Shown here one piece after another: positions 1 to 64,000 of a stretch of 64,000 nucleotides of DNA. Position numbers and translations under genes: made by a program. This DNA is from Amoebophrya sp. A120 (Eukaryota > Protista > Dinoflagellata). Numbering within the stretch: position 1 is the stretch's first letter; each line of letters begins with the position of its first letter. The notes beneath the pieces are model-generated. The model had not been told where the DNA came from and ran no database searches. It saw nothing but the letters and a program-made list of their open reading frames with translations. Location: contig CAJINV010000006.1 of NCBI GenBank assembly GCA_905178155.1, positions 2,458,658-2,522,657 on the forward strand. Direction: 5' to 3'.

Positions 1-1509
1 CCCCGCAGCCATTGCCCGCTGCCGCTGCAGCGCTGCGTAGTGCGGGCCCAGCCCCGCACGGGACAGCCGCTGCGCTTTTTCATATTGGCTCACGGCGTTC
101 CAGTTCCTGTCAAAGTCCCTGCCCCGTGGCATCCTCCCAAGGAAGTTCCATCGGAGGTCCTCGAGCTCTTCACGGAGGCGCGGGGAAATTCCGTTGCCAA
201 GGAGGTCATCTTCCCGCCTGTTGACAAAAAGATCGCGCACAAACGTAAGAAGAGGGGAGCCTAGGGAGTCTATTCCCCCTGCGGCTTGGGTTGTTCCAGC
301 AGGCTGCATACTGCTGGATGCAATCGCCCCACGAAGGCCGGCTCGGTGCTGGAATAATTCGAAAGCATCGGCGTCAGAATGGTAGGCCTGCCTGGAGTGC
401 CCCCCGGAATTCGAGTAGACGTTGATAGAAGTAGGCCCAACAGCGCTGGCGCCTTCCCAATTTCGGCGCCTTCGCTCCAGCTGCAAACCCAGAAGATCGT
501 CGACGGAGCTGCCGGCGGAGGCGTCGTCGTTTCTGCCGGGAGTAAAAAAGGCATTCCAAAGGTCCCTCTGGTAGGTCCGCTGCGGTGCTCTTGCCCGCGC
601 GGCCCGAAAGTCGGCTTCGCTCCTGCGACTAACATCGCGCGCAGTCGCAGCAGCTCTGGAGGAGTTCAGTACAGGTCGTGGGGCCGTGGAAAGAATCGGC
701 ATCGGCTTTCCGCGGATCCCGCGCGAGTCGCGGCAAATGGGGCAACTTCTCTGTGTAGCCAACCACCTGCTGACGCAGTCCCGGTGAAAGATATGCTCTT
801 GCGTGGCCGTCGCGTCCACCTCGTTTTGGTTCTGCGGGTCAACGTGCGTGATAAAGACGCTATCCTCCTCCTTCATCGGCTGAAGACAAATCGCGCACGG
901 CTTCTCGCGGTCAAAGTGGTCCTCGTCTCGGGGAAGGTGCTCCTTGGGCTTGGCGCTGGCACTGCGCCCGCGCCTAGTACGACCTCCACGAGATTCGTGC
1001 GACGTTGTACTAGACGCCACGACTGGGCGGGAAAAAATACTGGAGCGACTTCAATATCCTCAGCAAAGCCGTCCCCTCCTCATAGTTTTAAGATGGGAAA
1101 TGTGCGTAGACAAATCTACCAGCTTTGTTTGCTCCGCATGACAAGTTTATTGGCCTCGTAGTACAATCCTCGATTTCGCTAGTTCAACAGCATGACAGAT
1201 CTAGTCTATTATCCTGATCGGAGCTGCGTCACTAATTCCGAAACACGACTAGAAAACGCTTCTCATGGGGCTCCGTATGAGAAACGCAAACATTTTCATT
1301 TATAGATTTAAGCATGCAGATTTGCATGACAACCATGGGGCGTTTATGTACAACTGGAAGAGACCAAAATAAAGCACATGGCAATTATGGGGTGGGGACG
1401 TTTTCACATAGGATAGACTTGAGGACGAAGAAGGCGCTGTAAAGGCACCACGACAAGCGGTCGATCCTACAAGGAGCAAAGAGGCAATCACGCGCCGCGA
1501 CGCCAACAT
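1..1509 (-). CDS. Signal-peptide-bearing RING-H2-like protein (3' end runs off the window; exons 1509-~1417 and ~1050-<1)
   Basis: Manual translation, not in the ORF track: MLASRRVIASLLLVGSTACRGAF..., then, after removing element 1055-1415, an open frame to position 1 containing CAICLQPM...QEHIFHRDCVSRWLATQRSCPICR (897-733). Confidence 0.8.
1055..1415. mobile_element. Introner family C
   Basis: TATCCTCAGCAAAGCCGTCCCC...GGGGACGTTTTCACATAGGATA; flanks gacttcaa/gacttgag; removal restores the frame. Confidence 0.8.
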
Positions 1510-1761
1510 TTTTTTTGTTAATTTTTTTCTTCGCAACAAAAACAAATAGAAAGTGCGACGTCGCAGTGCCTTCCTGTTCCTGACAAAAAATAAACTTGAA
1601 AAAATATTAAAACGCAGCTAGAAACTGGAGCAAAACAATACAGAGCCACGTCTTACGGCTATTAGTATTTGGTGGACGTCGTCGGAGGGCAACGTAGAAG
1701 CGCGAGCACTAAGCTATGCCTGTGCAGTTACTTACGTGAATTTGAAGATGTAGCCTTCGGC

Positions 1762-1903
1762 TGTAGAAGTTGTCGTGGTTCGCAAATATGAATCAAAGTC
1801 GTTTCTACCGTGTAGTTCTTGAGTGCTGCAGTGTAGAAGTTGTCGTGGTTCGCAAATATGAATCAAAGTCGTTTCTACCGTGTGGTTCTTGAGTGCTGCA
1901 GTG
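1762..1903. repeat. 70-bp tandem duplication (2 copies)
   Basis: tgtagaagttgtcgtggttcgcaaatatgaatcaaagtcgtttctaccgtgt(a/g)gttcttgagtgctgcag at 1762 and 1832. Confidence 0.9.
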
Positions 1904-2889
1904 CACAAGTCAAAACTTAGCGGGGGACTCTTGAGAGACAAAACAAAAGCTCAGGCTCTTTGAGAAGCGATGAATACAAGCTAAAAAAGCGACGCACTCG
2001 ATTGGGGGAAAGATATTACGCTCTAGTCTTGTTGGTGTTCTTGCTTTAGCTTTACTTCTTCGCGGTGCAAAGTAGCTGGAGTGTGATGTTGTTTATTATA
2101 TATTATTTTCATGCGCAGGTCGGTTTTTTTCTATTTGATTTTGACTGCGACGCGCTACAGCAAAAATTAAAATCGTGGTCAATGTCGTGCAATTATAGGC
2201 TTGATTCTGACATTGTTGCCACCTTGTAGCTTCATGCATAGTCTACAACATTCACGGAAAGTTTTTTTGCGCTTTGTGTTTATTCTTTCGGGTCGCCTCG
2301 ACCGATGCAAGTGCTACGAATACAAAACGCAAAAATAAAAAAAAAAATGAGGCGCACCATCTACTTCCAGATCATTTACCTTATGCGTCACCGATGAACA
2401 CTCTGCTTTTGGTTCTTTCACGACCACACTGATCCCAATTTTTACCGAACTGAACCTCGACGAGCATAGCATCGACCTTTTTTCAATTTTTTGTGCTCGT
2501 CATATTTCTCACGTTGACCCTGATCGTCTTTCTTACCGACTCATGACCGATGACCACGGGGTCTCGCCTGGGGCCCGTCTCTACTCTTATTTATTTGAAG
2601 TATGATAATAATTTCTTTTCCGATCGATAATTTGGCCACGCCTGCACATAAACCACTGCAAGTTTATGATTGCGTTTTCGTTTTCATGCTACAGCCTGAA
2701 GCTCTTGAGCCTGCCTATCCCTAGTATGGCTACCATAATATACTTACGACCGAGACAGAAGTAGATGCTGACCTTCCTAGAAAACAGACTGCGAATCATC
2801 TTTGTTTTTATAATCACAAATTCCGCTGATGTTCTTGTCGCTATCCGTTGCAAAAATAACGTCTCCGCGAGGACCCTCGACTGCTCCTG

Positions 2890-3385
2890 CGAGAGCTCCG
2901 ACGCTTGCGGCGCGCGAAAACGACAACTACTGTAGAGACGAGTTGTTCCGTACAGCGCCCCTGTTGATCATCTAGTACTCTGGACGCAAATGATCTTGAT
3001 CTTCTTCTACTTCTCTTGTACTTCTACTTGTTTGATTTCAGCATTGCTCTTGCTTCTGTAGTTATACATAGTTTAGAAAATCCACTCTAGTCGGAGGACA
3101 CTGAAGTTCTTCAATCCGTAGTGAAGTTTTTACTCGGCTCATGATATTAAGTTCCACCTTTTGCTTCTCATCAAAAATCCTCCGCATCCGCCAACACGCC
3201 CATGTCTATGGGAGCGCAAAAGAGCCTCCCCCTGCTTCTCCTCATTTGCAATGCTGTAACACGAGCAACAGGAATGAATCACTATCACACACTACTAAGT
3301 TTTGGCATGACAAATGATCGCCGGCACACGGATTTCAGTACTGCCTGGATTTCATCCGAAAGTTTTCATGCTTGCACAGAAAAGT
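2890..3385 (-). pseudogene. Orphan duplicate of the channel gene 3' end (last exon MGVLADAEDF*, downstream sequence, truncated family-H introner 3207-3384)
   Basis: Highly similar to ~3691-4152; the element is cut off before its second TIR. Confidence 0.75.
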
Positions 3386-3928
3386 TTTCATGCTCTGCTT
3401 TTGGTTCTTTCACGACCACACTGATCCCAATTCTTACCGAACTGCGTCGATTTATGATCGCAAAAGTTCTTGCAGCTTAGGGGATCTACTTCGCTAATTG
3501 ATTCTGCTGCTACATGGTCAAGAACTCGCTTGGCCCTTTCAAAGGATCTTTCTGTAGTTGGAAGATCTTCGAATTTAGACACGACTAGCGCGGCTCGTGG
3601 GGGAAGAAGATCTTCATCGCCTAGGTTTTTTTCCAGTAACTCGCACGTCAGTGGTAAGTACCTAGCGCTTTAATATTTCCGAAGTCGTCACGAGAGCTAC
3701 GACGCTTGCGGCGCGCGAGAATGGTGAAAACAGAGGCGATTTGCGTAGTAGTACGGTGTTCGTCCTAATGTTGATCTACTGCTCTCAATCTTCATCTACT
3801 TCTCTTGCATTGTTGCATTGCTCTTTCTTCTGTAGTTAAGAAATTCCACTGTAGTCGGAGGAGATAGAAGTCCAATCCGTAGTGAAGTTTTTACTCGGCT
3901 CATGATAAGGTCCACCTTTTGCTTTTCA

Positions 3929-6900
3929 TCAAAAATCCTCCACGTCCTCCGCCAACACGCCCATGTCTATGAGAGCGCAAAAGAACCTGCCCCTGCTTCT
4001 CCTCATTTGCAATGCTGTAACACGAGCAACAGGAATGAATCAGAATCACTATCACACACTAGTAAGTTTTGGCATGACAAATGATCGCCGGCACACGGAT
4101 TTCAGTACTGCCTGGATTTCATCCGAAAGTTTTCATGCTTGCACAGAAAAGTGCCAAAAGGCAAAGAACAGTCGAGACTTGGCATTTAGTTAATTTTACA
4201 TGACAAGTAAGGGAAGAAGCAGGGGGGAATTGTGCACGTCGACCCTCGTATTTCCGAGAAAACTTCCCGAATCCGTGATATCAAATGCAAAAGTGTCTGG
4301 GTCTGGGAGGATGGAATTTGTGATGCGTCCTGCGGGTCACGCAAAGAATCTGTGTTGCGTGATCACCAAAAGTTGTCCTTTTTTGACCAAAATGAGCTGG
4401 GGTTTCTCATGCAGGATAGGCATGATAGAGACATCGCAGAATCTGTCATGCTAGGTCCTGCATTCCAGACTTCACGGGGCATGGAAAATATGCATGACAA
4501 GTTCGCATCCTTCCAGACCCAGACACTTTTGCATTTCATACGTGAATTCCTTTGTCAAATCTATTCTCCAAACGTTCCCGGGCTCCGGGCGGATTATGCA
4601 TCGCGAAAGTACTATCGGAGTCGTAGTATTCACTGCATTGCTTTGCAATACAAATTACCGCAGCATGACAGATGGATTCTGTCATGCAGATTTAGCTTGG
4701 AAAAGAGATTTGTCTTGCATGACTGCGAAGATTAGTACGAGCGCGATACTTTTGCACTGGATACGTATCGCCTTGTGCTTAAATTCCTTTCCCTCGCTCC
4801 ACGGTCGCAGTGCTCCCACTTTCGCGCCTTTCAGCTGTTTCCCCTGGACCCAGGCGGTGCGGAACCGCTTCTATGCACTGCCAATTATATGTCTGGGCCT
4901 GGAAACTTGTGATGCAAGGAAGGCGAAGGGAAGAGTGAGGACTCTGTAATGCGCTGCACAGCATAACAAGTTTTTCCGTGATTCTCAGTTGCATACTCCG
5001 CATGAGAAACAGCATTTTTGCATCACAGCGGAGAGGAGCTCTTCGCGGCCACACAATACAGATTTCACAATCGTACCAGACTAGCATGGCAAATATCGCA
5101 ATCTCTCAGAGGACCCGGACATATTTGCATTTGATAGCTTCAGGAAGGAGTAGATGATCAGATAAACCAGAATGACGACGCACTATGCAATGCAAAAGCA
5201 TCCTACTCGTAGTAATTCTTGCAGTCATCCATTACAAATCTTTTTCTTGAGGTAAATCCGCACTACAAATTTCCTTTCTCATGCGGAGTAAATTTGTAAT
5301 GCATTTGATATACGAGTACGATACTTTTGCAAGGCATACGCAGGTCACCATGTCGATTATCGTCGCGATTTGGAAATCAAACCGCGCCATCCTGGTTTGC
5401 ACGACGCGCGCCATCTCAAAGTCAACCGAAGAGGCAGCTCCCTCCTGCGCCGCTTCTCGGGCGATTCGGTAGGAGAAGCCCTGGCCTGTCGCGGCGATCA
5501 TCAGAGAAACGACGACGTGGGACACAACATCATCCAGCACCGTGTTGAACGGAAGTCTCGGCAATCTCTCCAGCGTGACCCACTGGATCGCGAAGCTGGT
5601 TAAGAACAGCGCGAACAGCATTTGTAAGCGCCCGACCAATATGAAATGCAAAAGCATCGTACTAGTATAAATCGCATGACAAATTTCCTCAGCATGAGAA
5701 ATAAAATTTGTGATGCGGATTTATCTTGAGAAAGAAATTTGTAATGCATGAATGCGATTAGTACGAATACGATACTTTTGCACAGGATAACCAAGTCAAT
5801 CGGTTCGGTGAGAAAAGTGATGAGGCTGAAAAAGGCGCAGAGGTATGGATGTGGCAGAATTGAAATAGACGAAATCGAAAAATTTGTGATGCATAAAATC
5901 GATACCAGTTGGAGCCTCAGTTTCCAAGCGGCGCATGACAAATTTCGGGAGGACCGAAGTCCGGTCTGTCATGCTGTTTGGACAAAGAAGACTGCTCCTG
6001 TCATGCTATTCTGGCTGCTCATTGCATACTTACCCCTAAACAGGTTTACAATCGGTCTCATTTGCGTGCTCCCCAATGCAGGCCTTCAGTGCCCTACATT
6101 TTATGCATCACAAGTTTTTCGATTTTGTCGATTTCGATCCTGACACATCCATAAGAGGTAGAGTGGGAGTATCCCCTTCTGCAAGTAAAACCCCGGAGTC
6201 CGTTTCAAGTGCACCGAAAACATGAGATATGAAGAAATCACACAACTCTTCCTAGACTGCCTCATACTTGAAAGAGCATAAGCAGCAACAGAAACGGTGG
6301 CAGAAATGTAGCTTCTGCAGGGCAAGTCCGCAACATTTTTTACGTAGTACTAGCTCCTGTCTACTGCTTAAGTTCATCTGCAGGGATTTGCCATGCAAGG
6401 TAGCTCTAAGGCGCATAACGTTACGTCAGGAATTGCGTTTTTGCATGACAAATGAGGCGGAGGAGGAGCTGGTGTGCACCGTCTCGTATCAAACCCGGTT
6501 TCACTACCGGTTTCTCGGCCGACCAGTTTCCGCACAACCGGCCTTCGCCGTAACTCACGCGGAATAACTCGTAATCTCCACTGTGCTTCACACAATTCCA
6601 CTGAAATTGCTGCCACTTGCCGCTGTACCCATCTTGCAGCTTCCGGGGCAGGTTGGGGCGCTAGATATCCTTTGCAAAATAAATATCGCACTCGTAGTAC
6701 TTAATTGCAGGTCTGAATGTTAACAGATCTCCTTTCCAAAGTATCGAAACAGAATGACAAATTCGATTTGTCATGCTGAGAAATAAATTTGTCATGCAAT
6801 CTATAAAATATAACCAGTACGATACTTTTGCAATGCATACTGGAATGACATCTGCAGATCGGTGAACAGCTCACTGCGGCTCGCTGAAAGAAACACCGAC

Positions 6901-9495
6901 ACGTCTATCCGGACGGAATCGAAGGGAAAAGCCCGCATGCGATCGAGCTCCGCCCCGAGATTCACGCCCTCACTATCAAATGCAAAAATGTCTGGGTCTG
7001 GAAGAATGCAACTTGTAATGCGTATTTCAGCACACACAACAGTTTCTTATGCATACGTAGCAAAAGTTGCCCATTTTCTGTCAGCTAAATAGGGGACTTG
7101 TCATGCGGATTCGGCATTGCGGAAGCTTCTCGAAACCTGTGATGCTAGAGCTTCCATGCCAGACCTTCTGTGTCATGCAAAAACAGCATGACTCTTCCAG
7201 ACCCAGACATTTTTACATTTGATACTCACCGGAGAAAAACATTTTGCAGTCCATCCGCAGCTTGCCGTCCCTTCTGTCGTTGCTGTAGTGTCGCGGAACT
7301 TCCTGGTATTTTTCCGCTTTTTCCATGTTTACACCGTAACTCGCGATAATTTCCGGTCGCCAAATTTCCTCCGGGATTTTCTTCCCCTTGGGAAAGTCTT
7401 TCACACGACAGTTATCAAATGCAAAAATGTCTGGAAGATCAGAATAATGCACATTTTGCATGACCCATGATGGCTGTAATGCATGACCTAGCATCACAGA
7501 TTTTGACTTTGTGAGGCCCAGGGCTTCCTGATCATCTTCATCATGCCTATACCGCATGAGGAATACCCGCTCTGCGTAGCAAAAACTGGACTCCTCTTGC
7601 TGCTTACGCAATACAGTTTTTTTTAGGACCCAAAGACAGCATGACAAGTTGCATCCTTCCAGTGGTCCAGACAACATATTTGCATTGCATAGTAGTCAAA
7701 CCAGTGCAGCTCCAGATACGCTTCCATCTTGCAAAACTCGTGGTCGTATCCAATGCAAATATGTCTGGTGTTTTGTCTGGAGACAAGACCTTGGCACAGG
7801 ACAGTGATTTGTTTCTCCAGTTTTTGTTCCAAGCTCCACCAACCCAAGTAAGGAATGCAAGGCCTAGCGTCACAGGTTCTGCTTCTCCTTCTGCAGCCAT
7901 TTGGTCGTGGCGCCTATTCTGCATGGGAAATGCCCTCTGAGCATGGCCAGATGAAGTGGGCGCCTTTTCCTGCAGGTCATGCAACATCACAGATTTTTGG
8001 ATGATCCGCAACACGCATCACAGGTTCGAACCCTTCCAGACATCCAGCGATATTTGTTGCATTTGATACGTCATTGGACTTCGCGATCGACCACTCTTTT
8101 ACTCGGAAAACGCACTCGATTTCCGTCGGATACTTTTCCGACAGGTCTTCCGGGTTCAACAACGCAGGTCTGGTATCCTAAGCAAAAACGTCCCGACCCC
8201 GTAGTCAAGTTGGGAACTCTGCAACACAAATTCAGAAGTTTTACGAGCCACGCATCACAAGTTTTTCTCCGTATTGTAGTGCAGGTTAGTTGTAAGGGCG
8301 GCCACATCACAAGTCCATCTTCTTATCCTGTTTACAGCATCACAAATTCTGCAGCACGAGTAAAAATGCTCTCTTCATAGGGATGCGCATTTACAAATCT
8401 TTCTGTAACTGCAAATCTGCATGACAACTATCAAGTGTCGAGTAGGCCAATTTCCCAACGACCCTTCTGTGCTATGATTGCAATACAAGAAAAAAAAAAT
8501 GGCTGTCGAATCTGGAGCGAGTGCTGAATTGTCGCCCTGCATCGTGGCACGCCCACGGGTCATTAGAACTTCCACGGCTGCAGTGTAGAGCTCCTCGCTG
8601 TTCGCTGGATAAGCGGCTGCTCCAGTTGGGCCCCCTGGCACCCTAATCCTACTGCGGCCGCGCCCCCGCCTGCTGCGCGCAGTCAGGGTCGCAGAGAATC
8701 GGCTTAATGCCCACTCGTTGCTATGCGTACTATGCGTGCTATGCTTGCTATGTTTGCTGTGTCGGGGGTGCCACAGCACACATAGCACACAATTTTGGCC
8801 CGCGCACGGTGCTGTGCGTGCTATGCGTGCTGTGCGTGCTATGCGTGCTATCGTTGCTGTGGGCCGCTCGCTAATGCGACCACAGCAACGAGTGGCTCGG
8901 CCCTGCACCCCCCAGCAACGGCTCCAGGGAATGCCGCCGGAGCGCTGGGCCAAGTGCGAATGGTGTGGCGCGGGCCGCCGCAACGCGGCCGCCAACGGAA
9001 ATACCTAGCGCGCCTGCCTCAGGTGGTGGGCGGCTTTGCTTCTGGTTACCATCCGAATCGCCCGGCACAATCTGCGCCGGCTCTTTTTTCTTTTTGTGAA
9101 TGCGATCATAGTGATTTAGGGTCGTTGGGGATTGACCTACATAACAAGTGGGGACGTTTGTACAGAGGATATCTGGTCGTGAAGTCTATGGTATCGTACA
9201 TATCGTCCACACTGTGCTGGTAGGTGCTCGCCACGTCCGACAAGGCTGCTGCACTGGATAATTGCGGCTCGTTCTGAGCTGCTCCTCCTCCTCTTGGCGT
9301 TATTTGCTTCTCTTTCTCCAGCAAAAACTCTTCCCATTCCTTCGGCGGCACCCCGTTTTGGGGCGGCAATGGCTTCACGAGGCTCCAGTCGAAGCTGTTT
9401 TGCAGGCGGGAGGGGGTCGTCGCTTTTTCCAGGTCCTCCGGGGCAACGACGGCCGACAGAGACGCGGACAGGGAGTCTTGGGATTTCGAACGCAT
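3929..9495 (-). CDS. Pentameric ligand-gated ion channel (Cys-less, Pro-loop type), paralog 1; 14 exons, 13 introners
   Basis: Spliced product has WRPEI, RAFPFDSVRI, LKRTPGFYLQKGILPLYL (M1), GRLQMLFALFLTSFAIQWV (M2), LPRLPFNTVLD (M2-M3) and is colinear with paralog 2. Confidence 0.88.
3968..4250. mobile_element. Introner family H (degenerate)
   Basis: TATGAGAGCGC...GGGGAATTGTGCAC...CGTA; DR atgtc/tttcc degraded; removing element plus 5 nt gives FLGMGV as in the paralog. Confidence 0.75.
4279..4540. mobile_element. Introner family A
   Basis: TIR TATCAAATGCAAAAGTGTCTGGGTCTGG; DR cgtga/cgtga. Confidence 0.92.
4595..4763. mobile_element. Introner family B
   Basis: Ends ...CGATACTTTTGCACTGGATA; DR cggat/cgtat. 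Confidence 0.85.
4872..5136. mobile_element. Introner family A
   Basis: A-type TIRs; DR gcttc/gcttc. Confidence 0.88.
5184..5338. mobile_element. Introner family B
   Basis: B-type TIRs; DR cgcac/cgcag. Confidence 0.9.
5640..5789. mobile_element. Introner family B
   Basis: TATGAAATGCAAAAGCATCGTACT...GATACTTTTGCACAGGATA; DR accaa/accaa. Confidence 0.92.
5844..6153. mobile_element. Introner family E
   Basis: TATGGATGTGGCAGAATTGAAAT...ATTTCGATCCTGACACATCCATA; DR agagg/agagg. Confidence 0.9.
6228..6488. mobile_element. Introner family H (degenerate)
   Basis: H-like ends; DR tgaga/tcaaa; removal gives KPGLMF (paralog KPALMF). Confidence 0.78.
6666..6839. mobile_element. Introner family B
   Basis: B-type TIRs; DR ctaga/ctgga. 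Confidence 0.88.
6974..7224. mobile_element. Introner family A
   Basis: A TIRs; DR ctcac/ctcac; very similar to 46722-46973. Confidence 0.93.
7413..7691. mobile_element. Introner family A
   Basis: A TIRs; DR acagt/gtagt. Confidence 0.87.
7747..8068. mobile_element. Introner family A
   Basis: A-like TIRs; DR ggtcg/cgtca. Confidence 0.85.
8174..9171. mobile_element. Introner family C carrying a nested element
   Basis: TATCCTAAGCAAAAACGTCCCG...GGGGACGTTTGTACAGAGGATA; DR tctgg/tctgg. Confidence 0.88.
8442..9140. mobile_element. Nested non-autonomous TIR element (GTAGG...CCTAC, ~60-bp imperfect TIRs)
   Basis: gtaggccaatttcccaacgaccct...ctatgattgca versus tgcgatcatag...agggtcgttggggattgacctac; internal 9-bp gctatgcgt tandem repeats at ~8720-8850. 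Confidence 0.8.
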
Positions 9496-10400
9496 AGTCA
9501 GTTATTACATACAGTTTGATATAAAGAGCACTTCTTCATCTAATTAATGTTCTTTGCACTCGAGCTCGAGCCTCTACTTACGTCGTTGTGAAGGCAGAAG
9601 GCAGGGGCAGGAAAATCATGAATGGGGTCGCTCGTTGGGAGGGTTGATCCTCACTGGCCCTGTACGGGACGAAGGGGGTCACCGACCCGTCGTTTTGGGC
9701 GGCGGGGGGTGAAGCGAACGCGAGATCCAGGCTGTTAAGTGCTCGCACTTCCAGATCGGATCCAACGAGTGTTGTAGTTCCAAATGAATTTCAAGATCGA
9801 TGTAGATGATCCTGATCATACATGATTTCTTCAGGTTGTTGAAAAGAACAATTACGTGGCCGCAAAGGACCGCGTCCTGCGGAAAGATGAGGATCGCCGA
9901 TAGTGGAGCAGCACCAAACATTCGTTCACAACCAAAAGATAAAGCACCGGTACACGTACACCCTGAAACATTCAACACAAAAAAAAAAGCGACGGTCATG
10001 AGGCTTACATGCTAAAGCCACTCGTTTCATCGGTCCGAACAGAAATAAGTAAGTAATCTTCCCCAATGCAGCACTTGAGTTGCAGAGCAAGGAAGAATCA
10101 TCCCTTGCTGCACATGATCGCCAATCGTCGTTATCAAAAAGATGAAATCGTCTCAGATGACATCTTGCATTTTTTTTGATTAGAAAGAAACCGTTTTGGC
10201 CACTACGTGAGGAAACAATCATACAGTGCACTAAGGGAATCAAAGTCAAGACCTCCCTGCTTTGCAAGCCTCCGCCCCCGACCGAGCACAGTTTTTTGAC
10301 AGCAAGAAACCTTCTTTTTTCATTTGGATCAGACACAGCGGCCGACTCGTCGTCGGTCGCGTTCCGCAGCCGACCTTTCTTTGTTCCTCGAATAATTATT

Positions 10401-13400
10401 CTAAAATTCCTCCGCCTCAGTGAGCACCCCCATCCCGAGAAAGCTTCCACTATCTGTGAATTCCTGGGTTAAATCTACTCGCCAACAATTCCCCTCGCAC
10501 GGCCTGACGGCCTTGTTCCGGTACTCCTTTCCGTTCACCCACGGCCGCAGGGCCCCCTTCACTAAATTTTTCGCCGATACGGCGAGGTTCTTCCCCTGGC
10601 GCCACGCCGTGCGGAACCGCTTGAGGTAGCTGTACACGATCAGGTAGAAGACAATCACGAACGCCGTCGTTAGGTCGTATGAAATGCAAAAGCATCGCAC
10701 AAGTTCTAGTACCAAATATAGCCGCCGGGGCGGGGGTAGTGAGGTCGTGGGCGTTTTTTTGCCGACCGCAGCCTTGGCCGCGGCTTTGCTTTTTATGGGC
10801 TCGCCATACCACCGCGAGTAACGTTATGCCGCACGGTATGGCGGCCACTTGGGAAACGTCGCAAATTTTGGCAAATTCCCGAAATTCCTTACCGAAAGCC
10901 AGCCCCCATGCTATGGGGCCGATCCGGGTGCCACGGGGGGCGCCCAAAAAGCGAAGAAAAATCGGGCCCATAGCATGCGGATTGGCTTTGCGCGCGCGGG
11001 CCGCTTTTTCTTTTTCGCGTTTTTATTTTTCACGCCGGCGCTACTTTTTGCAAAGCTTCCCAGGCTCTGAAACCGGCGAAAAGGCGGCCGCTTTCGCGCC
11101 CGCCCAAAATGCTCCGAAATCGCGGCCGTGCCATGCTGTTTCGCTGTTCTGATTTTGGGCGCGTTTTTTGCGCGCCCCTTTTTGGGCGCCCCAAATCGCC
11201 AGAAACCAAGGGGGTGGGCGCCTCAGAAGGGCGCCCCTTTTGGCGGCTCCTTTGCGTCGTTTTATCAAGTGCGAATCGATAGAATCCGCTCGGGCTTGTT
11301 TGATATCAAAGCCCCGCCCGCTTGATAAGTGAAAACCTTTTATCCTCAAAAACACTTCCGGCCGCTTGAAAACTGCCGGTCGTTTTTCAGGGGAGATGGC
11401 AAAAAAACTCCCCGGTTAGAACCGTTCGGTGACCTCACTACATATAAATGGCATTACAAATTTCCTTAGCATGACAGATGAAATTTGTAATGCTGTTTTA
11501 GCTAAGGAAGACGGTTTGTCATGCACGTCTGGAATTAGTACGAGTACGATGCTTTTGCAGTGCATAGGTCGATGATGGTGGCAATTTGGAAATCAAAATT
11601 CTTCATCCGCGTGTCGACAAAATCCTGAGCAAAAACGTCCCCATCCTGTGATGCGGATTTGCAATTACAGGACCATTTGTAATGCGCATCTCCACAAAAA
11701 GCAGCTCTAGTCGTGCTTTCGCATTTGTACTGCTGTAAACAGCATAAGAGAGCGGCTTTGTCATGCAGCCGCACTTGCTAAGCTACACTTCCAATAGAGA
11801 GGGAGAGAAACTTGTCATGCGTGAGTCCCAAAACTTGGGCATTTGTGTTGCTAAGTTCCCAATCATTGAGGCTGGGGTAGGGAGGACGTTTATTTTCCTC
11901 AGGATAGACAAGGGTCATAGCGTCCACCAGAGTAGTCTCCTCCTGCGCCGCTTCCCGCGTATGCATTGCAAATATCCCTGGATGTCTGGAAGAGTACAAC
12001 TTGTCATGCTACATCTGAATCATACAAAAATCTGTGTTGCATGATTATCAATAAAGCTGTGCACTTTTGAGAAGGCCGAGAGGCAGTTTCTGATGGGGAA
12101 AAGGCATGGTAAAGATCTCACATCAGAATCTGTGATGCTACGGCATGCATCACAGACCTCACGCGTCATGCCAAACGTGTATGACAAACGTTGCACTTTT
12201 CCAGAGGACTCAGACATATTTGCACTTGATACCGCGCGATCCGGTAGGAAAAGCCCTGCCCCGTGGCAGCGATCATGAGGGATACCACCACGTGCGACAC
12301 GACGTCATCGAGCACCGTGTTGAAGGGAAGTCTTGGCAACCTTTCCAGCGTCACCCACTGGATCGCAAACGCGGTCAGGAACAGCGCAAACAGCATCTGC
12401 AACCGTCCCACCACGTCGATCGGTTCCGACAGGAAGGTGACCAGGCTGAAAAACGCGCAGAGGTAGAGTGGCAGTATCCCCTTCTGCAAGTAAAATCCCG
12501 GGGTCCGCTTCAAGTGCACGGAGAACATCAACGCGGGTTTGACCACCGGCTCCTCGGCTTGCCAGTTCCGGGAGAGAAACCCCTCCCCGTAGGAGACCCG
12601 GAAGAGCTCGTAGTCGCCCGAGTGCTTCACCGTGTTCCACTGAAATTGCTGAAATTTTCCCGAAAAATTGTCGACCAACTTCGTCGGCATGTTGGGCCGC
12701 TGAAACGAGACCTGGAGGTCTCCGGGAAGTTCCCCACGTCGGGAACCGGACAGAAAAATAGACACGTCGATCCGCACCGAGTCGAACGGAAAGGAGCGCA
12801 AGCGGTCCAAATCCGCGCCGAGGTTTACCCCGTCACCGGAAAAGAAAAACCTGCAATCGATCCGAACCTTGCCATCTCGCTTCGTGTTGTAGTAGAACCG
12901 GGGCACCTCCTCATAATTCTCCGCCTTGTCCATGTTGCAGCCGTAGCTTGCATATCCTGTGAAAAAGTATCGCACTCGTAGTAATTGCAGTCATGCAAGA
13001 CAAATCTCGTTCCCAAGGCAAATCAGCATGACCAATTCCATTTGTCACGCTGAGCGAATTTGCATTGCAATTACTACTAGTACGATAATTTTGCAGTTCA
13101 TAGTGCACAAATCTCCGGCCGCCACGTGTTTTCCGGGATTTTTTTGTTTTTCGGGAAGTTGTATGCACTGCAAAACTATCGCACTCGTATAAATGCATTA
13201 CAAATTTCCTCAGCATGAGAAATAAAATTTGTAATGCTGATGCACCTTAAGAAAAAGATTTGTAATGCCTAATTGCAATACGAGTACGATACTTTTGCAG
13301 TGCATAAGTTGTCCAAGCGGTAGTCGTACCAGTGCATCTCCAGAAAGCCCTCCAGTTTGCAGAACTCGTGGTCGTTCGACTTCGAAATCGACCACTCCTT

Positions 13401-14064
13401 CACGCTATGCACTGCAAATATGGCTGGGTCTGGATTTGTGATGCAAAATGCGAAGCGCAACAAGATCTGTGATGCAAGAATGCCGATGTTCAATTCTTTT
13501 GTCGTGCTGCATATGGTAGCTTGTCATGCTAAACATGACTAAAATCCACAAGGAACGCTGAGGAAAACTTCTCATGCTGTTACGCCGTAAGAGCGGCCCG
13601 TTCGTAATGCAAGCATCAGCAGCACAAGTTTCCACCAGACGGAAATATACTTGCATTTGATATACGCGAAAAACAACTTCCACCGGGGTGGCATACTTCT
13701 CGTCCGGGTTCTTCGGGTTCACTAGAAACGGCCGCTGCGAAAAGTCGATCGTGTCATACAGGTCGTCTATGCTGTCTTGGTAGGACGTGAGAGTCGACAC
13801 TGTGTCGGACTGCAAAGCTGCTACTTGGGCACCTTGTTGTTCTTTTTCCTGCAAAAGTTTCTTTTGCTCCTTCCCCACTTCTTCCAAGAAGCTTGCCCAC
13901 TCCTTCGGGGGCACCCCGTTGGCCGGGGGCAGAGGCTTGATGGCGTCCCAGTCGAGGTGTTTCAAGCGGTTTGGGGTGGCGGCGTCTTTTACGTCCTGCT
14001 CGGGCGCCACGGCAGAAGAAACCAGCGAAGACATGGATTGAGATGGGTGGAGAGGAGGCTTCAT
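10401..14064 (-). CDS. Pentameric ligand-gated ion channel (Cys-less, Pro-loop type), paralog 2; 7 exons, 6 introners
   Basis: Long exon 12232-12952 encodes FPFDSVRID...KRTPGFYLQKGILPLYL...LPRLPFNTVLD; M4 TTAFVIVFYLIVYSYL; stop at 10401. Confidence 0.9.
10678..11566. mobile_element. Introner family B carrying a nested element
   Basis: B TIRs; DR ggtcg/ggtcg. Confidence 0.88.
10736..11441. mobile_element. Nested GC-rich element with GTAGTGAGGTC...GACCTCACTAC terminal inverted repeat
   Basis: 11-bp perfect IR; internal IR catgctatggg/cccatagcatg; interrupts the family-B consensus. Confidence 0.65.
11621..11906. mobile_element. Introner family C
   Basis: AATCCTGAGCAAAAACGTCCCC...CTCAGGATA; DR gacaa/gacaa. 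Confidence 0.88.
11960..12231. mobile_element. Introner family A
   Basis: A-like TIRs; DR ccgcg/ccgcg. Confidence 0.9.
12953..13102. mobile_element. Introner family B
   Basis: B TIRs; DR ttgca/gtgca. Confidence 0.9.
13162..13306. mobile_element. Introner family B
   Basis: B TIRs; DR agttg/agttg. Confidence 0.92.
13406..13662. mobile_element. Introner family A
   Basis: A-like TIRs; DR cacgc/tacgc. Confidence 0.88.
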
Positions 14065-16338
14065 GATGGTAGCTTCTTGCGTTTTATTAAACTGGGTTCT
14101 TGAGAAGTTGTAGTGCGGGTGGCTAGTGTCGGGCTCCTGGGGGCTGCTCTAGGTGGGGTCGCTCATAGAAGGACAACTGTTAGAAGTGTGCTCGGGACTA
14201 GTATTACTGATAGTTGATACGGGGGCGCGAGCATCAACATCGATACATTAGAATCTGCTTAAAGTCGCGCGTCTTGCGTTTATTTTGTGACGCGACCACT
14301 GAAAAATCAAAGCCACCAAATAATCTCAACACGCAGAAGTTCCCTCGACTTCGCTCAACGGAGTCGTGCCTTTTTGCTGGCTGCGGTGGCTAGTGTTCGT
14401 CGTGGTCTCTCTGCCTGCACGGACGATATCTTCGGCGCCACGGAACCAGAGCGCGGCTCTCTGGAACAAATAGAGCGAACTCCTCTTTTCCGAACACAAG
14501 AAGAGCCACTTCATGACTCCGAAGTGTGAAATAAATGTTGCCGCGGCTTTCGTCCGCTATTCTGTTTCAATGCGGGGACAAGCAACATTAGGACCCCCCG
14601 TCGCACCTACACGGCCGTGTTTGCGGCCGAGCTTGTGGGCGCCACGACCCGAGCATGTCCTTCCCAAGCGAGCACTGAATGGCGGCAACTGCCGCGGGCG
14701 GCGACGCCTTCGCGGCCGCGCAAAAAAATGCATCTATGCATGACTGCAGCGCGCCGGCGGCCGTCTCCGAGTCAGCCGGGAGGCGGGCGGCAGGCAGGCC
14801 ACGGGGGCTGCACACAGAAGCGCGCGCGATGTCTGAACACGAAAGGCCGGCCAAGCCAGGCACAACGAACAACCTAGCGCGCGGCAAGCCGGCCCCGCCG
14901 GCCGGCGGCCGCCCCCCCCCCCCGCCCGGCCCCCCGCGACCCGCGGCGGCCGGGGGGCACGCTCCACCCTGCTCCCATTTCAGGGCCAACCCGCGCCGCG
15001 CCTCCAGGCCATCGAGTTCCATCGGCAGAATTTCGCCCGCTGCAAACAGTTTGAGCGCGCCGGCCCCTCCGCCCCGATGTCGGCAATTCTTTTGGTCCGG
15101 AAGTGGGGCCGTCGCATTCGGGCACGCTGCGCATGCCGGGCCGCGGGGCCTCCCAACGACATGACAAGGGCCCGCTCGTGCCCGGAGCCCTGGGCGCAGA
15201 AGAGTCCCCAGAAAGGGGCGGACCGGAAAAATCGGCGATCAGAGGCTACGCAGTCGCGGCGGCCGAGCCAGCTGCGATGAGAGCGCCGCGGTCATCGTGC
15301 GTTCGATCGAGCTGGGATCCTCGGCTTTCTGAGACGTCGGTCGGGCAAACCGCGAGGCCCTCCCGTAGGGGGCCGCCCCTGCCCTCTCGGCCTGCCGCCC
15401 CGCCCCTCTCCGCCGCGTGGCCACCATCCAAAGGCCGCCCGGCAAAACAATCAAAACCCCGGCCGGCCCGCCGGCCCACCCGGTCGCTGCGCTCCTGGAG
15501 GTAGGTCCGCTCGCCCTTGATCGCGTGGCCCGCCTTTTCCAGCTCCCTCCGGGCGTCTTCCGCTTCTGCCTTAGTGCACCGGCCGCACCCGTCCGCCGTG
15601 GTTGGTTCGCCCATTTAGCCCACCAACGCGCATCGCTGTACATAGCCGCTGCGGGAAAAGGCGGCGCGCCTTTGCTCTGACTGCCGCCGGGCACGCTTGC
15701 GCAAAAACTTGGGGCGCGCCCTGCGGTCGCAGGCAGTTCGCACGCCGTCGAAGGCCTCCGGAACACCGCAAGGCAGGAGCAAGGCAACCAAGGAAGCCCA
15801 CAGCCTTAGGTAGGGCCGTCGTGCCACACGTGGATTGGACGCGGAGCGCCGTCGTGACCACTATGGGGCGCGCCGTGTTCGTACCCTCGCGCACCGGCCC
15901 GGCCGTCTTATCGGGGCCATGCGCTTCAAAACACAGACGCAACGGCCCGCGCAAGAGGTTCCGCGTTTCCTGGGTCGGTGTGGCGGTCGTCTGCGAATCT
16001 CATCAAAACGCTCGCTTCGCGAGTCGCGGAGCTTTTTCGTATTCATATCGTCTTGCTCGGGGAACACACATTACTGTCGCACTCTGCAGCTCACCGCTCA
16101 GGCGCTACAGTGCTTCTGGGCGTCTATGGTCAAGAGACCTGTAGAGCTTCTATTTCGAAACAAACGAAGATCTTCGGAAACTTGCTCTTGCGTTTTGGTT
16201 TCTTTGTTGAAAATCATACACGACTAACAGGACGCAAAAATAAGTAGCAGGGTGATGCCCCTCTATGTTGAAGGACAGTCATCTCGCAAAAATCCGACTT
16301 CTTCCTCTCTAGTTATCCTCGCCGCCGATAAGTACTAC

Positions 16339-19300
16339 CTAACCCCCTCCATCTCGTCCCTCCGTCGCGGTGGTCCACTTCCCGTTCTCCCAAACAAACC
16401 GCGGCTGCGCATACTGCTCACCATAGCAGATTTTCAGCAGGTTGTCCCGCAACGCATCGTCGACGAAGATCCGGGTTTTGATCGGTTGCTGCTGCTTTGC
16501 TGCTTCTGGAGGCCTTCTTGTTGTACTGCGGGTGCGGCTCGGCTGCATTTTTGCTCCGGTCAATTTTTGATCTTTCACTTCGCTATCATGACCCCCGCTT
16601 GTTCCGTTCATTTGCCCGCGTGTTCCCTTTATCCTAGTAGTACTACCCAGCGAAAGCGTAGAAGAGCTCCTGTCTTCTTCACCGAGATCACCCGCTACAT
16701 CAAATAAACCGGCTTTCCCCCCGATTTCCACCTCCATCGTCTCCGGAAAGTTATCCACAGCGTAAAATCAAAATCCCGTACAACACGTACGAAAGCTGTC
16801 TCTGCATGAGAGAACTGGGCTGCTTCGATCGTAGTTTAGCATGACAAGTGTTCTTATACATCAAATCAGAGTGGAATTTGTGATGCCTCTCGTGTATCAT
16901 GTTGCACGAGAACAAATTTCCGCTGCATAAAAGTCCTCGACCCGCAACAGTCCCAATCTTTGCTGAATCGCGAGGGTGCTAAAAGCTGAAGTAGAAGATG
17001 ATGCGGCTGTTGAGAGCAGGTGCTTCGAAGTGATACTTGACCGACACTTGTCCAATTCCCCAATCTCTGCCGCGGTGTGGAACAGATACTTCACCCGGTC
17101 GCCGGTACTCGCCAAGCTTCTCGCTGGTCCAAGCCTCCTATTCCGGTATGCAGTGCAAAAGTTGTAAGCAGCGCGTCGCTGAAAGGAGAGTAGGAGTGCT
17201 AACTGCAGTATTTTGCATGACAGTAGACCTCGCTTCTTTTTAACTGAAACAGCATCACAAATTGATTTCATTTTGTCTTTTGAACAAAAAGCGAATAATC
17301 TTTGTACCCTGCCTATGAGCGCGATCATACTTCACCTTTTGCAAAATGCATATCCGGTCAAATTTCTCCATTTCGTGCCGGTTCAACCCGCTCAAGTCCA
17401 ACACGGAGAAATGCGCGCCGCCGTGGGTGTTGCGGTCTTTAGACAATTTCCGCGGCAATACGGACGAATGCTGACCTGCTTCTTCTTCTTGCTGACTAAT
17501 GGAAGACGAATCGTAGAAAAACGCCTGCAAGAACCCGTTTGCGATCTTCTCAAAAAACGGCTCCCCCGCCTCGGTCAGTGTTGCCGCTTGCTGGATTCCG
17601 ATTCGCTCCTCGTGATGTTCATTTTGAGAAGTGATGGGGGATGACGAGTCGAAGAAGGAGTCATTTTCCCGGTCTTGTTCCCCGCCTCCAGCTGCACCAA
17701 CTACTGTCGACGACGCTTTGTATCCAAATGCGCTCGTCGTAGTAGATGTTCTTTCCGCTTTACTACTTTTCCCCCAAGAAGTAGTACCCCTGCTTTGCTG
17801 TTCATCTTCTTCTTCGAACGACACGCCCTGGAATTCCCGCCATTTATGCCGCATCACGAACCGCGCACCCACTTGCCCGGCCCAGGACATGGCGGCAGTG
17901 TTATTTGCTTTGCTGGACTGCGGCGTCGTGCTGTTTTGGAAAAAGAAATGAGGTAGGTTGTGACGATTGATGTTCTCCGCAGCATTCGTATCATGCTGCT
18001 CAACCGAGCTGTTTCTCCCAAAATCATTATCACCGCTGGGTAACATCATTTTCCCAGAAGATAAATCCTGTTTCAACATCGTTGTGCTGGAAGATGCAGT
18101 TCTTCTTCCAGACCGCAATTTCTTCTTGTGGTACTTCCGCCACAACTTTTCCAGCCTCTTTTTCGTTTCCTCGTCTTCGATGAGCGCTTTTATGACCTGC
18201 TCAGCTGTTACAATCTCAAACGTTACAATGGAATATGGGAATCTGTGATGCAAGAAGTGCACGATCTACCCTACTCCCAGCACAGGATTTCGCATGACAA
18301 GTTCTGGAGTCCCAATCGAATCCGCACTGGAATCTGGCGAAATTTGTATTGCACAAAGTGGAACGCTGTGCGAGTCTGTCATGCTCATCATGCAACACAA
18401 AACCCAGACTCTATGGTAACCGATTTGAGATTGTAACGGTTGAGCTGGTCATAGCTTTTTTTCCAAATTTTTCGAAGCTCTTGTCGGAGAAAATTAGCGC
18501 AAAGTCGGCTTTGGACTCCTCGAACAGCCCTTGTAGTGATTCAACGGGGGAAGAGGCGAACGTGACGGCGAGAAATATCCTTTCTGAAAACATCTCCACC
18601 CCAGGGTTGATGTCATGCAGATCTGCAAGCACAAGAGCACTTGTAATGCGCATCCCCATGATAGGAATTTCCGATCGTGTTTTGGAACTTGTAACGCTGT
18701 AAACAGAATAAGCAGATGGATTTGTAATGCGACTTCCCTTGCTAAACTGCACTACACTAGAGCCTGCAATTTGTAATGCGTGACTCCCAAAACTTCGCGA
18801 TTTGTGTTGCAAATTCCCCATCTTGACTCTGGGGTGGGGACGTTTTTCCTTAGGATAAGAAGTTTGTCTTTGTTTTGGCTTTCGTTCTTTGCATGATGTT
18901 GTTGAAACGGTATGGTCACAAACGTGAAGGGTATAATCGCAACGCCGGAGGTGCTGTTGTTGTTTGGTGGGAACAATTCCTCAGTTGTTGCATCTTCTTG
19001 ATCTTGTCCTCCGAGCGGAAATAAGCTTCCTGCTAGTACAACATGATCTTTCACACTGTGCAGCACCCTTCCTACCTCTGCCAGCATTTCCTTCCCCATG
19101 CCTATCAACTGTAAAAATGTCTGGGTCTGGAAGAATCCAACTTGTCATGCTGATTTTGGATTCTAAAAAAATCTGTATTGCGTGAGCAGCAAAGAGAGTC
19201 CAAGTTTTGCTACACGGAAAGAGCATTTGTCATGCGGTATAGGCATCAGGAAGCCGTTACAAAATCTGTGATGCTAGGGCCTGCATCACAGACATCAGGA

Positions 19301-20919
19301 GTCATGCAAAATGTGCATGACAAACCTGGCAATCTTCCAGACCCAGACATTTTTACATTTGATAGCGTCCACTATTTTACTACTCCCCAGCAGCTGCAAA
19401 TAAGAACTCGGCGGTGCTGCTGTGATTTTCGTTCTTTCACCACCCATTGTTTCGGGACTTCGTTCTGCCATTTGTTCTACTTCCTGTGCTTCTGTCAGCG
19501 AGGAGGCTGCAACTGCTGTTGGTGCTGTTGTTGTTCTTCTTCTAGGCTTGTTTTTAGAAGATGATGGTGGAGAAACAACAAGTAGTTCCTTTTCATTCTC
19601 CTCCGCGACGAATTTCCGCACCACAAACGTGATGATCTGCTCCCAGAAATCCAAAGGAAGCATGATGTCCGCATCCGAATCGTAGGGGATAAACGACTAT
19701 CCGCTGCAAAAGTATCGTACTCGTAGTAATCCTACTCTCACATTACAAGTTTTATTCTCAAGTTGAATCCGCATTACAAATTTTATTTGTCATGCTGACA
19801 AATTTGTGATGCGATTTCTACTACCTAGTACGATACTTTGGCAGTCCATAACGACTTATGCCGTTCGTACCCGAGCAGGGAGCCGTAGGCGAGGGAGTAG
19901 GGAAGAGGGGATTTTTCAGTTTTGCTGTGTTTTTTTTCAACGTGTTCTACTTCTTCACCTGTTGACGTACTACTAGTTCCTGGTTCCTCTGTACGCTGCA
20001 GTACTACCTGCTGCTGTGCTGAATCTCCTCGACGCCTCTGAGCGGCGGCCACTTCTTCCTTTCCACTTACACCGCCGCGAGACGAGCCCCCGCCGAAAAA
20101 GTCCTTGACAAACTGATCAAAGGCGTCGACCAAGGTTAACGTATCCGCGTACTTAGCGTCAAATTCGAAATTTTGCCCGTAAATCTGCTCTAATTTCGGG
20201 TAATCACAAAAATGCCCGCAGAACTCTTCAACCACTGTGTTCCGGAGAAGACGTTGCTCGTTTATTTCTTGTTTGCGTGTTACTTGTGCTGCTGCTGTCT
20301 CTTGGTCTTGCTCTTGCAAGTAAATAAATCTTCCCGTTGTATTATTAACAACTTCTTGACCTTCTTTGGTACTAGCTTGAAGTTGTACAACTTCCCCGTC
20401 GTGCTCGTGCTCAAATGTTGAAAATTCTGCAACAGAAGCTGCTGAAGTTGTGCTGCTGTCGTCCAGAAATAAAGCTTGCTGTCCTCCAGATTCAGCCCCG
20501 CCTGGACCTGAAGTAGAACGGCGCTTCTGCTGCTCTTTCCGCAGCAGATTCTTCATGCTGTTTTGCAGAGTTTCCTTTTCGAACGGCGTTCTTAAGGCTT
20601 CCAGGGGACGCCGGTTATTATTTGATGATGCTTCGTTGTTGTTCTGGCCGGTGCGAGTGATATCGTTGCTGTTCCTCGTCGTGCCGTGATCTCCTTTGCT
20701 GTTTCCATGATGCACGCTACTATGAAGTTCCTCCAGATTCCTTATGTGCAGAAACATCCACGTGCCGAAGCAGAGGAAAAAGAGCAAGCTGCTCAAGATC
20801 AACGGGTAGTGAAAGATCTTGAAACAAGCGGAGGCGTTTCTGGCAGCGAAAAGGTCGTCGATTTCCCGATCGGCCGCCGTGCTTATCCGGGAAGTAGTAG
20901 TAGTAGTAGTACGAGGCAT
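16339..20919 (-). CDS. LicD/fukutin-like nucleotidyltransferase-fold phosphotransferase, type II membrane protein; 7 exons, 6 introners
   Basis: N-terminal TM (YPLILSSLLFFLCFGTWMFL); spliced motif YSLAYGSLLGYERHKSFIPYDSDADIML; C-terminal LLKICYGEQYAQP. Confidence 0.82.
16752..16929. mobile_element. Introner family K (single copy)
   Basis: TATCCACAGCGTAAAAT...ATTTCCGCTGCATA; DR aaagt/aaagt. Confidence 0.82.
17147..17352. mobile_element. Introner family B (degenerate)
   Basis: TATGCAGTGCAAAAG...CTTTTGCAAAATGCATA; DR tccgg/tccgg. Confidence 0.82.
18191..18453. mobile_element. Introner family I
   Basis: TATGACCTGCTCAGCTGTTACAATCTC...GAGATTGTAACGGTTGAGCTGGTCATA; DR gcttt/gcttt. Confidence 0.9.
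18576..18857. mobile_element. Introner family C
   Basis: C TIRs; DR agaaa/agaag. Confidence 0.88.
19103..19364. mobile_element. Introner family A
   Basis: A TIRs; DR atgcc/gcgtc (degraded); frame restored by removing element plus 5 nt. Confidence 0.88.
19698..19850. mobile_element. Introner family B (inside the LicD catalytic motif)
   Basis: B TIRs; DR acgac/acgac; removal joins ERHKS to FIPYDSDAD. Confidence 0.93.
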
Positions 20920-21231
20920 AATGTACTTTTTTTTTTTCCCTGTAGTGGTCGAAGAAGAAGATTATGCGTACTTACTATTCTTACTTCTATCAGCACCACA
21001 AGAACTGTATGTAATAGTTCTAGTTGTTTGTACTATGTTCTATGAGTCGTGAAAATTATGCGAACTGCAGAGCTTTTCCGTTGTTTCAAGTTCTTGTGCA
21101 CCATCCATTAGAAACGTCGATCTGAAGAACTACTACGCTCATCTCTTGCAAGCCTCATCTGATTGTAGTTCTTGCCGGGACAACACATTCGAACTCAACG
21201 CTCTTGCACGGGCAGACGCAGATGTCATCTC

Positions 21232-21769
21232 GGGCTCGCATGACGTCGAAGGACGGCGACAATTCAATCGACTTTATTTGCTCTCCTACTTATAAGAAAG
21301 CAGCTTCTCTGATGGAACAAGAAAACGAGGCGTCACGACTGCGAGCGCGAAGGAATAAAGGGGCAGTGAATTTGATTTTCTGCTCTTGCAATAAAACAAC
21401 CCATTGCTTCTTCTGATGTTGTACGTACTATCTATACGTGGCGTTTATTTTGTGTGCAACTTGTTGAACAAATTGGATGACTATTCCCTTGTTTCGTATT
21501 CGTGTGGCATTCGACTTTAATTGTTTTTTTTTTTTTCGTTTTCTCGATTTGTTCTTAGACGAAACATGCAAATGCACCTTCTCCTTGTGCACCGTGAGTT
21601 GACCACCACCCGAATAAAGGACATCAAAGCTCTTTCATCTTTCGTTGGGCTTGGGTTGTCTCAAGTAGATGCAACGTGGCTTACCTTAGTAAAATTGCAG
21701 CCGAAGAAATTCAAATTAATTCATCCCTAATATGTTGTCAGTAGGTGTCAACATCGATTTCAACAAAAG
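21232..21769. repeat. Intergenic ~0.5-kb segment, copy 1
   Basis: Shares colinear blocks (gggctcgcatgacgtcgaa; ggaacaagaaaacgaggcgtcacgactgcgagcg; tattcccttgtttcgtattc; ggcattcgactttaattgttttt; tatgttgtcagtaggtgtca) with 26700-27210. Confidence 0.85.
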
Positions 21770-21787
21770 CCGCCCAATAATTGCCTT

Positions 21788-24700
21788 TTATTCTTCATTC
21801 GTGCTATTTTTCCCTGCAAAGAACTCCCGAGCGCGCAAGACTTCCGCGACAGCGTCTGGGTCGCCGAAAAAGCCCAGTTTGGAAACGGCCCCGGGAGAGT
21901 CAGGATCTTCGGCGTACCGCACGAGCGCTCCCCGTACCCGGAGCAGGGTTCGCAGGGTTTCTTTGCCAACATCTTTATCGCCATCCTTTCCATTCACGTA
22001 TTCGTGCATGTTATCAAGTGCAAAAATGTCTGGGTCTGGAAGATTGCGAGACTTGTCATGCTTGTCTGGCATGACCAAAAAGCTTGTGATGCGCGTTCAA
22101 GAAGAGATCCTTTTGCCTGTCATGCAAAAACGCACTTTGTCATGCGAAAAACGCAAAACAAAGAGGCGCAGACATTTCTCATGCTTGGCTGTGCATTACA
22201 GAGCATTCACTATTCCCAACGCAGCATTACAAGTTTCAGACCCAGACACTTTTACATTTGATACATGTACACGAAACACGACTCAACGCACATGTTGTGA
22301 AGCCTTGCCGGTGCCGCGAAGACAGCTCGATCTGCAGAAGTCGCAAAGGCGTCTGCAGAAGCGAGACCACTTAGTACAAACAATATTTCTGCAACGGACG
22401 CATACGTCTCTTGAATCTGAGAGGCGGAGGGGAGGAACCAGTCGCGAAGTCGTGTTCCAGGGCCGTGCGCTGCGGCTGCGGGAGGAGATGAAGAAGAAAT
22501 AAAGGCGTGTATTCCGCCGCGCGGGTCGTTCTTTTCTCGGAACACCTCCGAAAACTGCGCGACTCTATTACAGTGAAAAATGCCCCCACCCCTAAAGTTT
22601 GATGCGAAGTTTCTAAATGAAAAGTTTTTGTCATGCATGAAAGGAGTATCAATCTTTCTGATGCATTTTCTAGGCGAGTATCGCATCGCTTTTGTGACAA
22701 GCGCCGCTCTTGCTGGGGTCTTTTGCAATACAAATTTTTGCTATTTACGATTGGAAACCTGTGATGCTGATGGATGCAAGAGGGCGAGTGTTTCATTTGG
22801 AAAGGTTTGCAATACAAACGTTCCCAAGTTCGGGGGCGGTGGGGGCATTTTTCATTGTAATAGACTCTATACATCCCGTACTGCGAGTGCGGGACGTCGT
22901 CGAGGTCTGGCGTGAAGCGGAGGAGAATATGGCGCTCTCAAACGTTACATTCTCAACTGTTAGATGAATTTGTGATGCAGGGGCCGCAACAGTCAAAGGC
23001 GCAAGCTTGCTGCTTTCGCATCACAGATTTGGCACCGATTTAGATGCTGTTTCGCCCTTCGGAGATTTGTCATGCGAAGCAGCTTGATCATCTACCGGGG
23101 GCTCAAGGTAGTTTTGCATGACAAATTCATGTAACAGTTGAGAACAAGGTAACCGATTTGAGAACACCATAGAGAAACGGGTCCGCGTTGGTCAGCGAGC
23201 TCCAGCGGCCACGCAGCCCCGTTTTCCTTCCGTCGGAATCCACCTCGTCCAAGTCAAAGAGCGCGGTGACCGGCCTGACCAACGCTTTTGGCGGCGGGTT
23301 TTCTAGCAGCCTCGGATCAACGTCGAGGCCACGGGCTAACCGCTCTTCCTCGTCGAACTGGGCATCGACCTCTCGAAATAACCGCTCCTCATGTATGGGA
23401 GTGTCTTCAGGATCGAAATCGACAAAATCGAAAAATTTGTAATGCATAAAATGTAGGGCACATAAGGCCTGTGTTGGAGACGAGGCGGCAAATGAGACCG
23501 ATTGCAAGCTTGTTTAGCCCTACACATGTACTGCCAGAGTAGCATGACTACAGGCGCAGTCTTCTTTGCCTACACAACATGACAGACTGGGTTTTGGTGC
23601 TCCCAAAATTTGTCATGCGCCACTTGGAAACTGAGGCTCCAAGAACTGGTATCGATTTTATGCAACGTCACAAATTATTTCGATTTATGTTGATTTCGAT
23701 CCTGACGCTTCCGTATCATGTGGGTCCACTGTAGGAGTGGAGAAGATTCGAGAGTGCGCGGCTTCAGCCACCGCCTGCAAGCGTTGTCGCCAAGTAGTAG
23801 TTGCTGTTGTTGTTTTTCCCGGGGATAAATCGTCGGGCGAGCGGCCACCCGTCCTCGCGGGTTCTTCTTCGTGATGATCTTCACGAGGCAGAAGCGACAG
23901 TAAATCCTTTAGCGAGCTTGCGCTTTTGAGATACTGGTCCAGTAGAGAGAGGGGGGCGTTCCACGGGACGTAGTAGGGCCGCCCAAATACCGGGCAGAAG
24001 GCCGGCGGCTTGCAAACAGGCTCGAGACGAGCCCACGGCTGCCGGTCGAGGGAGCCCTCGGACAAAGAGAACGCAGGTGGCCCAGCACTGCACGCACATC
24101 CTAGCAGGTCTCCGACTTTCACTGTTGTGCGCTGCTGCTCCTCTTTTTCTTCTTGGTGTAGTTGTTTCTGTCCTTCTTCCTTGATGTTGTTCTCCTTGTT
24201 CTGACCGGAGGAGTCACTCGTGGTTTTCACGACGGACCCAGCCGTTTTTTGTACAAAGTCCGACGATTTAAGCGGAAACTCATCTCCGCTTTTCGTTTCA
24301 CCTGCTTGTTCATCTGCCGATAATGCTGAAGCCGATGAGAGCGCCGTTGAATTCAGAAACGAAGATTTTTCTTCATCAACCTGCTGCAGCACTACTTGAT
24401 CTGCTTGTCCACCTCGCACAAGGATCATAGAAGAACGTGACGCAGCTGTTGGTGCAGCCCTTGAAGATGATGATGTAGTTTCTAAACTGCTAGTACCGCT
24501 TGTAGTTCTTCTACTGCCCCGGAGATTCGGACGGTGATGCGGAGGAATGTTGGAATTTTCATTTTCAACAAGAAGTGCATGATCTTCTTCGCGATCCTTT
24601 CCAAGCGGCTGGTCTTGGTGTAAAAGTTCTGGCTCGAGGACCACTATGCAAGAAAAAAACTGTGTAAGTGTAAGTTTCTTGGAGGAATAGCTTGCCCTGC

Positions 24701-26095
24701 ATGACACGGAAAACCTGTCATGCGTAGCTAGTCTTTGAAAACAGCACATACGAAAGTAGCCACTCTGATGCAAGTCCAGCATGACAAGTGTAAGAACAGT
24801 TTTGCATTTTCTGCAACACAAAGTTACACTTACACAGTGGTTTTTTTCTTGGATACCAACTTCTTGCTGTTCTTGTTCCGGCTTCTCCGAGGCGACGTCC
24901 ACGTCCTCAGCGTCTTCATCTTCAACAGGCTCTTCGAAAATAACCTCGTCGTCGCCTTCCTCGTCCATTGTTCTCGGAGCAGGTTGTACCCCCCCAGCTC
25001 TAGCGCCTGCTGCCCCAACTTCAAGAGCGGCGCGCCCGGACGCGGCTGGCGCAGAAGTGGCCTGATTGATGGCGCTGGGTGTTCTAGTTGTACTACTCTC
25101 TTCATTATCAAAAGTAAAAATGTCTGGGTCTGGAAACTTGTAATGCTGGGTGGCGTCTCATGATGAGGCTACAAATGCTGGCTCAGCATGACAAGTCTCT
25201 GAGCTCCTAGGTGTTGCCTATTCTGCATGACAAACTGCGCTTCTGCATCACAGAAAAACGGAGCTCTTGGGTAACGTGCATGACAGATTTAAGAGTCATG
25301 CCAGACAAGCATGACAAACATGAATTCTTCCAGGAGACCCAGACATTTTCACAGTTGATATTCATCGACGTCGAAGAGCTGCGCATCTTCGGAGGACTAT
25401 GGCGTTCTCAACTGTTACATTCTCAAGTGTTACGTGAATTTGTGATGGAAGAATGGCACAAGTGATAGGAGAGATCTTGCGCGTCTTGCATGACACATCT
25501 GGCGCCGATTATCGTCCTGCTTGGCCCTCTGAGAATTTGTCATGCGAAGCAGCTTGATGGTGTAGATTCTGAAGGCAATTCTGCATGACAAATCATGTAA
25601 CAGTTCAGAATGTAACGTTTGAGAACGCCATAAGGACGGCAGATGACTGATGTACGAACTGGCACGACCGTGTGCAGTTTTCATCATACTTGTTTTTCCT
25701 TCGCCTGCAGGAAGAACATCATCTTGATCTTCATCGTCAAAGAAGTCCTCATCGGGCGCTGCTGGGGCTGTTGTAGTCGGCTTATGACTTCTTGGCAGCT
25801 TCTGCTCTTTGTCTTCCTCGTTCGACCCCGTGCTGGTGGTTGTAGTTTCCCCGCCGCCCCGCACGTCGACGTCGCTTTCAGTAGTTGTACTTATTTCCAG
25901 AGCAGTTGCTCTGCTAAAGAGTAGCGTCTTCTCCTGCAGCAGCGCCGGCGCACCAAGGAAGATGAAAAGGAGGAGCAAATAACAGAAGCGGCGTGCAACA
26001 CCGTCGAGGACCGCAGTAGCTGTAGTAGTGCGACCAGCGCCGGCAGAAGACGTTGGCGTCTTCCTCGCCGAGGGGACCACAAGAAGGACCAACAT
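21788..26095 (-). CDS. Hypothetical membrane/secreted low-complexity protein; 8 exons, 7 introners
   Basis: Hydrophobic N-terminal segment (FCYLLLLFIFLGAPALL); frame continuous at the junctions I translated, ending at the stop at 21788; start codon uncertain. Confidence 0.7.
22012..22263. mobile_element. Introner family A
   Basis: A TIRs; DR catgt/catgt. Confidence 0.92.
22566..22862. mobile_element. Introner family F
   Basis: TATTACAGTGAAAAATGCCCCCACC...GGTGGGGGCATTTTTCATTGTAATA; DR gactc/gactc. Confidence 0.92.
22928..23171. mobile_element. Introner family D
   Basis: TATGGCGCTCTCAAACGTTACATTCTC...GAGAACACCATA; DR gagaa/gagaa. Confidence 0.9.
23394..23715. mobile_element. Introner family E
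   Basis: E TIRs; DR tcatg/tcatg. Confidence 0.9.
24645..24855. mobile_element. Introner family L (G-related)
   Basis: TATGCAAGAAAAAAACTGTGTAAGTGTAA...TTACACTTACACAGTGGTTTTTTTCTTGGATA; DR accac/ccaac. Confidence 0.87.
25106..25360. mobile_element. Introner family A
   Basis: DR ttcat/ttcat; near-identical reverse complement of 59889-60140. Confidence 0.93.
25398..25632. mobile_element. Introner family D
   Basis: D TIRs; DR aggac/aggac. Confidence 0.92.
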
Positions 26096-26699
26096 CCTCG
26101 GGTGGAATCAGTTGTAAGTAACAGCAGGAGTGGAGTAGATTTCTTCCTCCTACTGTCTGCCGTGCACGTGCTACGACGACCAGCAGTGAAGCTAGATTAG
26201 CACATCGCAGTCGTTCTGTTGTTGCAGGAGCGAGGGGCGGGTCCCAAAGCAATATGCTCACACTACATTCAACACGTTATTTCTCGATTCTTGATTCGCA
26301 TTCTTTCGATTCACACTTTCAACATCAACTCCCTCCGGCAACTACAACATTTCTGGCCTCCTGAGTCAAATTGTTCTTGCAGACAGGCAGATAGGTGACG
26401 ATTGGCGTTCTTGCGTCTTACTCTTACCCTCGATAGACAGGAGCGGGCTGCTCTTGCACTTCATCTAAGCTAACAGCCATTCGAGGCGATCTCAACCACT
26501 CCGCTCTTTTGCAAGCCTCGCTCGGCGGTCTATTCCAGTTTCACGAATAAAATGCATGACGTGCCCTTTTTTTCTATCTCTAGAGCCATGCTTCTGTTTC
26601 TACTATTCGATAGTAGGAGAAGCTTTTAGCGTAGTAGGAGAAGGTGAATAGTAAGAAAATAAGACCTAAACTTGTATCTTTTCGCACGGGCATAGTCTA

Positions 26700-27210
26700 G
26701 GGCTCGCATGACGTCGAAAATCGGCGAGAATTCAATCGCCTTTTGCTCCTGCCTGCGGCGGGTAGTTTCACTGGAACAAGAAAACGAGGCGTCACGACTG
26801 CGAGCGCCAAGGGAAGAGGTAGTGAATCTTTTTATAATCTTGCAAAACAACCTTTTTCCTGCCCCTGGTGCTGTACAAAAACACGGCACAAACAGGCGTA
26901 GTGTTTCCATAATGCAACTTGATGAAATTGGACAAGTATTATTCCCTTGTTTCGTATTCCTGTTCGTAATGGTGCGGCATTCGACTTTAATTGTTTTTTT
27001 ATTTGTTTTCTCGATTCTTAATATTCGTAAGCAAAAAGTTTAAACTCACCTTCTGCACGATGAGTGGTTGATCAGAAAGGACAAAGCTCGTCCTCCATCT
27101 TTCGTTGTCTTACTAGATACGTGGTTCTTTACCAGTAAAATTGCAGTTGAAAGTCACCTTAATAATTCCCTATGTTGTCAGTAGGTGTCATCGAAGATTT
27201 CAACAAAAAG
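26700..27210. repeat. Intergenic ~0.5-kb segment, copy 2
   Basis: Colinear similarity to 21232-21769. Confidence 0.85.
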
Positions 27211-27509
27211 CCCGACAAATTTCGACGTGTAGCCGCCCCGATCGCTTTTTTCAAACCTGCACCATGTTGAGAAGCGAAGGCACACGCTGCAGGATTCTTG
27301 CAATAAACGATAAATCTATACATAGAATCTTGCTGGCGGCAAGAAAAGTTTAGTAATAAGGACCAATCAACCTTTTTGGTATCAAATTGTACCGAAGGTT
27401 TCATTTGGTATTGGTTGTAAAAAAATTCAGAAAATTGATTCTCTTAAACTATGTATCATGCGTACGACATGACCGCTTGGTACTAAAGGAGAATCCATGA
27501 TGATCCTCG

Positions 27510-30500
27510 TCACGCCCCAATCTCCTTCAAATTTTCTAACTGCAAGTTCAACAGATAGTCCAACTTCCTCCCCATCTTTTCGTTCAGCTTAAACCGCCTG
27601 GCAAAGTCCTTGGCCGCCTGCTCCGGTTTTTGTCCCCGGAACAAGACGAGGCGCTCCGTTTGCGTGGGAGAGATGTTCACGTCGACGTACAGGAGGACTT
27701 TGCTGTGCGAGTTGGCGTAAGAACTTTGCTCTTCATCTTCGCTATCAACTCCACTTCTTCCGGGCATCGGCGGCACTTCGCGGAGTCGGGAACTGGAATT
27801 GTAGTTGTCAAAATTTCTATCTGCGGATCGTCTCACGGACACCTCATGCCGCAACTTTGCTCTCTTCCTATCCCGATCAGAACTGCGGCCGGTCGATCCT
27901 GCTCCGCGGGCGCTGCTGCTCGGAGGGTAGTCGTAGTTGTATCTATTTTCAACATCGTCTCGTCTTCTGTTCCTCCTAGCTGCCTGGGGAGCGGGAGATA
28001 CCGTAGCGGATCTCGATGTTTATCAAATGTAAAAATGTCTGGGTCTGGAAGGATGCGAACTTGTCATGCTGTCTTTGGATTCCAAAAAAATCTGTATTGC
28101 GTGACCAGCAACAGGAGTACAGTTTGTGTTACGCGGAGGCGGAGATGGAATTTCTCATGCGGAATAGGCACTAGGGAGCCTTCTAAAAATCTGTGATGCT
28201 AGATCATGCATTACATGCATCATGGATCATACAAGATATGCATCACAAATCCCGAAATCTTCCAGACCCAGACATTTTTGCAATCCATAATGTTGGTCCG
28301 TATTTCATGTTGACGCTGGAGTTGTCCAGATCTGAATTGCCATGAATTTCTTCTACTTCATCCTCATCTTCGCTGGCGCCGTACAATTCCTGATCTATCC
28401 TCCGATAATACTCGTCGTCAAATTTCTGCTGCAACTTCCCCCGTGGCGGCGGCGAAAATTGCGGGTCGTGGCGGTAGCGCTCGTGGTAAGAACTGTGTAG
28501 AACTTTGCTCACGCCCCCGCGGCCGCGTGCTGGTGGACTACTGCTGTGCTGCCTTTTGTTCTTTCTCCGAAAAACTTGGCTCGGGTACGCATGCTTGGGC
28601 GGGAAACGCTCTTCTTGAAACCTGTGGCCGGTAAAAGATGAATTTTTATTGCATATTTGCTTCTGTGTACTTACTTACAAATTAAAACCGATAGAGATCT
28701 TTACTGCCCAGCATGTTCTTCATCTTCGTAAATCCACATCACAAGACAGTGACACCATGTTGCACATCTACGCATCACAAATTGAGGATGTCGTCGTTTA
28801 GTATCAAATTAGAATACCTTCTCAACTCCGACTTCTCATCAAAGGCCCTTCTCATGCGTAATGTCACCTCGTCGTACCCGGGTGGCGTTTTTGCCCGCTG
28901 CACCACATGTACGATCTCCGACGAGTTACTTTATGAGAGTGCACAACTCCCCCTCCCCCTCATTTGTATTGCATGAACAGCACTACAAACACCACCATAC
29001 GTGGAGCCTGTGCATGACAAATTCATGCGCCTCGTGTAGTACCGTTTGGGCTTCCCGAATCTGTCATGCAAACAGTACGACCACAGGAAAACCAAAACAC
29101 TTGGATTTGGGGTTTTGCATGACAAGTGAGGGGGAGGGGGAGTTGTGCACTCTCATATATTCTGTGCGCCGTTCAGAAGAAGTTGTTGCTTCAAGTAGTC
29201 TTTTCGAACAATCGACTTCTTCTTCATATTGGGCTTGAACGTGCACTATGCATTGCAAATCTGTCTGCGTCTGGAACAAAGGTGGAGCTTGTCATGCTAA
29301 GTCTGGACTTCTGTGCACAAATCTGTATTGCATGATTGCCAAAAGTTGTCCAGCACTTTTGACCGAGCCGAAAGGGAGTTTCTCCTGCAGGACAGGAATG
29401 ATCGAGACCACCTCACAGAATCTGTCATGCCGGGTCCTGCATGCCAGACCCCGTGCGTCGTGGAAAATTTGCATCACAAGTGTTGCAATTTTCCAGACCC
29501 AGACGTATTCGCAGTTGATATGCACTCTTTCAGCAGCTTTGCCTTGTTGAACTCTTTCGCCTGCTGGATCGTTGTTTGCTTTTTCTCTTTCAACATCATA
29601 CCCCTCTCATACAGTTGCTCGTAATTCGCCGGCTGGAGGTTCTTTCTCGTAGTCGTTCTCTTCGGATTATTTGCTCCTGCTGCAGCTGCTATCTTGTTGC
29701 TGTATTTGTCCCAGGTGGCTGTTGCAGTGTCTTTTGACCCCGTGGCGCTGTCGTCTGGTGTGATCAGAATCTTATCGTGATTCAGCTGCTTAGTCACGTT
29801 TGTTTTTCCGAAGTTTTTTTTCGAGTGCACGATCACATTCCTGGCTCCGCTCGAACTACTGCTTCCACCTCCTACGATGTTGCTACCACCCTCCTGGTGC
29901 GCACCGCTGCTTAATTGTCGTCCCTTAGTAGTACCTGCACTTGCACCCCCAGCACCTCCTCCCACCGTGTAGGTTCTGTCCGGCCGAAACGTGCATTCTC
30001 TGTTTCTTTCCCTTTCCAATTCTTTTTTCGCGAGCTGTTTCTTCTCCTCCGATTTCTGCTTCCGCCACAGCATCAGGTCCACGTGCGTCATCATACCGCT
30101 CTCCTTTTGTTGCTTTTTGGTCACTTTGTTCGCCAGGATTTCTTGTTGCCGGCTCTGCCTCTGGTGTTGTCCTTTATTGTTTTTCAAAAACGACGCAGGA
30201 GTGGTTTGTGTTGCGGGCTGCGCATGAAGATTCGACTGTTTCATCTTCATTGCCGTCGACGAAGAGGACTCTTTGTTCACTTTATTGCTCTCCGGAAGTA
30301 GTTCCTCCTCCGCGGCACTGTAATACGCGTTGTTGGTAGTGCTGTTACTCATTGCAACTCCCGCCGCGTTCTGCTGCTGATAGTTGTTGTGCAAGCGGTT
30401 GAAGTAGAGCGGGTAGAACTCCTGCCGTAACTTACTCGGATTGTATCTCGCGACCAAATCCCGGACTCGGCTCGTGGAAACAACTGGAACTTCTGGGGGA

Positions 30501-33500
30501 TTGTCGTGGTTTTCTTTTTCATTTTTACTAGCATCTTCACCGCCCTTCGTGTGGTTATTTGAAGACGTTCTTCCCAGCATGGAGGGCGCAGAGGCGAGGG
30601 AAGGGATCTGCTGTTTTATGTTGTCCATTATCTTCGCGTCTTGTCCATTCTCCTCTTCATTTCGCAACGTTTTGAATGTCTCCTCATCCACCGCACCCAT
30701 CAAAACGTGGAAAAAAACCGTCAGAGACAGCAAGTCCGTGTGTCCGGTTGCTTCCGGGTCCAGGTAGCGCCACAGGGAGAGTTTCAGCGATTCGTTTACA
30801 GAGTTCAGAAGGTTGGCATTTTCTGGCTGCAGGTGCTTGTTAATTCCTGTAGTTGCGCTACTAGAGGAAGAGGAGGACGTTGCGTTCGCAGGATGGGTGG
30901 GTTTCAAGCAACCCATTTTTTCCAGAAACACTCTATGGGAGTGCCAGGATGGAAATCGACAAAGTTAAAACAACTTGTAATGCATAAAATCGATACCAAT
31001 TGGACACCCGGCCCACGGTTTCTAGTCGGTGCATGACAAATTTTGTCCGTACCGGAAGCCAGCTTGTCATGATGTTTAGGGCAAAGGGGCTCCCCTCTGT
31101 GATCCTAATCAGCAGCCCAATGCTCGACCCTTACCAGCACTACTATCTACCTCCCTTGCGTCCTCTGCAATAGAGGCAATTTTTGCGGTGCATTTTATGC
31201 GTGACAAACTATTTCAACTTTGATGATTTCGATCCTGACAGTTCCATACACTCCCAAATCGGAGTAAACGAGCTCGGACGTCGTGCCGGTGGAAGAACTC
31301 GATCCTGTTTTAGGATGAGTCATGAGATGATGCGCAGCTGTTGTACTACTTTTTACCTATTGCAACGTGGTCATCATCACAGAAGCAGGAGAGCAGTGTT
31401 CCATGCTGAATTTCGTCATGTGTAAAAACCAAATGGCCGCAGACTCAAAGCAAGAACTAGAATGAACATACAATCCATGTCTTTATTATACTCGGTCCCA
31501 GCTCCCTTCCGTTCTCCCGCGTTTTCACGGCAAATTCAAACGCTTCCCGCATATCCATTGCATAAACGTCTGCGTCTGGCTTTGTGATGCTACATGTGTA
31601 TGGTAAACACAGCTGTAATGCATGAATACGATTAACAACATTTTTTGTCGTGCTGGAAGCCAGGTAGTTGTCATGCGTTTCAGGAATGGATGTGCAAGAA
31701 GCCTCGCAGAATTTCTGATGCTATTATGCCGCACACGGAGCCACTACACAACGCAAGTATCAGCAACACAAATTTCCAGACCCAGCCATATTTGCAATGC
31801 ATACCGAACTTTCTTCTCCAGCATGTGCCAGTAGTACCGTCTACTTCGCGCTGAGCAGAGTTTATTCGCGCGGTTCGACAGCATCTCTTCCCGTCGGAGT
31901 TCGAGTTCCTTCTCCCTTAATCTCTCCTTCCGGTTCTTCGCGTCGTTGTACAGCAGATCGGAGCACTTTTTCGCGTTCAATTGTTGCAGATTTTGCAGTT
32001 TCTGTTCCGCGGATTTATTTTGGGGTTTATTTGAGGTAGTTGCAAAACCAGGCTTGGTCGTGGAAGAAGAGGATTTCTTGCTGCTTTCCACGTTTTCGTC
32101 TCCAGCAAGTTGTTCCTCATGATCTCCCTCATCGTGCTCGTGGTCGTCATTTTTCTCTTCCGCGGTAGTTGCAACGATCTCCTCCACCGTCGTTTTGGAC
32201 CTATCCTTCTCCCGATTTTTTTCCTTCTGGTCCTGATCTATCATTTTCTCCAACAACCCTGTTTTCGCAGTTTGCGCGATCGTGTAAGCGGAATACAATC
32301 TGTCATAAACGTTGTTTCCGTGCGCAAATTCATCCTCCACAAACATGTCGGCACTTCGGTGGCTGTGCCCACCCGCGTGCTGCTTCGCGTACTCGGAGAT
32401 GGTTGGTTTGTGGGTGCATTCCTTGTACACTTCTTGCTCTAGTTCCTTCCTTCTTTTCCGCCTTTCGTTGTTCTGCTGCTCCAGGGAATTCGCCACGTAA
32501 TCTTCCACGTTTTTGTAATTCCTATCAAATGCAAATAGGTCTCGGTCTGGGTCTGGAAATTGCATTCGTGGAAAATCTGTGTTGCATGAGCAGCAAGAGG
32601 GGCCTCCCTTGTCATGCAAAAACGCAATTTGTAGTGCGCGCTAGGCATCAATAGGCGTCTGAAAAACTTGTCATGCTTGGCTGCCATTGCACGCGCTTCA
32701 ATCATGCGCAACTCAGCATCACAGGTTTCCAGACGCAGACATTTTTGCATTTGATAATTCCTGCGGTGAAACAGAATGTAGTTGTTCAATTCCGAGTTGG
32801 TTTCCGGTTTAAACGTGCACTCCTCTAATTCTTTCTGGACTTATTGCGTGTAAAAACGTCCCCAGTTCCGAGTCAAGATGGAAATTCTGCAACACAAATC
32901 CAGAAGCTTTGCTGGGAGTCGCGCATGGCAAGTTGCTGTCTGTATTGTAAACGTTAATGTAATGCAAATCTGCATGACAAGTCTGGGGATGATGTGGGGA
33001 CGTTTTTAGTTAGGATAGGAGTTGTATCTGCTTCAGCTTTTCAATCCGGGCCTTCCCCTTCAAAAACCGCTGGTGGTCGTAATCGTCTAAATTATATCAA
33101 ATGCAAATATGTCTGGGTCTGGAAGACGAGTCGGGGCTTGTCATGCACATTCTGCATGGCCCGTGAGGTCTGTGATGCTGGTGCTGGCATCACAGATTTT
33201 TTGAGAGCTTGTTGATGCTAATTACGCATGAGAAATGCTCTTTCGTCCGCGTGCCAAGAACTGACTCCTCTTGCTGCCCATGCAACACAGATATTCATAT
33301 TTTTCATATCCGCAGAAAGCATTACAAGTTCCTCTCTTCCAGACCCAGACATATTTGCAGTCGATAAACTATCCGACGGGCGGGCTTGGCGTGCGGACTC
33401 ACTACGGAGCGTCCGGCTGTTGTAACCCGGAGGTGGCCCGCCTCGTCCGCTTTTGTTCCGGCCACGAAATGAAGTTGCGCTCGCCTTGCTACTGCTCTTC

Positions 33501-36500
33501 ACATTCGGCCGAAAAGTGCACTCGGCTAGCTCTTCCTGTTCCTCCGCGCGCTTGTAAATCAGCCTCTTTTCTTATGACAGTGCACAACTCCCCCTCTCCC
33601 TCAACATTTGTCGTGCAAAATACCCAGCAGTCCACCTTTTGCCTCTTGGCACTGTTAGCATGACAAGTTCTGGTAGCCCAATTCAATAGCACTACAATCC
33701 AGTTCAAATTTGTCATGCAAAACCGGCATTCTTGCTGATGCTTGTATTGCCGTTCATGCAATACAAATAAGGCGGAGAGGAAGTTGTGCAATCTCCTATT
33801 TCTTCCCACTTCCGGGCCGAGGATTGCTTCACGGCGTCGCGGGTCTGCCGGTCCATTTGCTTCCTTGGGGCGGCTATGGATTGCAAATATGTGTGGGTCT
33901 GGAAGATTCCGAGACTTGTCATGCTAGTCTGGCATGACTCTGGGATCTGTATTGCGTGGCAACCAAGAGCTCCTCTTGCCTTTCATGCAATCACGCAGTT
34001 TCTTATGCGGAATACGCAACACAGAAAGCATGAAAAAACTTGTCATGCCTGGCGGCGCATTACAGTGTGGTTATTATTGAGTGACCTGCATTACAACTTT
34101 CCAAACCCAGACATATTTGCACTTGATAGCGGTCCCTTCGCGGCGACGCAGGTGTAGTTGCAGGTTGATGTTTCTCGGAGAAAGACTCGGATCACTGATA
34201 ATAGGTAAAAATTTTGTTTTATTCCCTGATAAGCACGCAAAAATCTTCGCATTTATTTTTCGAGTGATAGATGCACTCGAGTACGAGAGACAACAAGTCG
34301 CACCTTCACGCGTGGTCGAAGTAGCAACTACATGGGTCATCATCAACCAGAGTAGACGAGGACAAATTATCCGGGACAATAGTACCTGACACTCCCCGGC
34401 GACAAGAATTCTTCTCTCGCAGAAGTAATAGCTGGGTAATTATCATTCCGCCTCTCGTGTTTTCTTCTGTCTGTTCCAAACGGTGAAACAGAGTCATCTC
34501 CGGCGTGATCATCGTCTGCAACAATGATTTCCTGCTCGTCCCGGCTCCTCCGCCGGCCGGCACCACTATCAAATGCAAAATGTCTGGGTCTGGATGAGTG
34601 TAGGAGTTTGTCATGCAGATTTTGAAAGACCCATCATGCCTGTGACGTAGGCTCTAGCATCACAGATTTTGCGAGGGCTTCCTAGTGCCTATACCGCATG
34701 AGAAATTCCCCGTCCGCGTAGCAAAAACTGGACTCCTGTTGCCGCTCATGCAATACAGATTTTTGTAGAATCCACAGGCAGCGTCACAAATTACAACCTC
34801 CCAGACCCAGACATATTTGCAGTTGATAACCACGCTCCTGCGAAGATTTTTCCTTTCCCCGGCCCGCGGACTGCGCCCGGCTTCGCATCGATTTAATCGG
34901 CGAGGTGCCGCGGTCCGTGGTAGCGCCGGTTGGGGAGGCTGCGGGGAGTTTTTGAAGAAATCTCAATTTTTGCACTTGTGCTTTGAGCATGACAAGCGTC
35001 AATTTTTGCACTTGTGCAGCTGCAATTAAGACCAACTATGAACTAGTACCTAAGTTGTACATACCTGAAACCGTTCCGGTAACCCCCAGCAGCTCATCCG
35101 GTTCCTTACACACAGACATTCTGAGCATCATCCGGTTCCATCACACACAGTGAGGTTTTCTCGGTTCCCATTGCACGTTTTCCCGCTTCCCACCTCGGGC
35201 CCCGGTGGGGTTTTCCCGCCGCACAGGCCCCGGGGCCCAGTGCGGCGGGTTGTGGCCCTGGGCAAGCCGCAGCCCGCTACCAGCGAGCTACCACCCCCGT
35301 GCTGGCTCACTCGCGGCACCCCGGCCGCCTCGCCACGCGGCACGCATGGCGCCAGGGCGCCGGGGCAGCAGCTCCGGGGGCCTGCATGGGGCTGCGGGCT
35401 GAGTGGTGATTTCTTGTGTGGCCTGTTTTCAGCGCGAGTCAATTGGTAGCCGTCGGGGCTTGTGAGTAGCTTGCAAAGCCAGCGAGGCGCTTTCACCTGC
35501 GAACAGCCCCAAGGCAGCCTGTACGCGTGAAGCCCGGCGCCCTTGTTTGCGAGGCGCGCTGCCGGACTCGGTCTGTGTGTGTGTGTGTCTCTTCTGCCTG
35601 TAACGTGATGAGGGCCGGGCTTCTATTGACAAAACCCCTAAACAGGCCCCGACGTGCGAGGCTATCTACTTTCTGTGTGTGAATTCCCAACGCCACGTCT
35701 TTCCGCCTTGTTTTGCTTGCATGGCAAACATTGACGCGCTGTGTCCCTCCATTTTCTTGCTCTGCCAACCCCGATGGTGCGAGTGCGACGTTTGGCAACT
35801 TCCTGCGCATTACTATAAAAAAACCATAAGCACCAGCGGCGTGCCGTGTGTCGGCCCGGGCTCCCTCGGGCTCATCCAAACGGCGCCGGGGCCGGGCCAG
35901 TTCATGGGGCCTATTTCGGGACAGCCCGCCGGCGGATAAGCCGGGGGGGGGCCCCNNNNNNNNNNNNNNNNNNNNGGGGGGGGCCCCCCCCCGGCTTATC
36001 CGCCGGGGGGGCGGATAAGGATTTCATTGTTACCCCACTCTAAGTTGTACATACCTGAAACCGTTCCGGTAACCCCCAGCAGCTCATCCGGTTCCTTACA
36101 CACAGACATGTGGTACTCCAGTTGCGATTCGTACACCAGCCCCGAGCAGACCGCGCATTGAAACAGCGGCCCGGAGCCCTTCGGAGGAGAGGAGATGGAG
36201 AGTATCAACTGCAAAAATGTCTGGGTCTGGAAACTTGTGATGCAAAAAGTGGATGATAGCCGGACCACAATACGCAGCTACGCATCACAAATTTTTTGGC
36301 TGCCACGTCTTACGTTTTCCCCATGGCAAACTGCGCTTTTGCATGACAGGTAAGAGGGCCTTTTATTTCGTGCCTCTGCAACACAGATTCTCGAATCATG
36401 CCAGACAAGCATGACAAACTTGCAATCTTCCAGAACCAGACATTTTTACATTTGATAGAGAGAGAGGAACTCGAAGCGGCTGCAGGTGCGTTCTGTATCT

Positions 36501-39055
36501 GTTGCGTAGATGAACCGGCGTCCACAGCAGAAGTCTCTTGCAAATTCGCCATTCTGCTCGACGACGCTGCAGCACCAGAGGAGCCCCCACCGCCGTTCTT
36601 TAGTACTACTAAACCCGAAGCAGAAGCAGGACCTGCAGTAGTACCTGCTGCGGGGGCGGGTCTGTTGATATATGGCGCACGACTGGAGGCAGAAGTAGTA
36701 CTACTGCTCTGCACGGTCGCAAATCCTAGACCGGTGGTAGTGTTGTTGTTATTCCCGCCCGTGTTTGTTCCACCGGCTGTTGCAAGAAACTGCAACTCTT
36801 CTGCTCTTCCGTGGTTCGACCCGAGGTCCGTCGCGGGGGACGGTAAGGTGGGGGGTGACGGTGAGATTATCACACTCCCCGTTCCACCAGCACCTCCTGG
36901 CGATGCAGACGGAGCAAGAGCCTCTTGTTGCTTCTCCTGTGGGTCAGAAGAACTTGTACTATTACCCAGAACGACCACCGCCCCTGCACGACTATCACTC
37001 GGAATAAACGGCCTGGTGTCGCTCCTTTTCGCGGTGGGGACTTCAGGATCGCCTGCTGCCAGAGGTTTGCGGTATCCAATGCAAATATCCCTGGACGTCT
37101 GGAAATCTGTGATGCTGGTTGGCGAATCCTGAGGACGCCACAAGCGACGGCTCAGCATGACAAGTTTCTGACTTGCTAGGTGTTGCGTACTCTGCATGAC
37201 AAACCGCGTTTCGGCATGACAGAAAAGTGGGGCTTTTGGGTAACGAGCACGACAGACTTTGGAGTCATGCTAGCAGAGCATGACAGACCTTCCATTCTTC
37301 CAGAGACATTTTTGCAATCCATATGCGGGCGGCAGAAACTACGGATTCTTTTAATAGAACGCCAGAAGTTGTTGTGCCAGAAGGATAGGAAGTTGTGATG
37401 CTAGTACCACTAGTACCAACAGCACTCGACGGGCCGACGATTGATGTAGCCGTAGTTCCTAGCAATCCTTCTCGCTGCTCGGGATAATACCGGTAATTCT
37501 GTTGCGGCGTGTAGTACGACGGGTTTAATATTTCTTGCACGGGAGCGACTGCACTAGAAGATCCTCGTGGTCTGGAGGTTATTGTAGTTCTGTTCGCCCC
37601 GCCAGCTGCCTGTGGCGTTGCGGATGCCGAGCTGGTAGTTGCAGTTGCCGTCGTCGACGAGAGCACCCTGGATCGCACGGGGGCGGACCCTGGAGGCAGC
37701 AGGTATTTAGTACTTTGCGGATAGTACCCCCCTGCAGCAGCTGGACTACTACTCCCTACGAATCTATTCGCCTGTTCTTGCAGAGACCCTGCGCTACTGG
37801 TGGTTCTAACTGTGTTTACCACTCGGGTTCTTGTAGCTGTTGCTCCTGGAGTTGATGTACTATTAGCTCCCGCTGCGTAATTGTAAGTGACGACCGGCGA
37901 AGCTGCTGCGGAAGACGTCGTGGAGATCAAGTTTGAACTCGCTAGCCCTCCGCCTCTGGTAGTTGCTCTATTCGCCAACTGCGCGGATGCGGATCTTGTC
38001 CCAGAAAAAGGATTTCGATCGACGGAAATCGACCGCAGGTTCACGCTATCCTGTGCAAAAGCATCGTACCCGTAGTAATCGCTACCACGCATTGCAAATC
38101 TCCTTCTTAAGTTGAATTCGCATTACAAATGCCGTTTCTCATGGTGAAGAAATTTGTCATGCGATTCATACTACTGCGATGCAGCTTTTGCAATTTATAC
38201 ACGTTCTGGAGAATGTTCAGCGACGCCGCCGTTCCGCTGTTGGATGCAGATCCGGATGTTCCACTTGCGGAGCTCGAGCAACTGGAACTCGAACTGCGCT
38301 GGACAAGGCTCGGATTGTTGTATCAAGTGCAAATATGTCTGGGTCTGGAAGAATGCATGTTTGTCATGCGTGTTTGGCATGATTCTCAAATCTGTCATGC
38401 ACGACAACCAAGAGCGCAGTTTTTCTGTCATGTAGAAACGTAGTTTGTCATGCAGCATAGGCAACACCTAGAAGAAGCTCAGAAACTTGTCATGCTGAGC
38501 CAGCACTTGTGGCCTCCTGTCCTCATGATACGCCACCCAGCAGCATCACAAGTTTCCAGACCCAGACATATTTGCATTTGATATGTTGTAGTGGTTCACG
38601 ATTTTCACGTTCGGGGCGGTGGAGAGTACTACGGACGGGTTAATCGCTCCGGGGACGAGGGTGGTGGTAACCGTGCGAATCGGAACTACTTGCTGGGGAT
38701 GCTGTGCAAGTCTTGTGCTCGTAGAGGGCGTTGCACTGCTACCTCGTCCCGGTTGTAGATTTTGAGCAACCGATCCTGTGGTCGGTCCACCTCGGGTGCT
38801 GGTCACAGGCGTGTTGTAAGAACTCGCAGCGCTACCTGTAGTTTTCGCCGCGGACAAAAATTCTCCCGGGAGCAACGCAGCTGTCGTCCTGAGTGTCGTG
38901 GACGTGACGATGGGCTTGCCGGATGGTAGCGCGGCACCTGGTCGAGCTTGCTGAAGTGGAGACGCTGCAGACACAGATATTGTTCTAGCTTGGTGCACCG
39001 GAGGTTGATCGTTGGTCGAAAAAGGCGTCTGCGACTGAGCGGAAGTTGCGGACAT
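27510..39055 (-). CDS. Giant low-complexity/coiled-coil protein with repeated ECT(F/H)xP motifs, a C2HC zinc finger, EF-hand-like segments and a C-terminal LLYVDVNI domain (probably cytoskeletal); 15 introners plus ~4 GT-AG introns
   Basis: Spliced motifs AECTFRPNVK, LEECTFKPETN, KECTHKP, RECTFRP, KECTFKPN; CAVC...YHMSVC; LWRYLDPEATGHTDLLSL; PPGYDEVTLRMRRA. The junction across 35050-36109 is uncertain, so this could be two genes. Confidence 0.68.
28021..28289. mobile_element. Introner family A
   Basis: A TIRs; DR atgtt/atgtt. Confidence 0.92.
28622..28817 (-). other. Canonical GT-AG intron
   Basis: AG|GTATTC...CACAG|G restores ELRRFQEE. Confidence 0.75.
28932..29157. mobile_element. Introner family H
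   Basis: TATGAGAGTGCACAACTCCCCCTCCCCCTC...GAGGGGGAGGGGGAGTTGTGCACTCTCATA; DR tactt/tattc. Confidence 0.92.
29247..29520. mobile_element. Introner family A
   Basis: DR tgcac/tgcac; removal yields KECTFKP. Confidence 0.92.
30934..31248. mobile_element. Introner family E
   Basis: E TIRs; DR cactc/cactc. Confidence 0.9.
31357..31471 (-). other. Canonical GT-AG intron
   Basis: GTATGT...AATAG removes an in-frame stop; the frame continues. Confidence 0.65.
31552..31803. mobile_element. Introner family A (degenerate)
   Basis: A-like TIRs; DR ccgca/ccgaa. Confidence 0.85.
32523..32756. mobile_element. Introner family A
   Basis: DR attcc/attcc. Confidence 0.9.
32842..33017. mobile_element. Introner family C (short)
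   Basis: ...TAAAAACGTCCCCA / TGGGGACGTTTTTAGTTAGGATA; DR ggact/ggagt. Confidence 0.87.
33095..33366. mobile_element. Introner family A
   Basis: A TIRs; DR aatta/aacta. Confidence 0.9.
33573..33798. mobile_element. Introner family H
   Basis: H TIRs; DR tttct/tttct. Confidence 0.88.
33875..34128. mobile_element. Introner family A
   Basis: A TIRs; DR gcggc/gcggt. Confidence 0.9.
34174..34385 (-). other. Probable canonical GT-AG intron
   Basis: CAG|GTACTA...CCGAG|A joins SPGSVR to NINLQL in frame. Confidence 0.6.
34567..34828. mobile_element. Introner family A
   Basis: A TIRs; DR accac/accac. Confidence 0.9.
34981..35049 (-). other. Possible short GT-AG intron
   Basis: G|GTACTAG...CTCAAAG|CA restores the frame; contains cttgtcatgc. 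Confidence 0.45.
35120..36039. other. GC-rich ~0.9-kb insertion with an assembly gap (N at 35956-35975), flanked by a 70-bp direct duplication
   Basis: 35050-35119 is identical to 36040-36109; inverted repeat ggcggataagccgggg/ccccggcttatccgcc spans the gap. Confidence 0.75.
36203..36457. mobile_element. Introner family A
   Basis: A TIRs; DR gagag/gagag. Confidence 0.92.
37073..37323. mobile_element. Introner family A
   Basis: DR tgcgg/tgcgg. Confidence 0.9.
38047..38199. mobile_element. Introner family B
   Basis: B TIRs; DR cacgc/cacgt. Confidence 0.88.
38321..38583. mobile_element. Introner family A
   Basis: A TIRs; DR tgttg/tgttg. Confidence 0.92.
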
Positions 39056-39829
39056 GATTTTTCACTGACAGCCGGAGAAAGCCACCGCTTATATCACGAC
39101 AAGAACATGATTGATTGTTGTTGTTCTCCCACGCCCTTCTTGAAAAAATAACGTACTTCTATGCGCCGATCTACTTCTCACATGCTGATGCTATGCGTCG
39201 CGGTCTACTTTAGTTAGTAGCGGTTTAGAATTTATTTCACCTTGACAACTTCACGTTCGTTCACCGACAGAAATTTTCGTGGTCAAAAATGCCCGGAAAC
39301 AAAATGGCTAGAGCAAAAAAAACGAGCACACGCCATCCCTCAAGGAAGAAACAGAGATACCGAGCAAGATGCTGTTGATATCCGTCCTGTGATTATTTCT
39401 ACCAGCGGCCTCTCTGAACGGAAAAAGAAAAGCATCAAGACTTCTCTCAAAAAACAGTTATTACAAACAACGCCATCGCTCTTCAGAAGAAAAAAGGAAA
39501 ATTCAAATTTCATCCTAAGCCTCTCAAAAATAACTTCTACTGTCATGGCACATCATGCTTCCCCTCACTCTCTAGAGGAGTTCTAGCGGAAACGAAAACG
39601 TCACTCAGGCAACGAAGTGACGTAGTGAGAACAGCGACGCAAGAGGACATCGAAACCCGCGGCCCAACATAGCAAAAACAGAAAATGCAGAGATAAACCA
39701 GAAATCAGGTGCTCTGTGCTGATAGATTGCTACTGCAACAAGAACGGTTTTATTTGTTTCCATCAAACCGGAGTGACCACGCTGCTGAAGTTGGATTATA
39801 TGTTAACATCGCGCAGGGCTATCAATCTC

Positions 39830-42805
39830 TCATTTCGGATGCGCCACGTGGATCCCGGCTTTACTGCAAACCAGTCTCTCTTGCTGATACAGCAACAGAT
39901 CCTTGATGCTCTTACTGGAATATCAAATGCAAAAATGTCTGGGTCTGGAAGAGTGTAAAATTGTCATGCAGGTTTTCTATGACCCAAGAGGTCTGGAATG
40001 CGGGACCTAGCATGACAGACTCTGTGAGGTCTCATCTGCCATACCTATCCTGCATGAGAAACTCCCTCCCAACGTGCTCGAAAGTGGACAGCTCTTGGCA
40101 CTCATGCAACACAGACTTTTGTAAGATTCAGATTTAGCATGACAAGTTGCACCCTCAACAGACCCAGACATTTTTGCATTTGATATGGAATTCGCGTTAT
40201 TTGAAACCAACGCCCGCACATCGCCCACCTGCAGCAGGGACTCGGGAAACACCGGATCGGGGTATTCCGGCGCGGAGCCCGGTCGGGGATTCTGCAACTT
40301 CCGGATCCTTGTCGCAAGCTGAGTTTCGGCATTCTGCGACTTCTGTTTGGAAGAAAGCAGGTTGCGTTTTTTCCTCTCCGTATGCTTTGGGGGTGCTGGG
40401 GGTGGGGGGGCCGCACTGACATCTGGCTGGCTCGACGCGTGGAGGCCGCCTGATATTAATCAAAAATTTAATATTACTTATTTGTTGATTTTTATTGCGG
40501 AGCTGCCAAAGAACCTGTACAGAACATGTGCAGTGAAGGAATTGCGCGCCGGTTTGTGAAAGAAACAACGGAACGCAAGAAAAGTTCAAGTTGACAACTG
40601 TTATTTTGAATCTGAATTACTTTTCCTCATCGCCATCGCTTTCAAGCTCCGTTCCCGCCAACGGTCCAATTGATTCCGTGCCGCGTCGTGTTTCTGCTTT
40701 AGACACTGCGCTATCAACTGCAAATATGTCGGGGTCTGGATCGACGCAGCGATAGCGAATTTGTGTAGCTGAGTGTTGCATAACATCAGGGCGATCTTCT
40801 GTATGGCATCCACGCATCACAAATTTGTTGTGTGGTTTTGCGCTTTATTCTACCGAACTTTGCATGACAAACTGAGTTTCACAGCATGACAAACAAACTG
40901 GTCCAGCGTATTTATGCATCACAAATCCTCGCTGTCCTTCAAATTTTGCATCACAAATCCAGAACCAGATCGATATTTGCAATGCATATGCGCGTTTCGG
41001 TTTTGCGCGGTTTCGATCTTGTCTTCGTAGTCCTGTTCCCGCTTCAACTGTATTCTGCGCAAAAGCATTGCGCTCGTACGTGCAATTGCAAGTATGCATG
41101 ACAGATCTGATTTCCGTATACTGATTTAGCATTACAGATTCCATTTCTCATGCTGCGCAAATTTGTTATGCAATTCTTGCATACTACTTAGTACGATGGT
41201 TTTGCGATGAATAAACTGCATCTCCTCCCTTTGTTGCCGCAGTTTAGTCATTTGGTCCCGGGCTTTTTGCTTGCGCGCTTCCAGACGGGCGGCGGTCTGA
41301 TGGTAGTTGGGTAGAGGATGCGTAAGCAGTTGGAGTTGCCGCGCACTTGTATAAAATCAAAGTCAAATTTGTCCTTTCTCATGCTGTAGTCCTCTTTTAA
41401 ATCTTCACGTGCAGTGCTTTTTGCCGAAATGAAAATCTGCATGCCTTCTGGAAAAAATCGAGAGTGTTGATCGAAAAATGAATACCGCTAAGACGTCTTC
41501 TTGCGTCACCCTGGTCAATTGGTCCATCAATCTTTGCTTCTTCTCGTGTTTTTCCGCGAGTTTCTTCTCTAATTCGATGTTATCCAATTCGACCCGCATT
41601 TCCAGTTCGGTAAAACTCAAAACCTTCGGCTTGTGCTTCAGTTTGGCCTCACGCTCCGGGGTGGAGAGGTGCTTCAGCAATGGTGGGTGGTACTCCTTCA
41701 GATGCGCATCCATGTCGATATGGATTGCAACTATGTCTGGGTCTCGAAGATTGCAACTTGTCATGCTAAATCCGAATCATGCAAAAATCTGTGTTGCATG
41801 AGTACCAAAAGCTGTCCACGTTCGATCAACTTGGGGGGGAGTTTCTCATGCAGGGTAGGCATGGAAGAGACCTCGCAGAGTCTGTCACGCTAGGTCCCGC
41901 ATTCCAGACCTCAGGGGTCATGGAAGCCCTGCATGACAAGTTTACAGTCTTTCAGAGGACCCAGACATATTTATTGCAGTGGATAGTCGATCGGCTTCCG
42001 CAAGATCCCCAGGTGATTGCGCATCCCCTCCCTTTCCTCACGTTTCGACTGCGACACCATGGCGTGAATTTTCTTGGGGGAGGGGGACCCGTCTTGTTTA
42101 AACAGCTCCGCTTCTTTCTCCTTTTCCGACGTAGGCGAAGATTTCTTTTTCTTATTTCGCCTGTCTATCGGTTGTTGTTCCGATGTTGACGTAGCTTCTT
42201 GTTGTGCAGTTGTTGTAGTAGTTTTCGACGACGCAATAACTTGATTCGTCCGCTTACTATTTTCCTGTTGTTTTTTCAAGTTCGCCTCATGTTCTTCTTC
42301 CCCGATCTCAATCAGCCAGTCAACAAACTCCAAACAATCTTCCTTCTCCTCCTGTCGATCTTCCGGAAAGTACTCGAAAAACAAATTCTTCCCCTCGGTG
42401 GGACAGTGGTCGAGTTGGATCCGCACCAGCCGCTGTAGCTCCTTGGCGTCCAGGTTCGCCGCGCACTGCAGGAAAAACGCCTCCTTTCCCCTCGTCTTGT
42501 ATTCCCGCAGGACGTAGCAGCACTCCAAAAAACGCTTCCGGAGGTAGACGTGCTCATTCCGGTTGATGTGCTGCGGGGGTGGTTGGAAAATTGGCGGGGC
42601 GGTGGAGGAGGAGGATTTGTGCTGTGGAAGATGATATCCGGTGCAAAAGTATCGCACTTGTCGTTGCCAATTGCAGTCATGTATTACAAATCTTTTTATT
42701 AAAGGTAAATCCGCATTACAAATCCCATTTTTCATGCTGAGCAACTTTGTCATGCGATTTCTACTAGTAGGATACTTTTGCAATGCATAGATGAGATGCG
42801 CTCAT
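39830..42805 (-). CDS. Hypothetical coiled-coil protein; 5 introners plus 2 GT-AG introns (40450-40620, 41297-41485)
   Basis: MSASHLPQHK...; continuous frame after splicing (DVLA|TAARLEARKQKARDQMTKLRQQREEMQLKRE) to TGA at 39830. Confidence 0.7.
39921..40185. mobile_element. Introner family A
   Basis: DR tggaa/tggaa. Confidence 0.92.
40712..40988. mobile_element. Introner family A
   Basis: DR tgcgc/tgcgc. Confidence 0.88.
41051..41213. mobile_element. Introner family B
   Basis: DR aactg/aactg. Confidence 0.87.
41719..41985. mobile_element. Introner family A
   Basis: DR gtcga/gtcga. Confidence 0.9.
42635..42789. mobile_element. Introner family B
   Basis: DR gatga/gatga. Confidence 0.92.
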
Positions 42806-43788
42806 GACCGCGGGGGGCGACATCTTGTTTTTGCAATGATCGACGTCACACTTGTTGTAAATTCACGACCGGTGGTCGTTGTGGTTATCTTTATTCCCTA
42901 CATTTTACACATCATACTTAACTATCCATACCTCGCTTGTGCTTTTCGGGAAGATGGCCTTCTACCTGCTATCTTTGTTCTACTCACATGACAGGTGCAA
43001 AAAAGCCATTGATTCATTTCGGCTTCGGAAAAACGTTGCACGGCTTAATATTCATTTCTCGCACAGTAATACGCCGCTCCTCTCTTGCTGCAAACACGAC
43101 GTCGGTGCTTGTTGCATCTGTCCGTGTGGTCCGTCGAAAGGTGATAATAATCCCTATTAATGCCCTCAACAACGACGAACGATTACGATTCTGTTCGATA
43201 GACGCAGCAAAGTCAGTACCGCTTGACAGTCGAGGCGAAACGTGACGGGGAGCAGAAGAAACCAACGCGAGATTTTTTGTGTTTGAAAGAGCTAAAAGTA
43301 GTTGTGCAACGACGTGACGAACCACGCCTGCGAACGAAGAAAGCTGCCGGTGGTCAGCAAAACATTGTGTTTGTGCAATTAAGGAATCGCTGGTACAATC
43401 TTAGCCCGCGATTGCTGGCACGCAATTCACACACCAGAGCGACGAGCCTGGAGGAGATCTAGATAATACAGGGAGGTGGCGCTATTTTTTAATACATTTT
43501 TGACGTTCTTGTGTATCCAAGTGAATCGTGTCTTCAGCAAAGCTTTTGTACAACATGTGATTCCCTAGCGAAGCAAAATCACCGGTTTACTATTTTGATT
43601 TTCATCGTTGTAAACTTTTAGCATTGATAAATCGTATTAAAAGGAAAAATCGTACAGACAGTGGATGTTGCTTGGAAAAATCGTAAAATTCATCAGTTGA
43701 CTTTCATTAATCTGTTGAATTCATCAAGGAAGCACGATCATTGAAGGTCTTCAAATTTTTACCCGGCAATAGATACACTCCCTTCTCC

Positions 43789-46700
43789 TTACCCCGCCGC
43801 CGCCGCTTCTGCTGCCGCGAGCAAGGCTGCGTCATCGAGTTCTTCTTCTGGTGCGTCGGCGAAGTCTTCGTACAGGCGAATTTGCGGATGGAGTAACAAC
43901 TGATGCACCCGTTGCATTTTCTGGTGGATTATGAACCGCAAAAGCATCGTACTAGAATTGCATCACAAATTTGTTTAGCATGAGAAATGGAATTTGTAAT
44001 GCGGATTTGCGACAAGAGAGAGATTTGTAATGCATGATTGCAATTACTACGAGTACGATACTTTTGCAGTTCATATGGATCTCGTCCAGCGTGATTTTCG
44101 ACCTCGCATCCACGGCTTTGTCCCGCTGCGCCATATGCATTGCAAATATGTCTGGGTCTGTAACGCTGCAACCTGTAATGCTAATTCTGGATCGTGCAAA
44201 AATCTGTGTTGCATGAATGCCAAAAGTTGGCCACTTTTGACCAAGTTGAGGGGAAGTTTCTCATGCAGAATGGCCATGATGAGGATCTCACAAAATCTCT
44301 CATGCTGGGTCCTGCATTCCAGACGACAAGGGTTGTGGAAAATCTGCATGACAAGTTTCGGAATCTTCCAGACCCAGACATATTTGCATTTGATACGCCA
44401 TCAGGTCCTGCGAAATCGAATGCACGTGCTTCTGCATGTCCTCGATAGAAACCGGGACCGGCGCTTTTTCCCCGTACCCCTCTCGCGTCAAGGAAGAAGT
44501 CGTGTGGGGCTTCGGCTGCTTCCGCCAGCTGATTCCTTGCTCATACGCAATGAATTCGCCCCGGTCAACACACCGCTCGCCGCGCTTCAACACGTAGTCG
44601 TCAAGTTGAGTGATGATCGTGTCCCACGTGTCCGGATCGTGGATTTCCGGCGCTTTGATACAGTCGTACGCGTTTGCAAACTGCATATGCATTGCAAAAG
44701 TATCGCACTCGTATAACTATAAATGCGAGACCCCCATGACAAATGTGATTTCTTTAAGTAATTCAGCATGACAAGTTCCATTTTTCCTTCCAAAAAAATT
44801 TGTGATGCAATTCATACTTGTGCGATGCTTTTGCAATGCATACTGCAGCTGCGCGAGCGAATGGCTGTTCATCACGGTACAGGAGTAGAGGAGTCTCAAG
44901 ACGGAATCGGGCTCCAACCTGGACTCATTTGCGATCAGCACTTTCAAGTATTTATGCTGCTCGACAAGTTGGCAGAGGGCGTCAACGGGGATACCGGGGA
45001 GCAGGTCGTGAAAGCGGTCGTATTCTGTTTTTTAGTATTATATGGCTTTGAAGCTCTGATGCTCATATCGTTCGACTGTACGAAGAAAACGCATGTACTA
45101 CGAAGCGCCGCGGGCGCGGGTCTGTCGTTTAAAAAAATTTGCATGACAAACAATAAAATCGAAATAAATCCTGCATGACAAACACCGTATCTGTACCTCC
45201 CTGCTCCCGGTTCAGTAACCCGTTCATTTTCTTCTTCGCCACATGCTCTGCCACCGTCGCGTACGCCTTTCTTGCGTGTTTCAGCTTTCTATCTTCTTCC
45301 GTTTCCTCCTCGAAGCTCGAGGGCTGGGGCGGCGTGCTTTGCGGTTGATTTGCCGTGCCCGGGCGGCTATCAAATGCAAATATGTCTGGGTCTGGAAAAG
45401 TGGAACCTGTATTGCGTGGCTTGGATTCGTGTAAAATCTGTATTGCAAGACGAGGCAAAGGAGCCTTCTTTTGTCATGCAAAAGCGCAGTTTCTCATGCG
45501 CAATACGCATGAGAAAGTGTCCGAAAAATTTGTCATGCTTGGTCGCACTCAGGAGTATGCTCAATCATCGCCATCCAGCATCACAAGTTTCCAGACCCAG
45601 ACATTTTTGCAGGTGATAGCGGCTGTTGTCGGTCTGCGTTTCTAGTTCGTATTTCATCCCGTTTTCCCGAATCTCTATGGCGTTCTCAAACGTTACATTC
45701 TCAGCTGTTACATGATTTGTCATGCAAAATCACAATTAGAATTGATACGATCAAGCTGCTTCGCATGACAAATTCTCGAAGAGCCAAACAGGCTGAAAAT
45801 CTGCGCCAACTCTGTCATGCGAGACGCGCAAGGACACCCCTTTGACATTTGCCATTCTTGCATCACAAATTCATTGTAACAGTTGAGAATGTAACAGTTG
45901 AGAACGCCAACATAATCTCCTTCAACCTTTTGTGCCCCTCCCGCACGATCCCGGTGACGTCTAACACCATCAGGTTTGGCGAGAAAAAAGTTGGTCACAG
46001 TCACTAGCTTGCCCTTGCAGGTTTTGCATCACAAATTTTTTTGGCATCACAGCTTTCCTCTGCATTGCAGAAACACTGGGGAAATCCCTACGGAAGTTTG
46101 GCAGCTGTGATGCATTTTCACGCATGACAGAAAGTTTTGTATTGCAAAAATGCGAATGAGTGATCGTGACGAACTTTTCTTGTTTGATATCAGGTTTGGG
46201 CACTTCAGTAAAATCACGCGCAAAATGTTCGTGTCCACATCCGCACAGTAGTTCAAATATCGCAAGAAAAAACTTTTTCACTGTGAACTTGTGATGCAGA
46301 AAATGGAACCCAGAACTGCCTGTCTTGCTACAGCTACAAGACATTGGATTTTCAAGCGTGTTTTCCCTTGGGAAGCCCGCACGACAGATTTTCAGTGTCA
46401 TGTGTATAAACAAACTTGTGATGCAGATCTTGCAAAATCACCACAGTGAAACAGTTTTTTCGTGGGATATCAAGCCGAGATACCGCAACCGCGTCCCGAA
46501 ATTCGCGAACAGCGCCGCCGTATGCAGTGCAAAAGCATCGTACTAGTATAAATTTAAATTGCATTACAAATTAGCCCAGCATTACAAATTGAATTTGTAA
46601 TGCTGATTTACCTTGAGAAAGAGATTTGTAATGCATACACACAATTACTACGAGTACGATACTTTTGCACGGGATACGCCGTCAAGAAAAAACTGGACCC

Positions 46701-49700
46701 GTAGACGAAATTCAAGGGGTGTATCAAATGCAAATATGTCCGGGTCTGGAAGAATACAAACTTGTGATGCGCATTTCAGAACACAGAAAAATCTCTCATG
46801 CATAGGCAGCAAAAGCTGCCCACTTTCTGTCACCAAAATGGGGGATTTGTCATGCGGGTTCGGCATTGCGGAAGCTTCTCGAAACCTGTGACGCTAGAGC
46901 TTCCATGCCAGACCTTCTGTGTCATGCAAAAACAGCATGACTCTTCCAGACCCAGACACTTTTGCATTTGATAGGGTGAAACCGGACGCAAAACGGAAAC
47001 GCGGTCAGGATGAGCTGGGATTCTTGGATTTTCGTGTTAAAGTGGAGGGAAAGCTGCAGGTTCCAGTAGCCTTCCTTGACTTGATTGTAGGCAAACTTTT
47101 CCTCCTCGGTCTCATACCGGGGGCGCTCTATCCAAAGGAAAAACATTGCGTGCGCACGACTTTGGACTTCCTGCAAGGCATGCCCAGCATGACAGGTGAG
47201 TACTGCCTTGCATGTCCCGCATGACAGACACAGTGTTTTTCTTGCATACCTTCGTTCAAAATTTCGTTCAGCTGCTGCAATTCCGATTCCAGTTTTTCCT
47301 TCTCGGATTGCGCGTTAGAACCTGATTGATGTTATTGACACTGTGCTTGTCATACGAAAATCCCACACTAATTTCTTTTCTCATGCTTGTTACCGAAACA
47401 AAACAGCGAGATATGGATTTTGGTATTGGTTTTCTTCACTCACAACAGCTATACCTGCATCCTGGTCGCTGTCTTCTAACTCCCCTGGATTTATCTTCTC
47501 CCCCCGCGCTTCTATCCTGAGTAAAAACGTACCCACACCAGAGTTGTAATGCAGATTTGCAAAGACAGGAAGACTTGTAATGCGCATCCGCATGAGAGCC
47601 ATTTCCAGTCGTGTTTTGGAATTTGTGATGCTGTGAACAGGATGAGCAGATGAATCTGTGATGCGGCTGCCCTTGCTAACTTGCACTACGCTGCGGAGTG
47701 CAACTTGTCATGCGTGACTCACAAAACTCCTAGGTTTGTGTTGCAAAATCCCCATCCTGACGCTGGTGCGGGTACGTTTTTACTCAGGATAGCTTCTATT
47801 CTTTCCTCTTCCTGCGATTCCTTCTTCTCAACCGTCTTTACAACGGGGAGTTCTTCCTGGACCACTTCATTCTTGAAATCCCAGCGGTAGATGTGTATGC
47901 AACGAAAAACTGTTTCACTGTGAACTTGTGATGCATAGAATGGAACACAGAACTATTTGGCTTGCCACACCTGCAAGGCATTGGAATTTTTAGCGTGTTT
48001 TCCCTTGGGAAGCGCGCATGACAAATTTTCTGTGTCATGTGTAGCAAACTTGTAATGCGGATCTTGCAAAACCATCACACTGAAACAGTTTTTTCCCTGG
48101 ATAATGTGCGGCTGCAGTGCGTTGTTCATTTCCGCCAGGAGCGCGAGCATCTCCTCCGTGGGCGGCCTATTACAGTAAAAAATGCCCCCGCCCCAGAACT
48201 TGGCAGCATTTGTATTGCAAACCTTTCCAATGGAAAGAACCTTCCCCGTCTTGCATGTATCAGCATCACAAATTTCAATTTTCCATGCTAAATATCTCAA
48301 ATTTGTGTTGCAAAGGACCGCAACAGTAGCCGGGTCTGTTATGCACAAGACACCTTGCGCGCCTAGATTCTGCATCAGCAAGGCTCGTAGTCCTTTCATG
48401 CAAGACAAAAAGGTCTCATACTCATTTGGAAACTTTGCATGAGAAACTTTTGCAAATTCTTTCCGGGGTGGGGGCATTTTCATTGTAATACGGCCCGTCG
48501 TACGTTTCGTCGCGATCTAGGTCGAACATTTCTTTATCCTTTAAGTCCAAAATTTTCTTGTTGTAATCCTGCCTTGTCTTGTCTATCCGGGCCCGCTCCT
48601 CCTTGGGCAAGTAGTTGTCCAAAATCTGCCCCGTTTCTTCATTTACTTCGTACAATTTTCCGTCGATCTTCACGTACTTCTTTGGTCGCGGCTCGTCGTA
48701 GAAAAAGAGGCTGTACTTTGGACACCTGTGCGGAATAGAGTGGATGTAGTCGGTTTCGTAGAAGGTCGCCAAGTGCTTCGCGTCAAAGTCCCCCGGCACG
48801 TCTAAATCCAGCGTTTTTCCGTTGATCGGCAGCCAACAAAAGTCCTTGATGTTGGGGTTTTGCAACTCGTAGTCGTCCTCGGCCGTTTTATCGTCGGATA
48901 TCCCGAGGAAAAACCTCCCCACGCACCAAGGTTGTTGTATATGCAAATCTGCATGCTGAAAATGTTTCTCATGCGAAGGGCCCCATGACAGCCATTTCGC
49001 AATGCTATTTGGGAGTTTGTCAACATGCTGGAATCAGCATAAGGTAGTCAATTTGGCATGCGGCTGCACTAGCTAAACAGGATTAATACATTACGAGCCC
49101 AGACTTGTCATGCTCGACAGCCAAAACTTGGAGATTTGTGTTGCAGATTTGCCAACTTGTTGACTAAACGGTCGTGGGAACCGATTTTTACTCCGGATAT
49201 CGGATCTCGCGTCTTCATCCTCCCAGTGCGGGCATTTCACATTCACGTATCAAAATGAAAAATCCCCTCTCCCCATATCACATTGGAAGTCTGTGATGCA
49301 GATTTGTGGTCACAAATCAGCTTTGTCATGCCAGAAGGGAAAAGATGCGGACTGTACTGCTGGGCTGCGTGGGAAAGCCTTGCATCTTCAGCATGACAGG
49401 AGAAAGCTGGAAGAGGGGAACAGCATGACAAATTGCCTGCAAGCGAGGCCACAACTGCGTCTCTTTGCCTTCCAGCAATACAAGTCGATTTGTGTACTCA
49501 AATACAGCATGACAAGTTTCGTTTTCGATATGGGGAGGGGGGATTTTTCCTCATGATATCACGATCTCGCTGTCCACCCAGGATTTCAGGTTGCACGGTA
49601 CTGGTTCGGTGAAAATGTTGTAGCCTGACTGGAGTAACGCGTTTTCTGTCATGTTGTAGAGTTCCACATCTATCCTTTTAAACTCGCGAAACTCTCGGTA

Positions 49701-52700
49701 TTCGAATCGCGGGAACGTATCCAGTGCAAAAGCATCGTGCTCGTAGTAATTGCAATTATGCATTACAAGTATTTTTCTTTTCCCTAAGGTCGATCAGCAT
49801 TACAAGTTCCATTTGTTCTCATGCTGAGGAAATTTGTAATGCAATTCATACTAGTACGATGCTTTTGCAATGCATAAAACGGGATTTTTTGCAACTCGAG
49901 AACGTCCCGCACGTCGTATCTCGCTAGTTGTGTATCAAGTGCAAACATGTCTGGGTCTGGAAGATTGCGAGATTTTTTGTCATGCATATTTCGGATCACG
50001 CGAATGGCGTCTGATGCAGGCAAAAGCATCACAGGTCGAGCGCGCCGCATGATGCCTGTGGTCCCGCATGAGAAATAACTTCCTACTTGCGTACCAAGAA
50101 ATCGGCAGCTTTTAGCGCTCACGCAACACAAATTCAAATTATTGTGTGTTCCTCCAGAGTTTGCATCACAAGTTCCAAGTCTTCCAGAGGACCCACACGT
50201 ATTTGCAGTTGATATTGTGTGAGTTTTGACAATTTCGCGAAGTACTTGCAGAGTTCGTCCAGCTGCTTATCGCTGTCGGAAACGGAAACTAAGGCGTCCG
50301 GGAGAAGCAACTCTATGAACAGCAAAAGCATCGTACTCGTATAAATGCATTACAAATTTCCTCAGCATGAGAAATAAAATTTGTAATGCTGGTTGACCTT
50401 AAGAAAAGGATTTGTAATGCATGATTGCAATACGAGTACGATACTTTTGCACAGGATAGACTCGGGGCGGTCCTTAATCTCCAGCGTACCATACTTCTCG
50501 TTCACCTGTACGACATTCAGCTTCGCCGCGCCGCCTATCCTGAGCAAAAACGTCCCCACCCAAGAGTCAGGATGAGAAAACTGCTAGACAAATCAACAAG
50601 CTTTGGTCGTTGCGCATGACAAGTTCTTTGGGCTCATAGTGTAATCCTGTTCGGCTAGTGCATCAGCATCACAAGTCTCACATCCTATGCTGATTTGAGC
50701 ATCACAAATTCCAAAACGCGACTACTAGAAAATGCTTCTCATGGAGCTCCGCATGAGAAACATTTTATGCATGCTGATGCGCATGACAAGAACTCTGGGG
50801 AATTTGGGGACGTTTTTACAGAGCGTACCGCCACCCGCGTTATTTTTGAACTCCGCCTTTTGTCTTTCCGCTTCTTCCTGCCGCAGCTCTATCCGTCGTG
50901 TTGGTGACACCATGCGCGGTTTCAGAGCGCCTTTGCGTAACCGAATGTCGTTTTCGGACAGGTGCTTCATTTTTTCGTTATTTACCCCAAAGTACTTCCT
51001 CTCCAAATCCTTCGCCATGCGGTCGGCTATGGGGTTCTCAAACGTTACATTCTCAACCGTTACAGCACGAATCTGTGGTGCAAGAACAGTAAAAGTGAGA
51101 ACGGGCGGATTGCGCATTTTGCATTACAAATTTGGAACGTAGTACTCATCATGCTGCGTCGCCCTTGGGCGGTTTGTCATGCGGAGTACCTTGATCGCCT
51201 GGAGGCTGATGGCAATTTTGCATTACACGTTCATGTAACACTGCAGAATGTAACAGTTGAGAACGCCATATCGGCCTTCGACACGTTGTGTCTGCGGTTC
51301 AGCTATCAACTCCAAAAATGTCTGGGTCTGGAAGATGGCCAGGTTTGTCATGCATATTTTGAATGACCCATGATGTCTATGACGCATGCCCTGGCATCAC
51401 AGATCTTTAGAGGACTTTGCGATGCCTCTACCGCATGAGAAATGCCCTCTCCGCATAGCACAAACTGGAGTCCTCTTGCTGGTCATGATGCAATACAAAT
51501 TTTTTTAGAATCCAGAGACAGCATTACAAGTTTAGAATCTTCCAGACCCAGACATATTTGCAATCCATATCAGCGGCGATTGCGAGTGGTCTTCGTCTTC
51601 GAGTTCCTCCAAGTTTTCAAACTCTACCTTCTTCTGGCCGTCCTTGTTCATGCCCAGCGGTAGCGTAAGACCGCCTGTTCCGTGACTCTGTGTACTACTT
51701 TTGTTCCCACCCTGCATGGCAGCAAGACCGCCTTTTTTCCCTGTCGCTTTGTCCTCTTTCTTTTCCCGCTTCACGATAAGGGACACAAATGCCCCAAACT
51801 TCGCCTTGTTCGACGGCGGCGCGCCCTGCCGGATTTTCGTTTTTTCCAAAGCGTCCTTGTCAATCACGAACCACTTATCGTGAGAAAAAAGTGTTTCACT
51901 GTAAGGCTTTTGCAGGTTTTGCATCACAAGTTTGTTCTACATGACAGACACAGACAGAAAAAATTTGCCATGCAAGGTTCCTAAAGGAAAACACAGCTAA
52001 AAATCCACTGTCTTGCATGTCACAAGACAAATAGTTCTGTGTTCAATTTTATGCATCACAAGTTTACAGTGAAACAGTTTTTTCTTGCGATACGACTTTT
52101 CGAAAATGTACTGCGCATGGGTGATGGGGGTCACGGTCAGTTGCAGCGGAAGGAGCAGTATGCTGTGCAAAAGTATCGCACTCGTAGTAATCGCAATTAT
52201 GCATGACAAGTTGCCTTCCTAAGCTAAAACAGCATGACACATTCCATTTGTCATGCTAGGAATAAATTTGTAATGCAATTTATACTACAAGTACGATACT
52301 TTTGCATTTCATAAGCAGGTCGTCCATGAGTAGCTTCACGAGTAATTCGAGTTGGCAAATCGCGTCAATCTGCTGTTTTATGTGGATGAAGTTTTTGTTT
52401 TTCTTTTTCTTCACGAGACCCGTTTGCGAGTCGATGGACGCGTTGTGGTTTGCCACGTACTTCATATTGCTGGGCAGCTGGAATTTCCCCTCCGCAAACA
52501 GGCGGATCGAGCGGTGGATCATTCCGTTCACAATGTTTTTCCACCGCCAATCGTTCGCCAACTCGTCCAGACACCGTCGCACGATATGGGAGTGTCAGGA
52601 TTGAAATCGTCAAAGTTGAAATAATACTTTCTCATGCATAAAATCGATACAAGTTGGAAGCCCAATTTCCAAGCGGCGCATGACAAATTTCGGCACCGTC

Positions 52701-54139
52701 TAGATCCAGTTTGTCATGCTGTTTAGGGACAGAAGGCGTTTTTTGTCATGCTACTTTAGCAGCTCTACCGCAGACCCCAAACAGGCTGACTGTCGGCCTC
52801 AATTGCAATCCCTGCAAGAGAGGCACTTCATGCCTTGCAATTTATGCATGAGAAATTATCTCAACTTTGTCGATTTCAAACCTGACACTTCCATACACGA
52901 CCTGGCGAAAGTAGGAAACCTCCTGATCGTCGTGTATCTGCTCGGAGTCTAGTCGCATGAAGTTGTCCTTGGCCACCGAGATCGACCCATCCCGCCGCAA
53001 CGAAAACCGGTCCACGATCATGCGCTGCACGGCTATAAACAGCCACCACCGCATATGGAGGATTTTCGACGTGTCCTGCTTGTCGTAAGCGAGGAACGCG
53101 TTCCGCGCCCGAGTCTCGCACTTGTAGATGATGGGCATGTAGTGCTCGAGTTTGGTCACCTTCATGGCGTGCTTGCGGAATAACTCTACCGAGGTGCGAC
53201 AATCCTTGGAAATGTTGTACTGAAACGACTTCCGGTACGTGTCCAGGTCCACGCCGGCCTGCATGGCCTTGTAGTTATCGGAATTTTTGTTCAGATTTTC
53301 CTCGCCGGGTAGTCCGGTGACCAAAGCGCCAGAGGTCTGCGCGCCGGAATCGCCCCCAGCGCCGTCGCCGGTGGCTCCGGTCGCTTCGCCACCCCCACTC
53401 CCCCCGCCAGCTCCTCCGGTGTTTCCAGTGTTTCCCCCGCCGCCCGGCGACCCGTCGGGCTTGCCGCCATCAGCTCCTTGCTGCTGCTGCCCGGATGAGG
53501 AAGGTATGCTTTGCAAAACTATCGCACTCGTAGTACTTGTTGCAAACATCCATGACGAATCTTCCTCCTAAGGTAAAACAGCATTACAAATTGCCTTTTT
53601 CTTCTTGAAAAAATTTGTGATGCAATTTTTGCTAATACGATACATTTGCAATGCATAGAGGAAGTGTAGACCCAATACCGGTCTAACACAAACCCCAGCT
53701 GCTCCACCGCCTCGGGCCCGTTGCAGAAGTTGTAGGGATTGCGCTTCGTGTCCCCCGGGAGGTAGGGGTCTTCCATCAGAAACACGCCGGCCTGCACGCA
53801 TATCCAGTGCAAATATGCCTGGGTCTGAAAAGTTGTGATGCTAATACATGAAGAGTCACAACATGACTAGAGTAGGCAGCCAAGCATGAGAAATCTTTGA
53901 GCACTCCTGTGGTGCGTAATACGCATGAGAAGCTGCGTTCTTTTTGCATGACACAGAACCAGCACTACTCCGCAACACGCATTACAGCATTTGGGAGCAT
54001 TGGAATTCAGCATTACAGGTCAGGCACTCTTCCAGACCCAGACATATTTGCAGTTCATAACGCATAGTGGGTGGCGGCTGCAGAGCCGGGAGAAGGCGTT
54101 CACCCGGAGCTTCGCTTTCGGGTCCTCGGGGAGGGCCAT
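43789..54139 (-). CDS. Large protein with a cysteine-containing leucine-rich-repeat-like segment; 25 introners plus 3 GT-AG introns
   Basis: Spliced segment ...TRLRYLGLNYCADVDTNILRVILLKCPNLMVLDVTG... (LRR_CC-like); the exons I translated join from MALPEDPKAK (54139) to TAA at 43789; start uncertain. Confidence 0.72.
43930..44075. mobile_element. Introner family B
   Basis: DR tggat/tggat. Confidence 0.92.
44134..44395. mobile_element. Introner family A
   Basis: DR cgcca/cgcca. Confidence 0.92.
44686..44842. mobile_element. Introner family B
   Basis: DR ctgca/ctgca. Confidence 0.92.
45025..45196 (-). other. Canonical GT-AG intron carrying a GCATGACAAA pair
   Basis: GAG|GTACAG...AAACAG|AA gives EQGEYDRFH; motifs at 45141 and 45173. 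Confidence 0.75.
45368..45618. mobile_element. Introner family A
   Basis: DR gcggc/gcggc. Confidence 0.92.
45676..45914. mobile_element. Introner family D
   Basis: DR atctc/atctc. Confidence 0.92.
45975..46189. mobile_element. Introner family M (single copy)
   Basis: GAGAAAAAAGTTGGTCAC...GTGACGAACTTTTCTTGTTTGATA; DR tcagg, extending to 11-bp atcaggtttgg. Confidence 0.82.
46258..46469. mobile_element. Introner family G
   Basis: TATCGCAAGAAAAAACTTTTTCACTGTG...CACAGTGAAACAGTTTTTTCGTGGGATA; DR tcaaa/tcaag. Confidence 0.9.
46521..46676. mobile_element. Introner family B
   Basis: DR cgccg/cgccg. Confidence 0.92.
46722..46973. mobile_element. Introner family A
   Basis: DR gggtg/gggtg. Confidence 0.93.
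47167..47249 (-). other. 83-nt GT-AG intron that is a shrunken L/G-family introner
   Basis: G|TATGCAAGAAAAACACTGTGT...CTTGCAG-GAAG; DR gaagg/gaagt. Confidence 0.72.
47322..47454 (-). other. Canonical GT-AG intron
   Basis: CAG|GTATAG...ATCAG|G gives DAGSNAQSEK. Confidence 0.68.
47513..47791. mobile_element. Introner family C
   Basis: TATCCTGAGTAAAAACGTACCC...GGGTACGTTTTTACTCAGGATA; DR gcttc/gcttc. Confidence 0.93.
47896..48103. mobile_element. Introner family G
   Basis: DR atgtg/atgtg. Confidence 0.92.
48168..48490. mobile_element. Introner family F
   Basis: DR cggcc/cggcc. Confidence 0.92.
48899..49199. mobile_element. Introner family C (degenerate)
   Basis: DR tcgga/tcgga. Confidence 0.87.
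49248..49558. mobile_element. Introner family J
   Basis: TATCAAAATGAAAAATCCCCTCTCCCCATATC...GATATGGGGAGGGGGGATTTTTCCTCATGATA; DR tcacg/tcacg. Confidence 0.92.
49718..49876. mobile_element. Introner family B
   Basis: DR gaacg/aaacg. Confidence 0.9.
49933..50214. mobile_element. Introner family A
   Basis: DR ttgtg/ttgtg. Confidence 0.9.
50314..50458. mobile_element. Introner family B
   Basis: DR aactc/gactc. Confidence 0.9.
50536..50827. mobile_element. Introner family C
   Basis: DR ccgcc/ccgcc. Confidence 0.9.
51028..51270. mobile_element. Introner family D
   Basis: DR tcggc/tcggc. Confidence 0.92.
51304..51569. mobile_element. Introner family A
   Basis: DR tcagc/tcagc. Confidence 0.92.
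51876..52092. mobile_element. Introner family G (opposite orientation to 47896)
   Basis: DR ccact/cgact. Confidence 0.9.
52159..52313. mobile_element. Introner family B
   Basis: DR agcag/agcag. Confidence 0.92.
52585..52895. mobile_element. Introner family E
   Basis: TATGGGAGTGTCAGGATTGAAATCG...CGATTTCAAACCTGACACTTCCATA; DR cacga/cacga. Confidence 0.93.
53505..53657. mobile_element. Introner family B
   Basis: B TIRs; flanks gaggaagg/gaggaagt (8-bp-like repeat). Confidence 0.87.
53801..54059. mobile_element. Introner family A
   Basis: DR acgca/acgca. Confidence 0.9.
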
Positions 54140-55073
54140 GGTCGTGGAGGTGGACGAGGTGGCCCACGAGTAAGTACAACTCAACTAGAGCCACACTACA
54201 TCACGAAAGAGCAGCAGTGTGGTCTTCAACTCCTTCAGGCTGCACATATTCTGGCTGTGTGCCCGCCGGTGAAGCAAAACGACAGGGTGAAAGTGAAACT
54301 TCTAGACGAATTATCCAAAGTAATTGTTCGGTGTGACACTGAATTAAAAGTGACTTCCTGCGAGAATAAGTGTCCAACTCGAAGCGGAGGCCTGCGGAGG
54401 ATGAAGTTGCGAGGAAATCGAAATCAATAACGCCAGAATAAAATTGCAATTGAAAGAAAAATAAATCGAGACTTCTCTAGCGAACTCTTGTATAGTAATC
54501 TTGTACGAGTCGAAAAACGACACGACAAGCGCTGCAAGGAACCAGAAGTAGGTACCACACTTGACACGAAGCTTGAAATTTACACGACGGTATTGTTTCA
54601 CTCTCCGGGCTCTCTTACGCGCCCAAAGAAGTTGTTGAGACGGGGCCACATAGTCGACCTAAAGTTCTTCAAGTCTGCTCTCACTCCTAGTGTCTACACA
54701 ACCACTCAACATCTGCGTCAAAAATCTCTCCTGCGCTCCGTCTCCCTTTGGTGCCAGATTGATATACGACGACCAGCTTTCTGGACTGAGACATTTTCAC
54801 AGAGACGAACTACACTAGCGAAAGAACATCGGACCAAATTCTGACCGATTGTTCCAGCTCGTAGTGGTGCTTTCTCCTGATCCAAAAGAAGTAGTGCACA
54901 GCCACAGAGCACGGTCTGGCGGAAAAAAGATGATCATCGTCAATCACTTAGCGATGACAACATAATTTATGAAGAAGCTAGTACGCCTCCGACCCGGTAA
55001 AAAAGCTCTTTGGAAAATAAAACATTCTCGCCTTGTATAAATACCTCCTAGTATCGAAGTAGGTAGATTATCA

Positions 55074-57360
55074 TCAAGACATATCCACTCCCCAGTCTTC
55101 TTCCTCCTTCTCTTCGGTCACGGTTTTAAACCCCATAATGCCGCTCTGCAAGACAGGCTTCAGTTGCTTTGAAAACAGAGTCGAGAAGTCCTTCACTCTT
55201 TTCCGCAAAATCTCCACCTCCTGCTGCAACACAAACTGCCGCTGCAAAGAGTTTGATGATGTTCTGGAAAGATGTTGAGAAGAAGAGGAGGATTTTTTGT
55301 CATGCTGCAACAGCGACAGATGCGCAGTTGCGGGCTTCTTCGCAGCATCATCGTCTGGAGATGTTGAAAGGGAAGGGGTTCTTGCTGTCGTTTCCGACCT
55401 GCTATACTTCTATCGGAAGAAAAAACTGTTTCACTGTGAACTTGTGATGCATAGAATGGAACACAGAACTATTTGTCTTGCTACACCTGCAAGGCATCGG
55501 ATTTTTATAGCGTTTTTTCCCTTGGAAAGCGCGCATAGCTAATTTTGTGTGTCATGTGTAGCAAACTTGTGATGCGGATCTTGCAAAACCATCACAGTGA
55601 AACAGTTTTTTCGTGGGATAATTTCGCGTCATCCTCCAATGGAGCGCAAATCGCACAATCCGCGTTCCCCGTGTCAAATTCATCGTTTAGTACTTCCGAC
55701 AATTTCGATGTGTAGTTGTCCTGCTCGTGCGGTTCTTGAGCTGTAGTTCTTGAAGATGATGAAACAAACTGCGTGAAAAACTGCTTGTAGCTGTTTTTCC
55801 CGTAGGTGATTTTTTTAGCCTCCCCGTTCGGGTGAATACAGGTATAAACCGCTCAGGTGTTACAATCTCAAATGTTACAATAGAATATGGAAATCTGTGA
55901 TGCAAGAGTGCATGACCTAGCCTACTCCCACAGGATTGCGCATGACAAGTTCTCGAGCCCGAATCCGCAGTAGAATCTGGCGAAATTTGTATTGCAAAAG
56001 GTGGAATGCTGTGCGAGTCTGTCATGCTCATCATGCAACAAAAATTCCAGATTCTTTTTTAACGTTTGGGATTGTAGCATCTGAGCATGCCATAACAGGT
56101 GAAGCCAACTTCGGAATCCCGCATCTGGTCGAGGCAGGAGGAGGTGGAAGACGTTGATGTAGCTCCATTGTTCCCTTTAGCTGTCGAAAAAGGTGTTGAA
56201 AATCGCAACCGACAAGTCCATCAAAATGAAAAATCCCGCCTCCCCATATTGAAACGTAAACTTCTGTTGCTGGATTTGTGTACAAAAATCAGCTCTGTCT
56301 TGCAACGAGGCACTGCGGGCAAAGCCGCAGGCTGCGTAGGGCCGTTTCTGTGTAGGTACTTAGCATAGCAGAGGCCTTCGATGTAAGCGTAACAGCATTA
56401 CAAATCGCCGGAATAAAGTGGCGGACTCTTTGCATTTGCCCCCTTGCAAGGGAGACAGGATTTGTGGTCACAAATCAGCATCACAAATTTTTAGCAGCAT
56501 GCCTTTTCAGTATGGGGAGAGGGGATTTTTCCTCGCAATAACGTTCCTTCTTTCTTCACCGTGGAGACGCACGCCGTATCACTAGGTATGGATTGCAAAA
56601 ATGTCTGGGTCTGGAAGAATGCAAGTTGTGATGCTATTTTTGGAATCTAAAAAAATCTGTATTGCATGAGAGGCAGGAGGCGTTCAGTTTTTGCTCCGGG
56701 GAGAGGGCATTTGTCATGCGGGATGGGCATCAAGATACCCGCAAAAAATCTGTCATGCTAGGTCATGCATTACAGGCCTCATAGCCCATGCGAAATATGC
56801 ATGACAAACCTGGAAATCTTCCAGACCCAGACACTTTTGCAATCCATACTAGGGGAAAAGCTGGCACTGCCCGCGGCTCTACTAGCCGGACTTGTTCCCT
56901 CGATCTGCCCCAGAGTAGAAGTGGTGGAAGATGAGGGAACGACCAATAATGTATCCTCATCATCATCGGCACCAGTTCCTATGGCGTCGAGGAAGGCTTT
57001 GGAGACGAGGCTGTGTTGCAGATCCTCCTTAGTTGAGGATGTTACCCTTCCGGACTGTTGTTCACCACTTGCTGTAGCTGTTCCTTCTTTTTGCAGAAAA
57101 CTTTTGTTCACCAAAAACTTCTTGTTATTTTTCCCGTTTAAGTAGAACGAAGTTGCTCCTTTCAACGGGAAGACGCCGCTTTGTGCCTGCTGCGCTGAAA
57201 TCTTCTTCTTCTTCTTCTTTTGTGTCGCATCAATCCGCTGTAACAGTTCCGTCTTCCGCGCCGCCGCTAGATCTACTTCTTCATGTCGTGCCGCAAGGCC
57301 GAAGAAACTGCTACCGCACACACAAATCGTGGCGGCAAGGGCGAACCGAAGCGGCCGCAT
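55074..57360 (-). CDS. Hypothetical secreted protein; 5 exons, 4 introners
   Basis: Signal-like MRPLRFALAATICVCGSSFFGLAA; frame continuous after removing the 4 elements, ending ...WGVDMS*. Confidence 0.75.
55411..55620. mobile_element. Introner family G
   Basis: DR acttc/atttc; very similar to 47896-48103. Confidence 0.92.
55843..56094. mobile_element. Introner family I
   Basis: DR acagg/acagg. Confidence 0.9.
56219..56540. mobile_element. Introner family J
   Basis: CATCAAAATGAAAAATCCC...GGGGATTTTTCCTCGCAATA; DR aagtc/acgtt. Confidence 0.85.
56587..56848. mobile_element. Introner family A
   Basis: DR ctagg/ctagg. Confidence 0.93.
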
Positions 57361-57733
57361 CTTTGCGGAGAAATGCGGTCTTAGAAGTGCGGCAGCCGGA
57401 CGTGGTCGTTGGGACTCGCCCTGCTGAGAGGTGAACTTCGCCGCTTACGTGACGTCCGGGAGAAGCTGCGCCGTCATTTTTGCGACGCCGGCGACGTCGT
57501 GCCGAAAGTAACCTTATACTTTTCAGTGTTTATTGCTTTCGCCTGCTGCGAAACCAAAAAGTTCAGAGATCGTGTTATGCAAACGTCCAATACAACTCGG
57601 TGCCAAAAATCATTGCTCCCTCTTGGTCTTCGTGCAACTGCAAATCAGCGATCGTAGTATTCCTTGCCTCTCAGAGCAGTGCTGCCCGTTACTTCGCTCT
57701 CTGAGGACTAGTAGGTAAAAATCACGATAGCGT

Positions 57734-60700
57734 TCAAGAACTTCTCATTTGGGCTGCGAACACTAGCAGTAGTACAACCAAAGTATTGCAGAACAAATAA
57801 ATGCCACACATCAAATATCCTCCTACCCACCCCGGCCCGCTGTGGTGATCATTATCACCAACACCATCTTCAAAACACATCATTTCCGTTCGCGCAATCT
57901 GCTTCAATGTGCGAAGTAGAGTGTCAAAAATTTCCTTCACTACCGCAACTGACTCCAGGGGATGGAGTTCTTCTTGGGTGCTGGACGACGACGGCGTTGC
58001 ACTAGCTCTAGGCTGTTCCTGTTCCTCCCCGCCCTCGAAAGGATTTTCATCCAGCAGTCCAATTGTTTTGCCTAGCCGGATCTTGTTCACCACCTGCACG
58101 TGGACGAGTTGCGGCACCTTTATATCTGCAGTCGTTCTGGTATGATCAGTGCCACATATATTTTCGACCTCCCCAGCGGCCCCATCGCAGCCGTTTTTAC
58201 CACCCCGCGGCCCACTCACAGCAGCTAAAACCACGTAGGGCGTAAGCCAGGTTGGCAGCAGTTTTCTCTCCTCTTCTGTCTTGCAGCACACCAACTGCCT
58301 CATCGCGCGCTTCACTTCCCTCGGCGGCTCCTGAGGTAGAAGTAGATGAGGCCGCTGCTCTAGTACTCTTGATGCTCTATTTCTTGTTCTTACAGTGGCA
58401 TCAAATGTAGTAGAAGTAGCGGTACAAGTAGAACTGCTGGCGCGATAATTCGGCCGCTTGTCATGTCCCCGATTCATCTCCGAACGAGCCTCGGATTGTG
58501 AGGCAGAAACTACTGGAAGGTCTATCCGAAACAGGTTCCAGCAGAAGTGCTCCAGGACGGAAAAAAGCATCTTTTCCACAAGCTGCATCGCGGTCGTCCT
58601 ACCACTGCTGCTGGTCTCGGTCTTGTTGGAAGAAATAGCAGAAGATGCTACCATCGGTAATTGCTGGAGAAAGAAAATCTCCAGAAACAGGCCGCCTGGA
58701 ATTATTCCGGGCAGTTTATAATTCCGTGCTCTTCGAGCATCGTCGGCCGCGATGCTCTGCTGGTCCTTTCCTTCTTTCTTCTCAACATTGGCGTCTTCGT
58801 CTTTGACCTCTTCTTGCACCGAGCAAGTGGTCCTCGCACCTGCTAAATAAATTTCCAGCAGCTTCTTCACAAGACGCACGACCGGCTCTCGCGCTTCAGC
58901 CGTCGGCCCGGAGACAAGCAGGTACGTCGGAAAGGAGGATAAGGGGCGACCGCTGCCTGGTGGTACTAGTGACGCTGCTGGTCCTATTGTTCTAGTAACT
59001 TGAAGCTCTTCATCACCCACGATCTTCACTTCATCCTCCAAAGCAAAGTAATTGTGTCCGACCTTCCTCATCTTCCGGAAGAACAGGGTATTGCTTCGCA
59101 TCTTTTCCGCACTTGAAAAAAGCGACACCGGCTCAATTCGCTCCAGCAGTGGCGCCAGTTCTTGCAGGTGGTATTGGTCACCCCTGCTGTTTTCCTTGTT
59201 CACGGTGAAAACGAGCGCCGAAGATATGGATTGTAAAAATGTCTGGGTCTGGAAGAATGCAAGTTTGTCATGCTTGTCTCGCATGACTCTTAAATTTGTC
59301 ATGCACATTACCCAAGACCCCCACTTTTCTGTCATGCAGAAACGCAGTTTGTCATGCAGAATAGGCAACACCAAGAAGCTCAGAAACTTGTCATGCTGAG
59401 CCAGCACTTGTAGCCTCCTCATGATACGCCACCCAGCATTACAAGTTTCCAGACCCAGACATTTTTGCATTTGATAGAAGAAGTTCTTGTACTATAATTT
59501 TCAACACCCGGCGCAGAAGAGGTGGTGCAAGAAGATCTACTTCCAGTGCGCAAGGCCGCCAGCAGCAGTTCCAGGCTGTCCAATTTGTGAATGGTTTCGA
59601 AATCGGTTTTCCTACTTCTGGGAGAACATGAGCGCTTAGAAGTCCCCTTTTCCACGCTGACGTTCTTGGCTTGATTTAGACGGGTCGGCGAATCATCTCT
59701 CGCATTGGCATTCTCGTCCTCCTCCTCCTCATTTGTCAATACGAGCAGCACCCGTTGAATCCTCGAAGTTCTGGCTTTGTTCATCTTGTTTCCGTAGTTG
59801 CTTGATATCGTCCACCCACCTAATGCTGTGTTCGTACTTGTTGTCGCTGCTGCTGCGCCTCCGCTAGTAGTTGTAGGTGTAGCAACATTATCAAATGTAA
59901 AAATGTCTGGGTCTGGAAGAAATCATGCTTGTCATGCTTGTCTGGCATGACTCTTAAATCTGTCACGCACGTTACCCAAGAGCTCCGGTTCTCTGTGATG
60001 CAGAAGCGCAGTTTGTCATGCAGAATAGGCAACACCTAGGAGCTCAGAAACTTGTCATGCTGAGCCAGCATTTGTAGCCTCATCATGAGACGCCACCCAG
60101 CATCACAAGTTTCCAGACCCAGACATTTTTACATTTGATAAACATTAGCGGTTGTAGAAAACAGCAGCTCTGCCGTTTGCTGCTTCACCCAGGCCGTTGC
60201 GTAGGCCTCGAAGAAATCCAAGTTCCAACAGTTTCCGTTGAGAGTTGTACTGCTAGTACCGGGACGAGGTACACGTTCCTTTCCAGTGGTTTCGAAGGTT
60301 CTTTCCTCACAAGAAGTTCTTTGCAGACAAAAGTCCTGAAAAACGTCCTGCAAATCGTGCAGGGTAAGTACCTGCACCGCGAAAAGTAGAGGCTCGTGGT
60401 CATGGTCGTGCTCGCAAGCAGTTTCGTTTCTCGACAGGCTTCTTGTTCTAGAGGCACAAGTCGTTCTTGTACCTGGCGCTTGGAATAAAAGATCCTCTCC
60501 TCCAAGCCGGCAGTGTCCGTAAAAAATGACTCCGTTTTTCACTAAACTTGTGATGCGGGTGGACAATAGCAGGGAACTGGCAGAACTAGAACTCTTCACA
60601 CCAACAACAAACTCGGACAATTTCTTCATCTTCTTTATTCCGAGCTGCTGCTGCGTAGGCATAGAAGCAAGACGACCCTGGGGAGCAGGAGGAGCTGCGG

Positions 60701-61475
60701 CTGCCAGAAGAGTTTTCTCATCTCGTCCAGCAACACGATTGATTTTACGCTCCTTGTCTCCAGTAGTGGTACTCGTTGGGCCCGCGGCATGACCAAAAAT
60801 CTCCGACGTTGTTGTACTCGTTTCCACAAATTCCACAACTGTGTCCACGACTTCCGCACTCCTTTTCGCGTTCAACTTGTTCGCAATGGCGGTGTGGAGG
60901 AGATGAAAGCGTATTTTGTCATGTGGTAGAACGGGTTGCTGTACTAGAGCAGCGCCCTGTAGTCCTTGTCCTCCCCCGGAGGTGGTCGTGGACTCCGCAT
61001 CTTCTTCAGGAGAAGTTTCGTCCTCGAAATTGTTCCTTCGTGCAATCAGAACAAGAAACGTCCGCGCAAACAACTCTTCCAAAATGCGTTCCATTTCTGG
61101 CAGAATTTGGAAACGAAACGTTTTTCGCGCGCTCATTGTGGTCGTGTTGGTGCCCGATGGACCTCTGCCCGTAGAAGTACCATTATGATGAAAGGCCATC
61201 TCCTTCAAGACGGCCCGCAGCATGCAGAGATACCGCTTGTTGCCGTCGACAAGGCCGTTCATCTTGTTCCCGCACTTTGGTTGCAGAAACGACAGGAGGG
61301 CGGCGGAGTTGCTGCAATTCAGGGTCTCATTGTGTGAACAAGACCTGCTCCCATTCACTCCCTTCAACCTTTCCAGCCCGAAGGGTCCGAACCCGAGCCG
61401 GCTATTCTTTCTGTCACTCCAAAGCTCCTCCACCGCTCGGAGCAAGCGGGGCGGGAGGAAGCTAGCATCCATCAT
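57734..61475 (-). CDS. Hypothetical ~1070-aa protein with a C-terminal transmembrane segment; 3 exons, 2 introners
   Basis: Long open exons joined by removing 59889-60140 and 59225-59476; ends YLMCGIYLFCNTLVVLLLVFAAQMRSS*. Confidence 0.75.
59225..59476. mobile_element. Introner family A
   Basis: DR gaaga/gaaga. Confidence 0.93.
59889..60140. mobile_element. Introner family A
   Basis: DR aacat/aacat. Confidence 0.93.
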
Positions 61476-61973
61476 GGGTGCTGCCGCGAGAAAAAGTGAG
61501 AAAAAGTCAGGAATAAGTGCTCGCTCTCGAAAAAACGGGAGAGGTTGGAGGGCAAAATTTCAAGTACAACTTTCGACTGCCTTTGCATTCTAGCGGAAAC
61601 AACGAGGACAAGACGGTCTTGCGCCCGAAGAAAGAAAAACTGGTGAGATGAAACCGAAGAATTGCGAGCACAAACCTTCTGATCCTTGTTGTAGGAAAAG
61701 GTTGAGTGATCACCAAATCGAGGAGATGTTGACGCACCAGCCACGTAAGTACTTTACTTTTTATCACATTCACGAACATAAACCGAAACGTCGAAACTGA
61801 CCATGTACAAAGGAACAATCTGTTTGATATATAAAACACTCCCACTTGTCTGACCGCTTGCATGCACCATAAGCTTTCCTTCATTGATATTTTGTCGCGC
61901 GAAAGATGTTGAATTCTTCTATGAGGATAAAAACGAGTCGAAAACAAAGTCGCATCAAATCATGTTTTTCGTG

Positions 61974-62969
61974 TCAAAGGAGTCTGGGAAATTGTTGATT
62001 TTGCACCATGTAGCCCCGTAAACTTCTCTGCACCAACCTTTCAAATTCTACCGGGTTCTCCCGAAATATTCTGCTCGCCTCCTGGTTCAGCGGGTCGTTC
62101 CCGTTTGGCTCGGCGAAAAGGTGCAGGATACCTTGTTTTTACGAGTTGATATTATCTTGACGTCGTGCGATTGCGAATCGAAATTTGCATGAATGGGTAA
62201 AATGGTTATGGTATTCGTAATCGTATTCCCTGCTGGATAAACAAATGCTTCCTACTCTGCAACTAGTAAGCAGTATTCGCATCACAAATTACAGTAAAGT
62301 ATAGTACCGTATATCACCGCCGATATTGACAAAACGGGTTTCCATTCCTCCCGCAAAATATTCAGGCACACGTTGCCCTCCAGATCTATATTTGGGTGGA
62401 AGATCTTCGTGTCACACTTCACTTTTGGCGCTTCGTGGGGGTACCTGAGGTTTCGGATAGTGCAGATGTTAGAAATTTCAATTTGTCATGCGTAGAAAAC
62501 TGGACTAGATAGGGCCCTTGTCCTACTATTGCTTGATGTACAAATGGCCAGCAGAGCAGCGAAGTCGAACTAACAAACTGAAGGTGAAGCTGGGTCTCTA
62601 CTCGAAATAAATAAACACTTCTTCACATCAACATTTCTCAAAACAAAGGTATAGATACAGTGGAGGTATTGTGAACAAAAACCGGAAACAAGCTTGCTTC
62701 CACATGCCCTCCTCTGGTTTTACATCGAGCGCAAAGTGCATGATGTTGTTCTTGTTCAAGAAGTTCAGCTGACACTGCGGCGGCACATCCAGCTCATCCA
62801 GCTCCTTCTGCATCCTTATTTCCCCGGGTTGTTTGTCCCCAAAAGACTGGGAAGCAGATCCTGCTGCAGGGTTGCTTGTGGCCGATTGCTCATTCCCGGA
62901 CTCCTGATTATTGGACTGCTGGTCTTGCTTCTTTTTGGCCCCGCGGCCCACGCCGAAGACCTTGATCAT
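61974..62969 (-). CDS. UBC12: NEDD8-conjugating E2 enzyme Ubc12/UBE2M (exons 62969-62659, 62444-62308, 62131-61974; 201 aa)
   Basis: MIKVFGV...[11 protein letters not shown]...[64 protein letters not shown]...LRGY; two GT-AG introns in phase. Confidence 0.93.
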
Positions 62970-64000
62970 TTTCTGATGTAGTTGTTCCGGACGACGAGCA
63001 ACTACTTCTAGCAGGTTTATTGCTTCTACACTGGTCGTTCTCGGGTGAAAAAGTCCAGTTTATTCCTCCGTCTATTTGTTCCGACGGCTGGTGTCCGTGT
63101 TCAATAGAGCGGGCGGATTGAAGTTTCTAAACTGGTATGTGTATGTGCGCCGTCGTGGTCAGAACCAATCCTCTCGTGTAGAAGTTCCAGCTTCAAGTAG
63201 TAGGAGGTGGATAGATCAGCATCCTTGCAATGTCCCTCGCGGCGACATGGTTTGGAGGACCATCCTTGAATTTCTTTTCAACTGCTGAAAAATCGATTTG
63301 ATGCAACACGCGTGTGGTCGGTGTGAGCGTCAGAATTAGAATACTTATTATGCAGCTTGTAGTGCTGCAACGACAAAACGTAGAACTTAAATGCTCCGCA
63401 AAATCTATTTTCTCACTGTATGAAGATCATGCGAACACTACGAATCAGTAAAGTATATTTCAAAACAGGTACTATAGTCTTTGTACCGTCGGAAATAATT
63501 ACAGTCTTGTAGAGTCTTTTTCTCTCTGGAAAGGGATTTTCGACGTTTGCTTTCAACTAAAGACCCCACCTTGCCCCGCCTACAGATTTCGTCAGAAAGA
63601 GCAAGGGCGGAGTGGTACTACCTGATCGCTTTGCAGAGCTTCTCCTTGCGGCTTTGCTTTTCGAGAACACTGGAGGAGGAGGGTCGTGGCGTTTGCATTC
63701 CACAATTGAAATACTTAAGTAAAACAAGCTTCTGCTACATACAATTCAGCAACAAGTTTTGCGACGACCTTCGGTAAATTTCACTTGTTCTCTTCGTTCA
63801 GTGCAGCAAGATCCCCTGTGTACAACTTAGAGTCTTCGCGATGAAGATGATTTTTGCATTCGACAGGTCTTCTGGTTCAGTATGTGCTGTTGTTGAGAGG
63901 TGGAGCACAGAAGTTCAGCACCTGAGAAGATCCATGTCCATCCTCAAAACAACACCCAAAATAAAAAATCACTATCACCTCGTGTTCCGTGTCGCCCACG

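Follow-up and report, generated by a model that had tools for sequence, protein, structure and literature searches.

The window analysed here, 64,000 nucleotides of Amoebophrya A120 DNA, holds introner elements whose terminal repeats differ from family to family and whose interiors carry the same short motif. What reads this motif, and whether it is read on DNA or on RNA, bears on the spread and recognition of the introners of Amoebophrya A120, roughly 30,000 in number. Farhat et al. (2021; PMC7789003) reported no transposase for A120, regarded transposase-mediated mobilisation as ruled out there, and found neither a family-specific motif in the inverted repeats nor one common to families. Their description covers terminal and direct repeats only, and we found neither an internal shared site nor phasing mentioned in the text or in the supplement available (PMC7789003). 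A 13-bp site common to all sampled families alters this picture and would imply that a single reader serves the entire introner population in trans. It also separates two layers of the element, the terminal stems that vary by family and an invariant internal code common to all.

Elements and internal sites

Elements were called in the window and in 200 kb of contig 1, yielding 172, with 2 in reversed-sequence controls. Their terminal inverted repeats begin with TAT and continue with about 7 variable bases and then an A-run; with their 5-bp direct repeats, they are the same elements as the introners of Farhat et al. (PMC7789003), which likewise have non-canonical boundaries and are precisely removed from RNA. 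The 5-bp duplications were exact in 48 of the 58 window elements and matched at four of five positions in the other 10. By the definition of Farhat et al., the direct repeats bounding Amoebophrya introners are 3-5 bp long.

The motif GCATNACAA (or TTGTNATGC) was matched exactly 196 times between 1136 and 62491 (90 on the + strand, 106 on the - strand), against 2.86 ± 1.67, maximum 7, in 100 dinucleotide shuffles. With one mismatch allowed, 439 matches were found where about 49 were expected. The full site is GCAT[G/C/T]ACAA[A/G]TT[T/C], with a central base preference of G>C>T and A at about 1%; bases outside these 13 bp carry about 0 bits. Across the 115.5-Mb genome, the 13-mer GCATGACAAATTT has 3389 forward and 3358 reverse occurrences (about 6,700), and its reversed control has 0 in either direction. 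The enrichment across introners claimed by the initial annotation is thus real. An apparent strand bias of the 13-mer along contig 1 was an artefact of how matches were listed, minus copies lying in the same stretches.

At least 183 of the 196 sites lie inside TAT...ATA elements with 5-bp target duplications. This number comprises 139 within the 58 called elements and a further 44 in stretches that align to called elements; alignment was used for the latter, a relaxed element caller being too noisy. The motif is repeated in both orientations inside the element ends, at 4-8 copies per element when one mismatch is allowed. All coordinates in the initial annotation were correct to within 1 nt. 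The motif partners that it cited do sit at the positions given, but about half of them are one-mismatch copies (CTGTNATGC, TTGTGTTGC, GCATGACAG), and the copy at 59961 has two mismatches.

The family A element at 59889..60140 (252 bp, TSD AACAT) has perfect 31-nt terminal repeats and sites at 59929(-), 60013(-), 60052(-) and 60100(+), together with copies that have one mismatch; over 59 copies of this family, conservation of the two outer sites is 96%. In the shorter family B element (50314..50458, 145 bp), sites at 50347(+), 50381(-) and 50412(-) give a convergent spacing of 34 bp and a direct spacing of 31 bp. Family C uses a single orientation: the element at 47513..47791 (279 bp, TSD GCTTC) has sites at 47544, 47575, 47623, 47656, 47705 and 47736 (47656 and 47736 with one mismatch), and an oppositely inserted copy at 50535..50827 has sites at 50614, 50666, 50699 and 50781, all +. 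Five same-orientation sites (40814, 40862, 40884, 40916 and 40948) occur in an element at 40712..40988 on the + strand, in steps of 48, 22, 32 and 32 bp with mutually unrelated spacers. An element with TATGGGAGTGTCAGG ends (52585..52895) carries sites at 52678(+), 52711(-) and 52743(-), the direct pair being 32 bp apart.

Phased pairs also occur in three introns on the - strand, one of them putative. A 125-nt TAT...ATA intron (47124..47248) contains only two one-mismatch sites (GCATGACAG), 32 bp apart. A 133-nt intron (47320..47452), GT..AG on the - strand, has one-mismatch sites TTGTCATAC and TTCTCATGC 31 bp apart. In a putative GT-AG intron predicted from sequence only (45026..45194), two sites match exactly, at 45141 and 45173, with a spacing of 32 bp; this intron aligned to none of the called elements. 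The two GT-AG introns have no recognisable terminal repeats.

An assembly gap with palindromic G/C-run flanks (35956..35975) lies outside the motif system. The sites nearest to it, one mismatch allowed, are at 35807 and 36235, and no called element or measured spacing spans it, so that continuity across the gap leaves the finding unaffected.

Phasing and orientation of sites

In the raw window histogram, same-orientation pairs peaked at 31-32 bp (13 pairs) and 84-85 bp (13 pairs), and convergent pairs at 34 bp (11 pairs). The 172 elements were then represented by 25 family representatives for spacing statistics. Among these, 19 same-orientation pairs from 13 families were spaced by 31-33 bp, against 2.95 ± 1.65, maximum 11, in 5000 runs with permuted positions; harmonics appeared near 63-65 and 93-97 bp. 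The strand-independent phasing at about 32 bp that had been proposed is confirmed by these counts, and the peak extends beyond the window. Exact same-orientation pairs with gaps of 10-40 nt numbered 16,145 genome-wide (reversed control, 1), and 62 of the first 100 listed were spaced by 31-33 bp. The spacing is conserved and the spacer sequence is not.

The members of a pair differ in strength: a weak 5' member was followed by an exact 3' member 34 times in the window, and the reverse arrangement was seen 7 times. Pairs were oriented toward the nearer tip in 14 cases versus 4, and single sites in 58 versus 36. At 46 of 62 ends, the distance between the tip and the outermost site was 30-54 nt. 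Sites tend to face the tip without doing so strictly, and the orientation is reversed in family B and its look-alike F11.

Conservation within and between families

After motif masking, an interior match was left in only 2 of 300 family pairs. The site is the sole sequence common across families, each of the top cross-family 6-8-mers being a sub-word of it, which bears out the earlier proposal of a single internal code in families with different terminal repeats. Its 8 fixed bases are conserved to the same degree as the terminal repeats. Variants shared between copies had a frequency of 0.098 in the fixed columns, with values close to zero in most families, versus 0.206 in the remaining interior, and the central base was hypervariable (0.34) and almost never A. 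Within families, 24 of 32 motif windows fell among the top 10% of conserved interior windows (p = 5e-18). The constraint on the site has the form expected of a recognition site.

Private variants of single copies were equally frequent in motif (41/2804) and spacer (204/13847) in the three largest families, a test of low power in which the terminal repeats likewise showed no constraint. This equality fits selection on source elements, not on inserted copies.

Contigs of a related organism (JACKZZ01), whose unique DNA is 86-87% identical, contain 3.0 sites per kb. By sequence, the same code is present in a relative about 13% diverged. The JACKZZ loci had no overlap with the sampled genome DNA for orthologous comparison. 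Four of 17 metagenome matches were discarded as unrelated satellites or chance matches.

Removal from RNA

Elements were precisely removed in the 6 kb covered by transcript contigs, and every site in these 6 kb falls within removed parts. One 3.9-kb contig from each of two runs, which are labelled 'RNA?' and have no recorded RNA origin, is missing at least 15 elements. Removal in these contigs was precise at non-GT-AG boundaries, as in the introners of Farhat et al., and each skip at a called element equals the element plus one copy of the duplication. The family C element at 47513..47791 was spliced out with the joint 47507>47792 (skip 284 = 279+5), and its opposite copy left the same transcript with the joint 50530>50828. 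The family B element was removed with the joint 50309>50460, and the introns at 47124..47248 and 47320..47452 with the joints 47123>47249 and 47319>47453, the latter with ends CT..AC on the + strand.

Copies sit in both orientations within a single gene block, and the sites have no strand bias (90/106). Because the one-orientation family C was removed both ways and strand bias is lacking, the sites are apparently read on DNA rather than on RNA.

A putative binding-site array

The initial annotation had proposed an array for a dsDNA-binding protein, and this reading fits the facts best. With somewhat better than an even chance, the sites form a subterminal array bound by a single dsDNA-binding protein that acts in trans and is most probably a transposase. 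GCATNACAARTTY would be the bound dsDNA site, arrayed in MITE-like introner transposons with TAT...ATA tips and 5-bp target duplications. A strong site, in most cases with the RTT end turned toward the tip, would lie about 30-54 bp in from each tip, and weaker copies would follow further in at steps of about 32 bp; as such steps are roughly three helical turns, the sites would share one face of the helix. The protein, most probably a transposase supplied by an autonomous partner, or the DNA-binding subunit of that enzyme, would bind the strong site, spread cooperatively to the weak sites and pair both ends for cutting at the TAT tips. Binding, cooperativity and protein identity are what we infer here. 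The long family-specific terminal repeats may serve a separate purpose, as an RNA hairpin bringing the exon ends together. The 45-bp weak-N23-strong unit offers a concrete bait for the reader protein.

In MITEs and hAT elements, binding of transposase to repeated subterminal motifs is well established (PMC1636448, PMC3143072). The spread of the outermost site-to-tip distance over 30-54 bp counts against a transposase array, as do the phased pair in two GT-AG introns, the inconstant orientation to the tip, and the failure to find an autonomous element or a transposase, here or by Farhat et al.

Alternative explanations

Some other role of the sites in the element's DNA, as sites for an accessory or architectural protein or in repair or replication during transposition, is unlikely. 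It would account for the same conservation and phasing, and orientation to the tip is merely a tendency, but nothing speaks for it specifically and it differs from the transposase array solely in the protein bound. A role in RNA is likewise unlikely. Opposed copies could pair and fold the intron, or one orientation could be read as a single-stranded signal, such as a UNAC resembling a branch point at about 30-50 nt before the 3' end or the target of an RNA-binding protein. In the predicted fold, a perfect 12-13-bp hairpin indeed arises from the convergent pair of family B, the 3'-proximal copy of the commonest layout reads GCAUNACAA at 30-50 nt before the 3' end whichever way the element is inserted, the phased pair is present in two GT-AG introns, and the RNA-checked 6 kb has sites solely in removed parts. 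Of the two family C RNAs, however, one lacks GCAUNACAA and neither has opposed copies; removal both ways and the absence of bias by strand relative to the gene block lead us to reject a branch-point or PUF-like single-stranded reading as a general role. The members of a phased pair share one orientation and so could not base-pair together. In opposed copies, the central bases were complementary in 8 of 48 cases where 19 were expected, and in family B as often as chance predicts, with no covariation found. Pairing of opposed copies in the pre-mRNA, as had been suggested, thus finds no support as a general role, since one-orientation families exist and the central bases are non-complementary.

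There is a slim chance that a host DNA-binding factor, cellular or domesticated, binds the array on DNA and marks the element, directing co-transcriptional removal, a chromatin state or silencing, or excision at the DNA level. Strand-independent reading apparently on DNA, a code common to all families and to the diverged relative, its presence in GT-AG introns without recognisable terminal repeats and the failure so far to find a transposase agree with such a factor. Private variants, in contrast, are equal in sites and spacers of the large families, where no post-insertion constraint was detected at low power, and site orientation and strength are organised by the element tips, as end recognition predicts. 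Since the private-variant test sees no terminal-repeat constraint either, it leaves room for a host-level role. We know of no precedent for such a factor. It is similarly improbable that the array is a DNA address label, read by a host or domesticated transposon protein and not, or no longer only, a transposition signal. Such a protein would tell the cell which stretches to remove, either co-transcriptionally, guiding non-canonical U1-less excision of tens of thousands of introners in any orientation, or on DNA, like the internal eliminated sequences (IESs) of ciliates; the pair in two GT-AG introns and retention in the relative would then reflect host use. Scarcely credible, and already contradicted by the data, is descent of all families from one element with the motif as a functionless remnant of chance or slow decay. 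The TAT tips, 5-bp duplication and terminal-repeat A-run common to all families make common ancestry of the group likely, and families B and F11 have the same layout. But the masked interiors did not align as descendants of one ancestor, an alignment that the initial annotation had said would refute its reading; 8 fixed bases are kept with the central base free, the 31-33 bp spacing persists without spacer conservation, and motif windows are among the most conserved of each family, where neutral decay would be expected to erase short motifs and blur the spacing.

Comparison with known transposons and candidate readers

Subterminal transposase-binding motifs include AAACGG in Ac and GTGGC in Hermes (both hAT), and the 12-bp TnpA motif of En/Spm (CACTA). 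Lemi1/Emigrant provides a subterminal motif system of MITEs (PMC1636448). The putative array resembles these in having several copies of a short motif, in either orientation, over the tens to hundreds of bp just inside each end, kept in non-autonomous derivatives and more conserved than the surrounding DNA. It differs in that the motif is common to at least 30 families with differing terminal repeats, in that the carriers are introns removed from RNA, and in the about 32-bp spacing and weak/strong polarity, which are much stricter than is known for those systems. Sleeping Beauty-type Tc1 elements (IR/DR) have more than one transposase-binding site per end, with outer and inner strengths that differ and enforce ordered assembly (PMC5224488). 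Multiple, here putative, sites of unequal strength per end are common to both; Sleeping Beauty has two 32-bp sites about 165 bp apart in long terminal repeats and a TA target (PMC5224488), whereas the introners have 13-bp sites, a 32-bp period, a 5-bp duplication and sites also in the element centre.

Like Transib/RAG signals, the elements combine a 5-bp duplication with a terminal motif and a second motif at fixed distance; their tips are TAT, not CAC, and their sites multiple and periodic. Transib/RAG elements are marked by CAC... heptamer tips, a 5-bp duplication and a RAG1-like core, and hAT elements by an 8-bp target duplication and a transposase with dimerisation and RNase-H-like domains. 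Genome-wide Pfam searches, which have little power where genes are divided among short exons, gave no match to hAT dimerisation (PF05699), hAT RNase-H-like (PF14372) or RAG1-like (PF12940) domains; this and the 5-bp duplication speak against membership of hAT, and this and the TAT tips against Transib/RAG, where the duplication alone agrees.

Neither Pfam searches of the genome nor a 150-kb sample revealed an autonomous element that has these ends and sites. Six of the loci matching the integrase core rve had no sites in the 3 kb around the domain; rve had 30 genome matches, including, apart from those six, four equal-scoring copies with a 1986-aa open frame. The 150-kb sample contained two long TAT...ATA pairs, of which one, a 4.5-kb element with family-F6 ends, had no Pfam match and the other wrongly joined tips on either side of a gene. 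Proteins searched with an ORF of the window returned only an A25 protein (31% identity) and one ENA fragment.

Abundance and form of the site

The motif GCATNACAA matched 196 times in the window, against 2.86 matches expected. Called elements contain 139 of these sites, and 44 more fall in sequence whose alignment to a called element spans the site; the remaining 13 were placed in neither. The extended site is 13 bp long and reads GCAT[G>C>T]ACAA[A/G]TT[T/C], with A at the central position in ~1%. In the whole genome (115.5 Mb), GCATGACAAATTT gave 3389 + 3358 occurrences, against none for its reversed control. The observation holds up and is sharper than in the initial annotation, whose coordinates were accurate to 1 nt; roughly half of the partner copies cited there carry one mismatch to the site, and one (59961) has two differences. 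One internal code is indeed common to different families, the top cross-family 6-, 7- and 8-mers all being contained in the site or in one of its variants, GCAACACAA and GCATGAGAA.

The nearest site lies at least 149 nt from the assembly gap at 35956-35975, and no measurement spans the gap. A G-run/C-run inverted repeat was seen on both sides of it (window 35925-36010; CCGGCGGATAAGCCGGGGGGGGGCCCC and its mirror image) and is probably the cause of the assembly break.

Element calling and terminal repeats

An element was called when it had TAT/ATA tips, complementarity at 13 or more of 20 terminal bases and a target duplication matching at 4 or more of its 5 bases. This yielded 58 elements in the window and, once 200 kb of contig 1 was included, 172 in total, with 2 in the reversed-sequence controls. 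In the window, elements end in TAT, followed by ~7 variable bases and an A-run, and are bounded by 5-bp direct repeats; matching terminal and direct repeats are described for introners of Amoebophrya sp. A120 (Farhat et al., 2021; PMC7789003). The best relative of one window ORF in a protein search was an Amoebophrya sp. A25 protein (31% identity). The introners of A25 itself carry ends of the TTA type. BLAST clustering of the elements produced 12 multi-copy families and 18 singletons. The smallest element seen, 111 bp long (sequence L040:354-464), consists of two terminal repeats flanking a single 32-bp pair of sites and nothing else.

Within the terminal repeats of all called elements in the window, TAT and TGCAAAA are constant and positions 4-7 vary freely (CAAA, GCAT, GGAT, GAAA, CCTG), even between both ends of one element; the form TATGCATTGCAA is one mismatch away from the internal site. 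A 9-bp tandem repeat (GTGCTATGC and variants) occupies window 8718-8861 and is flanked by two ends of family C type, which the caller merged into a single 'element' of 998 bp (8174-9171); this is probably a pair of elements with an exon in between.

Spacing and polarity of the sites

Spacing was counted on one representative per family, with one mismatch permitted. The 31-33-bp distance between same-orientation copies, proposed from the initial annotation, was recovered in 19 pairs from 13 families; permuted positions gave 2.95 ± 1.65 pairs and never more than 11 in 5000 runs. Harmonics were present near 63-65 and 93-97 bp. When eight families seen only in a related organism were added, spacings of 31, 32 and 33 bp occurred in 5, 12 and 4 families, respectively, and convergent pairs at 34 bp in 8 families. 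The spacers of paired sites show no relation across families. Exact same-orientation pairs with a gap of 10-40 nt numbered 16,145 genome-wide and 1 in the reversed control. Of the first 100 such pairs listed, 62 were at 31-33 bp; the smaller peaks in this set, at 39, 48-49 and 20 bp, could each be traced to a single abundant family.

Site pairs are polar: the 5' position is usually taken by a copy with one mismatch, frequently with G as its last base, and the 3' position by an exact copy followed by RTT. Together the two members make up a 45-bp weak-N23-strong unit. The arrangement of a weak 5' and an exact 3' member outnumbered its reverse by 34 to 7 in the window and by 9 to 0 among family representatives. 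Pairs pointed toward the nearer tip in 14 cases versus 4, and single sites in 58 versus 36. At 46 of 62 ends, the distance between the tip and the outermost site was 30-54 nt.

Conservation within and between families

After masking of the sites and removal of 30 nt at either end, the interiors of just 2 of 300 family pairs matched, both marginally. In a logo with each family represented once, information fell to ~0 bits outside the 13 bp. In all 12 multi-copy families, conservation of the 8 fixed columns equalled that of the terminal repeats and exceeded that of the remaining interior, and 24 of 32 motif windows ranked in the top 10% of the interior 9-mer windows of their own family (p = 5e-18). 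Per cell, the frequency of variants shared by at least two copies was 0.098 for fixed columns, 0.206 for the interior and 0.34 for the central base. The motif might have been a passenger of one ancestral element, decaying neutrally within family interiors that still align; the non-alignment of masked interiors, together with the conserved fixed columns, shows otherwise, and a functionless inherited relic is effectively excluded.

Private variants, present in a single copy, were equally frequent in the fixed columns (41/2804) and the interior (204/13847) of the three largest families, in a test that is weak because copies are young, sites are redundant and the terminal repeats equally have no private-variant deficit. 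This equality fits constraint on source lineages followed by neutral decay after insertion.

Removal from transcripts

Logan contigs of two runs, labelled 'RNA?' and containing ~30% of the stretch's words, were aligned to 46200-52190. One ~3.9-kb minus-strand contig per run skips at least 15 segments. For called elements, the length skipped is that of the element and a single duplication copy combined (e.g. 47507>47792, 284 = 279 + 5). The elements are introns. All exact sites in the checked 6 kb fall within skipped segments, with 0 in exons. The small TAT...ATA intron at 47124-47248 holds two GCATGACAG copies 32 bp apart; CAG|GTGAGT, a possible alternative splice site, is present inside it, and among the joints listed the contigs skip the whole 125-nt element (47123>47249). 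Segment 47320-47452, likewise skipped, is bounded by GT..AG on the minus strand, and the two sites within it, each with one mismatch, lie 31 bp apart. A further minus-strand GT..AG intron with a phased site pair was predicted from sequence at 45026-45194. These last two introns have no recognisable terminal repeats and may be decayed introners that gained canonical splice sites.

Reading of the array

The sites are independent of strand, as had been proposed (90/106 across strands, though the minus strand carries most long ORFs). Phased pairs were divided 44/30 by strand, without significant bias, and every family has copies in both orientations within the gene block. A role of the site at the RNA level would find a candidate structure in family B, where the predicted fold contains a 12-13-bp hairpin formed by the convergent pair. 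In family C, however, all sites share one orientation, and the mutually inverted copies 47513-47791 and 50535-50827 are both removed from one transcript contig; a single-stranded RNA signal, or the pairing of opposed copies in the pre-mRNA suggested by the initial annotation, therefore cannot be required. The predicted fold of family C has no pairing between sites, and the central bases of opposed copies lack complementarity (5/39 outer pairs in family A versus 16 expected; family B at chance). An RNA-level role is unlikely.

The best-supported mechanism, and the one towards which we lean from the sequence patterns, is a phased, polar array of binding sites on double-stranded DNA, read by one trans-acting protein. 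The reader would most likely be a transposase mobilising all these MITE-like introners, with the family-specific terminal repeats left to form an RNA hairpin. That the array is instead read by a host marking factor seems unlikely. Subterminal binding repeats are a known kind of feature. No description of the internal site was found in Farhat et al., 2021 (main text and supplement), Gozashti et al., 2022, Gozashti et al., 2025, or a full-text literature search for site strings, and its use across at least 30 introner families with a strict 32-bp grammar appears to be undescribed.

Search for a partner transposase

A Pfam search of the six-frame genome gave no match to hAT or RAG1 domains and 30 matches to the integrase core. 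As a lead only, a 5-bp duplication would suit an integrase-like enzyme. An autonomous partner was not found in the 200 kb and six loci examined. Four integrase-core (rve) matches scored equally, each in a 1986-aa open frame (genome contig positions C2:4744953, C8:3697995, C18:1075347 and C1:15601383), and look like a recently active multi-copy element; other rve matches lie in open frames of up to 4886 aa. A separate 4.5-kb element (L002:6869 to L003:1413, i.e. C1:1316869-1321413) has ends of TATCAAAAGCAAAAATCCCC type (family F6; 22/24 matching) and the target duplication CACAA. Its ~4.2-kb interior is unrelated to the short copies, and its four ORFs (134-282 aa) had no Pfam match. Integrase-like ORFs have been reported for one introner family of A120, which has terminal inverted repeats (Gozashti et al., 2025).

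Site arrays in a related organism

Metagenomes were scanned for two extended sites 31-33 bp apart, giving 17 hits. Four were set aside, three as unrelated satellites and one (L039) as an apparent chance match; the other 13 were contigs of JACKZZ01. These carry the same families and show the same peak in spacing, and their 67 kb contain 202 exact sites. Unique DNA of one JACKZZ01 contig is 86-87% identical to the A120 genome (contig L038:1-3400 versus C2:1018962-1022701), which carries ~310 extra bases, the size of an introner, at one point of the matched stretch; JACKZZ01 therefore represents a distinct organism. For some element copies, identity between both organisms reaches 96-97% (L038:8023-8331 versus C13:777281-777589). 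This high introner identity relative to unique DNA reflects either slowly evolving source elements, or recent activity or transfer.
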